Assembly (NCBI GenBank): GCA_031409275.1
Contig: JANNXA010000055.1
Coordinates: forward strand, 288,001-352,000
Length of the DNA: 64,000 nucleotides
Reading direction: 5' to 3'
DNA from: Planctomycetota bacterium
GTDB taxonomy: Bacteria > Planctomycetota > B15-G4 > SIAN01
The notes beneath the pieces are model-generated. The model saw only the letters and a list, made by a program, of their open reading frames with translations. It ran no database searches and was not told the origin of the DNA. The position numbers were made by a program, and so were the translations under genes. Below, in pieces: positions 1 through 64,000 of the stretch; positions within the stretch are counted from its first letter, which is position 1, and the number at the start of each line of letters is the position of its first letter.

Positions 1-1
1 G

Positions 2-1333
2 CCGCTGCTGCTGACCGACCTCGGCGGCGGGATGACGCACCAGCTCGACGTGCCGTGGATCGCCGCGCTTGGCATCCGCTTTCATCTCGGCGTCGACGGC
101 ATCTCCGCTCCGCTCGTCGTGCTGACCACGTTGCTGATGCCGCTGGTGGTGCTGGCCTCCTACGGACACGTCCACGATCGCGTGCGGCAGTACTGCGTCC
201 TGCTGCTGGCCATGGAAGCGGGGATGATCGGCGTCTTCGCCGCGCTCGACCTCGTGCTCTTCTACGTCTTCTTCGAGATGAGCCTGATCCCGCTCTATCT
301 GGTGATCGGCATCTACGGCGGCGCGCGCCGCACCTACGCCGCGCTCAAGTTCGTCCTCTTCACGGTGGCCGGCTCGCTGCTCCTGCTGCTCGGCATCCTC
401 TACGTGATGCACGCGACCGGCAGCGCCGACTTCGCGGCGCTGCGCCGCGCGACGCTCAGCGTGCGCGAGCAGGCGTGGCTGTTCGCCGCCTTCGCCGCCG
501 CCTTCTGCGTGAAGGTGCCGCTGGTTCCGTTCCACACCTGGCTGCCCGATGCGCACGTCGAGGCGCCGACGGGCGGCTCGGTGATCCTGGCTGGCGTGAC
601 CCTCAAGATGGGCACCTACGGCCTGCTGCGCTTCTGCCTACCGCTCTTCCCGGCGGCGAGCGTCGAGCACGCGCCGTTGCTGCTGACGCTGGCGGTGGTC
701 GGCATCCTCTACGGCGCGCTGCTGGCCTGGGCGCAGACCGACTTGAAGAAGATCATCGCCTACTCGTCGGTGAGCCACCTCGGCTTCGTCGTGCTCGGGA
801 TCTTCGCGATGCAGTCGACCGCCGCCACCGGGGCGACGCTGCAGATGATCAACCACGGACTCTCGACCGGCGCGCTCTTCCTGTTGATCGGGATGATCTA
901 CGAGCGTGCCCACACCCGGCAGCTCGCCGACTTCGGCGGCCTGGCGCGCACGATGCCGCGCTTCGCGATCTGCCTGGTCTTCGCGACGCTCTCGTCGATC
1001 GGACTGCCCGGCCTGAACGGCTTCATCGGAGAGTTCCTGATCCTGATCGGCACGTGGCGCGACCATGCGCTCGCCGCGAGCCTCGCCTCGCTCGGCGTCC
1101 TGCTCGGCGCGATCTACATGCTCGGGCTGGTGAAGGGGCTGCTGTTCGGACCGGTCGTCCACCCGAAGACGGCGACCTGGCGCGACTTGAACCTGCGCGA
1201 GATGCTCACGCTGGCGCCGCTGTTCGCGCTGATGATCGCGTTGGGATTCGCGCCGCGGCCGCTGCTGAAGCGCATCGAACCGGCCGTCGAGCGGATGCTC
1301 GAAGCGCCGCGCCTTGCGATCGAGGGGAAGTGA
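2..1333 (+). CDS. nuoM: NADH-quinone oxidoreductase subunit M (5'-truncated by window edge)
   Basis: Hydrophobic antiporter-like subunit with LGVDGIS, FYVFFE, KVPLVPFHTWLPDAHVEAPT, LKMGTYG, IAYSSVSHLG and GLPGLNGFIGEFL. The frame is open from base 2. Confidence 0.95.
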   Translation, partial: PLLLTDLGGGMTHQLDVPWIAALGIRFHLGVDGISAPLVVLTTLLMPLVVLASYGHVHDRVRQYCVLLLAMEAGMIGVFAALDLVLFYVFFEMSLIPLYLVIGIYGGARRTYAALKFVLFTVAGSLLLLLGILYVMHATGSADFAALRRATLSVREQAWLFAAFAAAFCVKVPLVPFHTWLPDAHVEAPTGGSVILAGVTLKMGTYGLLRFCLPLFPAASVEHAPLLLTLAVVGILYGALLAWAQTDLKKIIAYSSVSHLGFVVLGIFAMQSTAATGATLQMINHGLSTGALFLLIGMIYERAHTRQLADFGGLARTMPRFAICLVFATLSSIGLPGLNGFIGEFLILIGTWRDHALAASLASLGVLLGAIYMLGLVKGLLFGPVVHPKTATWRDLNLREMLTLAPLFALMIALGFAPRPLLKRIEPAVERMLEAPRLAIEGK

Positions 1334-2778
1334 TGGACGTCGCCGCCGACCTCGCCGCCACCGCGCCGTTATGGCTGCCGATGGTCGGCTGCCTTGCGGT
1401 GCTGCTGGCGGAGACGCTGTCGCCGAACCGCACCGGCAAGTTGCCGGCACTCCTCGCAGGCGCGACCCTGGCGCTGGCGCTGGTGCGTCTGGCGACGACG
1501 AGTCCGACCTCGCGCCAGCCCTTCGGCGTGCTCGCGGATGACGCGCTCGCTCGCTCGTTGACCGGGCTCTTGCTGGTGATCGGGCTCGCCGTCGTCGTGA
1601 TGGCCGAGCCGCTGCTCGAGCGCCTCGCGCTGGCGCGCGGCGAGTTCTTCGCGCTGATGCTGGCGTCGCTGTCCGGCATGGTGCTGCTGGTCGCGGCGCG
1701 CGACCTGCTGGTGCTGTTCCTCGCGATCGAGCTGCTGTCGATCCCGCTCTATGTGCTGGCCGCGTTCCGCCGGCTGTCGAGCCCATCGCTCGAGAGCGGC
1801 TTCAAGTACTTCCTGCTCGGCGCGTTCGCCTCGGGCTTCCTCGTCTACGGCATCGCGCTGCTCTTCTCGACCGTCGGCGACACCCGTTACTCCGCGCTCG
1901 CGGCGCTCTCGCGCGACCCGGCCCATCTGGGAACGGTCTGGAACGTCGGCTGCGCGATGTTGCTGGTCGGGCTCGGCTTCAAGGTGGCCGCGGCGCCGTT
2001 CCACGCCTGGACGCCCGACGTCTACCAGGGCGCGCCGACACCCGTGACCGCGTTCATGGCGGCCGGAGTGAAGACCGCGGCGTTCGGCGCCCTGCTGCGC
2101 CTCGCCATCGAGATCCTGCCCGACACCGCTTCGCTGCGCACCGGGATCGCGGTGCTCGCCTGCATCAGCATGGTGGTCGGCAACCTCGGCGCGCTGATGC
2201 AGACGAACCTGAAGCGACTGCTCGCCTGGTCGTCGATCGCGCACGCCGGCTATCTGCTGGTCGGCATCCTCGCGGTGGTGGCGGGCGCCGAGGCCGCGGC
2301 GCGCGACGCCGTCGTCTTCTACCTCGCCTCCTACTCGCTCACGACGCTCGCGGCATTCGCCTGGATCGAGCACCTCGGCCGCGAAACGCCGGCGCTGCAG
2401 GACCTGCGCGCGCTGAAAGGGCTGGCGCGCCAACGACCATGGCTCGCGCTGGCGCTGACGCTCTGCTTCCTGTCGCTCGCCGGGGTGCCGCTGACCGCAG
2501 GATTCCTCGGCAAGTACTTCGTGCTGAAGGCCGCATTCGAGCTCGGCACCGCGCTGCTGGTGCCGATGATCGTGCTGGCGCTGACGTCCGTGATCGCGCT
2601 TGGCTACTACCTGCGCGTGCTCGCGACGCTCTACATGGAGCGACCGGCCAACGAGGATGCGCCGGCGCCGCTGCTGTTCGCGCCGGCCGGGCTCGCGCTG
2701 CTGACGGCAGTGGCCAGCGGCGCCCTGCTCCTGTTCGGAATGTGGCCGGCGCCGCTGCTGCGCTGGCTCGCCTCCTAA
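1333..2778 (+). CDS. nuoN: NADH-quinone oxidoreductase subunit N
   Basis: ATG overlaps the nuoM stop (TGATG). Motifs ESGFKYFLLGAFAS, FKVAAAPFHAWTPDVYQGAPTPVT, NLKRLLAWSSIAHAGY, GVPLTAGFLGK. Confidence 0.95.
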   Translation: MDVAADLAATAPLWLPMVGCLAVLLAETLSPNRTGKLPALLAGATLALALVRLATTSPTSRQPFGVLADDALARSLTGLLLVIGLAVVVMAEPLLERLALARGEFFALMLASLSGMVLLVAARDLLVLFLAIELLSIPLYVLAAFRRLSSPSLESGFKYFLLGAFASGFLVYGIALLFSTVGDTRYSALAALSRDPAHLGTVWNVGCAMLLVGLGFKVAAAPFHAWTPDVYQGAPTPVTAFMAAGVKTAAFGALLRLAIEILPDTASLRTGIAVLACISMVVGNLGALMQTNLKRLLAWSSIAHAGYLLVGILAVVAGAEAAARDAVVFYLASYSLTTLAAFAWIEHLGRETPALQDLRALKGLARQRPWLALALTLCFLSLAGVPLTAGFLGKYFVLKAAFELGTALLVPMIVLALTSVIALGYYLRVLATLYMERPANEDAPAPLLFAPAGLALLTAVASGALLLFGMWPAPLLRWLAS

Positions 2779-2938
2779 CAGCCCGTTGGAGAAGTCACCG
2801 CGAGTCTGGCGAGCGGATTTCGAGTCGGAACGAGGAGGAGGTTCGAAGCCAACTCCCCTGTGAGTTGTCGAGAGACTCCGACGAAGTAGCGGCTTGAAAG
2901 ACGCCGCCAGGCGACACGGGGAGTTCTCCAACGGGCTG
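2779..2938. mobile_element. 160-bp MITE-like element with 15-bp perfect terminal inverted repeats and CTAA target-site duplication
   Basis: CAGCCCGTTGGAGAA (2779-2793) and TTCTCCAACGGGCTG (2924-2938), extendable to 22 bp with 2 mismatches. CTAA flanks both sides (2775-2778, 2939-2942). The interior is an imperfect palindrome. Confidence 0.8.
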
Positions 2939-2948
2939 CTAAGCCTGA

Positions 2949-3108
2949 GAGTCGGCCCGAGTATTTCGAGCCGACTTCGCCCGGCTGCGCCGACCGATCG
3001 CAGTGTCGGAGCTCCTCATCGACCTCCCTGAAGTCGATGTCGTCGCTCCTCCTCGCGCTCGGACGACTCGCTCTGGCTTCGGCCTGGCCCGAATCCTAGG
3101 ACTGACTC
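2949..3108. repeat. Second 160-bp imperfect palindromic element
   Basis: Ends GAGTCGGCCCGAGTATTTCGAGCC and GGCCCGAATCCTAGGACTGACTC are imperfect inverted repeats. Central ATCGAC...GTCGAT hairpin. Shares GTCGGAG...CTCCTCCTCG with the reverse complement of the 2779 element. Confidence 0.6.
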
Positions 3109-3175
3109 CACGGCGAGCGGACCCTGCCAACGGGCGCGACGCCGTTGCGTCGGCCCACTGGCCGGACGTCGTCGG

Positions 3176-3502
3176 CTACGGCAGCTCCTGCTCGTGCAGG
3201 CGGCGCTCGAAGTGGACGGCGATGCCGAGCGTGCCGGGTGACACCTGCTCCATGCGGATCACTTTCGCCGGCGCGGTGACTTCGCGGCCGTTGGCCGTGT
3301 AGGTGACTTCGAGCTTGAGCTCATCGCTGGTGACGAAGTAGGCGCCGCTGCGCGAGATGTCGCGGCCGCCCCCCATCAGCTGGGTGGCGTCGATTCGCGC
3401 GGTGAAGACCGCATGCGTGACGCGGCGCGTGTTGCCGCGTCGCTCGACGACCGTATTCGCGCCCGTTCGATCGAATTCCTGCTGGCTGCTGCCGCTGGCC
3501 AT
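3176..3502 (-). CDS. Stand-alone PilZ domain protein (c-di-GMP receptor)
   Basis: RxxxR (ERRGNTRR) and DxSxxG (DISRSG) motifs, C-terminal GIAVHF strand, GGAGG SD upstream. Confidence 0.8.
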   Translation of the reverse strand: MASGSSQQEFDRTGANTVVERRGNTRRVTHAVFTARIDATQLMGGGRDISRSGAYFVTSDELKLEVTYTANGREVTAPAKVIRMEQVSPGTLGIAVHFERRLHEQELP

Positions 3503-3624
3503 CACACGCTCCTCCGTTCGTCCGCTCCGGCAGCCGCGATCGCGTCGCGGTCACTTCCGGCGCCCCTCGGAAGTCCCGCGCCGCGCCATCCGCGGCGAAC
3601 GGAAAGAACTTCCGACTCCCGCTG

Positions 3625-3651
3625 CATCGGCAGGATCGAGCGGCGACTTGA
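3625..3651 (-). promoter_or_regulatory. Putative sigma28 (FliA)-type promoter for the PilZ gene
   Basis: Minus strand TCAAG-N15-GCCGATG, about 120 nt upstream of the start codon. Confidence 0.5.
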
Positions 3652-3690
3652 GCGCGGCGACGCGGGGGACCCTGCGCCGCAAGTTGCCCG

Positions 3691-4965
3691 TCAGCGGATC
3701 TCGGTGCAGAGCCCGCAGGCGGCGAAGAGGTCGTCGAGCGGCGCACCCGCCGCCGTCACCAGTGCCGCCCGCGCGTAGCGGTCGCACTCGGCCGCGGCCG
3801 GGAACGCGGCGATCAGCTCGCCCCGACCCGGGCCGGCCCGCGCAAACTCCTCTTCGTACGCGGCGAGGAAGCGCGCATAGAAGCCACGGCCGCCGCGCCG
3901 CGCCGCCTCCTCGACCAGGGCCGTCGCCCACGCGTAACCCGCCGCGCAGCGATCCGGGTCGTCGGGAGGTTCGGCCAACGGCAGCACGGCGTTGTCGGGC
4001 GGGTCGCCCGGTCGGTGGAAGGCGTCCCCCTCGCGCCGCAACCGAGCGAGCGCGTCCCGCTGGCGCTTCGGCCCTTCGATGCCGGCGACGGTGGCATCGG
4101 CCACGTCCAGCGCCAGCGCGCACGCGAGCCCTTCACTCCACGACCAGGGCAGTCCGAGCACCCGCTCCTCTTCGACCACGTGGAACAGTTCGTGCGCGTA
4201 ACCGCGCCACGGCAAGTGGAGCTCGTCCTCACGCAGGAAGAGCGCATGACCGTGCTGGAAGCCGCCGCTCACGTCGAACGCGGTGGCGGCCGCTGGCAAC
4301 GCGATCAACGCCACCCGCCGCTCGAGACGCGCCGCGAGCAGCGACTCGACCGCTGCCGCCTGCCCCATGAGGAGCTTCAGCGTCCATTCGGGATCGGAGA
4401 GCGACGCGCCCGGCGCGGCGCGCACTTCGAAGCGCCCATCGGCGCTGCGCCACGCGCTTCGTGGTTCGTCGGGGAGCGGCGCGCCTCGCATCAACGCCAA
4501 CAAGTCGAGTTGCGCCGCCGGAGAGGCCGCCCCTTTCTCGAGCACGATCGTGGTCGCGCCGAGCGGCCACTCGCCCAGCGCCACCCACTCCAGACACTCG
4601 CGGTGAGCACGCGGCTCCACGCGGCACTTCGACGACTCCGTCGCGCCCCGCCACGCAACGGTCCAATCGAGCGGCGCCCCCACGACCGAGCAACGCAACG
4701 CCACCCGCTCGCCCGGCGCGGCGTCAGGCAACGCCAGCTCGACACGGCATGCGCCCGCTGGCAGCGCCACCGCCTCGCCACCGCTCGCGACGAATGACTC
4801 GGCCATCTTCGGCAGCTGCGCCGCGTCGATCCACGCGGCCTCGACCTCGATCCGCCGCTCGCGCGCGCCGCGATCCGCGCCTTGGAAGTCCCCTCCGCGA
4901 CATGCCGCGCCGACGAGCAACAGCCCCGCAACGCCCGCCCGAAGCCGCCGCGCGCCGGCGCTCAC
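3691..4965 (-). CDS. Putative lipoprotein with gluzincin (peptidase MA-like) domain
   Basis: GTG overlaps the upstream stop (GTGA). Signal LLLVGAAC. YAHELFH followed by PWSWSEGLA. Confidence 0.6.
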   Translation of the reverse strand: MSAGARRLRAGVAGLLLVGAACRGGDFQGADRGARERRIEVEAAWIDAAQLPKMAESFVASGGEAVALPAGACRVELALPDAAPGERVALRCSVVGAPLDWTVAWRGATESSKCRVEPRAHRECLEWVALGEWPLGATTIVLEKGAASPAAQLDLLALMRGAPLPDEPRSAWRSADGRFEVRAAPGASLSDPEWTLKLLMGQAAAVESLLAARLERRVALIALPAAATAFDVSGGFQHGHALFLREDELHLPWRGYAHELFHVVEEERVLGLPWSWSEGLACALALDVADATVAGIEGPKRQRDALARLRREGDAFHRPGDPPDNAVLPLAEPPDDPDRCAAGYAWATALVEEAARRGGRGFYARFLAAYEEEFARAGPGRGELIAAFPAAAECDRYARAALVTAAGAPLDDLFAACGLCTEIR

Positions 4966-5453
4966 CGTTCGCCCCACGTCTTCATCGGGCGATAGAGCTG
5001 GCCGAGCCGTTCGTAGAAGCCACCACAGTGGACCGACGCGCCGAAGGCATCGAAGTCGTGATGGTGCACGAACTCGTGCAGCAGCGTCTCGAGCAGCGAC
5101 TTGAAGGCGACCGGCCGCTCCTGCGCCGCCGTACGCACGAAGACCTCGATCGCGCCATGCATCCGGCATTGGCCATGCAACTCGTAGACGATGCGACCGC
5201 CGCGCCGCCGATGGGGTCGCGGCTCGTCGCGCAGGACCACTTTCTTGCGCGCCAGCACGAACTCGTCGCAGAGCAGATCGACGAGGCGTTGCGAGGCCGT
5301 GGTCAGCGCCTTCACTTCGGAACCGTCGCTGAAGGCGGCATGCGCCCCGACGAACGCGTCGAGCCGCGGCGGCGCCGCCACCAGCAGACGCCGCGTGAGC
5401 GTGGCGTCCAGACGAGCGCGATCGAGGCGGCGGAAGAGTGGGTCAGCAACCAT
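4962..5453 (-). CDS. Small SprT-like zinc metalloprotease domain protein
   Basis: ETLLHEFVHHHD...HCGGF: HExxH plus a downstream HxxxF, as in SprT/YgjP-type minigluzincins. Confidence 0.6.
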   Translation of the reverse strand: MVADPLFRRLDRARLDATLTRRLLVAAPPRLDAFVGAHAAFSDGSEVKALTTASQRLVDLLCDEFVLARKKVVLRDEPRPHRRRGGRIVYELHGQCRMHGAIEVFVRTAAQERPVAFKSLLETLLHEFVHHHDFDAFGASVHCGGFYERLGQLYRPMKTWGER

Positions 5454-5565
5454 CGCGACGCGGCACTGTAGCGAGCGGCGCGCACGTCGATCGCGGCACC
5501 GTGATCGGCGGCGCCACCGACGCCTTCCTTCGCACGCAGGACGCCGCGCTGCGGGTGAAGGCTGA

Positions 5566-5742
5566 CCTCACCAGCGCCTGCTGCCCGCGCGGGGCGCCCT
5601 GTTGAGCGACGACGTCCCGAACGATCCGGCGCTCGCGTTCGTCGACATCGACGTCGAGGTGCTCGAAGCCGACCCAGCCGCCAGCACGAAGCTCTCGTTC
5701 ACGGACGGACTCCGATGGCGCCTCGGCGACGACCTGCCATGA
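5566..5742 (+). pseudogene. Orphan C-terminal gene fragment
   Basis: Reads LPARGALLSDDVPNDPALAFVDIDVEVLEADPAASTKLSFTDGLRWRLGDDLP*. It has coding-like codon use but an in-frame TGA at 5563-5565 and no good start. Ends in a 13-bp tandem duplication. Confidence 0.45.
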
Positions 5743-5760
5743 CGACCTGCCATGACGACC
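5728..5760. repeat. 13-bp tandem repeat GACGACCTGCCAT x2.5
   Basis: Directly visible at 5728-5740, 5741-5753 and partially at 5754-5760. Confidence 0.9.
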
Positions 5761-5844
5761 CGTCCGGCGGCGCTATCTTCCGGCGACGCGCTCTTCGATC
5801 GCTCGAGGAGCGAGTCGTCGCGGAGAGTTCCCATCGTCAGGCTC

Positions 5845-7506
5845 GTGAAGCGACTGCTGCTCGCCATCGTCGTTGCCCCCGCGCTCGTCACGTTGCTGCT
5901 GCTCGGCGCGGAAGCGGTCGCGCGGCTTGCTCTCGCCGCCGACTCAGCGGCCGCGCCAGCGCGCTACTTCGTCGCCAGCGCGGATGGCCGCGCCCTCGTC
6001 CCCGGCCCGCGACCCCCTCATGGGGGTGCGCACTTCCGCGTCGAGCGGCTCGAGCGGGAGAAGGCGCCAGGCGTCGTGCGCGTGGTCTGCCTTGGCGATT
6101 CGACCGTGCATGGCCATCCCTTCGATCCGCCGGCGCCCTTCGCCGACTGGCTCGCCGCGCGCCTCCCCGAGCTGCTGCCTGGCCACCGTTTCGAGGTGTG
6201 GAACCTCGGCGTCAACGGCATGAACGCGGAGGCGGTCGCCGATGTGGCCGCCGAGCTTGCGCCGCTTTCGCCCGACCTCGCGATCGTCTACGTCGGCCAC
6301 AACGAGTTCCTCGATCAGCACTTGCCGGCCGCGATGCGACCGTGGAGCCACGCGCTGCACCGCGCGCTCGGCGGCAGCTGGTTCTTCGGTTGGCTCGCGC
6401 AACGGCTCGGCAGCGTGGCGAACCGCGATGACACCGCGATGGGTGGCGACCGGCTGCTCCTCGAGCGGCTGCGCGACCGCGGCGCGCTCGACGACGAGCC
6501 GCTCCTCGAGCCGGCGCTCATCGACCGCGCGCTCGATCGCTACGAAGCGTCGCTGCAGCGCCTCGTCACGACGCTCGCGGCCGCCGGCACGACCTCGCTC
6601 CTTTGCGTGCCGATCTGCGATCTCCCCGACACGCCTCCGCAACGCTCGACGCTGCCGGTGGAAGCCACGGCGGCCGAGCGAACCCAACTGCGTGCAGAGC
6701 TTCGCGATCCAGGCTTCGATCGCGCCGCCCACGCCGCCGCCTGGCAGTCGCGATGGCCGCAAGTCGCCGCCGTCCGCTACGCGCTCGGACAGCTCGCGCA
6801 ACGCAACGGCGATTTCGCGATGGCGCATCGCGAGTTCATCGCGGCGCGCGACCTCGACGGCCATCCGGTGCGCGCGACCACGGAACTGCAGGAGCGCATG
6901 CGTCGAGTCGCGACCCGCGAGCGAGCGCTGCTGATCGATCCGTGGCCGGCGCTCACGAACGCCTCTGGCGCGACCGGACTCGCCGGTCAGAACGGCTGGT
7001 TCGTCGACTACGTGCACCCCGATCTGCGCGGCCACGAGCTGCTTGCCGACGCGCTCCTGCACGGCCTCGCCGACGCGAATTGGCTGGCTCCTCGCGATGA
7101 GTGGCGCTTCGCCGACGAGCCCGATCGCGCCGCCTACGCGCTGCGCATGGGTCTCTCGCCTGCGGCGCAGGCGACATCGCTGGCACGCCGCGGACTCTTC
7201 GCGCTCGGCCAGGCCTACCTCGATCCCGACAGCGAGCTGGCGAAGGGTGCCGCCGATTCCTTCGAGCGCGCGCTGCGCCTCGATCCCGAGTGCGCGCTCG
7301 GATTCGCCGGCCGTGGCGCGCTGGCGCTGCTGCGGGCGGACGGCAAGGCGGCGCTGGCGGCGTTCGACGAGGCGGCGCGACGCGACCCCGCGGCGCTCGA
7401 CTTCTTCGTGCAAGGCGATGCGACCAACGCCACCGTGCACCAGCTCTTCGAGAAGGCGGGGCTCATGATCCGAAGCGGCCAGATCGTGGCGCGCGAACCC
7501 CGTTGA
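5845..7506 (+). CDS. Membrane-anchored SGNH/GDSL hydrolase with TPR repeats
   Basis: N-terminal TM segment, blocks CLGDSTVHG, NLGVNG, YVGHNE and DYVHP, TPR-like C-terminus. The start could instead be ATG 5752. Confidence 0.8.
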   Translation: MKRLLLAIVVAPALVTLLLLGAEAVARLALAADSAAAPARYFVASADGRALVPGPRPPHGGAHFRVERLEREKAPGVVRVVCLGDSTVHGHPFDPPAPFADWLAARLPELLPGHRFEVWNLGVNGMNAEAVADVAAELAPLSPDLAIVYVGHNEFLDQHLPAAMRPWSHALHRALGGSWFFGWLAQRLGSVANRDDTAMGGDRLLLERLRDRGALDDEPLLEPALIDRALDRYEASLQRLVTTLAAAGTTSLLCVPICDLPDTPPQRSTLPVEATAAERTQLRAELRDPGFDRAAHAAAWQSRWPQVAAVRYALGQLAQRNGDFAMAHREFIAARDLDGHPVRATTELQERMRRVATRERALLIDPWPALTNASGATGLAGQNGWFVDYVHPDLRGHELLADALLHGLADANWLAPRDEWRFADEPDRAAYALRMGLSPAAQATSLARRGLFALGQAYLDPDSELAKGAADSFERALRLDPECALGFAGRGALALLRADGKAALAAFDEAARRDPAALDFFVQGDATNATVHQLFEKAGLMIRSGQIVAREPR

Positions 7507-7523
7507 GCGGTCGCTCGTCGCGC

Positions 7524-8810
7524 TCAATGCGCGAGCGGGGAGCGCTTCGAACGAGCGAGCAGCAGGCAGAGCAGCGCACCGCCGAGCGCGAGCCCGGCAA
7601 GCGCGATGAACACCGGTGGAAAGCCGTGGCTCTGCCAACCCGCGATGGCCGGGTCGGTCGCCAACGAGCCGATCCCGAAACTGACCACGAACTTCATGCC
7701 GTAGGCGAGTCCGCGCACCTGCGGATCTGCGCGCCGCGCGATCAGCTCGTTCTCGAGCGGCTGCGTCCCGAAATGGAAGAACGCGAACAGCGCTCCCGCC
7801 ACCAGCAGCAGCGGCCCCGACAGGAACGCAACGCCGAGCAGCCCGACGGCGCTGATGACGTTCATCAGCGCATAGCGACGCAACCCGCCGCCGCGCCTGG
7901 CGACGCGCGCGCCGAAGAGCTCGCCGACGCTGCCAAACGCGAGCACGAAGGTCGCGACCGGTCCCGCCAGCCTCGCGAAGCTCGCCGGTCCTCCTTCGCC
8001 GACGCGCCACGCCGCGGGCAGCAGATCTGAAAGGCGCAACAGCAACGGCTGCAGCGAGGCGCCGCTGGCGCTTGGCGGCGCGTCGGGCAGCACGCCGGCC
8101 TGCGCGCGGACGAACGACGACCAGCTCGCCCAGAAACCCTGGTGGACCAGACCGTTGCCGATCATCGCCACCATCACGATCAGCAGCGCCGGCGCGAACG
8201 CCAGGCGCCACGGGATGCGGCTGCTGCGGCGCTCTCGTCGCGTCGCGGCGTACTCGACCTCACCCGCCGTGCGCGTCGTGCACCACAGCAGCGCCAACAG
8301 CAGCGCGGCGGCGAGGCCGACCACGCGATAGGTGTGGCGCCAGCCGACGCTCTGCGCCAGCAGCAGCACCAGCGTCGGCGCCAGCGTCGAACCGAAATGG
8401 CCGATGAACCCGTGGATGCCGATGGCGCGCGCGCGCTGCGTCGGGAGCGCTTCGCCGATCCACGCCAGGCCGACCGGATGGTGGAAGGAGGCCGCGACGC
8501 CGATCAGGGCCGCCGCCGGAACGAAGAGCCACGCCCCCGGCGCGAATGCCGCGGCGCCGCTGGCCAGCGCGAGCAGCGCGAGGTAGCCGCCGTAGATCCG
8601 GCGCGTGCCGAAGCGATCGCCAAGCCACCCCGCTCCCGGCGCGCAGAATCCCATCAGGAACGGGCCGAGCGCCACCACCCAACCGATCGAGGCGATGCCC
8701 AGATCGCGCGCCGCCTCGATCACGACTTGCTGGAGCACCAGCGTCGCGATGTGACAAAGAGCGTGACCGCCCGCAGCGACGGCCAGCACGCTGCGCTCGC
8801 TCCGATCCAC
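7524..8810 (-). CDS. MFS transporter
   Basis: About 12 hydrophobic segments, motif A GWLGDRFGTRR, FHHPVG. GTG start after GAGGAGG. Confidence 0.85.
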   Translation of the reverse strand: MDRSERSVLAVAAGGHALCHIATLVLQQVVIEAARDLGIASIGWVVALGPFLMGFCAPGAGWLGDRFGTRRIYGGYLALLALASGAAAFAPGAWLFVPAAALIGVAASFHHPVGLAWIGEALPTQRARAIGIHGFIGHFGSTLAPTLVLLLAQSVGWRHTYRVVGLAAALLLALLWCTTRTAGEVEYAATRRERRSSRIPWRLAFAPALLIVMVAMIGNGLVHQGFWASWSSFVRAQAGVLPDAPPSASGASLQPLLLRLSDLLPAAWRVGEGGPASFARLAGPVATFVLAFGSVGELFGARVARRGGGLRRYALMNVISAVGLLGVAFLSGPLLLVAGALFAFFHFGTQPLENELIARRADPQVRGLAYGMKFVVSFGIGSLATDPAIAGWQSHGFPPVFIALAGLALGGALLCLLLARSKRSPLAH

Positions 8811-8995
8811 GTCGCGCCGCCCCTCCTCGATCCGCTGCCTGCAGCCGCGGCTTGTTGCGCGGCATGACGCGGGCGAGAGTATGGCACCGCCGAGGGATCC
8901 CGAAACGCGCCGCCAAGGAAACCGCTGTGGGCAGTCGCCCTCCCATTCGCACCTCGCAGCGCACGCCGATGGCCCCTCCCCTGGTGCCACGATGG

Positions 8996-10492
8996 ATGCG
9001 CACGCTGCTGCTCCTCGTCGCGTGCGCCGCGGTGATGGTCCCGACCTTCGGCTGGCTCGCGGCCCGTTCGCGCATCGAGCCGCCAACCGACGATCGACCG
9101 CCTCCCGAGCCGCGCCTCTTCGACATGGTCCCTGCCGACCTGATGACCAAGCGCGAAGGCATGACGATCGCGCCGGGTCCCTACTGCCTGGACGGCGACC
9201 ACGCCTTGCGGGAAGGGGAGGTCGAGCGCGCCGCCGCCGCCTATGCCGCGGCGCTGCGCAGCGATCACCGCGACCGCTACGCCGCCTTGCTGATCGCCTG
9301 CCTCGCGATCGAGCGAGGCGACTGGACCGCGGTCGAAGCGGCGCTGCGCAGCGCTTCGGAACCGACGCCGCCGCTCCACTCCCCTCTGCGTTCGGTACGC
9401 GTCCTCGCCGAACTGGCGAAGGCGCACGTCGACCATCCCGACGAGCCGCTCGCCGAGCTCTACCTGCGAGCCGAGCTCGCCGCCGGACGCGAGGACTTGC
9501 GCGCGGCGCTGCTCGGGCGCGACCCGTTGCGCGAGCTGTACCGCGACCGCCTCTACGGCGCCGAACCGCGCTTCGAAGCGGCGGGCGACAGCGACGTCGC
9601 CTTGGTGATCGGCGCGGCATCGCAACCGGAACTCGAGGCGCGGGCGCGCACGGCGTTCGACGGGCCGCGCCAAGGGATCGACCACGGGCGCGACCACTTC
9701 GCGTTGATCGCGCTGGCGGAACGGGGCCGCGAGGCGGCCACTCCGCTCCTCGACGAGGCGTTGCGGCGCGCCAGCGCCAATGAGCCGCACAACTCCTATT
9801 GGGAGTGGATCCGTGCGGCGCTCCATTCGCCGATGGCGCTGGCGAGCGATCGTCCCGATGGCGCCGCCCATCCGTCGCTGGGCACCGACGACGAGCCCGA
9901 CCTGCTGCCGGGATTCGCACCCGAGTCGCTGACGGCACTCGCCGACGCCACGGCGCGGCGCGAGTGCGACGCCCATGTCGCGGAGCTGCTGCACTTTGAA
10001 GTGGCGACGCGACGTGCCGCCGGCGAGCGCTTCGCGGCGGCGCGACCTCGCTCGCCGCGCGATTCGCTCTACCTCGGTTATCCCAGGCTCGCCAAGCGGC
10101 TCGCGTATCGCGCGCTGGTGGTCGACCGCTCCCTCTCGCTGCCGACCGCGCACACGCTGGTCGCTGCCGCAGTCGCTCTGTCGCTGTTCGATGCCCGACT
10201 CGCGGCCGATCCGCGCCTGGCGCCGGCGGGCGAGGACGGCGACGAGCGCGCCTTGGCCCGCTCGCTCCTCGAAGGCGCGCGCGCGCTGGGTCTCGAAATC
10301 GAACCGCTCGCGCGTCGAATCGCGACATTCGCGCCGATGCGCCCGCTTCCCGCCGCGCATGCCGCCGCCTTCAACGACGTGTTGGTCCCGCTGCCCATCC
10401 CGCGCCTCGTCGATGAGCTCTTCGAGCGCTACGCTGCCGACCTTCCCGCCTTGGCGAACGCGCTGCAACGCGCCTCCACCCGCGGCGGCTGA
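8996..10492 (+). CDS. Hypothetical exported/membrane-anchored helical (TPR-like) protein
   Basis: Hydrophobic N-terminus MRTLLLLVACAAVMV, Ala/Leu-rich helices. Stop overlaps the pepP start (TGATG). Confidence 0.6.
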   Translation: MRTLLLLVACAAVMVPTFGWLAARSRIEPPTDDRPPPEPRLFDMVPADLMTKREGMTIAPGPYCLDGDHALREGEVERAAAAYAAALRSDHRDRYAALLIACLAIERGDWTAVEAALRSASEPTPPLHSPLRSVRVLAELAKAHVDHPDEPLAELYLRAELAAGREDLRAALLGRDPLRELYRDRLYGAEPRFEAAGDSDVALVIGAASQPELEARARTAFDGPRQGIDHGRDHFALIALAERGREAATPLLDEALRRASANEPHNSYWEWIRAALHSPMALASDRPDGAAHPSLGTDDEPDLLPGFAPESLTALADATARRECDAHVAELLHFEVATRRAAGERFAAARPRSPRDSLYLGYPRLAKRLAYRALVVDRSLSLPTAHTLVAAAVALSLFDARLAADPRLAPAGEDGDERALARSLLEGARALGLEIEPLARRIATFAPMRPLPAAHAAAFNDVLVPLPIPRLVDELFERYAADLPALANALQRASTRGG

Positions 10493-11829
10493 TGCCCTCC
10501 GCCAGGAGCTCGCCCGTGGAAGTCGCCGCCCCCCTCGAACGTCGTCGCCGACTGCTCGCCGCGATGGAGGGCGGTGTCGCGCTGATCCCGACATCGGCGC
10601 AGAAACACCGCAACGGGGACGCCGAGTACCGCTTCCGGCCCGACAGCGACTTCTGGTACCTGACCGGCTTCGCAGAGCCCGATGCGTTGCTCGTGCTGTG
10701 CAAGGGGCGGCCGGAAGGCGAGCAGATCCTCTTCCTCCAGCCGCGCCAGCGCGATCAGGAGATCTGGACCGGTCGTCGACTCGGCGTCGAACGCGCGGTC
10801 GCGGAGCTTCGCGTCGACGAAGCCCATCCGATCGGCGAGTTGCCGGCACTCCTGCCGAAGCTGCTGCGCGGCCAGGATCCGCTCTACTTCAAGACGGGAG
10901 CGCGGCCCGAACTCGACCGCCAGGTCCTTGAGCTCGTGGCGACGTTGCGCACGCGGGTGCGCGAGGGCAATCCGGCGCCGTCCCGGGTGATCGATCCGAC
11001 GCCGCTGCTGGCGGAGATGCGCCTCAAGAAGGACGCCACCGAGCTCGCCACGATGCGCGAAGCGGCGGCCATCACCGCGGCGGCCCATGTCGTCGCGATG
11101 CGGATGACGCGGCCCGGCGTGACCGAGTACGCCATCGAGGCGGCCGTCGAACACGAGTTCCGACGGCGCGGCGGCGGCGGCCCGGCCTACTCCACCATCG
11201 CCGCCGGCGGGGCCAATGCGACCATCCTGCATTACATCCAGAACGACTGCACGCTCGCGGACGGGAGCCTCTTCCTCCTCGATGCCGGCGCGGAACACTC
11301 GTGCTACGCCGCGGACGTGACGCGGACGTGGCCGGTGAACGGACGCCACTCGCCAGCGCAGCGGCGGGTGGTCGAGATCGTGCTGGAAGCGCAGCGGCGC
11401 GCGATCGACTGCGTCCAACCCGGACGCAGCTTCCAGGAGGCGCACGACGTCGCGGTTCGCGTGCTGGTCGAAGGGCTCGTGGAACTCAAGCTGCTGTCCG
11501 GCAGCGTCGACGAGGCGATCGCCACCAAGACCTTCCGCCGCTTCTACATGCATCGGACCGGCCACTGGCTCGGTCTCGACGTCCACGACGCGGGCGCCTA
11601 CTTCATCGAGCGCACCACGCAGCACCGGCTGCTCGAACCGGGCATGGTGGTCACCGTCGAACCCGGTCTCTACTTCGCCGACGACGACACGACGATCCCT
11701 GCCGAGTTCCGCGGGCTAGGCGTGCGCATCGAGGACGATGTGCTGGTCACTCCCAGTGGCAATGAAGTGCTCACCGCCGCTTGCCCGAAGTCGATCGCGG
11801 AGGTCGAGGCGATCGTCGGCAGCGGCTGA
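10492..11829 (+). CDS. pepP: Xaa-Pro aminopeptidase (aminopeptidase P, M24B)
   Basis: YRFRPDSDFWYLTGF, LLDAGAE..YAADVTRTWP, HRTGHWLGLDVHD, VTVEPGLY, GVRIEDDVLVT. Confidence 0.95.
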   Translation: MPSARSSPVEVAAPLERRRRLLAAMEGGVALIPTSAQKHRNGDAEYRFRPDSDFWYLTGFAEPDALLVLCKGRPEGEQILFLQPRQRDQEIWTGRRLGVERAVAELRVDEAHPIGELPALLPKLLRGQDPLYFKTGARPELDRQVLELVATLRTRVREGNPAPSRVIDPTPLLAEMRLKKDATELATMREAAAITAAAHVVAMRMTRPGVTEYAIEAAVEHEFRRRGGGGPAYSTIAAGGANATILHYIQNDCTLADGSLFLLDAGAEHSCYAADVTRTWPVNGRHSPAQRRVVEIVLEAQRRAIDCVQPGRSFQEAHDVAVRVLVEGLVELKLLSGSVDEAIATKTFRRFYMHRTGHWLGLDVHDAGAYFIERTTQHRLLEPGMVVTVEPGLYFADDDTTIPAEFRGLGVRIEDDVLVTPSGNEVLTAACPKSIAEVEAIVGSG

Positions 11830-11835
11830 CGCCGT

Positions 11836-12762
11836 TCACCGCCACGGCACGGGGACCACCGCCTCCGCGTAGCGCTGCGCGTGGTCCTTGAAGAGCTCGG
11901 GGTGCATGCAAGCGGCCAGCAGCTCCGCCGAGTCGACGAGGCGCGGTCCCGGGCGATTGAAGTAGCTCGATCCATCGGCGAGGTAGACGCGACCGAGCGC
12001 GCCGGCCGGCCAGCGATCGAGCGGCAGCGCGGAACGGATGAGCTCGACTTCGCGCCGCCCCTGCTCGAGCGAGAAGCCGCACGGCTTCACCACCGCCACT
12101 TCGGCGTCGAGCGCTTCGAGTTCGGCACGCGACGGCGACGGCGCGTGCTCGCCGGCGACCACTCCGACCGCCACGCCGCCGGCCGATTCGACGAGTTCCG
12201 GCATCCAGGTGCCGCCCAGCATCACCGGCGCCAGCCACTCCACGGTGACGACGCGCGGGCGCTGCCACGCCGCGCCAGCGCGTCGCTCCAATTGCTCGAG
12301 ACGCCCGCGCAGGAGCGCCGCCAGCCGCGCCGCCTCGCTCGGGAGCGAGAGCGCCGCGCCGACCGCTGCGATGTCGTCGAAGAGATGCGCAAGCCGCGTC
12401 GGCGACAGCGCGACCAGCAACACGTCACGCCCCGCCATCTCGTTCAGCGCCGCGCGCACCTCATCGAGCGCCACGGCACAGACGTCGCAGAGGTCCTGAG
12501 TGATCACGACATCGGGCGCGAGCGCGCGCAGCTTTCCTGCGTCAAGCTCGAACAGCGTCAGGCCACGCGCCGACGTCGCGCGAACCTCCGCGTCGATCGC
12601 CGCGCTCCCGGTCGCGACGACGCGTGAACGGGTGAGGCGCGGCAACCTCGTGACGACGCTCGGGTAGTCGCACTCGTGGCTGATGCCCACCAACTGATCG
12701 GCCGCGCCGAGCGCCGCGACGATCTCGGTCGCCGCCGGAAGGAGAGAGATCACTCGTGCCAT
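11836..12762 (-). CDS. BtuF-like cobalamin/Fe-siderophore binding protein (helical-backbone family), no signal peptide
   Basis: RVISLLPAATEIVAALG, VGISHECDYP, PDVVITQDLC.VC, YFNRPGPRLVDSAE. Confidence 0.8.
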   Translation of the reverse strand: MARVISLLPAATEIVAALGAADQLVGISHECDYPSVVTRLPRLTRSRVVATGSAAIDAEVRATSARGLTLFELDAGKLRALAPDVVITQDLCDVCAVALDEVRAALNEMAGRDVLLVALSPTRLAHLFDDIAAVGAALSLPSEAARLAALLRGRLEQLERRAGAAWQRPRVVTVEWLAPVMLGGTWMPELVESAGGVAVGVVAGEHAPSPSRAELEALDAEVAVVKPCGFSLEQGRREVELIRSALPLDRWPAGALGRVYLADGSSYFNRPGPRLVDSAELLAACMHPELFKDHAQRYAEAVVPVPWR

Positions 12763-12806
12763 CGAACTCCTCCCGACGACGACCGCAGATCAACCGTGCC
12801 GCGACG

Positions 12807-14126
12807 CTACTGCAACGTCACCACGATCGCCTCCGAGGTGCCGTAGAACGGCCCCGCGAAGGTCTCTGCCGTGAGCAGCTGCGCCGCGAGGTCGAGCCCG
12901 GCAAGACCCGGGTTGTCGAGCACCTCGTGGTAGGCGCCGAGCCCATCGAAGAAGAGCGGGAACGTGTTCAAGCCGACGAAATCGAGCGCGAAGAAGAGCG
13001 GAGCCGGCCAGGTCCGATTGCGCAGCGTGAGTTCGCTCGCCGCGAGGCCGTTTGAGACGTAGAGCAGCCCCACGCCGTTCGGCGTCGCCCCCACCACGTC
13101 GAAGTCGAACGGCCCGACCGCGATCGGCGACGGCGGGTTCACCACCAACTGCGGCCGCTGCGGCGTCACGATCGTCATCTCGTTCAGCGAGAAGAAGTCG
13201 CTGCGAATGGCCAGCAGGGTGCCGCCCTCGGCGGGCTGCCACGGCTCGAAGGCGCCACGCGCGCCTGGCTGCCAGCGCAGATAGAGGAACGAAGTGAACG
13301 CGCCGGCCTGTGCCAGCAGAGTCTGCGCCCCGGTCGCTGGATCGAGCGAGACCAGAGTGCCGTAGTTGGCGTCGCTGATCAGCACGTCGCCGCCGTCATC
13401 GAGCGCGAGTCCGTAGGCCCCGTCGACCACGCCGAGCAGGGTTGCCTGCGTGACGTCGAACTCGCCGGGCCCGATCGCGCTCGCGAGGTCGGCCGCATCG
13501 ACTCGCCACACCTCGGAGGCACCAGGCGGCGGCGGGAAGCTGCTGGCATCGGGCGTGCAGCAGTAGAGGTTTCCGGCGGCGTCGAACGCGAGCGGGCCCG
13601 AGGCCTCGGGCGAAGCGACGACGTCGTCGTAGCTGTCGTTGCCGAAGTCGCAAAGCGCCACGTGGGAGCCGCGAAAGAACGAGAGCGCATAGGAGACGAA
13701 GGCGCGCCCCTGCGGATCGAAGGCGAGGTCGAACGGGAACTTGATGTTGAGGACGACGCCGGCGTTCAACGTCGCCAGATCGATCGCCCAGATTTCGCTC
13801 TGGTTCGAATCGCCGAAGTAGAGCTTGCTCCCATCCGGCGAGCGGGTCAGGAACGCGCCGAACGCGAAGTTCGGCGGCGTGAAGAGCGTGCGAATGAGGC
13901 TGCCATCTTGCGGAGAAAGCTCGACGACGGCGCTGCCATCGAAGAGCGCCCAATTGCCGTTGGCCAGCACTTCGAAACCGCCGACGAAGGCGCCACCGGG
14001 CGCCACCACCACCCCATGCTGCGCAAAGCCGAGTTCGGCGCTCTGCGCAACGACGGGCGGCGCCATCGCAACGGCGCAGAGCAGCGGCGCGGCCCGCCCC
14101 ATCACGATTCCACGGAAACACTTCAT
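12807..14126 (-). CDS. Secreted beta-propeller-like protein under cobalamin riboswitch control, with C-terminal accessory domain
   Basis: Signal peptide ending VVA-Q. Blade-like repeats SPDGSKLYFGD, LAFDPQGRAFVS, LAFDAAGNLY, LALDDGGDVLISD. Confidence 0.75.
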   Translation of the reverse strand: MKCFRGIVMGRAAPLLCAVAMAPPVVAQSAELGFAQHGVVVAPGGAFVGGFEVLANGNWALFDGSAVVELSPQDGSLIRTLFTPPNFAFGAFLTRSPDGSKLYFGDSNQSEIWAIDLATLNAGVVLNIKFPFDLAFDPQGRAFVSYALSFFRGSHVALCDFGNDSYDDVVASPEASGPLAFDAAGNLYCCTPDASSFPPPPGASEVWRVDAADLASAIGPGEFDVTQATLLGVVDGAYGLALDDGGDVLISDANYGTLVSLDPATGAQTLLAQAGAFTSFLYLRWQPGARGAFEPWQPAEGGTLLAIRSDFFSLNEMTIVTPQRPQLVVNPPSPIAVGPFDFDVVGATPNGVGLLYVSNGLAASELTLRNRTWPAPLFFALDFVGLNTFPLFFDGLGAYHEVLDNPGLAGLDLAAQLLTAETFAGPFYGTSEAIVVTLQ

Positions 14127-14284
14127 GCCCATCTCCCGAGCCCGCGCGACGCCCCTTCGGCACCACGCAGGATTGCGACCGGAGATCCGGTCGCGCCTCG
14201 CTCCAGACGGGGAGGCGGAGGGCGCGACGGCACGAAGGGACGCAACGCGCGAAGTGGCGCGAAACGGCTCCAGCGGACGTCCAC
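14123..14284 (-). CDS. Putative 53-aa leader ORF between the riboswitch and the beta-propeller gene
   Basis: GGAGGAG SD 7 nt before GTG 14284, inside the hairpin GCTCCTC-GAGGG-GAGGAGC. Its TGA overlaps the downstream ATG (ATGA at 14126-14123). Confidence 0.5.
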   Translation of the reverse strand: MDVRWSRFAPLRALRPFVPSRPPPPRLERGATGSPVAILRGAEGASRGLGRWA

Positions 14285-14325
14285 GGCCCGGCTCCTCCCC
14301 TCGAGGAGCACGTGAAGGACCCAGG

Positions 14326-14553
14326 CGGTGGAACGGTCTTCTGGCTCTCGGGCGATCTACTCGTCCCGCCTTCCCAGCACGCGCAGGCAACCTTGCGATT
14401 CCTCGCAAGGGCGACGCGCGCCAGTGGCGCTCCGTGCTTCGGGATCGTGATCCCTCGGCAACGTGGACTTTCGCTCCCGATTACAGCGGCGGGGCCGCGC
14501 CGGAATTGCACCGGCTTCCCGAATTCGCACCGCGAACGGCGCGGGAACCTAGC
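14326..14553 (-). ncRNA. Cobalamin (B12) riboswitch
   Basis: Minus strand: AGGTTCCC...GGGAAGCCGGTGCAATTCCGGCGCGGCCCCGCCGCTGTAA...GCCACTG...CTGGGAAGGC...GAGCCAGAAGACC. All conserved B12-element blocks occur in order. Confidence 0.95.
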
Positions 14554-14589
14554 GGCGCCACACGCGCCGCGCAACGGGTTCGTCGCGGC

Positions 14590-16263
14590 TCAGGGCGATC
14601 GTGGCGGCGACTGGCCGAAACGCTGCGCCAACGGATGGCGCCAGCCACTTCCAAACGCCTTCGGAGTGACCTTCAGCACCGGAGCGCCTTGCTTGCGCTT
14701 GAACTCGCTCTTCAGCAGAAGACGGCGCATCTCGCGCGCGAGCGACTCGGGCGTGCCGCGCGCGACCTGCTCGGCGATCCCGCGCCGCTCGACCACGAGA
14801 TCGCGCAGTACCGGATCGAGCACCGCGTAGGGCGGCAGGCTGTCCTCGTCCTTCTGATCGGCGCGCAACTCGGCCGAAGGCGGCCGCTCGATGGTGCGCC
14901 ACGGGATCACTTCGCGCTCGCGGTTCACGTGACGCGACAACGCGAAGACCAGCGTCTTCTCGACATCCCCGATCACGGCGAGGCCGCCGTTCATGTCGCC
15001 GTAGAGCGTGCAGTAGCCGACGGCGAGCTCCGACTTGTTCCCGGTGGTCAGCAACAGGTGGCCGTGCTGGTTGGCGATCGCCATCAGCGCGGTGCCGCGC
15101 ACCCGCGCCTGGAGGTTCTCATCGGTGAGGCCGCGACCGCCGTTCTTCAGGATCGGTTCGAGCGCGCGCCGATACGACTCGACCACCGGCTCGATCGCGA
15201 CGGTTTCGAAGCCGATGCCGAGCGCGTGCGCGAGCTGGGCGGCGTCATCGTGGCTCATCGCCGCGTTGAAGCGCGACGGCAGCGCGACGCCGAGCACGTT
15301 GTCCGGCCCAAGCGCGCGCGCCGCGATCACCGCCGTCAACGCCGAGTCGATGCCGCCCGAAAGACCTAACAGCGCGCGCTGGAATCCGCATTTCTGCGCG
15401 TAGTCGCGCAGCCCCATGACCAGCGCGGCCAGCACCTGCTCGTGATCGTCGTCGGCCGCAACCGAGAGCGCCGCGTTCGCGCCCGCGCCGACTCCGTCGG
15501 GCAGATCGGCCACCAGCAGCGCTTCCTCGAAACCCGCCGCATGGGCGAGCAGCCGCCCTTCGCCATCCACCACCATGCTGTGGCCATCGAAGAGCAGCGA
15601 GTCGTTGCCGCCGACCAGATTGCAGTAGGCGACCGGCAGTCGCTGATGCCGCGCGACGGCGGCGATCATGGCGCGACGCAGCTGCGGTTTGCCGATCTCG
15701 AACGGCGATGCCGAGGCGTTCAGGATCGCATCGGCACCGAGGCGGCGCAGCTCGGAGTTCGGGTCGATCGGATAGAGGCGCCGCGGCCAGAAGCGCTCGT
15801 CGTTCCAGAGGTCTTCGCAGATCGAGACGCCGAGCCGGCGGCCGCCGAGGTCGATCACGGTGCGCGAGTCGGCCGGATCGAACCAGCGCCGTTCATCGAA
15901 GACGTCGTAGTTGGGCAGCAGCGACTTGCGAGCGGTCGCCTGCACGCGGCCATCGTGCAGGAAGGCGACGCTGTTGCTGCGGCCGAAACCGGTCGCATGC
16001 GGCGAGGCCTCGACGAAACCGACGAGCGCCGCCGGGCCGCCGCGCAACTGGCGCGCGAGCTCGTGCAGCGTCGCCTCCCCTTCGGCGACGAAGTCGCTCC
16101 ACTCCACGAGGTCCCCGGGGGAGTAGCCGCAGAGCGTCAGCTCGGGGAAGAGGACGACGTCGGCACGCTGCGCCGCGGCGCGTGCGCACCACCGTTCGAT
16201 CTTGGCGGCGTTCTGCGCATGGGCGCCGATCGTGGTGTTGATCTGGGCGAGGGCGAGTCGCAT
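14590..16263 (-). CDS. nadE: Glutamine-dependent NAD+ synthetase
   Basis: Nitrilase domain (FPELTLCGY, KSLLPNYDVFDE.RWF, ICEDLW) plus synthetase domain (LGLSGGIDS, ENLQAR, TTGNKSE.AVGYCTLYGD, PPSAEL). Confidence 0.97.
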   Translation of the reverse strand: MRLALAQINTTIGAHAQNAAKIERWCARAAAQRADVVLFPELTLCGYSPGDLVEWSDFVAEGEATLHELARQLRGGPAALVGFVEASPHATGFGRSNSVAFLHDGRVQATARKSLLPNYDVFDERRWFDPADSRTVIDLGGRRLGVSICEDLWNDERFWPRRLYPIDPNSELRRLGADAILNASASPFEIGKPQLRRAMIAAVARHQRLPVAYCNLVGGNDSLLFDGHSMVVDGEGRLLAHAAGFEEALLVADLPDGVGAGANAALSVAADDDHEQVLAALVMGLRDYAQKCGFQRALLGLSGGIDSALTAVIAARALGPDNVLGVALPSRFNAAMSHDDAAQLAHALGIGFETVAIEPVVESYRRALEPILKNGGRGLTDENLQARVRGTALMAIANQHGHLLLTTGNKSELAVGYCTLYGDMNGGLAVIGDVEKTLVFALSRHVNREREVIPWRTIERPPSAELRADQKDEDSLPPYAVLDPVLRDLVVERRGIAEQVARGTPESLAREMRRLLLKSEFKRKQGAPVLKVTPKAFGSGWRHPLAQRFGQSPPRSP

Positions 16264-16295
16264 GGCGGCAGCATGCCTGCGCCGCCCCGTCGCCG

Positions 16296-17516
16296 CTACT
16301 CGCGACGGCGCAGCAACGGCAGCGGTGCGAAACTCTCCGCGAGGAAGGCCGCTGCGTCGACCTCGAACCACTGCGCGAGCAGCGTCGCGTAGACCCGCCG
16401 GAAATCGACGCCGTACTTCACGTCGCCATCTTCGAGGTCGCGCAGATCGGGAGCGGGTCCGTGCATGCCACCCGCAACCGCTCCGCCGAGCAGCAGCAGC
16501 GGCGCCGCGGCACCGTGATCGGTCCCCTTCGAGCCGTTCTCCGCGACGCGGCGCCCGAACTCCGAGGAGACCATCACCAGGACCTCCTGTGTGGCACCGA
16601 GCGCTGCGACGTCCGCCCAGAACGCGCCGAGCGAATCGCCGAGATCGCGCAGCAGGAACGCGTGTGCATCGGCCTGGAAGGCGTGGGTGTCGTAGCCGTC
16701 CTGGCGAGCGTAGTAGGCACTGCAGTCGAGCTCGCCAGCCAGCAGCTGCGCCACCAGCTGCAACGAGCGACCCAGCGGTGTATCGGGATAGCTCGCCGTC
16801 GTGCGGCCGAGCTTCGCAGCGCGTGCCACCTGCGCCGACTGCGCGTGGGTCGCGCGCGTCGCCTCACGCAGGAAGCGGAGTGCGTCACGATCGCCCTCGC
16901 CGTTCGCGAGTTCGGCCATCGCCGCCACGCGCCCCTCCTTGCCGTCCCCCGGTCCCGAGGCAACCTCGAGGTCGGAGAAGGAGTCGACCTGAGGCGCCGG
17001 TCCGCGCGCCCCATGCAACAGCAGCGGCACGCTCCCGCCGCCCACCATCAGCGCCGGCAGTCGCCCATCGGCCACCACCTCGGGGAGTTCACCGACGCGC
17101 GCCAACCAGCCGCAGTTCGCCTGTTCCGGCGTGAGCGACGCCGTGTGCCAGATGTCGGTCGAGCGGAAGTGGCTGCGATCGGGACGCGGGTAGCCGACGC
17201 CTTGCACGATGGCGAGCTCGCCCGCCTCGAAACGTGGATGGAGCGCCGCCAGCTCGCGCCGCAAGCCGAGCCCCGGTCGCAGCGGCAGCAGCTCCTTCTC
17301 CGTGAGCCGCAGGGTCGGCCGCGCCGCGATGTACGCAGGATCGGCGAACGGCACCACGGTGTTCAGGCCGTCGTTGCCGCCCGCCAGATCGAGCAGCACC
17401 AGCCGCCGCTCGCGTCGCCCCATCCGCGCCGCGCGAGCGAAGGCGAGGCTCGGCAGCAGCGGGAGCGCCGCCACCCCGAGCGCCGTCGTCAGGAACGATC
17501 GTCGAGTCGCCATCAT
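16296..17516 (-). CDS. DUF1501 family Tat-exported protein
   Basis: TRRSFL Tat motif, LAGGNDGLNTVVP, YPRPDRSHFRS, GYDTH..Q, SEFGRRVAENGS.GTDHG. Confidence 0.9.
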   Translation of the reverse strand: MMATRRSFLTTALGVAALPLLPSLAFARAARMGRRERRLVLLDLAGGNDGLNTVVPFADPAYIAARPTLRLTEKELLPLRPGLGLRRELAALHPRFEAGELAIVQGVGYPRPDRSHFRSTDIWHTASLTPEQANCGWLARVGELPEVVADGRLPALMVGGGSVPLLLHGARGPAPQVDSFSDLEVASGPGDGKEGRVAAMAELANGEGDRDALRFLREATRATHAQSAQVARAAKLGRTTASYPDTPLGRSLQLVAQLLAGELDCSAYYARQDGYDTHAFQADAHAFLLRDLGDSLGAFWADVAALGATQEVLVMVSSEFGRRVAENGSKGTDHGAAAPLLLLGGAVAGGMHGPAPDLRDLEDGDVKYGVDFRRVYATLLAQWFEVDAAAFLAESFAPLPLLRRRE

Positions 17517-17571
17517 GGTCGTTCTCCTGCACGGCCGACCGCTTCCAGTCGAAGCGGTCGCGCCCCTCGCT

Positions 17572-18894
17572 TCACGCGATCTGCGCTTCCGGAGCCCCCA
17601 ACAACAGCTGCGCGACGCGTTGCACGCGCAACGTTCCAGCACCCGCGGCAGCGCTCGACGCGAAGTCGACGATCCGCGCGCGCGTCGTCGGATCGAGCGC
17701 GTCGTCGACCAGGATCGCTTCGAGCGTTGCCACCAGCGGCGCGCCGCCCACGCGAGCGCTCTCTCCCGCCAGCTTCTCCCAGTCGATGGTGATGCCGAGC
17801 TCGCCGCCGTAGCAGAGCTCCGCAGCGAAGCGGCCGCGCGCGAGCAGCGTGCGCGACGAGATCCAGCTGCGCCCTCCCTCCCATCCCTTCACGTTCGGCG
17901 GCGCGAAGAGTGACTGCCCCATCGCCGCCGCGGCCTCGGCGACCGCGCGATACTTGCTGCGTGCGCGCGTGCGTCGCAGCAGGCCGACGCACCATTCGAC
18001 CGGCCCGGCGATGCGCGACCGTCGAGCCGTCGTCGCGAAGAAGAGCTTCGACGCGAAGAGTCGCCGCAACGTCGTGCCGACGACCAGCTCCTCCTCGACG
18101 AGCGCGGCCGCCACCTCCGCGACCGCGGCGGCATCGGGGAGGTCCGTCACGAAGGCTCGCAAGAGCTTGCCGGCAAGGAACGGCGCGCAGGCCGCTTGGC
18201 GCGTCGCAACGTCGATCACTTCACCGCCATCGGTCAATTCGACGCCGAACAGCCTCTTGGTGCCGGTGTCGAGCGACCGCTCGTTGCGCCAGAAGAGGCC
18301 GTCGCGCACATGCCAGCCCGAGAAGGCGCGCGCCGCCTCCTGGACGTCACGCTCCGAATAGTGGCCGACGCCCAGCGAGAAGAGCTCGAGCAGCTCCCGC
18401 GCGAAGTTCTCGTTCGGGTGGCTGCGCACGTTGCTGTTGCCGTCGAGCCACACCAGCAACGCGGGGTCGCGCGCGGCCGCCTGCAGCAGTTCCCGGAAGG
18501 AGCCGCTCCCCTTCTCGCGGAAGAGCGCGTACTGCCGCCACATCCAGTCGTTCTGCTGCACCTTCACCTGGCTGGTGGCGAAGTGGTTGTGCCAGAACAG
18601 GGCGAGCTTCTCGAGCAGCGGCGCGCCGCTCTCCACCATGCGACCGAGCCACAACCCCTGCAGTCGCGGGAACTCATCGCTCTGCGAGACCGTGGGCGCC
18701 AAGGCCGCGAGCTGCGCGGCCGCCTTGCCCTCGTCGCGCGAGAAGAGGCGATCGAGCGTGGCCGGCAGTCCGGCGCTGACCGCTTCGGCGCGCTCTTCGG
18801 GCCGACTGCCAAACGCCGCGGATCGCAGCAGATGGCCGGCGGCTGCATCATCGAAGGGGCCATCGACGCCAGGTACGAACGGGGCGAGGTTCAC
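17572..18894 (-). CDS. DUF1800 family protein
   Basis: HLLRSAAFG, EKLALFWHNHFATS, NENFARELLELFSLG, PPNVKGW. Adjacent to DUF1501 as is typical. Confidence 0.9.
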   Translation of the reverse strand: MNLAPFVPGVDGPFDDAAAGHLLRSAAFGSRPEERAEAVSAGLPATLDRLFSRDEGKAAAQLAALAPTVSQSDEFPRLQGLWLGRMVESGAPLLEKLALFWHNHFATSQVKVQQNDWMWRQYALFREKGSGSFRELLQAAARDPALLVWLDGNSNVRSHPNENFARELLELFSLGVGHYSERDVQEAARAFSGWHVRDGLFWRNERSLDTGTKRLFGVELTDGGEVIDVATRQAACAPFLAGKLLRAFVTDLPDAAAVAEVAAALVEEELVVGTTLRRLFASKLFFATTARRSRIAGPVEWCVGLLRRTRARSKYRAVAEAAAAMGQSLFAPPNVKGWEGGRSWISSRTLLARGRFAAELCYGGELGITIDWEKLAGESARVGGAPLVATLEAILVDDALDPTTRARIVDFASSAAAGAGTLRVQRVAQLLLGAPEAQIA

Positions 18895-20759
18895 GGGCCG
18901 CCCTCCCGCGCCGGACGCGTGGCCCCGACGCGCGGCACCATCTGCAGCGCGAGCTCGACGCGCAACGTCGCATCGACGAGCCGCGTCGACAGCCGCAGCT
19001 TCGCCACCTCGCGCGCGATGTCGACGAGGAACGCCTGCTCGAGATTCGCCTGTTCGAGGCTCTTGCCCTGCTCCAGCGTGGCCTGCGCGATCAGCGCGTC
19101 GCGATCCTCGAGCGCCAGCTCGGCGACGTTTCTCCCATCGACTTCGATCCAGGTGAGCGCGCCGCTCGGCGCCGTCGCCATCTGTCCCACCGACAGCTCG
19201 TCGATCAGCGCCTGCATCAGTTCGACCGTCGACGCGACGATCAGCCGCGCCCCGACGCGCGCGAAGCAGGGCGATGCGTTCAGCCGCTCCGGCTCCACCG
19301 CGCGATCGTCGTCGCGGGGCAGGCGGCCGCCGGTGATCTGCACGCCGCGATGCGCGTCGACGAAGAGCTCGTAGGGCGCCTGGTTCTTCTGTGCGCTGTC
19401 GACGTTGAAGAGCGCGATGGCCATCTGCACGCCGTTGGCGAATTCGCGGCCGAGCCGCTCGTGGTCGCCGCGCGCCTGCCAGATCATCGCGCCGGCCGGG
19501 TAACGCAGCGCCGGAGGCGACGCGACTCCCGGAAAGGTCTGCCGCGAGAGCACGAAGAGGATCGACTCGTCGAGCGCCGGCAGCACTTCGTCGGGGAGGC
19601 TGCGGCCACCGAAGAAGATGCCGAGGTTCGCCTTCGCGAGCGCGAGCTCGGCGCCGACCTTGTCCTGGCACAGCTCGCCGTGATCGGCCCACAACGCCGC
19701 CAGATCGCGCCGCATCGACCAGGTGAGCAGCATCCCAGGAGGGTGCAGCGTCGGCAGCGGCTGCGCCGCGTTCGCATGGCCAAAGCCGCGATAGGCCGTC
19801 GGCAGCGGCGCATCGGCGGGCGCGGGCAACGCGACCTCGAAGACGAGCGACTCGGCGCTGCCATGCAACGACATCGGAACGACCGGTGCCCGCGCCGCCA
19901 ACGCGAAGAGGTCGCCGAGCAGCGCGGCGCCGACGAAGTCGTCCTGGCGAACGGGCAGCCACGACTCCTTGCCCGAGATCGCGGTCACGCGCGGGCCATC
20001 GAGCGCGAGCGCCACGATCGCATCCTGCGGCGCCGAAGCGCGCGCGGCGGCGACGAGTGCCGGCGGGGGCATCGAGACGCCCGCGATCGCGCGGGTGGCC
20101 AGCTCGGCGAAGCGCCCCTTGGTGCTGGCGAACAGGAGATCGCGGCCCACCTGGCCGACGTAGAGCTGCTCGCGGACGACCAGAGCCTCCACCCCACCGA
20201 GCGACTCCGTGCGCCAGGCGGGAGGCTCTTCCTTCGCCATCGCTGCCAGCGTGCGCGCCACCTGCATCAGATGGTCCGCGCGATCGAGGTCGCCGATGCG
20301 GACGGCGCCGACCAGCCCCGGCATCGTCTCGCCGGTCACCAGCGCCACGACCAGTTGCTCGCCCAGCACCGCATCGAGCAGGTCGTGCGCCTTCATGCCG
20401 CCGACCAGTTCGACGAAGCCATAGCCGGCCATCAGCTCGACGTAGGCCGGACTCTTCTGGTACTGCTTCCAGGCCGGAAGCGCGAAGAGGCGCTCCTTCA
20501 GGCTCGAGGTCGGCAGGTCGCGCATGCGCGCCCCCAACCCGCGCGCTTCGGCCACCGCGATCAGCTCCTCGGGCAGGAGCTCCGCAAGGTCGGCCACTTC
20601 GGTCGCTGGCGCCACCGCGACGACGGCCGGTTCACCACGAAGCCGCGGCCAGGCCGGTCCCGCCAGCGCCGCCAGCGGCAACCACGAGAGGAGGCCCGCC
20701 ACTGCAGCCGCCGCACCGAGGCGGCAAAGCAAGGTGCGCAGGGGTCGCGAGCGGCGCAT
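18891..20759 (-). CDS. Hypothetical exported protein (possibly DUF3352-like)
   Basis: Basic then hydrophobic N-terminus, coding-like codon use. Stop overlaps the DUF1800 start (GTGA). Confidence 0.65.
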   Translation of the reverse strand: MRRSRPLRTLLCRLGAAAAVAGLLSWLPLAALAGPAWPRLRGEPAVVAVAPATEVADLAELLPEELIAVAEARGLGARMRDLPTSSLKERLFALPAWKQYQKSPAYVELMAGYGFVELVGGMKAHDLLDAVLGEQLVVALVTGETMPGLVGAVRIGDLDRADHLMQVARTLAAMAKEEPPAWRTESLGGVEALVVREQLYVGQVGRDLLFASTKGRFAELATRAIAGVSMPPPALVAAARASAPQDAIVALALDGPRVTAISGKESWLPVRQDDFVGAALLGDLFALAARAPVVPMSLHGSAESLVFEVALPAPADAPLPTAYRGFGHANAAQPLPTLHPPGMLLTWSMRRDLAALWADHGELCQDKVGAELALAKANLGIFFGGRSLPDEVLPALDESILFVLSRQTFPGVASPPALRYPAGAMIWQARGDHERLGREFANGVQMAIALFNVDSAQKNQAPYELFVDAHRGVQITGGRLPRDDDRAVEPERLNASPCFARVGARLIVASTVELMQALIDELSVGQMATAPSGALTWIEVDGRNVAELALEDRDALIAQATLEQGKSLEQANLEQAFLVDIAREVAKLRLSTRLVDATLRVELALQMVPRVGATRPAREGGP

Positions 20760-20845
20760 GGTCGTCTCCAACAGAGGAAGGGATGCCGACCAAGAGTCGC
20801 GCCAGCGCCGTGCGTGAAAGCGGGGCTCCCGCGGGGCCGCCGCTC

Positions 20846-22099
20846 TCACCGCACGCGGCCGGCTCGCCAACGCTCTTCCAGTTCGGCGAAGCGGGCGCAC
20901 CCGAAGCGCGCGGCAACTTCTTCGAGCGACTCGGGCGCGCCGCGCAGCCGCGGCGTCTCGAACCAGGTCGCCCGCGCGTGCGGACCGCCGCCCCCATCTT
21001 CGACGCACCACGCGGCGAACGAGCCGGCGACGCCGGCAGCGGCCGGATCCCCCTCGTTTCGGAACAGCGCGGCGAGCGGTGCGTCGGCAGGTGCAGCGCC
21101 AAGCGCCTCGCTCGCCGACGCAGCGGCCAGCCATTGAGCGGCACCCTCGATCCACCACGCCGGCGCCCCATCGAAGCGCAACTGAACGAGGGTCGCGCGC
21201 ACCAGCGCCGCGCTCGCCAGCGGAGTGGTCGCCACGCTCGCCGACTGCACGATCCCCGCGCGCGGATCGGTGCCGACGGCGGCGAATCGTTCCTCGTCGA
21301 GCCATGCCAGAACGATTGGAGCCGCGAGGTCGAGTCGACGCTCGAGTGGCCGCAAGAGCTGCTGCTCCAGGCGTCGCCGCGTCACCCGCATGGCGACGAG
21401 GTCGGGCAAGGCCGCGCGCGGCGCGACCACCACCCACGGAGCGAGCTGTTCACCGCTCCAGACGTAGTCGTCGCGTGCGCGATCGATGGCGGCCACCCAC
21501 GCCTCACGCACCGCACCCAACGACGCCGCGCCATGGAATGGGCTCGCGAGCGGCTCGAAACCCTCCGGAACCGCCGACAACTCCGTCGCCGTCGGCGGCG
21601 CCGTCGGCGGCGCAGTCGGCGGCGCAGTCGGCGGTGCGATGGGTGCTGCGATCGGCGGCGCTGCCTGAGCTGCGGTCGAAGCGGCGGGTGGTGGCGACGT
21701 CGACGGGGAAGCCGGCTCTCGCTCGGGCGGGGCGATGGCCGCCGGAGGCGCTTGCGGCGAATCGTCAGGGGTCGACGACGGCGGCGGCGAGGCGATCTCC
21801 GCAACGACCGTTGGCGACGGTTCCGACCGCGCCGTCGGCGCGGTCGAAGCGGGTGGCACGGACGGCTTCGCGGCGGCCACGAGGTCGACGGCGGGAGCCG
21901 CGTCGTCTGCGCGCGGCGACGAGGGCCGATCCGGCTCGAGCGCCAATGCCGACTCGGGCTCGCGGGCAACGGGCAACGCCATCGTCAACGCGGCCACCCA
22001 CGCCACGATCGCCAGCGCGGCGGGCAGCCAGATCCTCACCGGCCATGTGGTGGAGCTCGTCACGCAGCGGATCGTAGGCGGCGCAGGCGGGCCCGTCAC
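20846..22099 (-). CDS. Membrane-anchored Pro-rich protein with degenerate gluzincin-like domain
   Basis: TM segment IWLPAALAIVAWVAALTMAL, Pro/Ala/Thr stalk, PAWWIEGAAQW without a preceding HExxH. GTG overlaps the kinase stop. Confidence 0.6.
   Translation of the reverse strand: MTGPPAPPTIRCVTSSTTWPVRIWLPAALAIVAWVAALTMALPVAREPESALALEPDRPSSPRADDAAPAVDLVAAAKPSVPPASTAPTARSEPSPTVVAEIASPPPSSTPDDSPQAPPAAIAPPEREPASPSTSPPPAASTAAQAAPPIAAPIAPPTAPPTAPPTAPPTATELSAVPEGFEPLASPFHGAASLGAVREAWVAAIDRARDDYVWSGEQLAPWVVVAPRAALPDLVAMRVTRRRLEQQLLRPLERRLDLAAPIVLAWLDEERFAAVGTDPRAGIVQSASVATTPLASAALVRATLVQLRFDGAPAWWIEGAAQWLAAASASEALGAAPADAPLAALFRNEGDPAAAGVAGSFAAWCVEDGGGGPHARATWFETPRLRGAPESLEEVAARFGCARFAELEERWRAGRVR
21591..21638. 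repeat. 12-bp coding tandem repeat x4 (APPT units)
   Basis: GTCGGCGGCGC(C/A) units seen directly. Confidence 0.85.
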
Positions 22100-23889
22100 G
22101 ATGCGCGTGGCAATCGCAACGCCAGCACCGCACCGGCCCCGGCCACCGCCCTCAGTTCGAGTTCGCCGCCGAGGTCACGCGCGAGGCCACGTGCCAACGC
22201 CAGGCCGAGCCCGACTCCCGGCCGCGCATCGTCGTTGCGAGCCCCGCGCTCGAACGGCTCGAAGATCACTTCGCGCAACGCCGCGGGGACACCGGCGCCG
22301 TGGTCGACCACCACGACCTCGACGTCCGCGGCGGTCGCGGTGGCGATGAGCTCGATGCGCGAGGCCTCCTCGCCGCGCCCGTACTTGCAGGCGTTGTCGA
22401 AGAGGTTGAAGAGGATCTGGCCGATCGCGTCGACATCGGTGTCGAGCACCGCCGCCGCGGCAGCCGGATCGACCTTCCAGTCGCACTCGAAGCCCGCCTC
22501 GGCGGCGCGACGACGCAGCGTCGGCTCGTGCGACGCGAGCAGCTTCGCCACCGTGCAGCGTTCGCGCCGCGCCATTGCGCCTCGCTCTTCGAGACGCGCA
22601 TAGGCCAGCACGTTCTCGACCAGCGTGGCGAGGCGTCCCGATTGTTCCTTCAGCGTCTGCAGGTAGCTCTGCCGCTGTTCCGGTGCGGTCACCATCCCGT
22701 CGGCCAGCATCTCGCTGTACATGCGAAACGTCGTGAGCGGCGTGCGCAGCTCATGCGTGACCGCCGAGGCGAAGCGGTCGCGGCGCTGCGCGAGCGCGAC
22801 GCTCGAGCGGACCATCCACCAGCCGACCGCCAGCGCGCCGACGACAGCGATCCACGCCGCGGCGAGCGTCGAGTGCGTGGCCGACCAACCGCCGTCGATC
22901 ACGAGGACCTCGCCGCCGAAGCCGACCGGCGCCACCAATCGAACTGGAATGGAGGTGAGCGACGAAGGGTCGACCTCCATCGCGTTCGCCGTCATCTCGG
23001 GCGCGGGCAGCAGATCGGCGCCGGGCAGAAGGGTCGCGATCGACTCGAGCAGCTGCAGGCGCAACTGCGGCCAGTCGCACCAGATGCCCTGCAACAGCTC
23101 CTGCGCGCCGACCTCGACCCGCCGCACGAAGAAGAGCTCCGGCGTTTCGCCGCCGACCCACCACGGCACCAGCGAACCGACGACGACCTGCGCCGGCGCC
23201 TCGAGCGGCTCGGCCGCGCGGTTGTTGTAGTTGGCGTCGTTCACCGCCGTGCGCTTCACGTCGATGACCTGCTGCTGGCGCGCGACCCAGTCGCCGCCAT
23301 CCGACTTCGCGCCCGCGGTCGCCAGTTCGCACGCCTCGATCGTCACGACCGCAGCACGCAGCGAGGCCGGCGTCACCAGCGCGCGGACCTGCGCCAATCG
23401 CGCCGCGGCGTGGTCGGCGTCGAGCGTCGGGAAGTCCAGGTTTCCGGCCGTGCAGGTCGCCTGCGCGAGGTCGAGCTGATTGCCCAGCGGAACCTGCGGC
23501 GAGCTGAAACGCTGATCGCTGTCGATCTGGAAGTGGAGCCGGAAGGGCGCCGGCGCCACCAGGAGGAGCGGCGAGGCGACCAGCACGTCGCCCTTGCTCA
23601 CCGGGCTCAGGTAGCGCGTGTAGCCGCACTCCTGCGGGTAGTAGGCGAGGTACTCGAAGTAGGGGCGCGCCCCTTCGCGTGCGAGCAACGGCAAGACGCG
23701 CGAGTCGAGCCGCCAGAGCGCGTTGCGCCGCACCGCCTCGGCCTGCTCGCGCGCGCGGCCGTGCGCCTGCTCGGTGCGATGCGCCGCTTCGAGTCGCAGC
23801 GACATCCGCGTCACCAGGAACAGCGCTGCGACGACCGCGCCGGTGCCGGCGAGGTAGAGCCACTGCCAGCGCGCGCGCCGCCGTCTCAT
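22096..23889 (-). CDS. Sensor histidine kinase (HisKA + HATPase_c) with large periplasmic domain
   Basis: Two TM segments, H-box VTHELRTPLT, N-box NLFDNACKY, DHGAGV, GLGLALAR. Confidence 0.95.
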   Translation of the reverse strand: MRRRRARWQWLYLAGTGAVVAALFLVTRMSLRLEAAHRTEQAHGRAREQAEAVRRNALWRLDSRVLPLLAREGARPYFEYLAYYPQECGYTRYLSPVSKGDVLVASPLLLVAPAPFRLHFQIDSDQRFSSPQVPLGNQLDLAQATCTAGNLDFPTLDADHAAARLAQVRALVTPASLRAAVVTIEACELATAGAKSDGGDWVARQQQVIDVKRTAVNDANYNNRAAEPLEAPAQVVVGSLVPWWVGGETPELFFVRRVEVGAQELLQGIWCDWPQLRLQLLESIATLLPGADLLPAPEMTANAMEVDPSSLTSIPVRLVAPVGFGGEVLVIDGGWSATHSTLAAAWIAVVGALAVGWWMVRSSVALAQRRDRFASAVTHELRTPLTTFRMYSEMLADGMVTAPEQRQSYLQTLKEQSGRLATLVENVLAYARLEERGAMARRERCTVAKLLASHEPTLRRRAAEAGFECDWKVDPAAAAAVLDTDVDAIGQILFNLFDNACKYGRGEEASRIELIATATAADVEVVVVDHGAGVPAALREVIFEPFERGARNDDARPGVGLGLALARGLARDLGGELELRAVAGAGAVLALRLPRAS

Positions 23890-24602
23890 CCGTGCGCCAC
23901 CGGACCGGCGTCAAGGCGGCAGTCGGGCGCGAGCATGTAGCCACTCCCGCGCACGGTCACGACGACTTCGCTGCCGCAGCCGTCGAGCTTCTCCCGCAAG
24001 CGCGCCATGTGCATGTCGATGGTGCGCGTCTGCAGACCGCGCGGGTCGAGACCCCAGACCGCCCGCAGCAACTCGTCGCGCGTCACCACCTGATCGGCCG
24101 CGCTGGCCAGATAGCGCAGCAGTTGCAGCTCCTTCTCCGAGAGCTGGCGCACCTCGCCGGCCGCAAGGCGCACCTCGTGACGCGCGAAGTCGACGCAGCC
24201 GTTTGGCATCGTCAGCCGTTCGATGGGCGGCGGCCGGGTCGCGCTGCGCCGCAACACCGCCTCGACGCGAGCCAGCAGTTCACGCGCCGAGAAGGGCTTC
24301 ACCACGTAGTCGTCGGCGCCCTCCTGCAGCCCGCGCACCCGGTCGTGTTCGGCGCCGCGCGCCGTCACCAGGATCACCGGCAGCAGCGGCTTGGTACGCC
24401 GCACCGACGACAAAATTGCGAAGCCATCCTGGCCGGGGAGCACCACGTCGAGCAGCGCCAGATCGATGGGCAGCGCCAACGCCATCTCGAGGCCGGCGCG
24501 GCCATCGGCCGCCTCGTGCACGGTGTAGCCGCCGTAGCGCAAGGCGTCGACCAGGCCGCGCCGGATGGCGCTGTCGTCTTCCACCACCAGCACCGTCGCC
24601 AT
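23886..24602 (-). CDS. OmpR/PhoB-family response regulator
   Basis: VLVVEDD, LLDVVLPG, GADDYVVKPF, RTIDMHMARLREKL, TVRGSGY. Confidence 0.95.
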   Translation of the reverse strand: MATVLVVEDDSAIRRGLVDALRYGGYTVHEAADGRAGLEMALALPIDLALLDVVLPGQDGFAILSSVRRTKPLLPVILVTARGAEHDRVRGLQEGADDYVVKPFSARELLARVEAVLRRSATRPPPIERLTMPNGCVDFARHEVRLAAGEVRQLSEKELQLLRYLASAADQVVTRDELLRAVWGLDPRGLQTRTIDMHMARLREKLDGCGSEVVVTVRGSGYMLAPDCRLDAGPVAHG

Positions 24603-24607
24603 CGAGC

Positions 24608-25855
24608 TCACGTCCCGCCGCTCTCCTTCTTCGCCGGCTCCTGCTTCGCCGGCTCCTGCTTCGCCGGTTCCTTGAAGCGCAGCCCCTTCGCCGTCGCCTG
24701 GGCGCGCAGCGCGTCACGCACCGCGCGATCGAACGCGGCTGCCCCCTCCTGTCCAAGCTTCTCCATTTCGACCGCGACGAAGCACTCCCGCTTCGCGCTC
24801 ACCGCCTGGATCTTCTCTTTCAGCTCGGTGCGCTTGGACCACGCCGCATCGACGCACTGCTGCCGCTGCTCCAACGTCAGCTCGCGCATCTTCTCCGGGA
24901 AGTCCTCTTTCTTCACTTCCTCGAGCTTCAAGCTGCCGGCCTTCACCTGCTCGACGAGATCCCAGTCGCAGGTGTAGAGACTGCCGCCCTTGGTGCAGGC
25001 GCGCGATGCCGCCGTCGCCGCGTTGCAGTTGGCCGCGTTCGCGTCTTGCAGCCGCTGGTTCCCCCAGGCGACGGCCCCGGCCGCGCCGTAGGGCAGGTAG
25101 GTGTCGTTGATCGCCGTCGAGAGGGCGGCGAGCTGTGCATCGAACGGCGTCGCGATCACCACCGTCCCGTTCTGCTGGTCGATCGCCGCGAAGTGGCCGT
25201 CCGCGCGGCGCGCGACCTCCTGCCATCCGGGGGCGAGCTCATCGGCGGGGTTGCCGCAGTAGATCGCGTTCACGGCGATGCCGCGCTCGATCAGGCTCTT
25301 GCAGGCGTCGCCGAAGTGGACGACCTGATCCTGGTCGGCCGATTCGTTGCCGGCCACCACCACCAGCTTCAAGGCGTCCGCCTGCGAGGACCAATCGAGC
25401 GACTGGCCGGCGGTCGACAGCACGCGCCCGACCATCTCGGTGCCACCGTTGGTGGTCAGCGCGAAGAGACGCTGCGAGACGACATCGAGATCCTCGGTGA
25501 GCGGCGCATCGACCTTCACCCAACCGCCGTCGGCCGGATAGCCGTCGTTGCCGAAGGTGAGCAGCGCGACGCGCAACTTCGGCGTCGGCTCGGCCAACGC
25601 CAACTCGTTCACGATCGCCCACAACTTCTGCCGCGCGGCATCGAGCAGCCCGTCCATGCTGCCGCTCGTGTCGAGGCAGAGGGCGAGGTCGATCGAAGGC
25701 GCCGCGCGCGCGCTTGGCGCGGCCGCCGGCATCGCGATCGGGCGCTCGTCACCGGCCAGCGCGGGCGCGCCGACCAAACCCAGCGCGGCCGCGGCGAGCG
25801 TGGCGCGTTGCCGCCGATTGCCGCCGCCGCGAGTCGAGCCGATCGATCGCAACAT
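24608..25855 (-). CDS. Secreted VWA domain protein
   Basis: Signal peptide, MIDAS LCLDTSGSM, TNGGTE, VAGNE. C-terminal EPAKQ repeats. Confidence 0.85.
   Translation of the reverse strand: MLRSIGSTRGGGNRRQRATLAAAALGLVGAPALAGDERPIAMPAAAPSARAAPSIDLALCLDTSGSMDGLLDAARQKLWAIVNELALAEPTPKLRVALLTFGNDGYPADGGWVKVDAPLTEDLDVVSQRLFALTTNGGTEMVGRVLSTAGQSLDWSSQADALKLVVVAGNESADQDQVVHFGDACKSLIERGIAVNAIYCGNPADELAPGWQEVARRADGHFAAIDQQNGTVVIATPFDAQLAALSTAINDTYLPYGAAGAVAWGNQRLQDANAANCNAATAASRACTKGGSLYTCDWDLVEQVKAGSLKLEEVKKEDFPEKMRELTLEQRQQCVDAAWSKRTELKEKIQAVSAKRECFVAVEMEKLGQEGAAAFDRAVRDALRAQATAKGLRFKEPAKQEPAKQEPAKKESGGT
24629..24673. repeat. 15-bp coding tandem repeat x3 (QEPAK)
   Basis: CTTCGCCGGCTCCTG twice plus one variant copy. 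Confidence 0.85.
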
Positions 25856-25920
25856 GAGTGTCTCCTGGCGCTGACCACGAGGCGGTCGCGCGACTTGAAA
25901 GGAACGGGAAGAAGGAACGC

Positions 25921-28230
25921 TCACTCGCCGCCCAGGCGCACGAGCAACCGGCGTCCGCGATGGTCGAGCACGACGTCGCCGCGGAGCGTCAGCAAGGCGG
26001 CACGCCCATCGGCGACGAGTTCGTCGACGAGGGTGTGCCACGCGGGCGAGCCAAGCTCCACCAGCGGCAGCGGCTCCGCGGCTGCCGGCAGCGCGGGGAG
26101 TCCGATGATCTTCGAATCGACCCACTGGCCCTGATTGCAGAAGAAGGCGCGATCGCCGACCTGCTGCACCGTCGCGATCTCGACGCGCGCCAGCTTGTCG
26201 TTGCCCGCCGCGACGTCGACGAAGCCGTTGCGCAGATCGACCGTCGACTTCGACTTGCGGTCGTTGAAGTTGGAGCCCTGCGCCACCGCGCCGAACCCCG
26301 ACCGCTCGTTCATCGCCCGACCCGCGAGCGTGGCGTTGCACTGCTCCGTCAGCTGCGACCAGCTGCGCAGATCGGCGCCGTCGGTGGCGAGGAACGCGGT
26401 GTACTCGGTCAGCACCCCGAACTCGGTGGACAGGCGCAGGATCTCCTCCGTCAGCTCGACCAGCCGCGGATCGTTGCCGACCGGCGGCGCGAGAAATGGA
26501 GAGCGTTCGGCGCTGCCGAGCTCGCGCACCTGGTCGACCAGGAAGGCGATGCGGCGCGTGGCCCACAGACGCGGCACGAACGCGTTGCGCGTCGTGGCGC
26601 GCGCCAGATCGAGCGTGAAGCGGAAGGTGCTCGGCTTGCCGAGATGGCGGCCGCTCACCTGGAAGGCGAGCGGCGCCTCGCCCACGTACTGGCCCAGCAC
26701 GATCAGCGAATCGCCTTCGAACTGGTCGGGCAGCGACATCGGCGCCAGTTCGCGGATGCGCCGCGGATCGAGCGAGCCGTCCGGCGCGAGCGTGTCGAGC
26801 CGGACGTCGGAAAGGAGCGGCCCGTAGAGCTTCTTCCAGACTTTGGCGACGGCGAGCTCGACATCCTCGCCGGGCAGCACGTAGGTCGTGCTGGCACGGG
26901 TCACGTCGGCGATCCGATCGAGCAGCGGCGCGTTGACGTCCGCGCCGACGCCGAAGGTGAAGATGCGCCGCTGGTGGACGTTGCCATTCACGACGAGCTC
27001 GCGCAGCGTCACCTCGGACGTCGAGCGAACCGTCGGCAGGCCATCGGTCAGGAACAGCACGAGCGGCAGCGTCCCTTCGACATGTGGCTGTCGCAGCGCC
27101 TCGACGAGCGCGTCGTGGATGTTGGTGCCGCCATTGGGGCGCAGGCTGGCGAGGTAGCCGCGTGCCTGCGCGCTGCTGCTGGCATCCTTTACCACCGGCG
27201 CGGCGGCGAAAAGCGCCACCGTCGTCGAGTAGTCGATCAGGTTGAACGACTCGCCATCGACGAGCCCTTCGATGGCCTGCAGCGCGGCCGCGCGCGCCTG
27301 GTCCCACTTGCTCCCCGCCATGCTGCCCGAGCGATCGAGCACGACGGTCAGCTCGCGGCGCACCTGGGCGCGATCGCCATCGCTTCGCGCCGGCATCCCC
27401 GCCATCAACAGGAAGTAGCCGCCGCCCACTCGCGGATCGGGGTAAGCGAAGAGCGACGCGGTGAGCTCCTTCTGCTGCGTGAGGTAGCTGAGCCGGAAGG
27501 AGCCCGGATTGAGCCGCGCGCTCGCGGCGAGCCGCGCCGTCATCGAGCTGCCATCGACGCGAGCGACGTCGAGTTCGTGGCTCGGGGAATAGAGCATCGC
27601 CACGCCGGCGCGGCTGTGCACCGAGACATCGATGGTCCACGGCACTTGCGCCGCAAGCGACTCGCTGCGCGCCAGCACGTAGTCGATGCGCGCCCCGTCG
27701 CGCTCGAGCAGATGCTCGTAGCAGAGGCGCACGCGCTGCACGCCATGAGCGGGGATCGGGAAGACGCTGCTCTTCACCATGGCGTGGCCGGCGAATTCGA
27801 GCAGGCCGGGATCCTTCAGACGCCGCACGATCTCGTCGTAGATTCGCCGCGCTTCGTCGCGCGCCACGACTCGTGCCGTCGCTTCGGCCGCGCTTCCTTC
27901 GAGCTCGAACGCGGAGACGGCCGCGTCATCGGGGACCGGCAACAGCACGATCGCCTCTGCCGGCTGGCCGCCCTCGTTGCGCAGCTCGAGTTCGAGGGTC
28001 GTTGAGGCGGTCTGTTCGAGCAGCCGCACCGCGGCTCGCACGGAAGCGACATGGACCCCATTGGGTCGCGGCAGCAGGGCGAAGTTGTGGCTGGCCGGCG
28101 CGACGACGTCGGTGCAGTGCAGCAGCTCGGCGAACGCATCGCCGCCGCCAGTGGCGAACGCTTGCGGTGCCGCAGGCGGCGCGGCGGTCAGGGCGAGGGC
28201 GAGGGCGAGGAGCGTGGCGACAGCAACCAT
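25921..28230 (-). CDS. Secreted VIT + VWA domain protein (inter-alpha-trypsin inhibitor heavy-chain-like)
   Basis: Signal peptide, VIT signature EARRIYDEIVRRLKDPGLLE, MIDAS LDRSGSM, GGTNI, FLTDGLPT, LWATRRI, TEYTAFL. Confidence 0.9.
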   Translation of the reverse strand: MVAVATLLALALALTAAPPAAPQAFATGGGDAFAELLHCTDVVAPASHNFALLPRPNGVHVASVRAAVRLLEQTASTTLELELRNEGGQPAEAIVLLPVPDDAAVSAFELEGSAAEATARVVARDEARRIYDEIVRRLKDPGLLEFAGHAMVKSSVFPIPAHGVQRVRLCYEHLLERDGARIDYVLARSESLAAQVPWTIDVSVHSRAGVAMLYSPSHELDVARVDGSSMTARLAASARLNPGSFRLSYLTQQKELTASLFAYPDPRVGGGYFLLMAGMPARSDGDRAQVRRELTVVLDRSGSMAGSKWDQARAAALQAIEGLVDGESFNLIDYSTTVALFAAAPVVKDASSSAQARGYLASLRPNGGTNIHDALVEALRQPHVEGTLPLVLFLTDGLPTVRSTSEVTLRELVVNGNVHQRRIFTFGVGADVNAPLLDRIADVTRASTTYVLPGEDVELAVAKVWKKLYGPLLSDVRLDTLAPDGSLDPRRIRELAPMSLPDQFEGDSLIVLGQYVGEAPLAFQVSGRHLGKPSTFRFTLDLARATTRNAFVPRLWATRRIAFLVDQVRELGSAERSPFLAPPVGNDPRLVELTEEILRLSTEFGVLTEYTAFLATDGADLRSWSQLTEQCNATLAGRAMNERSGFGAVAQGSNFNDRKSKSTVDLRNGFVDVAAGNDKLARVEIATVQQVGDRAFFCNQGQWVDSKIIGLPALPAAAEPLPLVELGSPAWHTLVDELVADGRAALLTLRGDVVLDHRGRRLLVRLGGE

Positions 28231-28257
28231 GGCAGCGTCTCCGAATCGGCACCTCGT

Positions 28258-28285
28258 TCTGACCCGATCGGGTCAGTGAAGTTCC
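28258..28285 (-). promoter_or_regulatory. Putative ECF (sigmaE-type) promoter overlapping a perfect 18-bp palindrome
   Basis: Minus strand GGAACTT-N16-TCAGA. CTGACCCGATCGGGTCAG (28259-28276) is a perfect palindrome. Confidence 0.5.
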
Positions 28286-28300
28286 GTTCCGTATCGACGC

Positions 28301-28345
28301 AACCTACGGCCGCGAAGCGGCGCGGTCGGTCACAGCCGTGCAACA
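28301..28345 (-). promoter_or_regulatory. Putative OmpR-type direct repeat and -10 element
   Basis: GTCACA-N5-GCAACA (28329-28345, 11-bp period) and minus-strand TAGGTT (28306-28301). Confidence 0.35.
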
Positions 28346-28360
28346 CGCGCGAACGCGGTC

Positions 28361-29839
28361 TCAGCGCTGCACGAAGACGCCGTTGTTCTCGGTCGCGAGC
28401 CGGCGCAGGAATTCGGCGTCGATCCCCTTGCCAAGCCCGATCGTGTGGAGGATCACCCGCTTCATCGGATTCAGCCGGCGCACGAGCTGCAGCGAGCGGT
28501 CGGGCGGATCGCGTCCGCCCGGCAGGAACGGCTGGCCGTCGGTCAGCAAGAAGATCGTGTCGACCGAGGCGTCGTAGTACTTGTCGCCGGCGCCGCGGCC
28601 CGCGATGGCGAAGGCGTTCTCGAGCGAGTCGTAGATGTTGGTCGCGCCGCCTGGGCCAAGCTCCGCCACCCACTTCTGTGCCTTCTTGATCCGGTCGGGC
28701 GTCGCCTCGACCAGCCCCTTCTGCCAGCGATCGGCGCCGTTGCTGAAATAGACGATGTCGAACTTCACCTGCGGCGGCAGCTCGCCCAGCGCGCGGATCA
28801 GCTCCTTCTTCGACGCCTCCATGCGGCTCTCTTCGCCGGCGGGCGCGGGGATCGGCTGCGTCTCCGCCGCGTCGCCCCACTTCGGATTCGTCATCGACAC
28901 CTGCATCGAGCCCGAGCAGTCGATCACGTAGACGATCGAACGGGCGTCCTGCGGAATGCCGTGGAAGTAGCCATTCGCCTGCATCTGCACCGCCGGCTCG
29001 CCGCCGCCGAGCTCGACCTGCCCCGACGTGAAGCGCAAGCCTTCGGCCGCAAACCAGCTCTTCCAAGCGTTGGGACTCGCTCCGAGCTTCTGCCGGGTGA
29101 GGATCTCGAGTGCCGCGGCGAACTTCACCTGCGTGCGACCGCTCTCCTTCTCGAGCCGCAGCACCATCGGCTCGATGGCCGCGGGCACCACCAGCTTCGC
29201 GAGCGCCAGCGCCGCCTGCTCGCGTACCGTGGCTTCGGCGTGGTCGATCAACGGCAGCAGCGTCGCGCCCAGTTCCTTCGCGCGCGGCCCGAGCTCCTGC
29301 GCCAGCAGCAGCAGCGCCACCCAGTCGTCCTGGCGCTTCAGCGTCGGTGCCGCCTTCACCAGGACCGGGAGCAGCGGCTCGCCGACCGGCGCGGCGCCAT
29401 GCAGCGCCGCGAGCTTGAAGGTGAGCCCGACCGCCTCATCCCCCAGCACTCGACCGACCAACCAGACCAGCCCTTCGGTGGAATGGAGGTAGCCGAGCCG
29501 CTCGATGACGCGCGCCTGCGCCTTGCGGATCGGGTCGATCTTGGCGCGCCGCTCGACGATCTCGCCGTCCGAAAGGTCGCCCTTGGTCAGCTCCGCATGC
29601 GCGAGCTTCTCGGTCGACTGCGCCGCCGCTTCGAGCGCGAGCGACGCCTTGAGCAGGAGCTGCGCGATGGCCAACGAGTCGTAGGGACCGAGCCCATCGA
29701 GCGCGTCGACGAGTTCGACCGCCCGCTCCTTGGGATTGCGCAGGTACTTCTCGACCGTCGCGATCGCGTCCGCCTCGGCGTCGCCGCAAATCCGCGGTGA
29801 CGCCACGAGGAGCGCGAGGCAGGCGAGCAACGCCGTCAT
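28361..29839 (-). CDS. Exported HEAT-repeat + VWA domain protein
   Basis: Signal peptide, HEAT-like VREQAALALAKL, YFHGIP, MIDAS VIDCSGSM, GGATN, FLLTDGQP. Confidence 0.85.
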   Translation of the reverse strand: MTALLACLALLVASPRICGDAEADAIATVEKYLRNPKERAVELVDALDGLGPYDSLAIAQLLLKASLALEAAAQSTEKLAHAELTKGDLSDGEIVERRAKIDPIRKAQARVIERLGYLHSTEGLVWLVGRVLGDEAVGLTFKLAALHGAAPVGEPLLPVLVKAAPTLKRQDDWVALLLLAQELGPRAKELGATLLPLIDHAEATVREQAALALAKLVVPAAIEPMVLRLEKESGRTQVKFAAALEILTRQKLGASPNAWKSWFAAEGLRFTSGQVELGGGEPAVQMQANGYFHGIPQDARSIVYVIDCSGSMQVSMTNPKWGDAAETQPIPAPAGEESRMEASKKELIRALGELPPQVKFDIVYFSNGADRWQKGLVEATPDRIKKAQKWVAELGPGGATNIYDSLENAFAIAGRGAGDKYYDASVDTIFLLTDGQPFLPGGRDPPDRSLQLVRRLNPMKRVILHTIGLGKGIDAEFLRRLATENNGVFVQR

Positions 29840-29961
29840 GGTGGATCTCAAGTCGAGGTGAAGGGGCGCTTGCCGGGAGCAGCGCGCCCTCCTGATACCG
29901 ATGCAGCGCCCCCGAGCAACCGGAGCCGCCCCGGGGCGCGCCGTCGAAACCGCCGCCCCGC

Positions 29962-29988
29962 GAACTTCGCGCGAGGAAATCAGTCGAA
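29962..29988 (+). promoter_or_regulatory. Putative ECF-type promoter upstream of the ECF sigma gene
   Basis: GAACTT-N16-TCGAA, the same geometry as the site at 28285-28258. Confidence 0.5.
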
Positions 29989-30089
29989 CAGCGCGCGAAC
30001 GGCGTCGTTGACGCGATGCTGGCGGGCAACGCCAGCGCGGTGCCATGACGACGCCCGAAACGCGCTAGCGGCCAGGAGCGGGACCGACC

Positions 30090-30650
30090 TTGGACGACGC
30101 CCTCGACAGCGGGAACGACGACGGAGGCGACCTGCGTCGCTTCCTCGCCGGCGACCGCGAGTGTTTCGCCAAGGTGCTCGCCCGCCATCAAGGAGCGCTG
30201 CTGCACTACGCCCACCACCGCCTGCGCGATGCGACGGCGGCGGAGGATGCGGTGCAGGAGACCTTCCTGCGGCTCTTGCGCGAAGCGGCGGCGTTGACCG
30301 CGAACCGATCGTTGGCGGCGTGGCTCTTCCACGTCTGCCGCAACGTCTGCGCCGATGCGGCGCGCAAGGAGGTTCGCATGCAGCAACGAGAGCGGCGCGT
30401 CGCGGTCCCCGACCTCGCGCCGGCCGCGACCTGGAGCGCCGAGCAGCAAGAAGAGCAGAGCAAGGTGCGCGAACTGCTCGACGCGCTGCCCGACCACGAA
30501 CGCGAGGTGCTCACCTTGAAGGTGCACCACGGCAAGAGCTACCGCGAGATCCAGGCGCTGCTGGACACTTCGCTGCACGACGTCTTCAGCACGGCGCAGC
30601 GCGCATTGAAACGCGTCGCCGCCGGATTGCGCGCGGCCGGACTCGCCTGA
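30090..30650 (+). CDS. ECF RNA polymerase sigma-70 factor
   Basis: Region 2 AEDAVQETFLR...AWLFHVCRN, region 4 LDALPDHEREVLTL...SYREI. TTG start after AGGAG. Confidence 0.9.
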   Translation: MDDALDSGNDDGGDLRRFLAGDRECFAKVLARHQGALLHYAHHRLRDATAAEDAVQETFLRLLREAAALTANRSLAAWLFHVCRNVCADAARKEVRMQQRERRVAVPDLAPAATWSAEQQEEQSKVRELLDALPDHEREVLTLKVHHGKSYREIQALLDTSLHDVFSTAQRALKRVAAGLRAAGLA

Positions 30651-30717
30651 CGGCGCCGCCGCGACCGCCACCAAGTTTCGAACCCACCACGGCGCGCTTC
30701 GCGCTGGGAGAATCCCG

Positions 30718-33684
30718 ATGAACTCCGACCACGACTCGAACCGCGACTCGACCCCCGATGACGCCGCGCGCCCGCAGGGCTGCGCGCCTTTCCTCGACGA
30801 CCTCCCCCATCTGGTGCTCGGCGAGCTGGCGCCCGAGCGCGTCGCCGCCGTCGAAGCTCATTGCGCAAGCTGCGCCGATTGCCGCGCCGAGCGCGAGCTG
30901 CTGACCAAGTCGGCGCAACTGCTGCGACGCGACGCGACGCCGGCCGCGCCGGTGCTGCAACTCTCGACGGCGCGCCAGCAGGCGCTGCTCGAAGCGGCGG
31001 CGCGGACGGCGCCGGTTGCACCGCTCGCGCCGGTGCGCCGCTTCTGGAACCCGCGCCGCGCACTTGCGGCGGCGGCAGCGATCGCCGCGGTCGCGATCGG
31101 CAGTCAGTGGCTGTGGCGCGGGTACGACGTCGCGCCGCAACGGAACGGAACCGAATCGACGTACGAACTCGCGTCCATTCAACCGCCCGTAGGCCTTGGC
31201 GCGCCGCTTACGCCGACAAACGAACTCGCCGATCGGCTGAGCGCGGCGGCACAATCGGGCGATCGCGACGCCGCCCAATGGGCGATCACCGAACTGGCGG
31301 CAACCGATGTGTCTCTCTCGGTCGAGCAGCTCGCCTCACTCAGCATCGAACTCGCGCAAGCGGACCAATCGGCGGCGGCGATCGAGTTGTTGAAGCAGGC
31401 GCCGCCCGAGATGCAGCTCGACTCGGAGTCCCGCATGAAGCTGCGCAGGGTCGCCGCTTTCGTCGCGGCGAAGGCGCCCGCAGACGACACCTCGGCAGGG
31501 CTCGCCCAGCTCAACGCTCTCGGATACCTCGGCTCCGAATCGGAAGCCGTGCTGGACGCGGGGCTCGTCGATGACGGTGTCGACGAACTAGCGCGCCGCG
31601 AACTAGCGCGCGGCGCTGCGGCCGCCGCGAGCACGCCAGCCGCTGCGGTTGCATCGTCGCTCGAGACGACGCTCGATGCGCTTGGGTACGTGGGCCCCGT
31701 TGATGAGGCCAAGGCACTCGAAGAGCAGCGCGATTTGAAGTCGCTCCTCACGCTCGCCCGCGAGAGCGTCCCGGCGCCCGCGACGGACTCCTTCTTCACT
31801 GACCTCGGCGACGGCAGCGCAAGCGTGGCCAACGCACGGGCGCGCCTCGAGAACCTCTTCGAACTGTCCGAGGAGTCGATCCGGAGCCTCGACTCGATCC
31901 CGCAATGGGACCGTGGCGTGGACGACTACGGCGTCGGTTTGCCGCAGCTCGGCGCGTCGATCGCCGCTTCGATCCCGCAGCTCGCGACCCTCGCGCCGAG
32001 CGAGCTCTTTGCGCTGGAAGCGTCGCTTGGGCGCGCGGCCGCCGCGGGCGCCCGGCTCGACGTCGATGCGGTCGTGAAGTCGTGCCTCGACCAGCTCGCG
32101 CCGCGCCAGGGCGAGCCGCCACGCGACATGTTCTTCCGCTGGTTCGGCGACCATCCCTTCGTGCCGACGCGCGTCGACACGCTCTCCACCTTCGGGATGG
32201 ACGTCGACACCGCGAGCTACAACCTCGTGCGCAGCTACCTCGAGAAGGGGACGCTGCCGCCCAAGGTGGCCGTTCGCACCGAGGAGTTCGTCAACGCGTT
32301 CCGCCAGGAGCTCGCGGCGCCGGCGGCGGACAGCAACGACGTCTTCGCGATCACCACGGAACTCGCGCCAAGCCCGTTCGGAGGCGAAGGGCGCCACCTG
32401 CTGCGCGTCGGCCTGAAGGCGCGCGAGATCGCGAAGGAGGCGCGCAAACCCGCCGCGCTCACCTTCATCCTCGATGTCTCGGGCTCGATGGAAGAGGGCG
32501 GGCGCCTCGAACTCGTGAAGCAATCGCTGCGGCTGCTCGTGGCGCAGCTCGATGAGCGCGACACGATCGGCATCGTCGTCTTCTCCGAGAACGCGCGGCG
32601 CGCGCTGCCGCCGACGCGCGCCTCCGATGCCGCGCGCATCTTCGCGGTGCTCGACTCCTTCCGCCCGGAGCAGTCGACCAACGCCGACGCCGGCCTGCGT
32701 CTGGGCTACGAGATGGCGGTCGAGCAGCTGCGCCCCGACGCCGACAACCGCGTCATCCTCTGCTCCGACGGAGTCGCCAACGCGGGCATCACCGATCCCG
32801 CCTGGCTCTCGGCGCGCATCCGTGAGTGCAAGGGCAAGCGCATCTACCTCACGTCGATCGGCGTCGGCATGGGCAACCACAACGACGCGCTGATGGAGCA
32901 ACTCGCGGACGAGGGCGACGGGCAGTGCCACTACGTCGACGACCTCGCCGAGGCGAAGCAGATCTTCGTCGACGGCCTGACCGGCACCCTCTCGACGGTG
33001 GCACGCGACGCCAAGATCCAGGTCGAGTTCGATCCACTTGCCGTGCGCGCCTTCCGGCAGCTCGGCTACGAGAATCGGGCGATCGCTCACGCCAACTTCC
33101 GCAATGACCGCGTCGACGCGGGCGAGGTGGGCGCCGGCCAGTCGGTGGTGGCGCTCTACGAGGTCGAGCTCGCCGCGGACGCAACCGGGCCACTGGCGAC
33201 CGTGCGCTGCCGCTACGAGGATCCGCGCAACGCCACCGTGCGCGAACAGGCGCGCCTCGCCTTCGCCGCGGAGTCGGGAGCCACCGTTGCCGCGATGCCG
33301 GCACGCTGGCGGCTCGATGCCGCGGTGGCCGAGTTCGCCGAGCTGCTGCGCCAGAGCGTCCATGCTCGCGACGGCTCCTTCGGTGCGGTCGAACGGCTGG
33401 CCGAACCGCTGGTGGCCGAGCTGCCGGGAGATGCCGACGTGGCCGAGTTCGTCGCGCTGGTGAAGCAGGCGGCGCGACTGCCCGATCTCCTGCCGCGTCG
33501 CACCGAGCTCACCCGCTGCGTCGACGAGATCAAGAAGGTGCGCTGCTGGCAGCGGGAACTCGAACAGAGCGACCCGCCGCAGCGGCAGGCCAACTCCGCG
33601 CTGATGCAGCAGCTCGAGGAGCAGAATCGCAAGCTCGAGCAGGCGCTGCGCGACGCGCTGGCGAACGCGGCCAACGCGCGTTGA
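30718..33684 (+). CDS. zf-HC2 anti-sigma factor fused to a YfbK-type module (vWF_A + VWA + DUF3520)
   Basis: HxxxCxxC (HCASCADC), TM segment, STFGMDVDTASY, VRTEEFVN, MIDAS LDVSGSM, SDGVAN, GYENR, DAGEVGAGQSVVALYE. Confidence 0.9.
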   Translation: MNSDHDSNRDSTPDDAARPQGCAPFLDDLPHLVLGELAPERVAAVEAHCASCADCRAERELLTKSAQLLRRDATPAAPVLQLSTARQQALLEAAARTAPVAPLAPVRRFWNPRRALAAAAAIAAVAIGSQWLWRGYDVAPQRNGTESTYELASIQPPVGLGAPLTPTNELADRLSAAAQSGDRDAAQWAITELAATDVSLSVEQLASLSIELAQADQSAAAIELLKQAPPEMQLDSESRMKLRRVAAFVAAKAPADDTSAGLAQLNALGYLGSESEAVLDAGLVDDGVDELARRELARGAAAAASTPAAAVASSLETTLDALGYVGPVDEAKALEEQRDLKSLLTLARESVPAPATDSFFTDLGDGSASVANARARLENLFELSEESIRSLDSIPQWDRGVDDYGVGLPQLGASIAASIPQLATLAPSELFALEASLGRAAAAGARLDVDAVVKSCLDQLAPRQGEPPRDMFFRWFGDHPFVPTRVDTLSTFGMDVDTASYNLVRSYLEKGTLPPKVAVRTEEFVNAFRQELAAPAADSNDVFAITTELAPSPFGGEGRHLLRVGLKAREIAKEARKPAALTFILDVSGSMEEGGRLELVKQSLRLLVAQLDERDTIGIVVFSENARRALPPTRASDAARIFAVLDSFRPEQSTNADAGLRLGYEMAVEQLRPDADNRVILCSDGVANAGITDPAWLSARIRECKGKRIYLTSIGVGMGNHNDALMEQLADEGDGQCHYVDDLAEAKQIFVDGLTGTLSTVARDAKIQVEFDPLAVRAFRQLGYENRAIAHANFRNDRVDAGEVGAGQSVVALYEVELAADATGPLATVRCRYEDPRNATVREQARLAFAAESGATVAAMPARWRLDAAVAEFAELLRQSVHARDGSFGAVERLAEPLVAELPGDADVAEFVALVKQAARLPDLLPRRTELTRCVDEIKKVRCWQRELEQSDPPQRQANSALMQQLEEQNRKLEQALRDALANAANAR

Positions 33685-33715
33685 GAACACCGGCCGCTCG
33701 CCTGGGAATTGCGCT

Positions 33716-33896
33716 TCGCCCGCCTGATTCTTGAGTCCCTGCTGCGGCTCGGCCTGTCGACGCATGACATCGTCGGAAAACCGCGCTCCTTCCTCAGCGG
33801 GTCGTCAGACCCGCATCGTCGGAGCCGCGCTTTCCCTCCTCGTCCTGCGCCGACATGCAGTCGCCTCGCGACGGGGCTCCTGAATCAAGCGGGCGA
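33716..33896. repeat. ~180-bp imperfect palindromic element between convergent genes
   Basis: TCGCCCGCCTGATTCTTGAGTCCC versus GGGGCTCCTGAATCAAGCGGGCGA. Central hairpin GCGGGTC-GTCA-GACCCGC and an inner CGTCGGA...CTCCTCG motif. Confidence 0.65.
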
Positions 33897-35777
33897 GCGA
33901 GCGATCTGCGCCAGGCCCACGAACCAGAAGCTCCACGCCGCCAGGCCGGCGAGGACCACCGCGACCACCGCCAGGACGCGCGCGGGGATCCGCTGCAGGC
34001 CGGCGTCGAGGCCGATGGTCAGCGTGGCCAGCATCGGAAAGAGGTAGCGCCCCTGCGGCGGCATGAAGTAGGTCCAGGCGTGCCAGATCGCTTGCGCCAC
34101 CGTCGCGACGATCATCAGCGCAGTCAGGAGCAGCAGCGGTCGCTCGGCCCGCGCGGCCGTCCGCCAGCTGTGGACGAAGCCCAGGACGAGCAGCAGCGTG
34201 ATCAGCAGCACGGCGAGGTCGTAGTAGGCGGGCTGGGCCACGTGCCCGATCTGGCCGTAGGTCCCCGTGGCCGTCTCCACCATCGGTCGGACCCAGTCGG
34301 GCCGCTCGAACAGTTCGGAGAGCGGCACCCCGCGGTCGCGCAGGTAGCGACCGGGATGGCCGACGCCGGCGATCGCGCCGGAACGGGTGAGCCACGGGTC
34401 GGCGCGCGTTTCGACGAACGCCTCGACGCGGCGCGCGTAGTCGAAGCCGTTGATCGACTCCACGTAGAGCCAGCGCACGCCGAAGCAGAGCGCCGGGATC
34501 GCGGCGACCTTCACCACGGCGCGTAGCAGGCGCGGCCACTCCTCGCGAGCCACGCGCGCCCGCAGTCCGAGCGCAAGCGCGGCGAGGCAGAAAGGGACGA
34601 AGATCCGGTAGTTCGCCTTCGAGCAGGCGAGCAGCCCCAGCACGACGGCGAGCGCGCTCCAGCGGATGCGGCCGATCGCGCGTCCGCCCGACGCCGCCGC
34701 GTCGCCGATCGACACCACCAACGCAGCGGCCAGCAGCGACAACGCGAGCGGGAGGCCGTCGCCGTTGAAGTAGCAGTAGACGTACCAGACCTGCGGCGAG
34801 GCGATCAGCAGCAGCAGCAGCGCCGGCTGGCGCGGCGCGCGCCACGCGGCCAGCACGAGCAGCAGCGCCAACAGCGCGACTTGAAACGCTCGCAACGCCG
34901 CTTCGGACGGCTCGGCGAGGAGCGCGAGGAATCGCCCCGCAATCGCATAGACGACGTCGAGTTCGAAGAGGTAGCTGCGCCCCCAGCGCGGGATGAGCGT
35001 GTCGTCGAGCGATGGGTCGCCGATCGGCACCGGCAACCAGTGGCTCACGTGGAACCCCGCCGCCGCCGCGTGCCCCCACTCGTCGGGATGGGCGAGGTGG
35101 CCCGAGACGGCGGCCATCGCCACCACCGCGCCGAGCACGAGGAGCGCGATCGCTCCCGCGATGCACCGCACGCTCGTGAGTCGCTGCACGCTCGCCCAGG
35201 GCACGGCCACGCGTCCCGCGCGCCAGACGCTCGCGGCGAGCCACCCCACGAGGAGCGCGACGAACAGCATGAAGAGCTGCAACGAGCGCAGCGCCGGCGA
35301 GCGCGGCAGCAACGGGAAGGCGACGCGGATCACGGCGTGGCCGCTCTCGGTGGCCGTCGCACGGATCGTCAGCCCATCGGCTTCGCGCACGTGATCGACC
35401 CCGCCCCGCTTGCCGACCGCGCGCGCACGCGTCTCTTCGAGGATCGACTCGCCGTCGAGCACGGCGAACCGCGAGAGCAGGACGCTCGCGCCTGCTGGGA
35501 TCTCGAGCTGCGCCGCGGTGATGAAGCGCGGTGGCAACGTGAAGTCGACGTCGACGAGCTCTGCGCTGGCCGGCAGCTCCCGCTCCTCGCGCCAAGGCGG
35601 CCGGGACTCGCCGCAGGCGAGCTGCAGCGCGATCACCACCGGCGCGTCCATGCGCAACGAAAGACGCAACGTCGTCGGCGCCGGCGCAACGAGGAGCCAG
35701 GACGCGACGGCGAGCACGCCGACCAGCAGCGCCCCCACCGCGACGCGCGTCACTCCACGCGAGGAACCGGTCGTCAC
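33885..35777 (-). CDS. Polytopic membrane protein, GT-C/DUF2142-like glycosyltransferase
   Basis: HPDEWGH after a TM helix, many TM segments, C-terminal PQGRYLFP. GTG overlaps the upstream stop. Confidence 0.7.
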   Translation of the reverse strand: MTTGSSRGVTRVAVGALLVGVLAVASWLLVAPAPTTLRLSLRMDAPVVIALQLACGESRPPWREERELPASAELVDVDFTLPPRFITAAQLEIPAGASVLLSRFAVLDGESILEETRARAVGKRGGVDHVREADGLTIRATATESGHAVIRVAFPLLPRSPALRSLQLFMLFVALLVGWLAASVWRAGRVAVPWASVQRLTSVRCIAGAIALLVLGAVVAMAAVSGHLAHPDEWGHAAAAGFHVSHWLPVPIGDPSLDDTLIPRWGRSYLFELDVVYAIAGRFLALLAEPSEAALRAFQVALLALLLVLAAWRAPRQPALLLLLIASPQVWYVYCYFNGDGLPLALSLLAAALVVSIGDAAASGGRAIGRIRWSALAVVLGLLACSKANYRIFVPFCLAALALGLRARVAREEWPRLLRAVVKVAAIPALCFGVRWLYVESINGFDYARRVEAFVETRADPWLTRSGAIAGVGHPGRYLRDRGVPLSELFERPDWVRPMVETATGTYGQIGHVAQPAYYDLAVLLITLLLVLGFVHSWRTAARAERPLLLLTALMIVATVAQAIWHAWTYFMPPQGRYLFPMLATLTIGLDAGLQRIPARVLAVVAVVLAGLAAWSFWFVGLAQIARSPA

Positions 35778-36316
35778 GCGTCGAGGCTCCGGACGACGCG
35801 CGCCGGGACGCCCGCCACCACGCTGCGCGGAGGCACGTCGTCGACCACCACGCTGCCGGCGGCCACGAACGACTCGCGCCCGATGCGGCGGCCCGGAAGG
35901 ATCGTCGCATTCGCGCCGACGAAGCAGCCGCTCTCGAAGACCGTTCCCGCCACCATCGAGGGGAACGCACGCTGCAGCGGATGGTCGCGGTAGCCGACGT
36001 TCAGGTGGGTCAGGACGACGACGCGCGCCGCGATCGTGACGTCGTCCGCGAGCTCGATCCCCTCCGCGAGGTCGAGCAGGCATCCATCGCCGAGGAAGCA
36101 ACGGCGGCCGAGGCGCAGACCCGCGAGCCCGCGCCGGTCGAGATTGGTGAAGCGGACGTCATGCAGGATCGAGTCCGCCCCGATCGTCGCACCGAGCAGC
36201 CGCAGCCAGACCGCACGCAGCTGCGGGAAGAGCGCGAGCCGGTACGGCACCATGGCCAAGGTGACGAACCCGAAGCGCGCGGCGCGACGCCAGCCGATCT
36301 CGTCGAGGGCCTTCAC
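35774..36316 (-). CDS. Hexapeptide-repeat (LbH) acyltransferase
   Basis: LRLLGATIG, CFVGANATILPGRRIG, AAGSVV.DDVP...VVAGVPARV. Confidence 0.9.
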   Translation of the reverse strand: MKALDEIGWRRAARFGFVTLAMVPYRLALFPQLRAVWLRLLGATIGADSILHDVRFTNLDRRGLAGLRLGRRCFLGDGCLLDLAEGIELADDVTIAARVVVLTHLNVGYRDHPLQRAFPSMVAGTVFESGCFVGANATILPGRRIGRESFVAAGSVVVDDVPPRSVVAGVPARVVRSLDA

Positions 36317-36523
36317 GCGACACCTCGACGATTCGCCGCCGGCCCGGAGCGCTCGACCGTCGCCTCGTGGTTGCGCTCGTCGTCCACTGGACTCTCCGCA
36401 GGTCGCTCCGACACCCGGCGCGTGTCGGCGAACCGCGAAGCCGGGTCGGCCGGAATCTACTGGGAAGGGAGGGCGACGACGAGTGGAGCCGCTCGTCGAT
36501 CGCGCGCTGCGGCGACGGGCCTC

Positions 36524-36567
36524 TTGTCGAGGTGATCCATCCATCGCTATATCGCGATGCACTGATG
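36524..36567 (+). promoter_or_regulatory. sigma70 promoter overlapped by SahR-like operator(s)
   Basis: TTGTCG-N18-TATATC. Palindrome CATCGC-N6-GCGATG (36542-36559) and a second ATC-N10-GAT (36551-36566). Confidence 0.55.
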
Positions 36568-37554
36568 GCCACTTTGAACGACACCAGCCGCGCCCTTAAG
36601 GCGCTCGCCGACCCGACTCGATTGCGCCTGCTGCACCTGCTGTCGCAGCACGAGCTGTCGGTGGCGGAGCTGACGCGCATCGTCGGGGCCGGCCAGTCGA
36701 CCGTCTCGCAGCACCTCGCGCAGCTGCGCAAGGCGGGACTGCTCGCCGATCGCAAGGACGGGGCGCGCTGCTACTACTCGCGCACCGCGCAGACGAGCGC
36801 CGCCAGCCAGGCGTGGAGCGAGCTTTCCGACGCCATCGCCGGTTCCGAAGAGGCGCTCCACGATGACGCCGCGCTCGCCGAGGTCCTCGCCGCTCGCGAG
36901 CAGGAGGCGCGCGCCTACTTCGACCGCATCGCCGACGCCATCGAGCACGAGTACCTGCCCGGCCGGACTTGGGAAGGGCTCGCGAAGGCGCTGGTCCGGC
37001 TGCTGCCGCGCGCGAAGGTGGCCGACCTCGGCATCGGCGGCGGCGAGCTCACCCTGCTGCTGTGCGATGCCAGCGAGCGCGTCATCGGCGTCGACTCGAG
37101 CGAGGCGATGCTGGCGCGCGTGCGCGCCAAGGCGGCGAAGGCGGGCGTCGCGAACCTCGAACTGCGCCACGGCGAGATCGAGGCGCTGCCGTTGCGCGAT
37201 GGCGAAGTCGGGCTCGTCGTCCTCTCGCAGGCGCTCCACCACGCCACGCTGCCTCAACGCGCGCTGGCCGAGGCGTTCCGCGTGCTCGCGCCCGGCGGCC
37301 GCCTGCTGGTGCTCGACCTGCTGAAGCACAAGGAGCGCTGGACCGCGGTCAAGTTCCAGGACCGCTGGCAGGGCTTCCACGAGCGCGAACTGCACGAATG
37401 GCTCGCCGAAGCGGGCTTTCGCGACATCTCCACCGCGATCGTCGCGCGCGAACGACAGCCCCCCTTCTTCCAGACCCTGCTTGCACTGGCCGCGAAACCG
37501 CAACGTGCCGCGATCGACGACAAACCGCGTCAACGCCCCGCGAGGAAACGATGA
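36565..37554 (+). CDS. sahR: ArsR-HTH + SAM-binding methyltransferase-fold regulator (SahR-like)
   Basis: LKALADPTRLRLL, SQHLAQLRKAGL, VADLGIGGG, SQALHH, LAPGGRLLVLD. Coupled to metH. Confidence 0.8.
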   Translation: MATLNDTSRALKALADPTRLRLLHLLSQHELSVAELTRIVGAGQSTVSQHLAQLRKAGLLADRKDGARCYYSRTAQTSAASQAWSELSDAIAGSEEALHDDAALAEVLAAREQEARAYFDRIADAIEHEYLPGRTWEGLAKALVRLLPRAKVADLGIGGGELTLLLCDASERVIGVDSSEAMLARVRAKAAKAGVANLELRHGEIEALPLRDGEVGLVVLSQALHHATLPQRALAEAFRVLAPGGRLLVLDLLKHKERWTAVKFQDRWQGFHERELHEWLAEAGFRDISTAIVARERQPPFFQTLLALAAKPQRAAIDDKPRQRPARKR

Positions 37555-40500
37555 AGCGTCCACCGCTCCCCGAGCTCGCCCGCCAGCGCGTCGTGATCTT
37601 CGACGGCGGCATGGGTACGTCGTTGATGAACCGCAAGCTGCCGCTCGCCGACTACCTCGACTGCGAGAACTGCTCGGAGACGGTGAACCTCGGCCGCCCG
37701 GACGTGATCGAGTCGATCCACCGCGACTTCTTCGCCGCTGGCAGCGACGCGGTCGAGACCAACACGTTCGGCGCCAATGAAGTGGTGCTGGCCGAGTTCA
37801 ACCTCGCGGCACGGACGCGCGAGATCAACCGCATCGCGGCGCAGCTGGCGCGCAAGGCAGCCGACGCCTTCGAGACGGCGGAACGGCCGCGCTACGTCGT
37901 CGGATCGATCGGGCCCGGCACGCGGCTGCCGTCGCTCGGCCACACCACCTTCGCAGTGCTCGAGAAAAGCTACCACGAGCAGACGCAGGGGCTCCTCGAC
38001 GGCGACGTCGACGCGGTGCTGATCGAGACGTGCCAGGACATCCTGCAGACCAAGGCCGCGCTGTGCGGAGTGCTCGCAGCCTTCGAGGCGCGCAAGAAGC
38101 GCGTGCCGATCATGGTGCAGGTCACCATGGAGACCACCGGCACGATGCTGGTCGGCACCGAGCTGTCGGCGGCGCTCGTCGCGCTCGAGCCCTATCCCAT
38201 CGACGTGATCGGGCTGAACTGCGCGACGGGCCCGCAGGAGATGGGCGAACACGTGGCCTACCTCTGCCGCCACGCGCCGATGCTGGTCTCCTGCCAGCCC
38301 AACGCCGGCCTGCCGCAGATGGTCGACGGTCAGCCCCACTACCCGCTCAAGCCGGCCGACCTCGCGCGCTGGCTCGAACGGTTCGTGCGCGAGGATGGCG
38401 TGCGCATCGTCGGCGGCTGCTGCGGCACCACGCCCGAACACCTGCGCGCCGTGGCGAAGGCGTGCGCCGGGCTGGCTCCGGCCGCGCAGTCGCCGACCTG
38501 GGTGCCATCGTTGTCGAGCCTCTACGGCGCGGTGACGATCCGCCAAGACAGCTCGTTCCTGATCATCGGCGAGCGCACCAACGCCAACGGCAGCAAGCAG
38601 TTCAAGAAGCTGCTGGAGAAGGGCGACCACGACGGCATGGTCGCGATGGGACGCGAGCAGCTCGCCGAGGGAGCGCACGTCGTCGATCTCTGCACGGCCT
38701 ACGTCGGACGCGACGAGGTGGTCGACATGTGCGACGCGGTGAAGCGTTTCTCGACGCAGGTCTCCGCCCCGCTCTCGATCGATTCGACCGAGGCGCCGGT
38801 GCTCGAGGCCGCGCTCGCGCTCTGCGGCGGCCGCTCGCTGATCAACTCGATCCACATGGAGGATGGCGAGGAGCGCATGGCTCGCGTCCTGCCGCTCGCG
38901 AAGAAGTTCGGCGCCGCCGTCGTCGCGCTGACCATCGACGAGAAGGGGATGGCGAAGGAGCGCGACGAGAAGGTCGCGGTCGCCGAGCGCATCGTCGGTC
39001 TCGCCTGCCGCAAATGGGGCCTGCGCCCCTCCGACATCCTGATCGACCCGCTCACCTTCACCATCTGCACCGGCAACGAGGACGACCGCAAGCTCGGCCT
39101 TTGGACGCTCGAAGGGATCGAGCAGATCAAGCAGCGGATGCCGGAATGCCACACGCTGCTCGGCCTGTCGAACATCTCGTTCGGGCTGAAGCCGCCGGCG
39201 CGCCACGTGCTCAACTCCGTCTTCCTCCACCATGCACGCCTGCGTGGACTCGACGCCGCGATCGTCCACGCGGCGAAGATCAAGCCGCTCTACCAGATCC
39301 CGGAACAGCACCGGCAGGTGGCCGAGGACCTGATCTTCGATCGGCGCCGCCCGAGCTACGACCCGCTGCACGAGCTGATCGGCCTGTTCGAGAACGTCGT
39401 CGAGGAGCGGTCGGCGCGGCCGGTCGCGCTCAGCATCGAAGAGCGCCTGAAGGAGCGCATCGTCCGCGGCGAGCGGCCGGGCATCGAAGTCGACCTCGAG
39501 CAGGCGCTCGAGCGCTACGCGCCGCTCGCGATCATCAACGACCTGCTGCTCGACGGCATGAAGACGGTCGGCGAGCTGTTCGCCAGCGGCGAGATGCAGC
39601 TGCCCTTCGTGCTGCAGTCGGCGGAGACGATGAAAGCGGCGGTCGCTTTCCTCGAACCGAAGATGGAGCGCAAAGCGGGCGACAGCAAGGGACGCATCGT
39701 GCTCGCCACCGTGCGCGGCGACGTCCACGACATCGGCAAGAACCTCGTCGACATCATCCTCAGCAACAACGGCTACACGATCTACAACCTCGGCATCAAG
39801 CAGCCGCTCTCGACGATGCTGGAAGCGGCGCGGACGCATGCCGCCCACGCCATCGGCATGTCGGGACTGCTGGTGAAGTCGACGGTCGTGATGAAGGAGA
39901 ACCTCGAGGAGATGAACCGGCTCGGCATCACCTTGCCGGTGATCCTCGGTGGCGCGGCGCTCACCCGCGGCTACGTCGAGCGCGACCTGCGCGCGATCTA
40001 CAAGGGGCCGTTGTCGTACGCACGCGACGCGTTCGAGGGGCTCGAGCTCGCCGGTCGCATCTGCGCGTCCGAGCCGGTGAGCGCGCAGGCGAGCACCGCG
40101 GCGGCGACGGCCCTCGCGAGCGGCGCCGCCGGTGCCGAGGATGCCCGGCAGGACGCCGGTGCCGCCGCCGAGGCAGCGAGCGCCGGGCTCGCGCCGGTCG
40201 AACTGCCGCGCACCTTCTCGCTGCGCGAGCGGCCGATCGTCCACGACGAGGCGCTCGCGCCTCCCGTCGTGCTCGACGTGGTCCCGGTTCCCGACGTGCC
40301 GTTCTTCGGCACGCGCGTGGTCGAGAAGATCTCGCTGCAGTCGCTCGTCCCGCTGATGAACGAGCGCCTCCTGTTCCAGTTCCAGTGGGGCTTCAAACGC
40401 GGCGCCCACAGCGAGGCGGAATGGAAGGCGCAGCTCGAGGAGCACGCCCGGCCGGCCTACCTCGAATTGCTGAAGCGTTGCGCGCAGGAGGAGATCCTGC

Positions 40501-41078
40501 AACCGAAGGCGATCTACGGCCTCTTCCCGTGCCAGAGCGTCGGCGAAACGCTGATCGTGTACGACGAGACGGCCACGCGCGAGGTCGCGCGCATGTACTT
40601 CCCGCGCCAACTGCGCGGGGCGCGCCGCTGCATCGCCGACTTCTTCCGACCGGTCGACTCCGGCGAGATGGACGTGATCGGCATCCAGCTCGTCACGGTC
40701 GGCCAGCGCGCCAGCGACATCGCGCGCACCTGGTTTCGCGCCAACCGCTACCGCGACTACCTCTACCTGCACGGCCTGTCGGTCGAGATGGCGGAGGCGC
40801 TCGCCGAGTACATCCACCGCCAGATCCGCAGCGACCTCGGCATCGCCGGCGAAGACGCGCGCGACCTCGGCGCGATGCTGCGGCAGGGCTACCACGGCTC
40901 GCGCTACAGCTTCGGCTACCCAGCGTGCCCCGACCTCTCGATGCAGACCGTGCTGAACCGGCTGCTCGGGGCGCATCGCATCGGCGTGACGCTGAGCGAG
41001 GAGTTCCAGCTCGATCCGGAGCAGAGCACCTCGGCGATCGTGGTGCACCACCGGCAGGCGAAGTACTTCGCGGTTTGA
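37551..41078 (+). CDS. metH: B12-dependent methionine synthase
   Basis: DGGMGT, GLNCATGP, GGCCGTTP, IIGERTNANGSK, GDVHDIGKNLV, RYSFGYPACP, PEQSTSA. ATGA overlap with the regulator gene. Confidence 0.97.
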   Translation: MKRPPLPELARQRVVIFDGGMGTSLMNRKLPLADYLDCENCSETVNLGRPDVIESIHRDFFAAGSDAVETNTFGANEVVLAEFNLAARTREINRIAAQLARKAADAFETAERPRYVVGSIGPGTRLPSLGHTTFAVLEKSYHEQTQGLLDGDVDAVLIETCQDILQTKAALCGVLAAFEARKKRVPIMVQVTMETTGTMLVGTELSAALVALEPYPIDVIGLNCATGPQEMGEHVAYLCRHAPMLVSCQPNAGLPQMVDGQPHYPLKPADLARWLERFVREDGVRIVGGCCGTTPEHLRAVAKACAGLAPAAQSPTWVPSLSSLYGAVTIRQDSSFLIIGERTNANGSKQFKKLLEKGDHDGMVAMGREQLAEGAHVVDLCTAYVGRDEVVDMCDAVKRFSTQVSAPLSIDSTEAPVLEAALALCGGRSLINSIHMEDGEERMARVLPLAKKFGAAVVALTIDEKGMAKERDEKVAVAERIVGLACRKWGLRPSDILIDPLTFTICTGNEDDRKLGLWTLEGIEQIKQRMPECHTLLGLSNISFGLKPPARHVLNSVFLHHARLRGLDAAIVHAAKIKPLYQIPEQHRQVAEDLIFDRRRPSYDPLHELIGLFENVVEERSARPVALSIEERLKERIVRGERPGIEVDLEQALERYAPLAIINDLLLDGMKTVGELFASGEMQLPFVLQSAETMKAAVAFLEPKMERKAGDSKGRIVLATVRGDVHDIGKNLVDIILSNNGYTIYNLGIKQPLSTMLEAARTHAAHAIGMSGLLVKSTVVMKENLEEMNRLGITLPVILGGAALTRGYVERDLRAIYKGPLSYARDAFEGLELAGRICASEPVSAQASTAAATALASGAAGAEDARQDAGAAAEAASAGLAPVELPRTFSLRERPIVHDEALAPPVVLDVVPVPDVPFFGTRVVEKISLQSLVPLMNERLLFQFQWGFKRGAHSEAEWKAQLEEHARPAYLELLKRCAQEEILQPKAIYGLFPCQSVGETLIVYDETATREVARMYFPRQLRGARRCIADFFRPVDSGEMDVIGIQLVTVGQRASDIARTWFRANRYRDYLYLHGLSVEMAEALAEYIHRQIRSDLGIAGEDARDLGAMLRQGYHGSRYSFGYPACPDLSMQTVLNRLLGAHRIGVTLSEEFQLDPEQSTSAIVVHHRQAKYFAV

Positions 41079-41217
41079 AGCCGACGGGGGCTGCGGCCCC
41101 CGCGGCTCAAACCGTCGAAGACGAGACCGCGCGGTGCGCGGCTCGCTTCGACTGCGTTGCACCTGACGATCGGCGCGGCGCGCCGCTCGCAGGTGAACCG
41201 GGGGCGGGGTGGTGGGC

Positions 41218-41289
41218 GTGCGGCTGCGGGTACGCAGCGCACGGCGAGAGCGGGACGGGGGTGGAGGTGCGGCTGCGGGGACGCAGCGC
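41218..41289. repeat. Two REP-like hairpin direct repeats in a G-rich intergenic region
   Basis: GTGCGGCTGCGGG(T/G)ACGCAGCGC at 41218-41240 and 41267-41289, each folding as GCTGCG-N4-CGCAGC. Confidence 0.7.
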
Positions 41290-41352
41290 GCAGAACGGCA
41301 GAGTCGGGAATTGGGAGCAGGCGGACGGAGCGGCGGTAAGTTGCTCGGCCCT

Positions 41353-42147
41353 ATGGCGAAGCACGAATCGATCGACTGGTACGACACGCCGCTGCTCTAC
41401 GACATCGTCTTCGAAGAGGACACGAAGAAGGAGGGCGACTTCCTCGAGCAGGCGTTCGAGCGTTTCGGGCGCGTGGCGCGAGTGCGCTCGCCGCGGCGAG
41501 TGCTCGAGCCGGCGTGCGGCAGCGGCCGGCTGATCGTCGAGATGGCGAAACGTGGCTGGCGGCCGACCGGCTTCGATCTGAGCCAGCCGATGCTCGACTT
41601 CGCGGCCAAGCGCCTCGCCGATGCGGATCTCGAAGCGACGTTGAAGGTCGCGCGGATGGAGTCGTTCTCTTTTCGCGAGAAGTTCGAGCTCGCCCACTGC
41701 TTCGTCTCGACCTTCAAGTACCTGCTCGACGAGGCCTCCGCGAAGAGCCACCTCGAGGCCGTGGCGGAGGCGCTGCTGCCGGGCGGCCTCTACCTGCTCG
41801 GATTCCATCTGACCGACTACGAGTGGGATGCCTGCCAGCACGAACGTTGGGTTGGCACGCGCGAGCAGGTGAAGGTCGTCTGCAACATCCGCAGCTGGCC
41901 CCCGGAACAGGCCAAGCGCCGCGAGAAGGTGCGCTCGCGGATGACGGTGACGGAGGCGGGGCGCGTGCGCCACACCGAGACGAGCTGGTGGTTCCGCACC
42001 TACGACGCGGCGCAGGCGAAGCGGCTGCTGCGCTCGGTGCCGGCGCTGGAACACGTGGCCACCTACGACTTCTGCTACGACTGGACGCAGCCGCGCGACC
42101 TCGACGACAAGCAGCTCGACACGCTGCTGATCCTGCGCAAGCGCTGA
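41353..42147 (+). CDS. Class I SAM-dependent methyltransferase
   Basis: VLEPACGSGR, GFDLSQPML, LLPGGLY. Confidence 0.9.
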   Translation: MAKHESIDWYDTPLLYDIVFEEDTKKEGDFLEQAFERFGRVARVRSPRRVLEPACGSGRLIVEMAKRGWRPTGFDLSQPMLDFAAKRLADADLEATLKVARMESFSFREKFELAHCFVSTFKYLLDEASAKSHLEAVAEALLPGGLYLLGFHLTDYEWDACQHERWVGTREQVKVVCNIRSWPPEQAKRREKVRSRMTVTEAGRVRHTETSWWFRTYDAAQAKRLLRSVPALEHVATYDFCYDWTQPRDLDDKQLDTLLILRKR

Positions 42148-42175
42148 ACGCTTCCGTCGGAGCGCGGCGCGCCGC

Positions 42176-43645
42176 TCAGCCGCCGCGGGCCCACTGCTCG
42201 GCGAGGCGCACGAGCGTGCGCACCCCCATGCCGTTGCCGCCCTTCGGCGTCTCCGGACGGCCACGGTCTTCCCACGCGTAGAGGTCGACGTGCGCGAAGG
42301 GCAGACCGCCGGCGAAGCGGCGCAAGAAGAGCGCCGCGGTGATCGCTCCGGCGCGCTTCTCGCTGCCGACGTGATTCACGTCCGCGATCGACGAGTCGAG
42401 GTGGCGGTCGTAGGGCTCGTGAAGCGGCAGACGCCAGACCGGCTCGTCGCTCGCGAGCGCTGCGGCCGCGACCGCGGCGGCGAGCGGCTCGTCGCTGCAG
42501 AAGAAGGCCGGCAGGTCGGGACCGAGCGCGGCGCGCGCCGAGCCGGTCAGCGTCGCGTAGTCGATCAGGCGCGCGGCCTTCTGCTCGCGCGCGTAGCCGA
42601 GCGCATCGGCGAGGAGCAGGCGCCCCTCGGCGTCGGTGTTGCCGATCTCAACCGTGGTCCCGTCGTAGGCGGTGAGGATGTCGCCAGGCCGAAACGCGTC
42701 GGGGCCGACCATGTTCTCGGCCGACGGCAGCACGGCAAGGAACGGCAGGTCGATGGCCAACTGCCCGATCGCCTCGAGCGCGCCGATCACCGTCGCCGCT
42801 CCGCCCATGTCCTTCTTCATCAGCTCCATCGCATCGGCCGGTTTCAAGTCGAGGCCACCGCTGTCGAAGGTGACCCCCTTGCCGATGAATGCCACGGCCG
42901 GCGGCGCAACGCCGCGGCGCACCAACGTCACGGTCGGCGGCTTGGCGCTCGAACGGCCGACGGCGGCGACCATGCGAAAGCCGCGAGCCGCGACCTCGGC
43001 ACCGCGCAGCACCTCGACTCCGAACCCATGGCGACGGGCCACTGCGGCCGCCGCATCGGCAAGTTGATCGGGACCGAGTTCTTCCGCGGACGCGTTCACC
43101 AGGTCCCGTGCGAGCGTCATGCCAGCGACGTGGGCACGCGCGCGGGCGAGCGCCGTCGCGGCGACCTCTGCGGGCACGGCGGCCACCAGCACGACCTCGT
43201 GCGGAGCTGCGGCGGTCGCCGGCTTGCCGCTGCGGCGAAAGCGGTAGCTCGCCAGCAGAAGGCCTTCGGCCAACGCCACGAGCGTGGCGACAGCGTCGCT
43301 GGCGAGTGGCGCCGCGGGCACGATCAGCGCGACCTGGCTGCCGGGCGCAAGCTGCTGAGCGGCGAACGCCGCCGCACTGCGCAGCGCTGCCGACGAACGG
43401 CCGGCGCCCTCGCGTCCGCACAAGAGGCCGTGGCTGCCATCGGCGGCGCTCCACGGCAACGCCTGCCCCGCCTTCGCATCGAAGCGCGTGAAGCTCGCGA
43501 GACGGGTGATGGCGGCCTGAGCCGGCGCCGATAGGCCCGGCGTTCCTTGTTCCTTCCACCGCCCCCACTCGGCGGCGTCGAGCAGGTCGACGCGCAATCG
43601 CGCCCCTGCGTCGGTTGCGATCGAGATCTTCGCCTGCTCGGACAT
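42176..43645 (-). CDS. pepA: Leucyl aminopeptidase (M17)
   Basis: GKGVTFDSGG, MKKDMGG, NTDAEGRLLLAD, ATLTG. Confidence 0.9.
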   Translation of the reverse strand: MSEQAKISIATDAGARLRVDLLDAAEWGRWKEQGTPGLSAPAQAAITRLASFTRFDAKAGQALPWSAADGSHGLLCGREGAGRSSAALRSAAAFAAQQLAPGSQVALIVPAAPLASDAVATLVALAEGLLLASYRFRRSGKPATAAAPHEVVLVAAVPAEVAATALARARAHVAGMTLARDLVNASAEELGPDQLADAAAAVARRHGFGVEVLRGAEVAARGFRMVAAVGRSSAKPPTVTLVRRGVAPPAVAFIGKGVTFDSGGLDLKPADAMELMKKDMGGAATVIGALEAIGQLAIDLPFLAVLPSAENMVGPDAFRPGDILTAYDGTTVEIGNTDAEGRLLLADALGYAREQKAARLIDYATLTGSARAALGPDLPAFFCSDEPLAAAVAAAALASDEPVWRLPLHEPYDRHLDSSIADVNHVGSEKRAGAITAALFLRRFAGGLPFAHVDLYAWEDRGRPETPKGGNGMGVRTLVRLAEQWARGG

Positions 43646-43684
43646 CGTCGCGCTCCCCGTCGAAGCGCAGGAGCGTAGCGGGCG

Positions 43685-43737
43685 AAGAAACACTTCGCGC
43701 CGGCGTCCGGGAGGGAGCCCGAAAGCCGGCGCGAAGT
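43685..43737 (-). terminator. Intrinsic terminator-like hairpin after the metallopeptidase gene
   Basis: 13-bp stem ACTTCGCGCCGGC/GCCGGCGCGAAGT followed on the minus strand by GTTTCTT. Confidence 0.6.
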
Positions 43738-43811
43738 CGATCGCGGATCGATTGCGATCGCCGCGGACGGAGCGCGGGGTGAGCCGCGCCCCGCCCGGGG
43801 ATCCGATGAAA

Positions 43812-45560
43812 CTAGTAGTAGCCCGGGTAGCCCTGAGCCTCGAAGCCCTGCTCGATGTCCGTCGAGTTGGGCGTGCCGTCGTCAATATTTCCGTTGTTGT
43901 CGTCGAGCGTCAGGATCTGCGACTCGTTCGTGTCGCAGATCTTGGTGGCGTTGTAGCCGGTGTACCACGCGTGGAAGAGCGTGTCGGCGATGAGGTCGCC
44001 GGCCGCGTCACCGAGCGAGTTGTTCAGCTCGACACGGACCTTCCAGAACGCGCCCATCAGCACTTCGCCATCGGCGTGGACTTCGCCGTAGCAGCCGGCG
44101 CCGCAGCTGCCGCAGTACTGGCGCGTGTTGTTGCCGCTGCGGATGTAGCCGCCGCCGGTGAAGAACTCATCGCCGACGATCGGATCGTCGTAGATGTACA
44201 TCGCCCATACGTCGGCCGAGCCTTCGCCAAAGCCGTCCGGGCCATTGCCCGAGCCGTACTTGTCGTTCGCCCAGTGGCCAGTCTCGTGCGCAATGACGGT
44301 CGAGTAGCAAGTGTTGTTGCAGCCGCCGCCCTTGCGGTAGTAGTTGGTCGAGCTGCCGTTGTAGTAGGCGTTGCAGCTCGAGTTCTGGTTGACGTTCAGC
44401 TTCTGCTTGAAGTCCATCTTCGTGTCGGCGGGATCGAGCGTCTTGACCCATTCCCGGAAGATCACGGCGTGGCGCTGGGCGTTCATTTCGCCCGTGTTGT
44501 ATTCCGTCGGGGAGGCGTTCAGCCCGGTGTAGTGCGTGACGCCTGGGGTGACCGAGGCGCTCTTGGTGAAGTCTGCGCCGCCCTGGTCGTCGACATGCGC
44601 GAACGTCGAGGCCGATCCGAACTCCCAGGTCACGGTCTGGGTCGAGGTGCCGCCGTAGGTGATGGTCCAAAGACCCGCCATGTCGGTGTCGGTGTTGCCG
44701 ACCGCCGAATTGACGTCGCCACGACCGAGCAGGAAACGCTGGACCGGGTTGGCGGCCGTGTCCGGCTTGGTGCCGGGAGTCGCCCACTGGCGCGTCTCAC
44801 CCTTCAGGTCGATGAGGGTGTGGATCATGTTCTCGCGCTTGAGGATCGTGCCGTCCTTCGCATCGACGTAGATCGTCTCCTGCACCGGCAGACCCTTCGC
44901 GGCATCGAAGCCGCCGTCGAGCTCGACCAGCCAGGCCAGGCGGCCGGCATTGCCGAGACCGGCACGCACGATCATGAAGTCGACGCCGACGACGCGCGCC
45001 GCGCGTCCGAAGGCGTTCATCGCCCGCATCGTGGCGACGTCATCGCCGATCGTCGGAGCGGGATTGATCTCCGCCGCGTTCGGGACGCTGTTGTTCTCGA
45101 TGCCGATGATGGCACCGTCCGCGTTGAAGAGCACCGAGACGTTGCCGCCCTTGACCGCGACGCCCGAGACCCACTGCGAGAAGTTGACCGAGACCTTGTC
45201 GGTCGAGCCGATCTTCGACAGACGGATGTGGTTGACTTCCTCGGTCAACAGCGTGGAAGAGTCCCCGCCGAAGAGACCCGGGAACGCGTCCACGAAACGA
45301 CGCGCAGCCGCCTCGTAGTCGGCGTCGCTCTGCGGCACGCCGAACAAGCGGATCGGCTTGCCGAAGATGAACGTCGGGAAACCGCTGTCGAAGTCCCAGT
45401 TCGCGCGAAGCCCCGGAACTTCGTCACGCAGCATCGCGAAGGCGGAGTCGGCATCGCTTGCCGAATACTCGCCCGCGAATGCAATCCCGGACGAGCTCAG
45501 CGCGAGTGCGCACGCCAGCCCGCTCCGCCAATTTCGACGCCCATCACCCTGTCGAGTCAT
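43812..45560 (-). CDS. Secreted thermolysin/fungalysin-like (M4/M36) metallopeptidase with propeptide
   Basis: Signal peptide, FTP/PepSY-like prodomain (IYVDAKDGTIL), CNAYYNG, VIAHETGH, GEGSAD, EVHADG. Confidence 0.85.
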   Translation of the reverse strand: MTRQGDGRRNWRSGLACALALSSSGIAFAGEYSASDADSAFAMLRDEVPGLRANWDFDSGFPTFIFGKPIRLFGVPQSDADYEAAARRFVDAFPGLFGGDSSTLLTEEVNHIRLSKIGSTDKVSVNFSQWVSGVAVKGGNVSVLFNADGAIIGIENNSVPNAAEINPAPTIGDDVATMRAMNAFGRAARVVGVDFMIVRAGLGNAGRLAWLVELDGGFDAAKGLPVQETIYVDAKDGTILKRENMIHTLIDLKGETRQWATPGTKPDTAANPVQRFLLGRGDVNSAVGNTDTDMAGLWTITYGGTSTQTVTWEFGSASTFAHVDDQGGADFTKSASVTPGVTHYTGLNASPTEYNTGEMNAQRHAVIFREWVKTLDPADTKMDFKQKLNVNQNSSCNAYYNGSSTNYYRKGGGCNNTCYSTVIAHETGHWANDKYGSGNGPDGFGEGSADVWAMYIYDDPIVGDEFFTGGGYIRSGNNTRQYCGSCGAGCYGEVHADGEVLMGAFWKVRVELNNSLGDAAGDLIADTLFHAWYTGYNATKICDTNESQILTLDDNNGNIDDGTPNSTDIEQGFEAQGYPGYY

Positions 45561-45914
45561 GTGCTGATCCTTCTGGTGAACCTGACAAGACGCCGAAAGC
45601 GAGCCTCGCACCAGCGAGGAAGGACCCGCCGACGACGCGCCACTGAAGCAGAAGTGAAGCGGACCGAACTCGTCGATCGCGATCGAACCGGACTGCCGGG
45701 CGTAGCGCTCGGTTCGAGACTTGATCCAAAGGAAACCGTGTCGTTCCCAATGAGAAGCCGCCACATGGTAGGCACGCCCAACGATCGCGCCAGCGTTGCG
45801 TGGAGAGTCACGCCGAGCGGTCGTCCGGCCGCTAGAACTTGCGCCTTGAATGGCCTAGAGGTTGTGCGACGCTCACCGTAGGCGCGATGGTTCGAACTTT
45901 TTTCGGATCCAGCG

Positions 45915-46565
45915 ATGGCTGCCGCGGAAAACTCCGCTCCGACCCCTCCCCCGCGCCGTCTCTTCTTCGCCGCCGGGCTGCGCGCCCTGTTCCGAGGAGT
46001 CGAGTCGGCATCGACGTCGCTCCAGGGGGTCTTGCCGCAGGCGCAGAAGGCGCTGGCCAAGTTGCGCCCGCCGAGCAGCGAGCCGCTCTTGCGCCCGCCA
46101 GGAGCCCTGCCCGAGGTGACGTTCGCGGCGACCTGCCAGCGCAGCGGTGAGTGCGTGACCGCCTGCCCGGTCCACGCGTTGCGGCCGCTGCGCTCTCCCG
46201 ACCCGACGCGCGACGGGACGCCCTACCTCGTTCCGAGCCAGCAAGCGTGCGTCGTCTGCGAGGACCTGTCGTGCATGAAGGCGTGTCCGAGCGGCGCGCT
46301 GACGCTGGTGGCCAAGGAGGCGATCCGCATCGGCCTCGCCCAGGTCCACTTCGACGACTGCCGGCGCAGTTTCGGCGAGCCGTGCCGCGAGTGCGTCGAC
46401 CGGTGCCCGCTCGGCAGCGCCGCGATCCGACTCGACGAGCGCGGCCGAGTGGAAGTGAGCGCCAGCGGTTGCGTCGGCTGCGGCGTGTGCGAGTACTTCT
46501 GCCCGACCGCGCCGCGCGCGATCACGATCCAGGCTTTCGCGGCGCCTCCGGCTCGAGCCCGATGA
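45915..46565 (+). CDS. NapG/MauM/NapF-like polyferredoxin
   Basis: LRPPGAL, four Cys clusters: CQRSGECVTACP, CVVC...CMKACPSGAL, CRECVDRCP, CVGCGVCEYFCP. Confidence 0.85.
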   Translation: MAAAENSAPTPPPRRLFFAAGLRALFRGVESASTSLQGVLPQAQKALAKLRPPSSEPLLRPPGALPEVTFAATCQRSGECVTACPVHALRPLRSPDPTRDGTPYLVPSQQACVVCEDLSCMKACPSGALTLVAKEAIRIGLAQVHFDDCRRSFGEPCRECVDRCPLGSAAIRLDERGRVEVSASGCVGCGVCEYFCPTAPRAITIQAFAAPPARAR

Positions 46566-47484
46566 GTTCGCACGGAATCGCTTGCTGCACGGCGTCGACC
46601 TGGTCCGCGGGCGCCTTCAACAGAGCGTCGAGACCGGCGAACAACGTCTGCACCGCCTGCTCACGCGAGTAGCTGACCAGCGCCAGCCGCGCCCCCGTCG
46701 TCCGCGCATCGGTCTGCAGCGCCGGATCGTCGCTGATGCCCGCAACGCATGCGGTCGCCGCCAGCCCGCCTCGCTTCACTGCAGCGATCGCGACCGCCGT
46801 GCTCTGCGGATCGCCCGCGATCACCGCGTCGATCCGCTCCATGCGCGCCATCAAGGCGAGCAGCCGCTCCAGCGTGTCCTCGTTCGAGAAGCCGAGGGGA
46901 TGACGCAACCGAACTTCGACCTTGCCGAGCCGCTGCTCGACCGCCCGGATCGCGAATTCGGCGCGCTTGCGCGATTCGGGCCAGCGCGCATCCTCGACCA
47001 CGATGACGCACGGCTCCGTCACGCCGTCGGCCGCCAGGCGCGCGGCCACGCGCTCGCCCGCTTCGCTGGCCAACATCGAGCTCGGGACCCCGACCCAGGC
47101 ACCGCTGAGCGCATCCCCGTGAAGCGCGAGCAGCAGCGGCACCTCGCGATCGGCCGCGAGTCGACGCGCGCGCTGCAACAGGTCGGGCGCCGCCGGAAAG
47201 AAGACGATCGCTTCGACTTTCAGATCTACGAGCGCCAGCACCGCCGCCTCGGTCGCCGTCGCACTGCCGTAGCCCGGACGCACGTCGAGCTCGCGCCCGC
47301 GGCGGCGCGCCTCGTCCAGAAGCAGCGCCTCGAGTCCATCCTGCGGCTCACCCAGGACGACGCCGAGGCGCGGCAGCGCCTTCGGTGGCGCCACTGCGCC
47401 GGGATCGGCGACCGCCGCCGGCTTGTCGCCGCACGCCGCCGCTGCCAGCGCGCACCACGACCACGCCGCGAGCCGGCGACCCAT
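46522..47484 (-). CDS. Lipoprotein, divergent sugar-type periplasmic binding protein
   Basis: Lipobox-like LAAAAC, AVLALVDLKVEAIVF, IDAVIAGD. Overlaps the convergent ferredoxin gene by 44 bp. Confidence 0.6.
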   Translation of the reverse strand: MGRRLAAWSWCALAAAACGDKPAAVADPGAVAPPKALPRLGVVLGEPQDGLEALLLDEARRRGRELDVRPGYGSATATEAAVLALVDLKVEAIVFFPAAPDLLQRARRLAADREVPLLLALHGDALSGAWVGVPSSMLASEAGERVAARLAADGVTEPCVIVVEDARWPESRKRAEFAIRAVEQRLGKVEVRLRHPLGFSNEDTLERLLALMARMERIDAVIAGDPQSTAVAIAAVKRGGLAATACVAGISDDPALQTDARTTGARLALVSYSREQAVQTLFAGLDALLKAPADQVDAVQQAIPCELIGLEPEAPRKPGS

Positions 47485-47679
47485 CGTTTCACTCGCCAAT
47501 TGGAGCTCCCGATCCCTGCGACCCTTCTCGATCGGGGCGCGATCATGCAATCCTTCGGCCGCCGACCATCGGGCGCAAGGCGGGCCGCTGAATCTGAGCG
47601 ATCGCGTCCGGAGAAGCGCGATCTCGCGCGCACCCAACGCGGCTCCGGGCGGCCGCCGGGCGAGGCCGCCGATTTCTTG

Positions 47680-47695
47680 TGGCATCCGTCGTGCT
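47680..47695 (+). promoter_or_regulatory. Putative sigma54 -24/-12 promoter
   Basis: TGGCATCCGTCGTGCT (GG-N10-GC), 52 nt upstream of ATG 47748. Confidence 0.45.
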
Positions 47696-47747
47696 GTGTT
47701 CGTCTAGGTTGCTCGTCTTCTGGCCCCTTCGGTGGCGCTCTTTTCTC

Positions 47748-49523
47748 ATGTGGCTTCGCCCGCTGCGTACGCCTCTCTGCGCGCTCGCCCTCCTCGGCCT
47801 GGCGGTCGCGGCCCCCGCCGCATCGCTTCGGGGCGGCAGCGGCCTGCGCGCACAGGCTCAGCAGGCGCCGCCGGCGCCGCCTCCCGCGGCTCAGAATGAC
47901 GGCATCGCCGGCCGGCGCGAGAGCGAGGGGCCGGCACGCGACGGCTTCGATGATCGGCTGCTCCCCGACGCGCCGCGCTCGCCGTGGCGCACCTGGTTCA
48001 ACCGCAACTTCCATCGTTTCGAACCGCTGCCGCTCGCCGGCGGTGCGGGACGTGGCGGTCTGCCCCCCCACCTCGTCGACCCCAAGCTCCGCAACGAACG
48101 GATCGCCAGCTACCGCAGCGATGTCGCGACGCGCCTCGCGCTGCTGCTGCGAGATCCCGACGATCGGGTGCGCGGCGCGGCCGCGATTTCGTTCGCTCGC
48201 GGCGGCTTCGTCCATGACGCGCGCGACGTGCAGCGGTTGTTCGAGCTCGCCGATGACGAGCAGCGGCGCGTGCGCTCGCAGGCAGTGCTCGCGGCAGCTC
48301 TTGGCGAATCGAGCCCGGCGCGCCACCGGCTGCTGCAGATCGCGCACGCCGACTTCGATGGCCTGCACCTGCAGAACGAGGTCGAGCGCGATCGAATTCG
48401 GGCGCTGGCGACTTTGTTCCTCTCGCTCGACGGCGAACCAGCGCTGCCCGCGCTGGTCCGCAGTTTCGCCGAGGATCCATCGACTCCACTGCAACTGCGC
48501 GCCCTGGTGATCCAAGGGCTCGGTTTGTCGCGGGCGGCGGCGGCGCTGCCGACCCTCGCCGCGCTCGTCGACGACGTCACGCAGCCGGCGCTGGTGCGTG
48601 CGGCAGCGGCGGCCGCGCTCGGACTGCTCGGCGACCCCGCCGCAGCACCGTTGCTGCTGGCGCGACTCGATCGACGCGACAGCGACACCGACGTGCGCGC
48701 CGCTGCAGCTCTCGCCCTCGGCGCCGTCGCGCCGCGCGGCGACGAGGAGTTCGTGCGCACCCTTCTGAAGGCGACCGAACACGAGAGCAACGCGCTCGTC
48801 GGTCGGTTCCTGCTGCTCGCGCTCGGCGAAATCGGTGGCACGACGGCCCGTCTGCGCCTCGAACGTGCGCTCGAACACGAAAGTGCCGAACAGCGCGTCT
48901 TCGCCGAACTCGGACTCGGCCTGCTCGCGCGACGTGGAGACCGCGAGCAAGCGATCGCGCCGCTCGAAGGCGCGTTGCGACGCACGCGTTCCCAGGATGA
49001 GCAGTGCGCGCTCCTGTGCGCGCTCGGCATCTCCGGCGCTCCGGAGGCGTTCGGCAGCATCGCCGGCTTCCTGGAGGCGAGCGCTCCCGAGGTGCGCCGC
49101 GCGGCGATCTCGGCGTTGTCGCTGCTCGGCCTGCCCGCCGCGGTGGCGAGCCTCGAACGGCTGCTGCTCGACGATTCGGCGCCAGAGGTGCGCATGCATG
49201 CTGCGCGCGCGCTCGGCCGCCTCGACCCGAGCTGCGCCGCCTTGATGATCCATGAACTCGGTGGCGGCCGCTCGCGCGCCGCGGCCGAACGCGCGAGCCT
49301 CATCCTGGCGATCGGCTTCACCCGCGACCCGGTCGCGCTCGAGCCTCTGCTGGAGCTCCTTCGCGAACCCGGCCACACTTCGCGCGAGCGCGAAGCCGCA
49401 ACGCAAGCGCTCGGCCTCATCTACGACGAACGGCAGCTGCCGCCAGGGCTGCCGCTGGTGGCCAGTCGCAGCTTCCTGAACGAGTCGTCCGAACTCGCCG
49501 AGCTCACCACGCTGGCCGAATGA
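47748..49523 (+). CDS. Exported HEAT-repeat protein
   Basis: Signal peptide and repeated VRxAAAxALG units. Confidence 0.8.
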   Translation: MWLRPLRTPLCALALLGLAVAAPAASLRGGSGLRAQAQQAPPAPPPAAQNDGIAGRRESEGPARDGFDDRLLPDAPRSPWRTWFNRNFHRFEPLPLAGGAGRGGLPPHLVDPKLRNERIASYRSDVATRLALLLRDPDDRVRGAAAISFARGGFVHDARDVQRLFELADDEQRRVRSQAVLAAALGESSPARHRLLQIAHADFDGLHLQNEVERDRIRALATLFLSLDGEPALPALVRSFAEDPSTPLQLRALVIQGLGLSRAAAALPTLAALVDDVTQPALVRAAAAAALGLLGDPAAAPLLLARLDRRDSDTDVRAAAALALGAVAPRGDEEFVRTLLKATEHESNALVGRFLLLALGEIGGTTARLRLERALEHESAEQRVFAELGLGLLARRGDREQAIAPLEGALRRTRSQDEQCALLCALGISGAPEAFGSIAGFLEASAPEVRRAAISALSLLGLPAAVASLERLLLDDSAPEVRMHAARALGRLDPSCAALMIHELGGGRSRAAAERASLILAIGFTRDPVALEPLLELLREPGHTSREREAATQALGLIYDERQLPPGLPLVASRSFLNESSELAELTTLAE

Positions 49524-49580
49524 GCATGCGCCTCGGTCGGCAACGACCGACTCATGGCGACTTCGGGCGACTACAGGCGA

Positions 49581-51203
49581 CTACAGGAACGTCGGCGGAT
49601 CGTCGTCGTCGTCGCTGTCGTCCTCGCCCGGCCGGCCCGCGCCATCGCGCGCGTCCTGCGGCGGTGCCCCCCCGCCTGCAGCACCGTGACGCCGCCGCAG
49701 CTCTTGCGCGAATGCCTCCACCTTCTGCCGCAGCCGCAACGCCTGGTAGGCGCTGGCGTGCGGCGGAAAGAGACGCGTATCCGCTTGCAGCAACATCGAG
49801 CAGAGGGCGAGCCGCAGCGCATCGGCCGGCTTCTCGACGCCGATCGCCTCGCGGATGCGATTGCCGACGCCCTTCCACCCCGGGTAGATCGGCAGCCCCT
49901 CCACCTCCGCGGGCGCCTTCCAGCCGGCCGCTTTGCGCAGGCGGCGCAGGCACATCGGATCGAGCAGCGGATCGACTCCCTGCAGCTTGTGGCCGGCCGC
50001 TTCGACCGCCAGGACGTCCACCCCCGCGATCACCGTCCCGAGGCGATGAACTTGCGGAGCGTCGGGCGCCTGTGGATCGAGAGCGCGCAGCACTTCGTAG
50101 GGGAAGACCCCGGCCGCCGCGCCGTCGCGCGAATGGACGGCGTCGATCAACGCGAAGTGGACCGGCAACTTGTCGAGCAGCGCCAAGGTCAGGTCGCCCG
50201 CATCGACCCCGTATTCGAGCGAGACGAGGTCGGTCGGCGTCGCCAGCGTGTGCCAGACGTTCCAGAGCGCCAGCGCGGGCCCCCAATGCTCGTCGGTTCG
50301 GTTCTTCGCGAAGACGATGCGGAAGTCGGCCTGCTTCCAGTAGCGACCTGTCGCCCGTTTGCCGAGCGCACCGACGTCGACCGGTTGCAACTCGTCTGCG
50401 AGATCGCGCAGTTCGTAGCACGACTCGTCGTAGCCGAGCGCCGCGCCAACTTGCTTGACCGAGCGGCGCGACAGATAGCGCGACAACTCGCCGCGCGTCT
50501 CCACGACGCGCAGGATGCGGAAGCCGCGATCGAGCAGTCCGTTGAAGAGTTGCGCGACGAGCTTCGGATCGACGTAGCTCACCGGCTCGGCCTCTTTGCG
50601 CACGCCGCGCATGAAGTCGACCTTGCAGACGACTTCGAAGAGCTCGCGACGCTTGCCCGACTTGAGCTGCGCATTCTCGACCGCTTCGTAGAAGCCGGAG
50701 TGCTTCAGCGTCTCGCCGAAGACCTTGGTCGCGTCTTCGCCGCGTGCGACGACGAATGGCCGCGGAGCGCCGCGAACGATGGGCGCGGGCGGCAGCGTCA
50801 CGAAGGGGGCAGACGCCGCCGCGGCGGGCACGCGAATCGGCGCCGGTGTTGGAACGGCAGGAGCGGCGGCGGGCGGCGGCACGGCGACGCGCGAGGTCGG
50901 CGCCGCGCGCTGGACCGCTCGGGTCTTCGGCGCCGGCCGCGAATCCTCTTCGTCGTCTTCTTCTTCCGTGTCGTCGTCGGCGTCGTCGGCATCCTCGGAC
51001 GCGTGAGCATGAGCGGCAATCGGTCGCTCGTCCGACTCGTCATCGTCGCCGTCGCCGCTCGCGTCGCTGGCCGCAACATCGACCTCGTCGTCGCTGCTGC
51101 TCGCCCGCGCCTTGCGCTTGGGGGCCGCGGCTTTCGCGGGTCGCTTGGTGCTCTTGGGAGCGGCGCGACTCGACGATGAACTCGCCTTCTTGCGGGTGGC
51201 CAT
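49581..51203 (-). CDS. Degenerate DUF362-like protein with long charged disordered N-terminus
   Basis: Lys/Ala block, Asp/Glu block and Pro/Ala linker, then VCKVDF, VDPKLV, ADFRIVFAKNRTD, ALIDA, IAGVDVLAVE. Confidence 0.6.
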   Translation of the reverse strand: MATRKKASSSSSRAAPKSTKRPAKAAAPKRKARASSSDDEVDVAASDASGDGDDDESDERPIAAHAHASEDADDADDDTEEEDDEEDSRPAPKTRAVQRAAPTSRVAVPPPAAAPAVPTPAPIRVPAAAASAPFVTLPPAPIVRGAPRPFVVARGEDATKVFGETLKHSGFYEAVENAQLKSGKRRELFEVVCKVDFMRGVRKEAEPVSYVDPKLVAQLFNGLLDRGFRILRVVETRGELSRYLSRRSVKQVGAALGYDESCYELRDLADELQPVDVGALGKRATGRYWKQADFRIVFAKNRTDEHWGPALALWNVWHTLATPTDLVSLEYGVDAGDLTLALLDKLPVHFALIDAVHSRDGAAAGVFPYEVLRALDPQAPDAPQVHRLGTVIAGVDVLAVEAAGHKLQGVDPLLDPMCLRRLRKAAGWKAPAEVEGLPIYPGWKGVGNRIREAIGVEKPADALRLALCSMLLQADTRLFPPHASAYQALRLRQKVEAFAQELRRRHGAAGGGAPPQDARDGAGRPGEDDSDDDDDPPTFL

Positions 51204-51488
51204 CCGTTTTTCTCGGGCCTCGTGCGGCCCCAAACCGGGGCAGTGGCGTCGTCGGCGGGCGCGGTCCCGCCATGGACCGCCACCCAAGACGCATGAAGCG
51301 AATCGACCTCGCTTCGCTCGCGGGGGAAGCCCCGCGGCTTGGAACCGACGACCGGCAGAGGTCTAAAGCCTGCCCCGGGGCGAAGCAAGAGGGCGCGCGC
51401 GTCGATGCGCTCACCCGACGCGCCGGAGCGTCCGCGCGAGGCGGCGTATCGTGCTTCTCCCCGATCGAGGCGCCTGGCGGACTCCCTC

Positions 51489-53183
51489 ATGCTCAACCTG
51501 CTGTCGATGAGTTTGACACTCGCCTGCTCGCCGGTTGGCGGCGAGCGGCCGCCGACGCCGCGCGCCGTCGACGTGCTTTTCTTCGCGCCGCTCGTCCGGA
51601 CGGTCGACCCGACGCAACCGCAGGCGGAATTCGTCGCCTGGCGCGAAGGACGCATCGTGGCCGTTGGCACGCGCGCGCAGGGGGAGGCGTTGCGCGCGGT
51701 CGCTTCCCGCATCGAGGAGGGGCCGGCGGGCAGCTGCCTGATTCCCGGATTCATTGACAGCCACGCCCATCTCTTCGCGATCGGCCACGCGCGCCGTGAA
51801 CTCGACCTCACCGGCACGCGCTCCTTCGCCGAGGTCGTTGCACGCACGGGCGAACGGGCCGCACGATGGCCCGCGGGTCGCTGGATTCGAGGTCGCGGCT
51901 GGGACCAGAACGACTGGCCCGACCAGGGATTCCCCCATCACGCCGAACTGTCGGCGGCGACCCCCGACCATCCGGTCCTCTTGACGCGCGTCGATGGTCA
52001 CGCGGTTCTGGCCAATGCCCGCGCGCTGCGCCTCGCGGGAATCGACGAGCGCAGCGTGGCGCCGGCTGGCGGCGAGATCGTGCGCGACGCGCATGGCGTC
52101 CCGACGGGTGTTCTGATCGATCGCGCCGTCGATCTGGTGGCGTCGATCGTGCCGCCGCCCACCGCCGATGAAGAACGCGACGCGCTCGCAAACGCGCTTC
52201 AGGCGTGCGCCGAGAACGGAATCACCTCGTTGCACGACGCCGGTATCGGCCGCGAGCGGCTGGCGCTGCTGATGGAAAGGGCGATCGCAGGCAGTCTGAG
52301 CGTCCGCCTTCACGAAATGCTCGACGGCGACGACGCGGCGCTCCTCGACGAGTGGTTCGCGCGTGGCCCGTTCCACGATGCCGGCGGATTCCTCGACGTG
52401 CGCGCGGTCAAGCTCTACGCCGATGGAGCGCTCGGGTCGCGCGGCGCGTGGCTGCTCGACGACTACGCTGATCGGTCAGGCCACCGCGGACTCGCACTGA
52501 TCGAACGTGAAGCGTTGGTCACGATCGCACGGCGATCGCTGCAGGCCGGATTCCAGCTTTGCACTCACGCCATCGGCGATGCGGCGAACCGCATGGTTCT
52601 CGACGCCTACGAAGCGGCGCTGAAGGAGGTCGGCGCGCCGGCACGCGACCATCGCTTTCGCGTCGAACATGCGCAGCTGCTCACGCCGAGCGACGTGCCG
52701 CGTTTCGCCGCTCTCGGCGTGGTCGCGGCCATGCAAAGCTGTCACGCGACGTCGGACGCGCCGTGGGTCCCCGCGCGAATCGGCGTCGCTCGCGCCGAAC
52801 AGGAGGCGTATGTCTGGCGGAGCCTGATCGACGGCGGCGCGCGGCTGTGCAACGGCACCGATGCGCCGGTCGAGTCGTTGTCGCCGTTGCGCAACCTCGC
52901 CGCGGCGCAGACTCGCCGCGATCCCGATGGCCCGATCGGGAGCACGTCAGCGGCCTTCTTTCCGCAGCAGTGCCTGAGTGGCGAAGAGGCGCTCGCGAGC
53001 GCGACCGCCGCCGGCGCCTACGCCGCATTTCGCGAATCGGAGCTCGGCGTCCTGCGCGTCGGGGCCTGCGCCGACCTCGTGCTGCTTTCCTCCGATCCGA
53101 CGCGACTCGCCCCCGATTCGTGGCGATCCGTGAAGGTCCTGCGGACGGTCGTCGCTGGACGAACTGTCCACACGCTGGACTGA
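51489..53183 (+). CDS. Amidohydrolase 3 family (YtcJ-like) metal-dependent hydrolase
   Basis: PGFIDSHAH, RVDGH, KLYADGALGSR, HAIGD, RVEHAQ, GTDAPVE. Confidence 0.9.
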   Translation: MLNLLSMSLTLACSPVGGERPPTPRAVDVLFFAPLVRTVDPTQPQAEFVAWREGRIVAVGTRAQGEALRAVASRIEEGPAGSCLIPGFIDSHAHLFAIGHARRELDLTGTRSFAEVVARTGERAARWPAGRWIRGRGWDQNDWPDQGFPHHAELSAATPDHPVLLTRVDGHAVLANARALRLAGIDERSVAPAGGEIVRDAHGVPTGVLIDRAVDLVASIVPPPTADEERDALANALQACAENGITSLHDAGIGRERLALLMERAIAGSLSVRLHEMLDGDDAALLDEWFARGPFHDAGGFLDVRAVKLYADGALGSRGAWLLDDYADRSGHRGLALIEREALVTIARRSLQAGFQLCTHAIGDAANRMVLDAYEAALKEVGAPARDHRFRVEHAQLLTPSDVPRFAALGVVAAMQSCHATSDAPWVPARIGVARAEQEAYVWRSLIDGGARLCNGTDAPVESLSPLRNLAAAQTRRDPDGPIGSTSAAFFPQQCLSGEEALASATAAGAYAAFRESELGVLRVGACADLVLLSSDPTRLAPDSWRSVKVLRTVVAGRTVHTLD

Positions 53184-53460
53184 ATCGCGGCGAAACGGCC
53201 GTTCCCCGGCGATTTTCCGTGGCCGACGAAGTTCGGCCCGCGACTTCCTAGGACGGTCTCCTGCAACCCCTGACGAAACGCCGGGACTGGGCTAGCCTCC
53301 CGGCGCTCGCTTCGGACCAGTTCCGTCGACCGCGCACAGCCCGCGCGGAAACGTGCGATGCCGCTCCTGCGGCCCAACGTTCGGCGAACGTGGAACGGCG
53401 ATTCGTCGTGCAGGTTGCTCATCGCCTGAACGCGTCGAAGCGCCGCTCCGCGAGCCGCAT

Positions 53461-53486
53461 GGAACCCCGTCGCCTCGCGGTCCGTC
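53461..53486 (+). promoter_or_regulatory. Putative ECF promoter
   Basis: GGAAC-N17-CGTC, upstream of the AGGAG SD and GTG 53533. Confidence 0.45.
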
Positions 53487-53532
53487 CAACCTTGCTACGC
53501 CGTGTTTGGCACCCGGGAAGAGGAGAAAACGA

Positions 53533-56532
53533 GTGTCCGATTTCGCCCGAGCTCCGCTCGTGAAACTCGCCCTTGCGAGCGTCACGTGGCTCGCCTGGAC
53601 CCACGCCGCCTCTGCCCAGACGCGCGTTGGCTCGTTCGTTGACGGGGAACGGCCGATGTACCTCGAGGTCCCGCCATTCGTTGATGGACAGGCGATTCAC
53701 CTCGAACTGCGCAACGTGCCGGCGGGCGCGAAGGCTCCGCTGCTGATCTGGAGCCTAGGCACCGATCTGATCGACCTCACGCCGGCGGGCGTGCCCGGCT
53801 CGCTCGGCCCTGACCTCACCATGGGGTCGCTCGAGTCGATGGACGCGGTCAACTTCACTTACGACGACGTCATTCCGACCGGACTCGCCGGCACCACGGT
53901 CTATCTGCAGGCCTACGTGAAGCTCCCCGGCGGCATCGGGCGACTCAGCTCGATGACGGCCACGCGCATCATCAACGTCGGCGACGATCCCGGCACCGCT
54001 CCCACCGTCAAGTTCCCGTTGCCGGTCACGGTCAGCGAACTGCTCGCTCCAGGAACCGCAGGTTTCGATCGCACGCTCGAAGCGCTGCGCGTCGGCGTTC
54101 CGCTGCCGAAAGGGCACGTCCTCGAGTCGAACGGCATTCCGCAACTGACCGTGCTCGGCGGCGCCGGTGAGGCGCAGTTTTCGACGCTCGCGAAGTGGGA
54201 CGACGGCAGCGTCAAGTGGGCGCTTTGCGAATGGCGCACAAGCCTCACGGCAGGCACTTCATCGACGGCGTTCTCGATCGACAAAGGGGCCGGCAACTTC
54301 GGTGGCGCGAATCTCGCCACGACGAGCGGGACGACCATCACCGTCGACACTGGCTCGGTCAAGGTGACCTTCGATCCGACCAAGAACGACCTGTTCGACA
54401 GCTACGTCCGTAGCAGTCGCGAAGTCTTCGACACGACGAAAGGCAACGGCCCCCGTTTCTGGGACTCGGCCGACGTCGAGTGGACGTGGCACGAAACCGC
54501 CGCCACGTTGCGGCGCAACGGCCCGGTGCGCGCGGAGGTGCAGATCGATGGCGCCTTCACGCGCACCAGCGCCAGCGACGACGCCGATCGCCTCTACGTG
54601 CGCTTCTACGTCGAGCTGACGAAAGGCTCTGCGGCCGCGAAGGTGACCGTCTCGCTGCGCGACAGCGCGCTCTCTTTTCCCGAACACCTGCTCTATCGCG
54701 GATTCACGTTTCGCGCCTACTTGAATGAGACCGGCACGCTCGACGTACGCCTCCCCGAGACGTCGACCGACGGCCTGCCGCAGAACCTCTGGAGCGGCCA
54801 GCTCACCGCCAGCGGCGACACCGCGCTGTTCAACCAGGGGTTCGCGCGCCTCAAGAACGACGAACTCTGCTACGACCCTAACTGGTCGAACTTCGTGCCG
54901 CTGCTCGAGCGGTTCGGCAACGACGTCTTCGCGAGCGAGGGTGTCCAGGCACGCATCGGCGCGACCTACTTCACCGGCGACGTGACCACCGGCTACCGGA
55001 CCGGCGAGCGCGAGTTCGCCGACCCGACCTTCATCGAAGTCAACGCGTCGAATGGGCGCGGAGTGCTCATGGGCCTGCCCTATGCGCGCTACTTCTGGCC
55101 GATCGAGGTCGCGGCGGCAGGCGATGGCCGCTGCGAGGTCGGCATCCTGCCGCACAAGGATCCCGCCGACACCTACAACTACACGCTCACCTACGCGAGC
55201 GCCGAAACCCGCTTCTTCTGGATCATGCCCGAAGGCGCGAAGGCGGCCGACCCGGTCGCCACGGCGTTCCCGTTCGATGCCCCCCTCGCCGCGCGTGCCG
55301 ACACCTGGGTCTACAACCAGTCCGACGTCTGGCACTGGAAGCTGGTCACGAAGCCGGAAGTCGACACCTACTGCACGCTCTCCGGCCTGCGGAAGCCGGC
55401 CCCCTCTTCGACTGACGTCGTGCGCACGATCTACGAGTACTCGAACACCACCGGCGGCGGCAGCAACAACTGGGAGGAGACGCGACGCTTCTATCAGTGG
55501 CTGCGCTTGGGCCTCGGCGGTGCGGCAATCAACTCGTGGATGGAGGCGTACTACAAAGTCGACAAGATGCCGTGGATCATCGACGATGGCACCGTCAGCC
55601 AACGCGCCTCGGTCCGCAACAAGACGGCGGTCGTGACGAAGAAGGACGACTACTACAACAACTCGAAGCACACCTATTGGCAGGTCGTCCCGGACTGGGG
55701 CTTCTCGCACGGCGACACCTACCTGCTCGACAGCGGCCGTCACATGTCGGAAACGCTGCTCGACAGCACCATCTCAGGCAACGTCGAGCCGAACGGCAAC
55801 TTCGTGAGCGGGACCTACGGCGCGATCATCAACGCGGCCGTCGCGGTGCTCGACTACTACGAGGATCCCGCGCTCCAGGGCTGGGCGCATCAGATCGTCT
55901 ACGAGTGGACCAACATCGTCTTTCAGGTCGACAACAACTTCGGCGTCAACACCGACAAGCGCGGCTGGCAGGCGCCGATCGGGACACCGGCCGGCCAGGC
56001 CGCCAACCCGGACGGTTACATCGTCTCGTGGGACGCCGGCAAGTCCTCCGACAAGGCGTCCTACGGCTACACCACGCAAGGATGGACCGACATCCGCAAC
56101 GGCTCTCAGGCCTTCGAACGCTACGTTCATTACCTGCGCGAGCACGATCCGTCCGACCCGCTCCTCGGCGATCTGCTGGCGCGCGGCGAGGACTGGTACC
56201 ACTACGCCCACCGCTCGATCCGCGACGACTGGCAGCTGCTGACGGGCGACCTCTACATCATCGACGTGTTCCGCGGCGACGCGGGGAACCCGGTGGTCGA
56301 CCCCTTCGAGGAGCCCGGCTTCGACATCGAGCAGGACGACCAGATCGGCTACGCGTTGCAGTCGATCGTCAACTTGAAGCTCGAGAACGAGATCTCGGAG
56401 ACCGCCTTCTCGTACGGTGTCGAGATGCACCGCAGCATGAGCAAGGGCACCTACGACTCGTACATCAATGACCCGATCCTGAACGAGTTCATCTGGCGCT
56501 ACCTCGTCCACTACGGCCTGCTCAAGCCGTGA
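53533..56532 (+). CDS. Large secreted protein, PcRGLX/YetA-like (lyase-like) paralog 1
   Basis: AGGAG SD, signal ending ASA-Q, LRVGVPLPKG...QFSTLAKWDDGSVKW (PcRGLX/YetA N-domain-like), RNGPVRAEV, aromatic-rich C-terminal half. Confidence 0.7.
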   Translation: MSDFARAPLVKLALASVTWLAWTHAASAQTRVGSFVDGERPMYLEVPPFVDGQAIHLELRNVPAGAKAPLLIWSLGTDLIDLTPAGVPGSLGPDLTMGSLESMDAVNFTYDDVIPTGLAGTTVYLQAYVKLPGGIGRLSSMTATRIINVGDDPGTAPTVKFPLPVTVSELLAPGTAGFDRTLEALRVGVPLPKGHVLESNGIPQLTVLGGAGEAQFSTLAKWDDGSVKWALCEWRTSLTAGTSSTAFSIDKGAGNFGGANLATTSGTTITVDTGSVKVTFDPTKNDLFDSYVRSSREVFDTTKGNGPRFWDSADVEWTWHETAATLRRNGPVRAEVQIDGAFTRTSASDDADRLYVRFYVELTKGSAAAKVTVSLRDSALSFPEHLLYRGFTFRAYLNETGTLDVRLPETSTDGLPQNLWSGQLTASGDTALFNQGFARLKNDELCYDPNWSNFVPLLERFGNDVFASEGVQARIGATYFTGDVTTGYRTGEREFADPTFIEVNASNGRGVLMGLPYARYFWPIEVAAAGDGRCEVGILPHKDPADTYNYTLTYASAETRFFWIMPEGAKAADPVATAFPFDAPLAARADTWVYNQSDVWHWKLVTKPEVDTYCTLSGLRKPAPSSTDVVRTIYEYSNTTGGGSNNWEETRRFYQWLRLGLGGAAINSWMEAYYKVDKMPWIIDDGTVSQRASVRNKTAVVTKKDDYYNNSKHTYWQVVPDWGFSHGDTYLLDSGRHMSETLLDSTISGNVEPNGNFVSGTYGAIINAAVAVLDYYEDPALQGWAHQIVYEWTNIVFQVDNNFGVNTDKRGWQAPIGTPAGQAANPDGYIVSWDAGKSSDKASYGYTTQGWTDIRNGSQAFERYVHYLREHDPSDPLLGDLLARGEDWYHYAHRSIRDDWQLLTGDLYIIDVFRGDAGNPVVDPFEEPGFDIEQDDQIGYALQSIVNLKLENEISETAFSYGVEMHRSMSKGTYDSYINDPILNEFIWRYLVHYGLLKP

Positions 56533-56567
56533 CCTAGCGCGTCGCGAACGAACGAGAACGATCCTGA

Positions 56568-56613
56568 TTCCGCCCGTCGCCGGGAGAGTTCCGGCGGCGG
56601 GCGGAACCTTTTT
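56568..56613 (+). terminator. Intrinsic terminator
   Basis: Stem TTCCGCCCGTCGCCGG/CCGGCGGCGGGCGGAA followed by CCTTTTT. Confidence 0.85.
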
Positions 56614-56705
56614 CAGACCAGCCCACGCTTCAGAGCGAGCCTCCCGACACCGAACTCACTGCTCGACGGATTCGAGCACCTGGGGATTCGGAGGTCTGGA
56701 ACGAC

Positions 56706-59681
56706 ATGCTGAAGCACTTCGCAGTTCCATCACTCGTCGCTGCGCTCGCCCTGGGGGCGAGTGCGCAGTCAACGACGACATCGACGATCGGCTCGTTCGT
56801 GAGCGGGGAGCGACCCTACTACCTTGAGGTCGACCAGTTCGCTGACAACCAGCCGTACACGGTCAAGTTCATGAACCTGCCGGCGGGTGCCACCGACGTC
56901 ACGCTCTACCTCTCGCCGAAGATCGTCGTGGTCAAGCACCCCGATGCTTCCGCGCCGGGCAACTTCGGCATCGACCTCGCCTCGGCCACCACCATCAAGG
57001 TCACGGGCAGCAGCTACAGCGGCACCGTCAACGGCGCCACCTGCAACGGCCCGATGTACATGCAGGGCTACTTCAAGACCGCGGCCGGCGGCCGCCTCAC
57101 CTCGCTGGTCGAGCTGTTCCCCGACAGCGCGCTGACGTCGCCTCCGTCGCAATCGATCTCGTTCCCGCTGCCGCTGGTGACGCAGGAAGTCCTGCGCCCC
57201 GGCAAGAAGGGGGTCGACCGGACCGCCCAGGCGGTGCGTGTCGGCGTGCCGCTGCCAAAGGGACAGGTCTTCGAGAAGAACGGCGTCCCGCAGATGACCC
57301 TCACCGGCGGCCCGAAGGAGGGGCAGTTCTCGACGCTCGCCAAGTGGAGCGACGGCAGCTGCAAGTGGGTGCTCGCCGAGTACCGCGCCGACGTTCTGGC
57401 CGGCCAGACCAACAGCTCGATCAAGGTCGACAAGGGCACCGGCAACTTCGGCGGTTCCGACCTCGCGACCGTCAGCGGCACGGTGACGACCGTCGACACC
57501 GGCGCGATGAAACTGACCATCGACTCGAGCAAGCCCGATCTCTTCCAGTCGCTGCAGGCGAACGGCCGCGACCTGATCTCGACCTCCGCCGGCAACAAGC
57601 CCCACTTCTGGGACGACAAGGACGTCGAGTGGACCTGGCACAAGACGTCGGTCAAGACGCGGCGCAACGGACCGGTCCGCAGCGAGATCGAGGTGGACGG
57701 CATGTTCACCCGCTCGTCGTCGGCGACCGACGCCGACCGGATCCTGGTTCGCTTCTACCTCGAAGCGGCGAAGGGCTCGTCCGCGCTGCGCGCGACGGTG
57801 TCCCTGCGCGACACCAGCATCCAGTTCCCCGAGCACCTGATGTTCCGCGGCTTCACCTACCGCCTGCAGTTGAACGAGTCGGGCCCGTTCGACGTGCGCA
57901 TGCCCAAGCCGGCGCTGCTCGGTGACGCGGTCACCTTGCACAGCGGCTCGATCGGCAGCGGGCAGGATGCGGCCTTCGTCAGCGGCTACGTGCGCCGCTC
58001 CGACTATCGCCTGCAGACCGACCCGAACTCCTCGTCGCACTACGGCTTCGTCCAGCGCAACGGCGCCGACGACTTCGCCGTCGAAGGCGTCTGCGCGCGC
58101 ATCGGCAGCACGAACTTCTGCGGCTCTTCGGCGACCAACTGGTTCTCCGCGGAAGGCGAGTTCTCCGACCCGTCGTTCGTCGAGCTCAACTCGCAGTCGT
58201 CCGGCCGCGGCACGGTCTTCGGCATCGAGCACGCCTGCCGGACCTGGCCGGTGAGCATGGAAGCCGGCGGCGACGGACGCGTCGAGATCGGCCTGCTGCC
58301 GCGCAAGAAGTCGAGCGACACCTACCTCTATCCGCTGACCTACGCCAGCGCGGAGACGCGCAGCTTCTATCTCTCCTTCGAGACCGCGCGCGCCGCGGAC
58401 CCCTTCGCGGTGGCGACGAGCTTCGACTACCCGGTCGTCGCCCGCGCCGACCTCTTCGCCTACAACCAGGCGCAGGTGTGGCCGTGGAACCTCGTCTCGG
58501 AAGCGGACGCGAAGAGCTACCAGACCTTCGCCAACATCCGCACGACCCAGCCCGACAAGTCCGATCCGGCCCGCACCAACTATCGCTTCGCGGGCGGCAC
58601 CGGCGGCGGCAACAACAACTGGGAGGAGACGCGCCGCTTCTACCACTGGCTGCGCACCGGCAACGGCGGCTCGTACTTCAGCTCGCTGTTCGAGGCGTAC
58701 TACAAGGTCGACAAGATGGCCTGGAACATCGATGACGGCCGCCTGGCCGATCGCCAGAAGATCCGCAACTCGACCGCCAAGGTGACGCGCAAGTCGGACA
58801 TGTACGACGGCAGCAAGCACACCTTCTTCCAGGCGGTCCCCGACTGGGCCTTCGCCCGCGGCGAGACCTACCTGCTCGACGCCGCCAAGCCGCTGGCGGA
58901 GACGATCCTCGACAAGTCGATCTCGCCGAACGTGCAGCCGAACGGCAACTTCGTGCAAGGCACCTACGGCGCGGTCACGGATGCCGCGTGCGCCGCACTC
59001 GCGCTCGGCCCCAATCAGGAGCTCGAGGACTGGCTGCACCTGATCATGTACCAGTGGGCGAACGTGGTCTTCCAGCAGAGCAACAGCTTCGGAGTGAACA
59101 CCGGCACGCTCGGCTGGCAGGCGCCGGTCGGCACGCCGGAAGGCAGCGCGACCAACCCCGACGGCTACATGATCACGTGGTCGGCCGGCAAGGCCTCCGA
59201 CAAGGCGAAGTACGGCTACATGTCGCAGATCTGGACCGACCTGCGCGGCAACTCGCTCGCCTTCAAGAACTACTCGCACTTCCTCGCCGAGAAGGCGCCG
59301 ACCGATCCGCTGCTCTCCGACCTGCTCTACCGCTCGGCGGACATGTACCACTACGCGCGCCGCGGCCTGATCGATGACCACAACCGCAACACCGGCGACT
59401 ACTACATCACCGACGTCTTCGCCGGCGACGCGGGCAACAGCAAGCCCAACCCGCTCTCAGCTCCGGGCGCCTTCATCGACAAGCCCAACACCAGCGGCTA
59501 CTCGAACCAGAGCATCGTCAACTTCCTCCTCGACTTCCGCGCGAGCGAGTCGGCCTACAGCTACGGGGTCGAGCTGAACCGCAGCATGTCGGAGACGACC
59601 TACCAGCACATGGTGAACGACCCGATCCTGAACGACTTCATCTATCGCTACCTGGTGCACTACGGCGTCATCAAGCCGTGA
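56706..59681 (+). CDS. Large secreted protein, PcRGLX/YetA-like paralog 2
   Basis: GGAGG upstream, signal ending ASA-Q, collinear with paralog 1 along its whole length. Confidence 0.7.
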   Translation: MLKHFAVPSLVAALALGASAQSTTTSTIGSFVSGERPYYLEVDQFADNQPYTVKFMNLPAGATDVTLYLSPKIVVVKHPDASAPGNFGIDLASATTIKVTGSSYSGTVNGATCNGPMYMQGYFKTAAGGRLTSLVELFPDSALTSPPSQSISFPLPLVTQEVLRPGKKGVDRTAQAVRVGVPLPKGQVFEKNGVPQMTLTGGPKEGQFSTLAKWSDGSCKWVLAEYRADVLAGQTNSSIKVDKGTGNFGGSDLATVSGTVTTVDTGAMKLTIDSSKPDLFQSLQANGRDLISTSAGNKPHFWDDKDVEWTWHKTSVKTRRNGPVRSEIEVDGMFTRSSSATDADRILVRFYLEAAKGSSALRATVSLRDTSIQFPEHLMFRGFTYRLQLNESGPFDVRMPKPALLGDAVTLHSGSIGSGQDAAFVSGYVRRSDYRLQTDPNSSSHYGFVQRNGADDFAVEGVCARIGSTNFCGSSATNWFSAEGEFSDPSFVELNSQSSGRGTVFGIEHACRTWPVSMEAGGDGRVEIGLLPRKKSSDTYLYPLTYASAETRSFYLSFETARAADPFAVATSFDYPVVARADLFAYNQAQVWPWNLVSEADAKSYQTFANIRTTQPDKSDPARTNYRFAGGTGGGNNNWEETRRFYHWLRTGNGGSYFSSLFEAYYKVDKMAWNIDDGRLADRQKIRNSTAKVTRKSDMYDGSKHTFFQAVPDWAFARGETYLLDAAKPLAETILDKSISPNVQPNGNFVQGTYGAVTDAACAALALGPNQELEDWLHLIMYQWANVVFQQSNSFGVNTGTLGWQAPVGTPEGSATNPDGYMITWSAGKASDKAKYGYMSQIWTDLRGNSLAFKNYSHFLAEKAPTDPLLSDLLYRSADMYHYARRGLIDDHNRNTGDYYITDVFAGDAGNSKPNPLSAPGAFIDKPNTSGYSNQSIVNFLLDFRASESAYSYGVELNRSMSETTYQHMVNDPILNDFIYRYLVHYGVIKP

Positions 59682-59727
59682 GCCGCCCCGCCCACCGAAA
59701 GGCGCAATGAACGACTGAACGAGCCAA

Positions 59728-59758
59728 GCGCCCGCGCCGGAACTCCCGGCGCGGGCGC
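59728..59758. terminator. GC-rich hairpin between convergent genes
   Basis: GCGCCCGCGCCGG-AACTC-CCGGCGCGGGCGC, a perfect 13-bp stem. Confidence 0.7.
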
Positions 59759-59766
59759 GCGGCGTT

Positions 59767-61140
59767 TCAGCGACGCAGCCGCGCCAGCAGCCGCGCCTTG
59801 ACGCTGGTCATCGCGACCCGCTCCGCCGCATCGAAGCGCTCGGACGAGAGGAAGAGCGGCGCCGTTTCGGGCCGCTCGGGCAGCCGGCCATGCGAGCCGC
59901 GCGCGAGCCCGGGGTCGAGCGAGATCGCCTTCATCAGGTAGCGAAAGCCCAGCTTCTTCTTCAGCAGCGTGGCCGCGAGCTTCAGCTTCAGGAAGCGGTC
60001 GCCCGGCGAGAAGAAGAGTTCGCTCGGGTCGTAGCCGGGCTTGCGATGGATGTCGACGGTCGGCGCGAAGTCGGGCGCGAGCGCGTCGTCGAACCAGTAG
60101 TGGTAGGCGAAGAAGCGATCGCGCGCGCTGATCGCGACGAGCTCGCCCGAGCGCTCGTGGTCGAGCCCCGCCGCGCGCTTGCCCTCGGCATCGAGCACGC
60201 GATCGATTCCGGCGGTCCGCTCGAGCAGCACCTTCACCGCGGCCACATCGACCGCGCGGCGCACGTAGACGTGAGCGACCTGGTGGTCGGCAACCGCAAA
60301 GGCGCGCGAGCCGCCTGGATCGAGCAGTTCGCCAAACGGAGTGGTGCGCACGGAGAGGTAGCCGTCATGGCGCAGGACGCGGTTGATCGCCACGGCACCG
60401 GTCACGGCATCGATGCCGTACTCGCTCACGACCACCACCGAGCGGCCTTGGGCGCGCGCCACGTCGATCAGCTTCCCCGCCTCGGCATCGACGGCCGCGA
60501 CCTGCGCCGGGATGCGCGCGTCAGCGGGTCCAAAGCGCTGAAGGTCGTAGTCGAGGTGCGGCAGGTAGACCAGCGCGAGGTCGGGATCGCTGCGCAAGAG
60601 GACGCGCTTGGCCGCCTCGGCGATCCAGCGCGTCGAGAGGATCGACGCGGTCGGGCCCCAGAAGTGGAACAGCGGAAAGGTGCCGAGCTCGGCGGTGAGC
60701 TCGTCGCGCAACGACGGCGGATCCGATTGGCAGTCGGGAATCTTGCGTCCATCGGCGGGGTAGAGCGGCCGCGGCGTGAGGCTCTGCGTCGCACCCGAGT
60801 GGAGATTGAACCACCAGAAGAGGTTCGCGGTCGTCGTCGGCGGCGTCGCCACGGCCAGTTCGGCCAGCAGCTTGTCGCCCTGCACGAGGTGATTGCTCTG
60901 CCGCCACAACCACACTTCGGCGAGGTCGCGGAAATACCAGCCGTTGGCGACGATGCCGTGGGTGCGAGGCAGCGCGCCGGTGAGGAGCGTCGCCTGCGCG
61001 GTGCAGGTCACCGCCGGCAGCACCCCATCCATCGGCGCGACGAAGCCCTCCTTGGCCAGCGCCGCGAGGCGTGGCGCGTGCGGAAGCAGGTCGAGCGTCA
61101 GGCCGACCACGTCGATCACCAGCAGCTTGCGATTCGCCAT
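59767..61140 (-). CDS. Alkaline-phosphatase-superfamily nucleotide pyrophosphatase/phosphodiesterase (EboF-like)
   Basis: VIDVVGL, LPAVTCTAQAT, HGIVANGWYFR, YLPHLDYDLQR, VSEYG, VDIHRKPGYDP, GSHGR. Confidence 0.85.
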   Translation of the reverse strand: MANRKLLVIDVVGLTLDLLPHAPRLAALAKEGFVAPMDGVLPAVTCTAQATLLTGALPRTHGIVANGWYFRDLAEVWLWRQSNHLVQGDKLLAELAVATPPTTTANLFWWFNLHSGATQSLTPRPLYPADGRKIPDCQSDPPSLRDELTAELGTFPLFHFWGPTASILSTRWIAEAAKRVLLRSDPDLALVYLPHLDYDLQRFGPADARIPAQVAAVDAEAGKLIDVARAQGRSVVVVSEYGIDAVTGAVAINRVLRHDGYLSVRTTPFGELLDPGGSRAFAVADHQVAHVYVRRAVDVAAVKVLLERTAGIDRVLDAEGKRAAGLDHERSGELVAISARDRFFAYHYWFDDALAPDFAPTVDIHRKPGYDPSELFFSPGDRFLKLKLAATLLKKKLGFRYLMKAISLDPGLARGSHGRLPERPETAPLFLSSERFDAAERVAMTSVKARLLARLRR

Positions 61141-61310
61141 GGCGCGCATGATCGCCGCCCCGGCGTCCGCCCGGAAGCGTCGCGGCGCATCGACCCACGC
61201 ATGGACAGGGGCCCGCCGGCTCCGTCCAATCGCCCGTGGACGATCGGGACCCGGCCCATTCCGGGAGTGGACCTCGCCACTTCTTGCGCTCGCTGCAACC
61301 AAGGAGAGCG

Positions 61311-61901
61311 GTGGAAGACGACCGCGCGCTGGCCGAGGCGGCTTCGCGCGGCGATCGCGTCGCGTTCGACCAGTTGGTCGACCGCTACCTCGATCGCACG
61401 CTGCGCATCTGCGTCCGACTCCTCGGCAACTACGAGGATGCGGAGGACGCCGTGCAGGAGACCTTCGCCCGCGCCTGGTCGCGGCTGAAGAGCTTCGCCG
61501 GTCGCTCGACCTTCGGCACCTGGGTCACCACGATCGCGCTGCGCCACTGCACCGACGTCGACCGCGCGCGCAAGAGCCGCCGCCGCCACGTGCGCGAGCT
61601 GCCCGCCGACTTCGACGCCGACCGCGATGGAGCCGCCTCGCGCGCCGCGACTCCGCCCCGCGCGGTCGAGCAACGCGAACTGCTGCTGCAGGTCGAGGGA
61701 GCGCTGGCCCGACTGCCGACGCGGCTGCGCACGGCGCTGACGTTGCGCACCATCGAGGGGCTCGAGTACGAGGAAGTCGCGCGCACGATGGGCACGTCAA
61801 TCCGCTCCGCGCGCCTCTACGTCTGGGAAGCGCGTCAACGGTTGACGCGCGAACTCGAACTCGGACCCGCAACGCGCCCCGCTTCCGAGGAGCGCCCATG
61901 A
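61311..61901 (+). CDS. ECF RNA polymerase sigma-70 factor
   Basis: AAGGAG SD, DAEDAVQETF, STFGTWVTTIA, LARLPTRLR...GLEYEEVA. Confidence 0.9.
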   Translation: MEDDRALAEAASRGDRVAFDQLVDRYLDRTLRICVRLLGNYEDAEDAVQETFARAWSRLKSFAGRSTFGTWVTTIALRHCTDVDRARKSRRRHVRELPADFDADRDGAASRAATPPRAVEQRELLLQVEGALARLPTRLRTALTLRTIEGLEYEEVARTMGTSIRSARLYVWEARQRLTRELELGPATRPASEERP

Positions 61902-63730
61902 GCCGCTGCCGCCACGCGCGCGACCTGCACGACTACGTCGACCGCGAGCTGCCGCTCGACGCCGCGCTCGCCTTCGAGGCGCACCTCGATTCCTGCGCGA
62001 GCTGCCGCGCCGAACTCGCCGCGGCGCGCGCGCTCGACGACGCATTGCTGGCGCTGCCGCGGCCGCGCCTCGCCACCGCCGATCGCCAACGGCTGCGCGC
62101 AGCGATCGCAACCCGCATCGATGCTCCGACCGGAAGCGCGCGACCGATCGATCGCCCCAGCCTGCGTCGCCTGGCGCCACTCGCCGCGGCGGCGGCCGCG
62201 CTGGCGGCCGGCGTCACGCTGTTCGTGCTGCTGCGCGCGCCGCCGCGCGCCAACCCGCCGACCCCGACCCCCTCGGCCACCCCCAACTCCGCGGGCTCCC
62301 AAGCTGCGACCGCCCCGGCGACGCCCGCCAGCCTCTTCGCCGTCGCCCCCAACGACGCCGGCCGCGCCGATGTGCACTCCGAAGTGGCCGCGATCCTCCG
62401 CCAATTGGCGAAAGGCCACGCTGCCGCCGAAGGGGGCGAGCTCCTGACCAACTTCCTCGTCGCGATCGAGCCGCTGCGCCAGCGTGGGTTGCCCATCGCG
62501 TCGACGCTGCTCGCGCTCCTCCACGACGAGGATGGCGAGCTCGCCACGACCGGCGCGCAACTCCTCGCCACCGCCGTCGTCGCGGGAACCGTCCGTCGCG
62601 ACGAGCCTGGGCTGATCGCCACGCTCGACCGCGCGCTGCGCCGGGCGGACCGCGCGACCGCGATGCTGCACGCGCTCGAGGCGATCGGCACTCGCGGCGC
62701 CTACGAAGCGATCGTGAACGCTGCGGCGATCCCGAACCTGCGCGAGCCGGTGCTCTTCGCTCTTGCCGGGGCCGGACGGGCCGACACGCGCGAAGCGCTG
62801 CAACGCTGCCTGATCGAGCTGCTGCGCGGACGGCCCACCGACGTCGCGCTGGCCGAGCGCGTCGTCGCGCGCCTCGCGATTCGCAACGTCGAGTCGCTGC
62901 AACTGCTGGCGGCGCTCGCACGCGCTGGCCTCACGCCAGCGCTCGTCGACGAACGGCTCGAGCGCACTGCCGCCACGGCACGCCCGCTGCTCGCGGCCGC
63001 GCTGCGCGGCGACGATCCAGCGGCGCGCCGCGACGCCCTTTCGCTGGCGCCGCGGGCCGGCGACCCCACGCTTGCCGACGCGATCGTCGACGCCGCGATC
63101 GCCTACGAAGAGGGCGCCGCCGCGCTCGCGGCATTGCGCGCGCTCGGCGGTACCCCCGCCCTGCTCGCCGTCGCCCGCTGGAAGAGCGCCAGCGTGCCGA
63201 CGAAGTCGCTGTCGCAGCTCGGCGAGGAGTGCTTCGCCGCGATCGCAGCGGCGACCCCTCCAGCCGATCTGGCGCAGGCGGTCGCCGACGTCGGCGGCAT
63301 GACGCCGCGCATCGCGCTCGCGTTCGCCGACCTCGCCATCACCGCCGGCGGCGCGGGTGGCCCGCCGTTGCGCGCCGCGCTCCTCGACCATCCGCTCTCG
63401 ACCGGCGAGTTGCGCGCACGCGCCGCGCTGGCGATCGCGCGCGGCCACGAGCCGTTCGCGCCGGAGCGCGCGCTCGCGCTGCTGACGGCGCTCGCGCCTG
63501 AACTCGTCGACGACGCGAATGCCGATGGCGGGCTCGCCGGCGCGCTGCTCGTGCTGCTCTACGAGCATGGCCGCGAAGCGGAGCTGACGCGCGGGCTCGC
63601 GGCACTCGGCTGGACCAAGTCGCGCGCTCAGGTCGCGCGGCTCGCGGCGGCCGCGCGGCGCATCCTCGACGAGCGTTCGCTCGACCGCAGCGTGGAGCGC
63701 CTCGACACGCTGCTCGCGCTTGGCCCGTAG
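61898..63730 (+). CDS. zf-HC2 anti-sigma factor with TM segment and extracytoplasmic HEAT-like repeats
   Basis: ATGA overlap with the sigma gene, HLDSCASC, TM LAAAAAALAAGVTLFVLL, Pro linker, helical repeats. Confidence 0.85.
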   Translation: MSRCRHARDLHDYVDRELPLDAALAFEAHLDSCASCRAELAAARALDDALLALPRPRLATADRQRLRAAIATRIDAPTGSARPIDRPSLRRLAPLAAAAAALAAGVTLFVLLRAPPRANPPTPTPSATPNSAGSQAATAPATPASLFAVAPNDAGRADVHSEVAAILRQLAKGHAAAEGGELLTNFLVAIEPLRQRGLPIASTLLALLHDEDGELATTGAQLLATAVVAGTVRRDEPGLIATLDRALRRADRATAMLHALEAIGTRGAYEAIVNAAAIPNLREPVLFALAGAGRADTREALQRCLIELLRGRPTDVALAERVVARLAIRNVESLQLLAALARAGLTPALVDERLERTAATARPLLAAALRGDDPAARRDALSLAPRAGDPTLADAIVDAAIAYEEGAAALAALRALGGTPALLAVARWKSASVPTKSLSQLGEECFAAIAAATPPADLAQAVADVGGMTPRIALAFADLAITAGGAGGPPLRAALLDHPLSTGELRARAALAIARGHEPFAPERALALLTALAPELVDDANADGGLAGALLVLLYEHGREAELTRGLAALGWTKSRAQVARLAAAARRILDERSLDRSVERLDTLLALGP

Positions 63731-63835
63731 CCACGGCGCGCGACGCGTGCATGGACGTGCGAGCGCGATCTCCGTCTCACGTTGATGCACGCGACCACCG
63801 GGCTCTCCGGTGCGCGCGAGCGCTTGGAGGATCCG

Positions 63836-64000
63836 ATGGTGCTCACGTCGTGGCTCGCTGCCGCACTCCTGTCCGCTGCGCCGTTGTCCGGGAACGATGA
63901 GCAAGGCGCCGGCGCGCGCCGCCCGCTGGTGCTGCAGCGCCACTCGATCTCGGCGCTCACTCACGCGAGCGTGTCGCCTTGCGCCGCGCTCAACCTGCTG
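63836..64000 (+). CDS. 5' end of an exported protein (truncated by window edge)
   Basis: GGAGG SD, MVLTSWLAAALLSAAP signal-like start, frame open to the window end. Confidence 0.5.
   Translation, partial: MVLTSWLAAALLSAAPLSGNDEQGAGARRPLVLQRHSISALTHASVSPCAALNLL

Follow-up and report, generated by a model that had tools for sequence, protein, structure and literature searches.

A likely B12-catching propeller protein of six blades behind a cobalamin riboswitch in Planctomycetota

What does a cobalamin riboswitch serve when the operon behind it contains no receptor, permease or ATPase gene? This question is raised by a two-gene operon of a Planctomycetota bacterium, located in a window of 64,000 nucleotides, the whole stretch of DNA that was analysed. 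A sequence-only reading had proposed that the first gene product, a beta-propeller, is an uncharacterised surface cobamide-binding protein. The proposal gains from riboswitch linkage across the family, from fusions to BtuH-like domains and from btu-type operons in relatives; on the other hand, the protein is modelled with six blades and is no member of BtuG. To our knowledge, dedicated surface B12-capture proteins have been characterised almost only in gut Bacteroides. On the present analysis, the propeller is probably a so far undescribed protein for catching B12 at the cell surface, resembling BtuG in its working and differently built. No description of its family was found in the openly accessible literature searched.

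The riboswitch and the propeller protein

The RF00174 match at 14334-14542 on the reverse strand (Table 1) scores 66.3 bits against a gathering threshold of 31.5 (cmscan, E 3.6e-14), and is the single match in the 5.59-Mb source genome. Its alignment spans model positions 22-169 of 189 and leaves the P1 ends unaligned by Rfam; an AGGUUC 5' motif sits just upstream of the match, at about 14552, and the B12 box, GAGCCAGAAGACC, lies at the 3' end, so that "complete", as the element had been called, is a fair description. The minimum free energy (MFE) fold predicted for the leader pairs the Shine-Dalgarno GGGAG (14137-14133) with 14267-14261 (z -2.5, which is weak in high-GC sequence), and no terminator-like site was found in the leader. 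On this model, control of the propeller gene is likely translational.

Table 1. Features of the operon and of the B12-dependent enzyme in the same window
Feature	Position	Strand	Basis
Cobalamin riboswitch aptamer RF00174, long P6 extension	14334..14553	-	cmscan + AGGUUC motif
Leader / predicted expression platform	14127..14333	-	MFE fold
Predicted signal peptide, residues 1-27	14046..14126	-	leader ending VVA/Q, low pLDDT
Six-bladed beta-propeller domain, residues 28-322, candidate cobamide-binding domain	13161..14045	-	AlphaFold
C-terminal all-beta domain, residues ~326-439	12807..13160	-	iterated profile
Class III substrate-binding-protein fold (BtuF/heme-binding type), 308 aa	11836..12762	-	PF01497, AlphaFold
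MetH, B12-dependent methionine synthase, outside operon	37551..41078	+	PF02574, PF00809, PF02607, PF02310, PF02965

The propeller ORF (12807-14126, reverse strand, 439 aa) carries GGGAG 6 nt before its ATG at 14126. The N-terminal window is hydrophobic in 47 of 48 homologues by a crude hydropathy test, not SignalP. No lipobox Cys stands at the cleavage site VVA/Q, and the family consensus there, judged by eye, is AQ with no conserved Cys. The AlphaFold model (pLDDT 93, 24 strands) places a six-bladed propeller right after the leader. A secreted beta-propeller-like protein behind the riboswitch, as first read from the sequence, is thus borne out by the hydrophobic leader and the model, with export being predicted.

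The family alignment shows the motifs FGSF, GES, (F)NYD and SGP. Mean conservation was 1.37 bits on the top face of the propeller vs 1.46 on the bottom (p 0.90), with no top-face excess; the highest-ranked conserved residues alone cluster at blade entrances and may be structural. Top-face conservation as a sign of a pocket was rejected, being non-significant across all loop positions. An acidic surface as a sign of B12 attraction was also rejected, since the tailed proteins of the source genome used as controls are equally acidic (median charge -6.5 per 100 aa, n=56, against -7.8 for the propeller domain).

The C-terminal tail is lineage-specific and likely a surface-sorting or anchoring domain. 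An iterated profile matches 57 of 13,003 ORF tails in the source genome and 0 reversed tails, a 57-member family that appeared after iteration from a broader seed and has soft edges; the first profile, built from close homologues, matched only the tail itself in that genome. The tails are exchangeable, and relatives of the propeller carry PEP-CTERM or dockerin in the same place.

The second gene and the genome around it

The operon is flanked downstream by a convergent aminopeptidase P gene (10492-11829, forward strand) and upstream by an NAD synthetase gene; as had been observed earlier, it holds no TonB receptor, permease or ATPase. The description "lacking BtuB/BtuCD" holds for the operon and fails for the genome: contig C51 carries an unlinked operon of BtuF-C-D-like genes, and there are three TonB receptors elsewhere. 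None of these receptors is clearly BtuB, and their best scores are of the heme type. The MetH proposed as the source of B12 demand is a real consumer with all five domains, 23.0 kb from the operon, and coexists in the genome with a PF01717 (MetE-type) gene. The source genome also encodes 7 above-cut-off B12-binding domains; at 93% completeness, no CobS was found in it. PF20221 and PF07596 had no match there, nor did the controls match.

The second ORF starts 44 bp past the propeller stop and has its own GGAGGAG. Its 308-aa product matches PF01497 (E 3e-12), and its AlphaFold model (pLDDT 94) has the two-lobed fold of E. coli BtuF and heme-binding 2r79/2r7a at Z 23-25; heme-binding proteins are the best matches (Z 25.4, to 2r79, and 24.9), ahead of BtuF 1n4a (Z 23.5, rmsd 2.8, 241 aligned). 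Unlike BtuF, it has no signal peptide, reaches only 19.8 bits on the BtuF model PRK03379 (NCBIfam, cut-off 234) and has neither permease nor ATPase gene beside it. The HEC, CxxC and PCG motifs, also foreign to BtuF, hold the invariant residues H29, C31, C92, C95 and C228, on the family alignment and on motif counts in 120 homologues. The fold begins at residue 3, in line with the earlier observation of a BtuF-like gene without signal peptide. Start codons lie at most 12 residues from the fold in 113 of 118 homologues, and a signal peptide is absent in nearly all of the 120. A secreted BtuF was therefore rejected for this signal-less member of a large four-cysteine family, and the protein is likely cytosolic. 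Databases label the family periplasmic or cobalamin-binding protein, labels for which supporting evidence was not found; the available passages of PMC10878165 contain nothing on signal-less BtuF-like proteins.

At identities of 58% or more, all 8 of 8 loci have a gene of this family following the propeller; at 50% or less, none does among 43 loci with at least 400 nt of sequence past the match. Because the family is large, nearly always signal-less and coupled to the propeller in this clade only, the second gene does not belong to the core of the capture module, contrary to the sequence-only reading, and its place as a conserved module part was rejected outside this clade. It may even be a passenger without a role in B12 handling, a view of this gene (11836-12762 only) to which we give somewhat less than even weight: genome G389, of the same taxonomic family, has no such gene behind its propeller, and outside the propeller operon a riboswitch lies within 1.5 kb at only 1 of 20 loci scanned. 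Against this stand B12-linked neighbours at 6 of 28 outside loci (pduO at two, cobB at one, DUF6580 at three), the order riboswitch-pduO-family gene-btuF-C-D in G191, and a secreted relative directly behind a riboswitch in G262. The product likely handles corrinoids or metals in the cytosol, its gene having entered the operon in this clade only.

Relatives and known systems

The propeller family is present in 55 of 401 Planctomycetota genomes, and the earlier reader's own test, whether homologues sit behind RF00174, came out in favour of linkage: the riboswitch lies ahead of 55 of the 61 loci in Planctomycetota and 14 of the 21 in Verrucomicrobiota, counts taken over related and hence not independent genomes. 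For 53 of the Planctomycetota loci it is found in the same orientation no more than 800 nt ahead of the gene (median 167 nt), and for 2 more it lies in the same operon; linkage extends to 52 of the 55 genomes and 10 of 11 families. Where a Planctomycetota genome has a single above-cut-off riboswitch, this element adjoins the propeller gene in 40 of 42 cases. A chance pairing of riboswitch and propeller is excluded by this homologue test.

Gene order in relatives points to B12 uptake as well. In G384 the riboswitch is followed, in this order, by btuC, btuD, btuF and the propeller gene. In G628 the propeller gene comes first behind the riboswitch, then a TonB receptor gene and a BtuH-like gene, with BtuF-like and ATPase genes after them (the last two assigned by eye). 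The best model for the G628 receptor is TIGR01779, below cut-off, and a related receptor lies in the propeller operon of G416 and G403. Altogether, a TonB-dependent receptor shares the propeller operon at three Verrucomicrobiota loci and adjoins the propeller at no Planctomycetota locus. No above-cut-off BtuB was found in the 76 genomes searched, and TIGR01779 had no match in any of the 8 family f2 genomes.

In Verrucomicrobiota, 6 of the 21 loci encode the BtuH-like companion, family A6, as a fusion with the propeller, and 13 carry it as an adjacent gene. The likeness of A6 to BtuH domains (BtuH1/H2 and the BtuG1 H-domain; PMC8941943) comes from one weak match to the H-domain region of BtuG1 (8blw_B 373-478, E 0.00087; 8BLW is BtuB1G1, PMC10404256), and single-sequence PDB searches with two A6 members gave nothing significant. 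A6 is a neighbour of the propeller family, not found in the source genome and distinct from the 439-aa protein.

Like BtuG (BtuG1/GH, G2 and G3) of B. thetaiotaomicron (PMC13616437; PMC10404256), the protein is a predicted exported propeller under a B12 riboswitch; a TonB-dependent receptor is encoded in the operons of some relatives and, as in BtuGH, a BtuH-like domain is fused to the propeller in six relatives' genomes. BtuG, however, is seven-bladed according to PMC13616437, whereas this propeller has six modelled blades, lacks a lipobox, shows no detectable sequence match to BtuG, has C-terminal tails as predicted anchors, and has no receptor in its operon or beside its Planctomycetota relatives. 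Blade number and the missing lipobox led us to reject membership in BtuG. BtuG was absent among the Foldseek, VIA-align and profile matches listed, including the 60 of 122 PDB sequence matches listed for the family profile; generic propellers fill these lists, so distant kinship is possible. A further likeness is to BtuK1 (BT1486) of B. thetaiotaomicron, another B12-binding propeller (PMC13616437) that is encoded in a riboswitch-led operon and is not known as a stable BtuB lid. BtuK, however, is a seven-bladed lipoprotein that carries a PKD domain at its N-terminus, whereas this protein has six modelled blades and ends in a C-terminal tail. The strings "Planctomyc" and "Verrucomicrob" are absent from the texts of PMC13616437, PMC13398666 and PMC8941943.

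Proposed function and its alternatives

We consider it probable, from the analysis as a whole, that the riboswitch-led exported propeller captures B12 or other cobamides at the surface and passes them to an uptake system whose genes lie outside the operon. Under B12 scarcity the switch would be off, allowing synthesis of the propeller protein, which would then be secreted and anchored to the surface through its C-terminal tail. The corrinoid may bind the propeller face that carries the FGSF, GES, NYD and SGP loops, and hand-over to the uptake machinery would proceed as with BtuG, BtuK and BtuH in Bacteroides. The corrinoid would then cross the outer membrane via an unlinked TonB receptor or another path, and the BtuFCD-like transporter encoded on contig C51 would carry it across the inner membrane. 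That no above-cut-off BtuB was found in the genomes searched counts against this account at the outer-membrane step.

A more far-reaching reading, which we find doubtful, makes the propeller a new, independently evolved class of high-affinity surface cobamide receptor in the PVC superphylum, serving a route without BtuB, with the BtuF-fold protein as a repurposed cytosolic corrinoid chaperone. In many Planctomycetota the propeller would then make up the entire front end of B12 uptake that the riboswitch controls, and the four-cysteine protein would derive from a periplasmic fold.

It is unlikely that the propeller is a non-binding uptake accessory, that is, a scaffold or lid presenting a BtuH-like binder, or a protein docking on a receptor or pilin-like complex. 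The absence of top-face enrichment in conservation, the frequent fusion or adjacency to BtuH-like domains and the DUF1559/prepilin genes that frequently adjoin propeller family genes would suit such a role, for which BtuK2, a btu operon member reported not to bind cobamide (PMC13616437), offers a precedent. Most Planctomycetota propeller loci, however, have no BtuH-like neighbour, and a scaffold without a co-regulated binder is hard to explain; moreover, the propeller stands behind the only switch of the source genome and of nearly all other one-riboswitch genomes.

An exported corrinoid salvage or release enzyme of lactonase or hydrolase type, acting on cobamides or the lower ligand outside the cell, is quite improbable. 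The best structural matches, all six-bladed (Z 24-26), are generic propellers and include many enzymes (lactonases, DFPase, PQQ dehydrogenases, a Diels-Alderase), and D133, D/E106 and D310 are 78-89% conserved; yet these matches tie among unrelated six-bladed folds at 10-18% identity, and no column is invariant in 44 sequences, with only S, G, P and G near-invariant. PF08450 gives 18.7 bits on the 439-aa protein (cut-off 26.3; no Pfam family is above cut-off) and passes in one distant Verrucomicrobiota homologue. SMP-30/gluconolactonase membership was rejected on this score and on the lack of an invariant acidic column. The protein shares the fold of NHL/SGL propellers (Pizza6, DFPase, lactonases, PknD), from which it stands apart at 10-20% identity and in a B12-riboswitch context not found for them in the literature searched; its language-model neighbours in the ESM Atlas are generic NHL clusters only.

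B12 riboswitches control cobalt uptake too, and both the 308-aa protein and the genome's TonB receptors lean towards heme, but an operon for cobalt or heme/tetrapyrrole acquisition, with the four-cysteine protein as an intracellular metal or tetrapyrrole sink, is very improbable, since, with no CobS found, cobalt would be of little use for synthesis, and relatives adjoin btuFCD-type and BtuH-like genes.

If surface capture by the propeller is true, this strategy arose again on another scaffold in two environmental phyla, down to the propeller-plus-BtuH-like fusion. The propeller is a small, soluble and directly testable protein, and its gene could mark B12 scavenging in metagenomic data, while the second gene draws attention to a very large and, it seems, unstudied family of likely cytosolic proteins. 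The finding also sharpens the question of how B12 passes the outer membrane in planctomycetes without a recognisable BtuB.

Riboswitch linkage of the propeller family

The propeller gene is the first gene behind a cobalamin (B12) riboswitch, RF00174, which is the sole Rfam family in the window and the only RF00174 match in the source genome (5.59 Mb, 92.9% complete). By the labels of its homologues, the organism belongs to Planctomycetota. No terminator-like site was found in the leader between riboswitch and propeller, and 4 of 5 Shine-Dalgarno bases are paired in its predicted fold (z −2.5), which, weak as such evidence is at the leader's G+C content, suggests translational control.

Features of the window and of related loci (G, genome; C, contig; L, locus)
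Feature	Position	Remarks
NAD synthetase		upstream flank of operon
RF00174	14334-14542 (-)	66.3 bits vs 31.5 (Rfam scan)
Propeller ORF, 439 aa	12807-14126 (-)	own ribosome-binding site
Propeller tail domain	12807-13160	~115 aa, C-terminal
Second-gene ORF, 308 aa	11836-12762 (-)	44 bp after propeller ORF; own ribosome-binding site
Aminopeptidase P		downstream flank, convergent
Three VWA-domain genes (VIT-VWA, VWA, YfbK-type)	25924-33681	near probable ECF sigma factor gene and two-component pair
ArsR-methyltransferase fusion	36532-37551	immediately precedes metH, which it probably regulates
MetH	37551-41075	
Two tandem secreted-looking proteins, about 1,000 aa	53533-59678	no Pfam match at E 1e-8
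Same tail domain, source genome	C34:111734-113659; C18:89422-95881	examples
BtuF-C-D-like ABC operon, source genome	C51:76527-79215	lipobox; PRK03379 E 3e-27
Second signal-less PF01497 gene, source genome	C10:212854-213708	30% identical to 308-aa protein
Riboswitch-pduO-signal-less four-cysteine gene-btuF-btuC-btuD-like operon	L258 (G191:C29:27500-32066)	
Secreted 434-aa four-cysteine relative	L214:332-1633 (G262:C155)	directly behind B12 riboswitch; N-terminus weakly DUF4430
TPP riboswitch	G096, L048:1235-1332	3 kb from B12 riboswitch, opposite strand

As a check, the sequence-only reading proposed looking for propeller homologues behind other B12 riboswitches, and this association was found at 55 of 61 places in Planctomycetota and 14 of 21 loci in Verrucomicrobiota. 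Propeller places were fixed beforehand by the profile of alignment A1 (48 proteins, query included, from 49 given by database search), riboswitches were sought afterwards, and only above-cut-off RF00174 matches were counted, 7 weaker ones being dropped. The A1 profile found its 61 places in 55 of 401 Planctomycetota genomes; 53 have a same-strand riboswitch at most 800 nt upstream (median 167), and in two more it lies 1.3 and 3.1 kb away, beyond intervening genes on that strand. So counted, the linkage covers 52 of the 55 genomes and, by family, 10 of 11. The six unlinked places comprise three close to the end of a contig (G090, G109, G153), one C-terminal fragment located at such an end (G240), and the second copy in each of G389 and G397. 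Where a genome holds a single riboswitch, it stands at the propeller gene in 40 of 42 cases, and propeller-linked copies make up 55 of all 72 riboswitches. A switch also lies upstream in 17 of 20 metagenome loci scanned (36 fetched) and in 12 of 15 further genome loci. The Verrucomicrobiota loci came from a propeller-only profile, A3 (18 of 251 genomes matched), plus three from another search. The linkage thus covers two phyla, with sequences about 20–25% identical, although kin are not independent. All eight genomes of family f2 (G022, G055, G165, G182, G199, G262, G350, G363) carry a riboswitch-led propeller, and three have two copies, each with its own riboswitch.

Fold and tail of the propeller

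The propeller falls below every Pfam and NCBIfam cut-off. In the AlphaFold model on A1 (pLDDT 93), residues 1-27 are a leader of low confidence, 24 strands make up six blades over residues of about 30-323, and residues 326-438 form an all-beta domain; the propeller-like fold of the sequence-only reading is thereby upheld in prediction, with six blades instead of the seven of BtuG. The best structural matches, level with one another at Z 24-26 and 10–20% identity, are six-bladed propellers of diverse function. BtuG and BtuK are seven-bladed (PMC13616437), and the propeller is counted in none of the BtuG, BtuK and BtuH families. It nevertheless likely works as these surface proteins do. No description of its family was found in the literature searched, including passages of PMC13398666, PMC8941943 and PMC10878165.

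The C-terminal tail is exchangeable: PEP-CTERM takes its place in L111, L113 and numerous Verrucomicrobiota homologues, and dockerin in L083, L087 and the homologue P0038. In the source genome an iterated tail profile matched 57 of 13,003 ORF tails and 0 reversed tails, so that the domain ends dozens of predicted secreted proteins; a narrower first profile had recovered only the propeller's own tail. Such exchangeable and recurrent tails suggest that the propeller may be displayed at the surface. On the window protein the domain has no Pfam or NCBIfam match; unnamed, it is a candidate lineage-specific sorting signal. Conservation is no higher in the top-face loops than at the bottom (p 0.90), which counts against B12 capture, although the highest-ranked residues (F89, F92, D/E106, F130-D133, S176-P178) are placed by the model at blade entrances. 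The protein's acidity is ordinary, which likewise counts against capture.

The second gene and its four-cysteine relatives

The second gene yields a model of pLDDT 94 that matches heme-binding proteins (Z 25.4, 24.9) and BtuF (Z 23.5). Of 7,998 scored, 5,967 are its relatives at E 1e-20; HEC, CxxCAV and PCG/ACG motifs occur in 120, 119 and 120 of the 120 relatives listed. Since 113 of 118 relatives among the matches listed start at most 12 residues from the fold, the lack of a signal peptide is a family trait. At ≥58% identity the gene comes after the propeller in all 8 loci (not all from different organisms), and at ≤50% in 0 of 43. The family is present in 55 of 251 phylum genomes. Outside the clade, a riboswitch lies near 1 of 20 scanned loci, and in eight genomes with both genes the second-gene relative is far from any switch; pduO, cobB or DUF6580 neighbours occur at 6 of 28 outside loci. 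L258 is an independent B12 context for the family. A B12-related cytosolic role is the reading we lean towards, with some reserve. Genes for DUF6580 membrane proteins and for PF01902-type ATP pyrophosphatases are found repeatedly downstream of B12 riboswitches and next to the four-cysteine gene (L211, L213, L189, L195, L204), and are a candidate B12 transporter and salvage enzyme.

Candidate uptake partners and B12 demand

By a composition-based gene caller, most Planctomycetota propellers stand alone or ahead of unrelated genes. G384 has the order riboswitch-btuC-btuD-btuF-propeller; in G628 the order riboswitch-propeller-TonB receptor-A6 gene continues with genes for a BtuF-like protein and an ATPase, these two identified by eye. 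For the G628 receptor, TIGR01779 is the best model over its N-terminal 406 residues (E 9e-30, far below cut-off), and receptors of its clade occur in propeller operons of G416 and G403. For the A6 companion family there is a match to 8blw_B (residues 373-478, E 0.00087) and a weak one to LIC_13355; 8BLW is BtuB1G1, with a C-terminal BtuH domain on BtuG1 (PMC10404256). Among the 21 Verrucomicrobiota loci, six carry a propeller-A6 fusion (L130, L251, L227, L228, L229, L257; genomes G401, G405, G593, G640, G515, G470) and 13 have A6 adjacent or co-operonic; of the seven where no riboswitch was detected, six have A6 in one of these arrangements. The fusions with this BtuH-like domain share the domain order of Bacteroides BtuGH, but with a different propeller. 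A6 adjoins the propeller in four Planctomycetota loci and was not found in the source genome. Most other riboswitches in these genomes with readable downstream genes head btuF/C/D-type operons or A6 genes. Prepilin-type genes (GFTLxELL; DUF1559 in L113) follow propeller and A6 gene in many loci (L111, L112, L113, L132, L251-L257); uptake may involve a pilin-like component.

The absence of btuB and btuCD noted in the sequence-only reading applies no further than the operon itself: elsewhere the source genome has three TonB receptors, none passing the BtuB cut-off, and an unlinked BtuF-C-D-like operon on C51. That operon, without a riboswitch and downstream of folE- and queD-like genes, is likely the inner-membrane step. 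The three TonB receptors of the source genome fit best as heme type (two) and TIGR01782 (one), TIGR01779 matching their plugs only. The BtuB cut-off was passed in 0 of 76 propeller-bearing genomes, a search limited by incomplete genomes and divergent receptors; only G109 among the 55 Planctomycetota genomes has a near-full-length TIGR01779 match, and none of the eight f2 genomes has any TIGR01779 match at E 1e-15. The outer-membrane step is thus missing from the path, which also counts against capture.

A PF01717 gene in the source genome indicates that MetH may not be the only methionine route. Ten PF02310 matches, seven above cut-off, and no CobS found suggest that the organism likely scavenges B12, and surface capture of cobamides is the candidate function of the propeller that we consider quite probable.

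Follow-up and report, generated by a model that had tools for sequence, protein, structure and literature searches.

Comparison of gene neighbourhoods showed the region to be a mosaic of four blocks, each inherited on its own, and not one system. On balance we lean towards a reading in which the core block, a two-component operon behind a predicted response-regulator (RR) box, activates protective exported proteins, probably under envelope damage.

A Pfam profile scan of positions 16296..33684 of the window (the whole stretch of 64,000 nucleotides of Planctomycetota DNA that was analysed) confirmed all the open reading frames near the places noted for them (Table 1): on the minus strand DUF1501, DUF1800, HisKA with HATPase, Response_reg with Trans_reg_C, VWA, VIT with VWA, and VWA; on the plus strand Sigma70 r2 and r4, then zf-HC2 (weak, E 0.002) with vWF_A, VWA and YfbK_C. 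Signal peptides and transmembrane (TM) segments were called by hydropathy and by eye, without a dedicated predictor. The four VWA genes, with DTSGS, DRSGS, DCSGS and DVSGS, were all found in the translations, and the overlapping start and stop codons described in the earlier note were confirmed as four 4-nt overlaps: VWA1/RR, RR/kinase, kinase/'pseudo-peptidase' and exported protein/DUF1800. The frames thus overlap from VWA1 to the 'pseudo-peptidase' and from the exported protein to DUF1800, with no convincing terminator in between, and a sigma-70 promoter and terminator scan gave no signal above shuffles. No MoxR AAA+ gene occurs within the window, as had been stated, so none adjoins its VWA genes; the genome's five strong AAA_3 matches all lie outside it, the nearest about 32 kb past its end.

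Table 1. Features of the region, in window positions.
Feature	Position	Strand	Basis or remark
DUF1501 protein, twin-arginine-like start TRRSFL	16296..17516	-	Pfam, E 6.4e-24
DUF1800 protein	17572..18894	-	Pfam, E 2.9e-100
Exported protein, no Pfam family, heads DUF1800/DUF1501 block	18891..20759	-	separate block
Lineage-restricted membrane-anchored protein, Pro-rich linker ('pseudo-peptidase')	20846..22099	-	follows kinase in close relatives only
Sensor histidine kinase, two TM, predicted periplasmic Cache-type domain	22096..23889	-	Pfam HisKA+HATPase
[DE][YWF]xxR motif, window copy DWVAR, kinase residues 200-204	23278..23292	-	conserved motif, variable insert
RR, OmpR/PhoB family	23886..24611	-	Pfam + NCBIfam
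VWA1, stand-alone exported VWA, 415 aa, helical C-terminal extension, variant MIDAS	24608..25855	-	Pfam
VIT-VWA, exported, ITIH-like, 769 aa, first gene of predicted operon	25921..28230	-	Pfam VIT+VWA
Predicted -10 element TAGGTT	28301..28306	-	conserved distance from box
Predicted RR box GTTGCA-N5-GTGACC	28328..28344	-	de novo motif; 17 nt past HEAT-like gene's stop
Helical-repeat (HEAT-like) exported VWA protein	28361..29839	-	Pfam VWA
Predicted ECF promoter CGAACAG-N15-CGTT	29984..30010	+	shared elements in same-family sequences
ECF sigma factor	30090..30650	+	Pfam + TIGR02937 above cut-off
Predicted anti-sigma: HxxxCxxC zinc finger, one TM, linker, vWF_A-VWA-YfbK_C	30718..33684	+	Pfam, hydropathy

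Outside the window's own family the region splits into VIT-VWA/VWA/response regulator/kinase, ECF sigma/YfbK anti-sigma, exported protein/DUF1800/DUF1501, and an orphan HEAT-like VWA. The earlier note had joined the four VWA proteins, both regulators and the DUF1800/DUF1501 pair into one cross-wired sensing or adhesion system. In favour of this, two of four same-genus genomes keep the full gene order, a third keeps most of it and a same-family genome much of it; the overlapping frames and missing terminators described above fit as well, as does a distant ECF/YfbK locus (L240) that also carries a DUF1501/DUF1800 pair. Against it, among 301 genomes, YfbK and the kinase lie no more than 20 kb apart in only 3 of the 38 holding both, all of the window's genus, and the exported protein and the kinase in 2 of 25; at 80 kinase loci, ECF, YfbK, HEAT-like VWA and DUF1800/1501 genes were each seen only in 3-4 close relatives. 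YfbK and kinase occur together in 38 genomes versus 28 expected, VIT-VWA and kinase in 66 versus 27. Each regulator, the two-component RR and the ECF sigma factor, has its own predicted promoter, and both types are restricted to their own blocks: the RR box is absent before the sigma, HEAT-like and DUF genes, and the ECF promoter type was not found before the other block's genes. Because synteny shows the blocks to be unlinked beyond the family, the outcome that the earlier note had named as refuting its model, the one-system reading is largely refuted and highly improbable. The cluster as originally drawn is not itself special. Of the proposed wiring, the part that survives connects the two-component system with VIT-VWA and the stand-alone VWA out of the four VWA proteins; both are most likely its outputs.

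The ECF/anti-sigma pair is present, on the plus strand and divergent from the remaining genes. We propose that it is an independent self-regulating unit; it fits the ECF226-like kind already described. Of 16 fetched loci, 14 have the ECF gene directly upstream of the YfbK anti-sigma gene; contig edges truncate the remaining two. ECF226 and ECF289 likewise have a sigma gene followed at +1 by a one-TM anti-sigma with VWA and DUF3520/YfbK_C (we take PF12034, YfbK_C, to be the former DUF3520). The promoter elements are kept in all six same-family sequences, and CCAAG...CGT[TC] in 13 of 14 more distant ECF/YfbK loci, both patterns having been drafted after the sequences were viewed and without a control. 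The strict pattern has 16 matches in the genome; inspection by eye left a single match positioned like a promoter, that upstream of the sigma gene. Another lies in the 3'-terminal part of the gene for the exported protein (window position 19057). In the PMC7826278 supplement, ECF226 includes Planctomycetes, fitting the window's phylum, whereas ECF289 is given as Proteobacteria-only and the closest relatives here are titled Planctomycetota. The CCAAG/CGT[TC] of the more distant loci resembles the ECF289 promoter CCCAAGGA/CGTCTxA given in that supplement, the window's family having the variant CGAACAG; ECF226 promoters are called unconserved there, whereas the promoter found here is conserved. 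That the YfbK VWA acts as sensor for its sigma factor has already been proposed in print (PMC7826278).

For the protein called HEAT-VWA, the VWA domain was confirmed by Pfam, while the HEAT repeats are visible by eye only, Pfam having found none. It belongs to a large paralogous family (12 other tblastn matches in the genome), and its position holds a different gene in one same-family genome; being upstream of the box, it falls outside the predicted regulated transcript. The label 'pseudo-peptidase' found no database support: a protein search returned three homologues, with no family, Pfam or PDB match, and a PxWWxxG stretch presumably resembles a gluzincin Glu helix. The exported protein is present in 52 of 301 genomes, and DUF1800 adjoins it in 23 of 24 loci fetched from other genomes. 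This block is joined downstream of the operon in the window's family, where read-through from the operon may occur.

In the core block, the RR adjoins the kinase in 79 of 80 kinase loci. The kinase family occurs in 108 of 301 Planctomycetota genomes and comprises 2596 representatives at 50% identity; a literature search that took in few subscription papers found no paper on this family, the operon or the box. No Pfam family matched the periplasmic sensor domain. Its model (pLDDT 77) gave 7k5n, a dCache domain, as the best structural match (Z 8.7, rmsd 3.9, 175 aligned), and the top matches are overwhelmingly Cache/dCache sensors; the extracytoplasmic domain between the two TM segments is thus predicted to have a Cache fold. 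A Foldseek relationship to class D beta-lactamases, BlaR1 and MecR1 was rejected (E at least 0.009, TM below 0.2, rmsd 12-22). Cache domains mostly bind small molecules, and the sensor type therefore does not indicate envelope damage.

A VIT-VWA orthologue is present in 75 of 301 Planctomycetota genomes. It occurs with the kinase in 66, where 26.9 would be expected if the two were independent (related genomes are not independent); the genes are linked within 13 kb in 48 of these 66, and VIT-VWA lies upstream of the kinase on the same strand in 47 of 80 kinase loci. In a quick regulator tree, each of the three main clades includes loci with VIT-VWA. The claim of intact MIDAS motifs held fully for VIT-VWA, with DxSxSM and TDG invariant in 41 of 41 aligned orthologues. 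It did not hold fully for VWA1, where GNE replaces TDG in 21 of 27 orthologues, six being D-type, and the GGT threonine is kept in only 15 of 27. VWA1, found at 27 of 80 kinase loci, has a predicted VWA fold (pLDDT 86). The best solved-structure match of VIT-VWA is ITIH4 (9c4f, E 6.9e-26), over residues 55-575 (about 520 residues). The human ITIH4 and ITIH1 heavy chains share its VIT-VWA architecture with a full MIDAS, but their C-terminal domain differs; their Asp-Pro autocleavage site is of the DPHF type, and the VIT-VWA translation has no such DPH site.

The predicted box was derived de novo from 44 upstream regions (log-likelihood 416 versus 91-98 in three shuffles). The family consensus is an OmpR-type direct repeat, GTTACA-N5-GTTACA, plus a -10 element, at identical spacing in 32 of 38 non-redundant training sites and within 1 nt of it in the other six. 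With its own family excluded from training, the window's box was the top site genome-wide (20.4 versus 15.4 for the next); the next-best sites, at 15.4 and below, preceded no gene family seen as cargo elsewhere. At a score threshold of 18, chosen after the scores were seen, a sense-strand box was found upstream of the regulator in 22 of 32 usable held-out loci, whatever gene leads, and no site in 215,739 antisense, 379,392 downstream and 659,178 control bases (1.25 Mb). The ten loci without a box include four that end at contig edges and six that do not. One of these six, L077, has a class D beta-lactamase-like gene ahead of the regulator; as a single locus without a box, it was left uncounted as cargo. 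Scores above 15 were obtained in 29 of 40 metagenome loci; of seven additional regions upstream of VIT-VWA genes, only three had a box. In most of 30 genomes a loose pattern occurred no more often than its reversal, used as control. Repeats of the GTTACA type are widespread as sites of OmpR-family regulators, and a different regulator could therefore recognise them too.

Among 33 box sites far from a kinase, selected by sequence alone and by eye, 12 precede families also found adjoining the kinase: seven DUF4139, four thioredoxin-like and one VWA1. Most of the remaining identified targets have signal-peptide-like starts. Three cargo proteins scored above the MuiA cut-off. DUF4139 is not in the window's operon, and the DUF4139 pair of this genome has no box.

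The core is most likely an autoregulated envelope-stress regulon that would work like Shewanella PghKR-SO2195, minus the sortase. The kinase would phosphorylate the RR, a dimer of which would occupy the half-sites, spaced at 11 bp, where a -35 element would otherwise lie, and activate its own operon; the same box would in other genomes control MuiA/DUF4139, thioredoxin-like, SIMPL, ARPP-1 and other exported proteins. By analogy, the stimulus would be peptidoglycan or envelope damage, and VIT-VWA a metal-dependent binding protein stabilising the envelope, as SO2195 does in Shewanella.

SO2195 (TIGR03788) is induced via the adjacent PghKR and prevents spheroplast lysis (PMC13712847). As in this proteobacterial dedicated sortase system (PghKR, or PdsS/PdsR, with SO2195), a two-component system lies here beside an exported VIT-VWA, in the 47 of 80 loci given above; PghKR activates SO2195 (PMC13712847), whereas for the present system we infer activation. 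TIGR03788 is the best NCBIfam match of the window's VIT-VWA, below cut-off (E 6e-56, 190 versus 551.65 bits). SO2195 has a sortase tail, whereas the window's protein lacks a sortase motif and a C-terminal TM: [LI]PxT[GAS] was found in none of 45 VIT-VWA C-terminal tails and hydropathy above 1.8 in one, and the genome (93% complete) has no PF04203 sortase match. Nor is the kinase an orthologue of PghK/PdsS: against TIGR03785 (PdsS) it scored 63.3 versus 612.2 bits, the match being limited to the catalytic core, and both sensor and cargo differ. Pseudomonas overexpresses MuiA when exposed to D-cycloserine and to osmotic shock (review PMC10418997). MuiA/DUF4139, a frequent box cargo in other genomes, is there likewise the output of an envelope-linked regulator, SbrI/SbrR, under ECF sigma control and not, as predicted for the box system, under a two-component RR (PMC10418997).

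The same regulon could serve surface colonisation or polymer capture, the Cache domain binding a nutrient or surface molecule and the VWA, MuiA-like and propeller proteins forming an adhesive or matrix layer. The sensor's closest structures are small-molecule-binding dCache domains, the structural neighbours of VWA1 are BatB and integrin I-like domains, and MuiA reaches higher levels in biofilms, whose formation it promotes (PMC7603352). We consider this unlikely, since no adhesin repeats, transporters or catabolic enzymes were seen among the recurrent cargo and the only characterised bacterial VIT-VWA found under two-component control acts in envelope integrity.

Quite unlikely is a further role of VIT-VWA or VWA1, within the same autoregulated operon, as periplasmic co-sensor or feedback inhibitor of the kinase, whose motif acid would complete the MIDAS metal site until a competing ligand frees VIT-VWA and activates the kinase. 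The invariant VIT-VWA MIDAS and the tight co-inheritance of VIT-VWA and kinase are consistent with it, as is the [DE][YWF]xxR motif, kept within an otherwise variable insert (97 of 137 parsed sensor inserts versus 5.6 expected by shuffling). MIDAS sites bind extended peptides (PMC7159879), and VWA and dCache also occur together in eukaryotic alpha2delta/CACHD1, where the VWA is inserted into the Cache domain (PMC8915833); 8x90_B is among the sensor's structural matches, at a Z of 7.0 that reflects the shared Cache fold only. Here, in contrast, the two are separate proteins. No inserted or fused VWA was found in 25 long kinases (18 long representatives and 7 with long inserts), nor, as weak evidence, any VWA-kinase fusion among longer proteins; the motif is just as frequent in kinases that lack a neighbouring VIT-VWA (22 of 26) as in those that have one (30 of 43), and of the 108 genomes with the kinase, 42 gave no match to VIT-VWA at E 1e-100. 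There is a slight chance that VIT-VWA is both product and brake of the kinase, its MIDAS gripping the acid of a conserved R[NS]xxE[YWF]xAR helix in the Cache insert until envelope damage titrates it away; if true, the VWA-plus-Cache design of alpha2delta would have a bacterial counterpart split over two proteins, running a phylum-wide envelope regulon.

It is very unlikely that VIT-VWA is an ITIH4-like periplasmic protease trap and that the regulon counters proteases of predators or competitors: ITIH4 is the best solved-structure match, traps proteases via its VWA domain (PMC7793589), and a C39 peptidase protein is among the distant box targets, but the similarity does not reach beyond about residue 575, no bait region was recognised and the remaining cargo families have no known inhibitor role.

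The regulator is defined, its predicted binding site is precise enough for target finding in other genomes, and the target list (ITIH-like VIT-VWA, the VWA family, MuiA/DUF4139, thioredoxin-like, SIMPL and ARPP-1) would join several unknown exported families into a single pathway. Should cell-wall damage be the stimulus, this is a candidate envelope-stress response for roughly one in three of the Planctomycetota genomes covered, and it would show bacterial VIT-VWA proteins to be capable of envelope protection with no sortase involved. Because the cultured Myxococcus fulvus and Archangium have kinase homologues, the regulon is testable in cultured bacteria.

All genes named in an earlier note on this region were found, with the domains and DxSxS motifs that it described; its overlapping start and stop codons were confirmed at four junctions, 4 nt each. 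MoxR is absent from the window, as noted, and occurs five times elsewhere in the genome, which is 93% complete (the window lies on its contig C55). The MIDAS, held to be intact throughout, is complete in the VIT-VWA protein (41 of 41 aligned orthologues), but in VWA1 the third loop departs from the standard form in 21 of 27. The labels "HEAT repeats" and "pseudo-peptidase" found no database support.

The same note joined the four VWA proteins and both regulators into one system. Comparison of the neighbourhoods of VIT-VWA orthologues in 20 relatives, as far as contigs extend, splits this system beyond the family: members of the genus share the gene order and the family does so for the most part; farther out only VIT-VWA, VWA1, regulator and kinase remained together. 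A search with the alignment of the kinase sensor gave 80 loci, many of them short. Of these, 79 contain the regulator, 47 VIT-VWA and 27 VWA1; ECF, YfbK, HEAT-like VWA, exported protein and DUF1800/1501 occurred in 3-4 each, all close kin. One set of 301 Planctomycetota genomes, whose kinship inflates the counts, contained the kinase family in 108, a VIT-VWA orthologue in 75, YfbK in 79 and the exported protein in 52. The kinase shared 66 genomes with VIT-VWA (27 expected; 48 linked), 38 with YfbK (28 expected; 3 linked) and 25 with the exported protein (2 linked).

The remaining blocks hold together independently. From the 52 hits of the exported protein 24 loci were fetched, and in 23 of them DUF1800 comes next; an ECF gene preceded YfbK in 14 of 16 fetched loci. 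Part of PMC5122149 describes DUF1800/DUF1501 as an established operon pair whose function is unknown. In the window's genome the HEAT-like VWA gives 12 further hits; in a same-family genome, a 1202-aa ECF sigma factor fused to carboxypeptidase-regulatory repeats stands in its place. Because the blocks separate beyond the family, each is stable alone and the HEAT-like VWA is multi-copy and replaceable, the whole cluster is a lineage-specific juxtaposition. Close relatives share the flanks (nadE; ArsR-methyltransferase/metH), which fits gene order inherited in the ordinary way; the cobalamin riboswitch is unrelated to the VWA/two-component finding.

Features of the window and of related loci (L, fetched locus; G, genome, G000 being the window's; C, contig; plain numbers are window positions)
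Feature	Position	Strand	Remark
VIT-VWA, ITIH-like	25921..28230	-	
VWA1	24608..25855	-	stand-alone VWA
Regulator	23886..24611	-	OmpR/PhoB family
Kinase	22096..23889	-	
HEAT-like VWA	28361..29839	-	
ECF/YfbK	30090..33684	+	
Box	28344-28328		
Perfect 18-bp palindrome	28276-28259	-	within predicted leader of VIT-VWA gene
Cobalamin riboswitch RF00174, 66 bits	14334-14542	-	upstream of exported protein (ends 12807) and BtuF-like binding protein (11836-12762)
nadE	14590-16272	-	after DUF1501
ArsR-methyltransferase, metH	36367-41078	+	after YfbK
ECF sigma fusion	L252:7494-11102		replaces HEAT-like VWA
Closest HEAT-like VWA paralogue	G000:C33:181732-188869		another kinase/regulator pair within about 5 kb
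Distant DUF1800/DUF1501 pair	L240:8565-11263		other genome; adjoins ECF/YfbK pair
Short YfbK-type genes, tandem pairs	G157:C2:181585-184668		example from family f57 genomes
Class D beta-lactamase-like gene	L077:8200-9039		directly upstream of regulator; no box
Back-to-back boxes	L164:2670-2723, L170:2293-2343, L265:7924-7956		between regulator and divergent thioredoxin-like gene
Exported family, weakly thioredoxin-like	L117:2140-3318, L121:7747-9135, L310, L313, L321		recurrent behind box
DUF4139/MuiA-like genes, tandem	G000:C27:111625-114936		no high-scoring box

ECF226 (Planctomycetes included) and ECF289 are described, in a portion of PMC7826278, as an ECF followed by a one-TM anti-sigma factor with VWA and DUF3520. 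A conserved promoter, its pattern composed after inspection of the sequences and without a control, lies ahead of the sigma gene in all 6 sequences of the window's family and in 13 of the 14 loci that are more distantly related, which is consistent with autoregulation.

Motif discovery in 44 VIT-VWA upstream regions yielded GTTACA-N5-GTTACA (score 416, against 91-98 in three shuffles), accompanied by a -10 element at fixed distance. The window's box is the best site genome-wide, also when its own family is left out; it lies downstream of the stop codon of the HEAT-like gene, which therefore falls outside the predicted transcript. Outside the training set, 37 loci were held out, 5 of them without usable upstream sequence. 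With a threshold fixed after the scores were seen, a site was found upstream of the regulator in 22 of the 32 usable loci, and 1.25 Mb of control sequence contained no site; 4 of the 10 loci without a box were cut short. The first gene behind these boxes was VWA1, DUF4139, thioredoxin-like, ARPP-1/SIMPL or the regulator itself. Metagenome loci had the box in 29 of 40 with more than 2 kb upstream (80 fetched), and in a diverged member (L268) the regulator and VIT-VWA are each preceded by a box.

Over 30 genomes a loose box pattern was about as frequent as in the control. When 33 near-consensus distant sites were picked blind to the downstream gene, 12 preceded DUF4139, thioredoxin-like or VWA1 genes; further targets were BamB-like propeller, C39 peptidase, CAP and carboxypeptidase-regulatory proteins. 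The box thus goes with the two-component system and not with any single cargo. As it follows this system and has an OmpR-type 11-bp repeat, we infer that the regulator binds it. The back-to-back boxes suggest two-way control. The exported, weakly thioredoxin-like family matched no Pfam family above cut-off. In two large low-GC genomes, G111 and G049 (L319-L324, L330, L337), the regulator/kinase pair is an orphan, and several strong boxes are scattered in front of exported genes, VWA1 and DUF4139 among them.

The periplasmic part of the kinase (306 residues) had no match in Pfam or NCBIfam. The family it defines comprises 2596 representatives; named homologues come from Myxococcus, Archangium and Prosthecobacter. 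A cultured carrier of the family is Myxococcus fulvus 124B02 (AKF86623.1). The predicted structure of the periplasmic part (pLDDT 77) matches Cache/dCache sensors (best Z 8.7), with a variable insert of 99-382 residues. The motif [DE][YWF]xxR occurred in the insert of 97 of 137 parsed representatives (from 150; 5.6 expected).

Relatives of two cargo families, VIT-VWA and MuiA/DUF4139, have been characterised. According to part of PMC13712847, the TIGR03788 protein SO2195 of Shewanella is switched on by the PghKR system encoded beside it and stops spheroplast lysis under beta-lactams and D-cycloserine. The operon departs from this proteobacterial dedicated sortase system in score, tail, sortase and kinase, and therefore would work like PghKR-SO2195 rather than be it. 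Pseudomonas MuiA is up under D-cycloserine and osmotic shock, as a section of the review PMC10418997 states. An architecture of separate blocks and an autoregulated operon is highly probable from the sequence comparisons, and given it an envelope-stress role, argued by analogy, is fairly likely; both together are for this reason favoured only a little above even. That the regulon serves colonisation rather than envelope repair is unlikely, although MuiA is also up in biofilms (part of PMC7603352). A VWA protein acting as kinase co-sensor seems distinctly unlikely: no VWA inserted in or fused to a kinase was found among the kinases scanned, and the insert motif occurs both with and without a neighbouring VIT-VWA. 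It also seems distinctly unlikely that VIT-VWA is both product and brake of its kinase, its MIDAS gripping an acidic residue of the Cache insert, a reading prompted by the VWA-in-Cache design of alpha2delta (PMC8915833, in part) and peptide binding by MIDAS (PMC7159879, in part). An ITIH4-like protease trap (PMC7793589, in part) is highly improbable.

Our literature search turned up no account of the kinase family, the operon or its box. Regulons in which a two-component system has a VIT-VWA output are already known in kind; new here is one that does without a sortase, has a Cache sensor as yet unnamed and carries exported cargo that is exchangeable.
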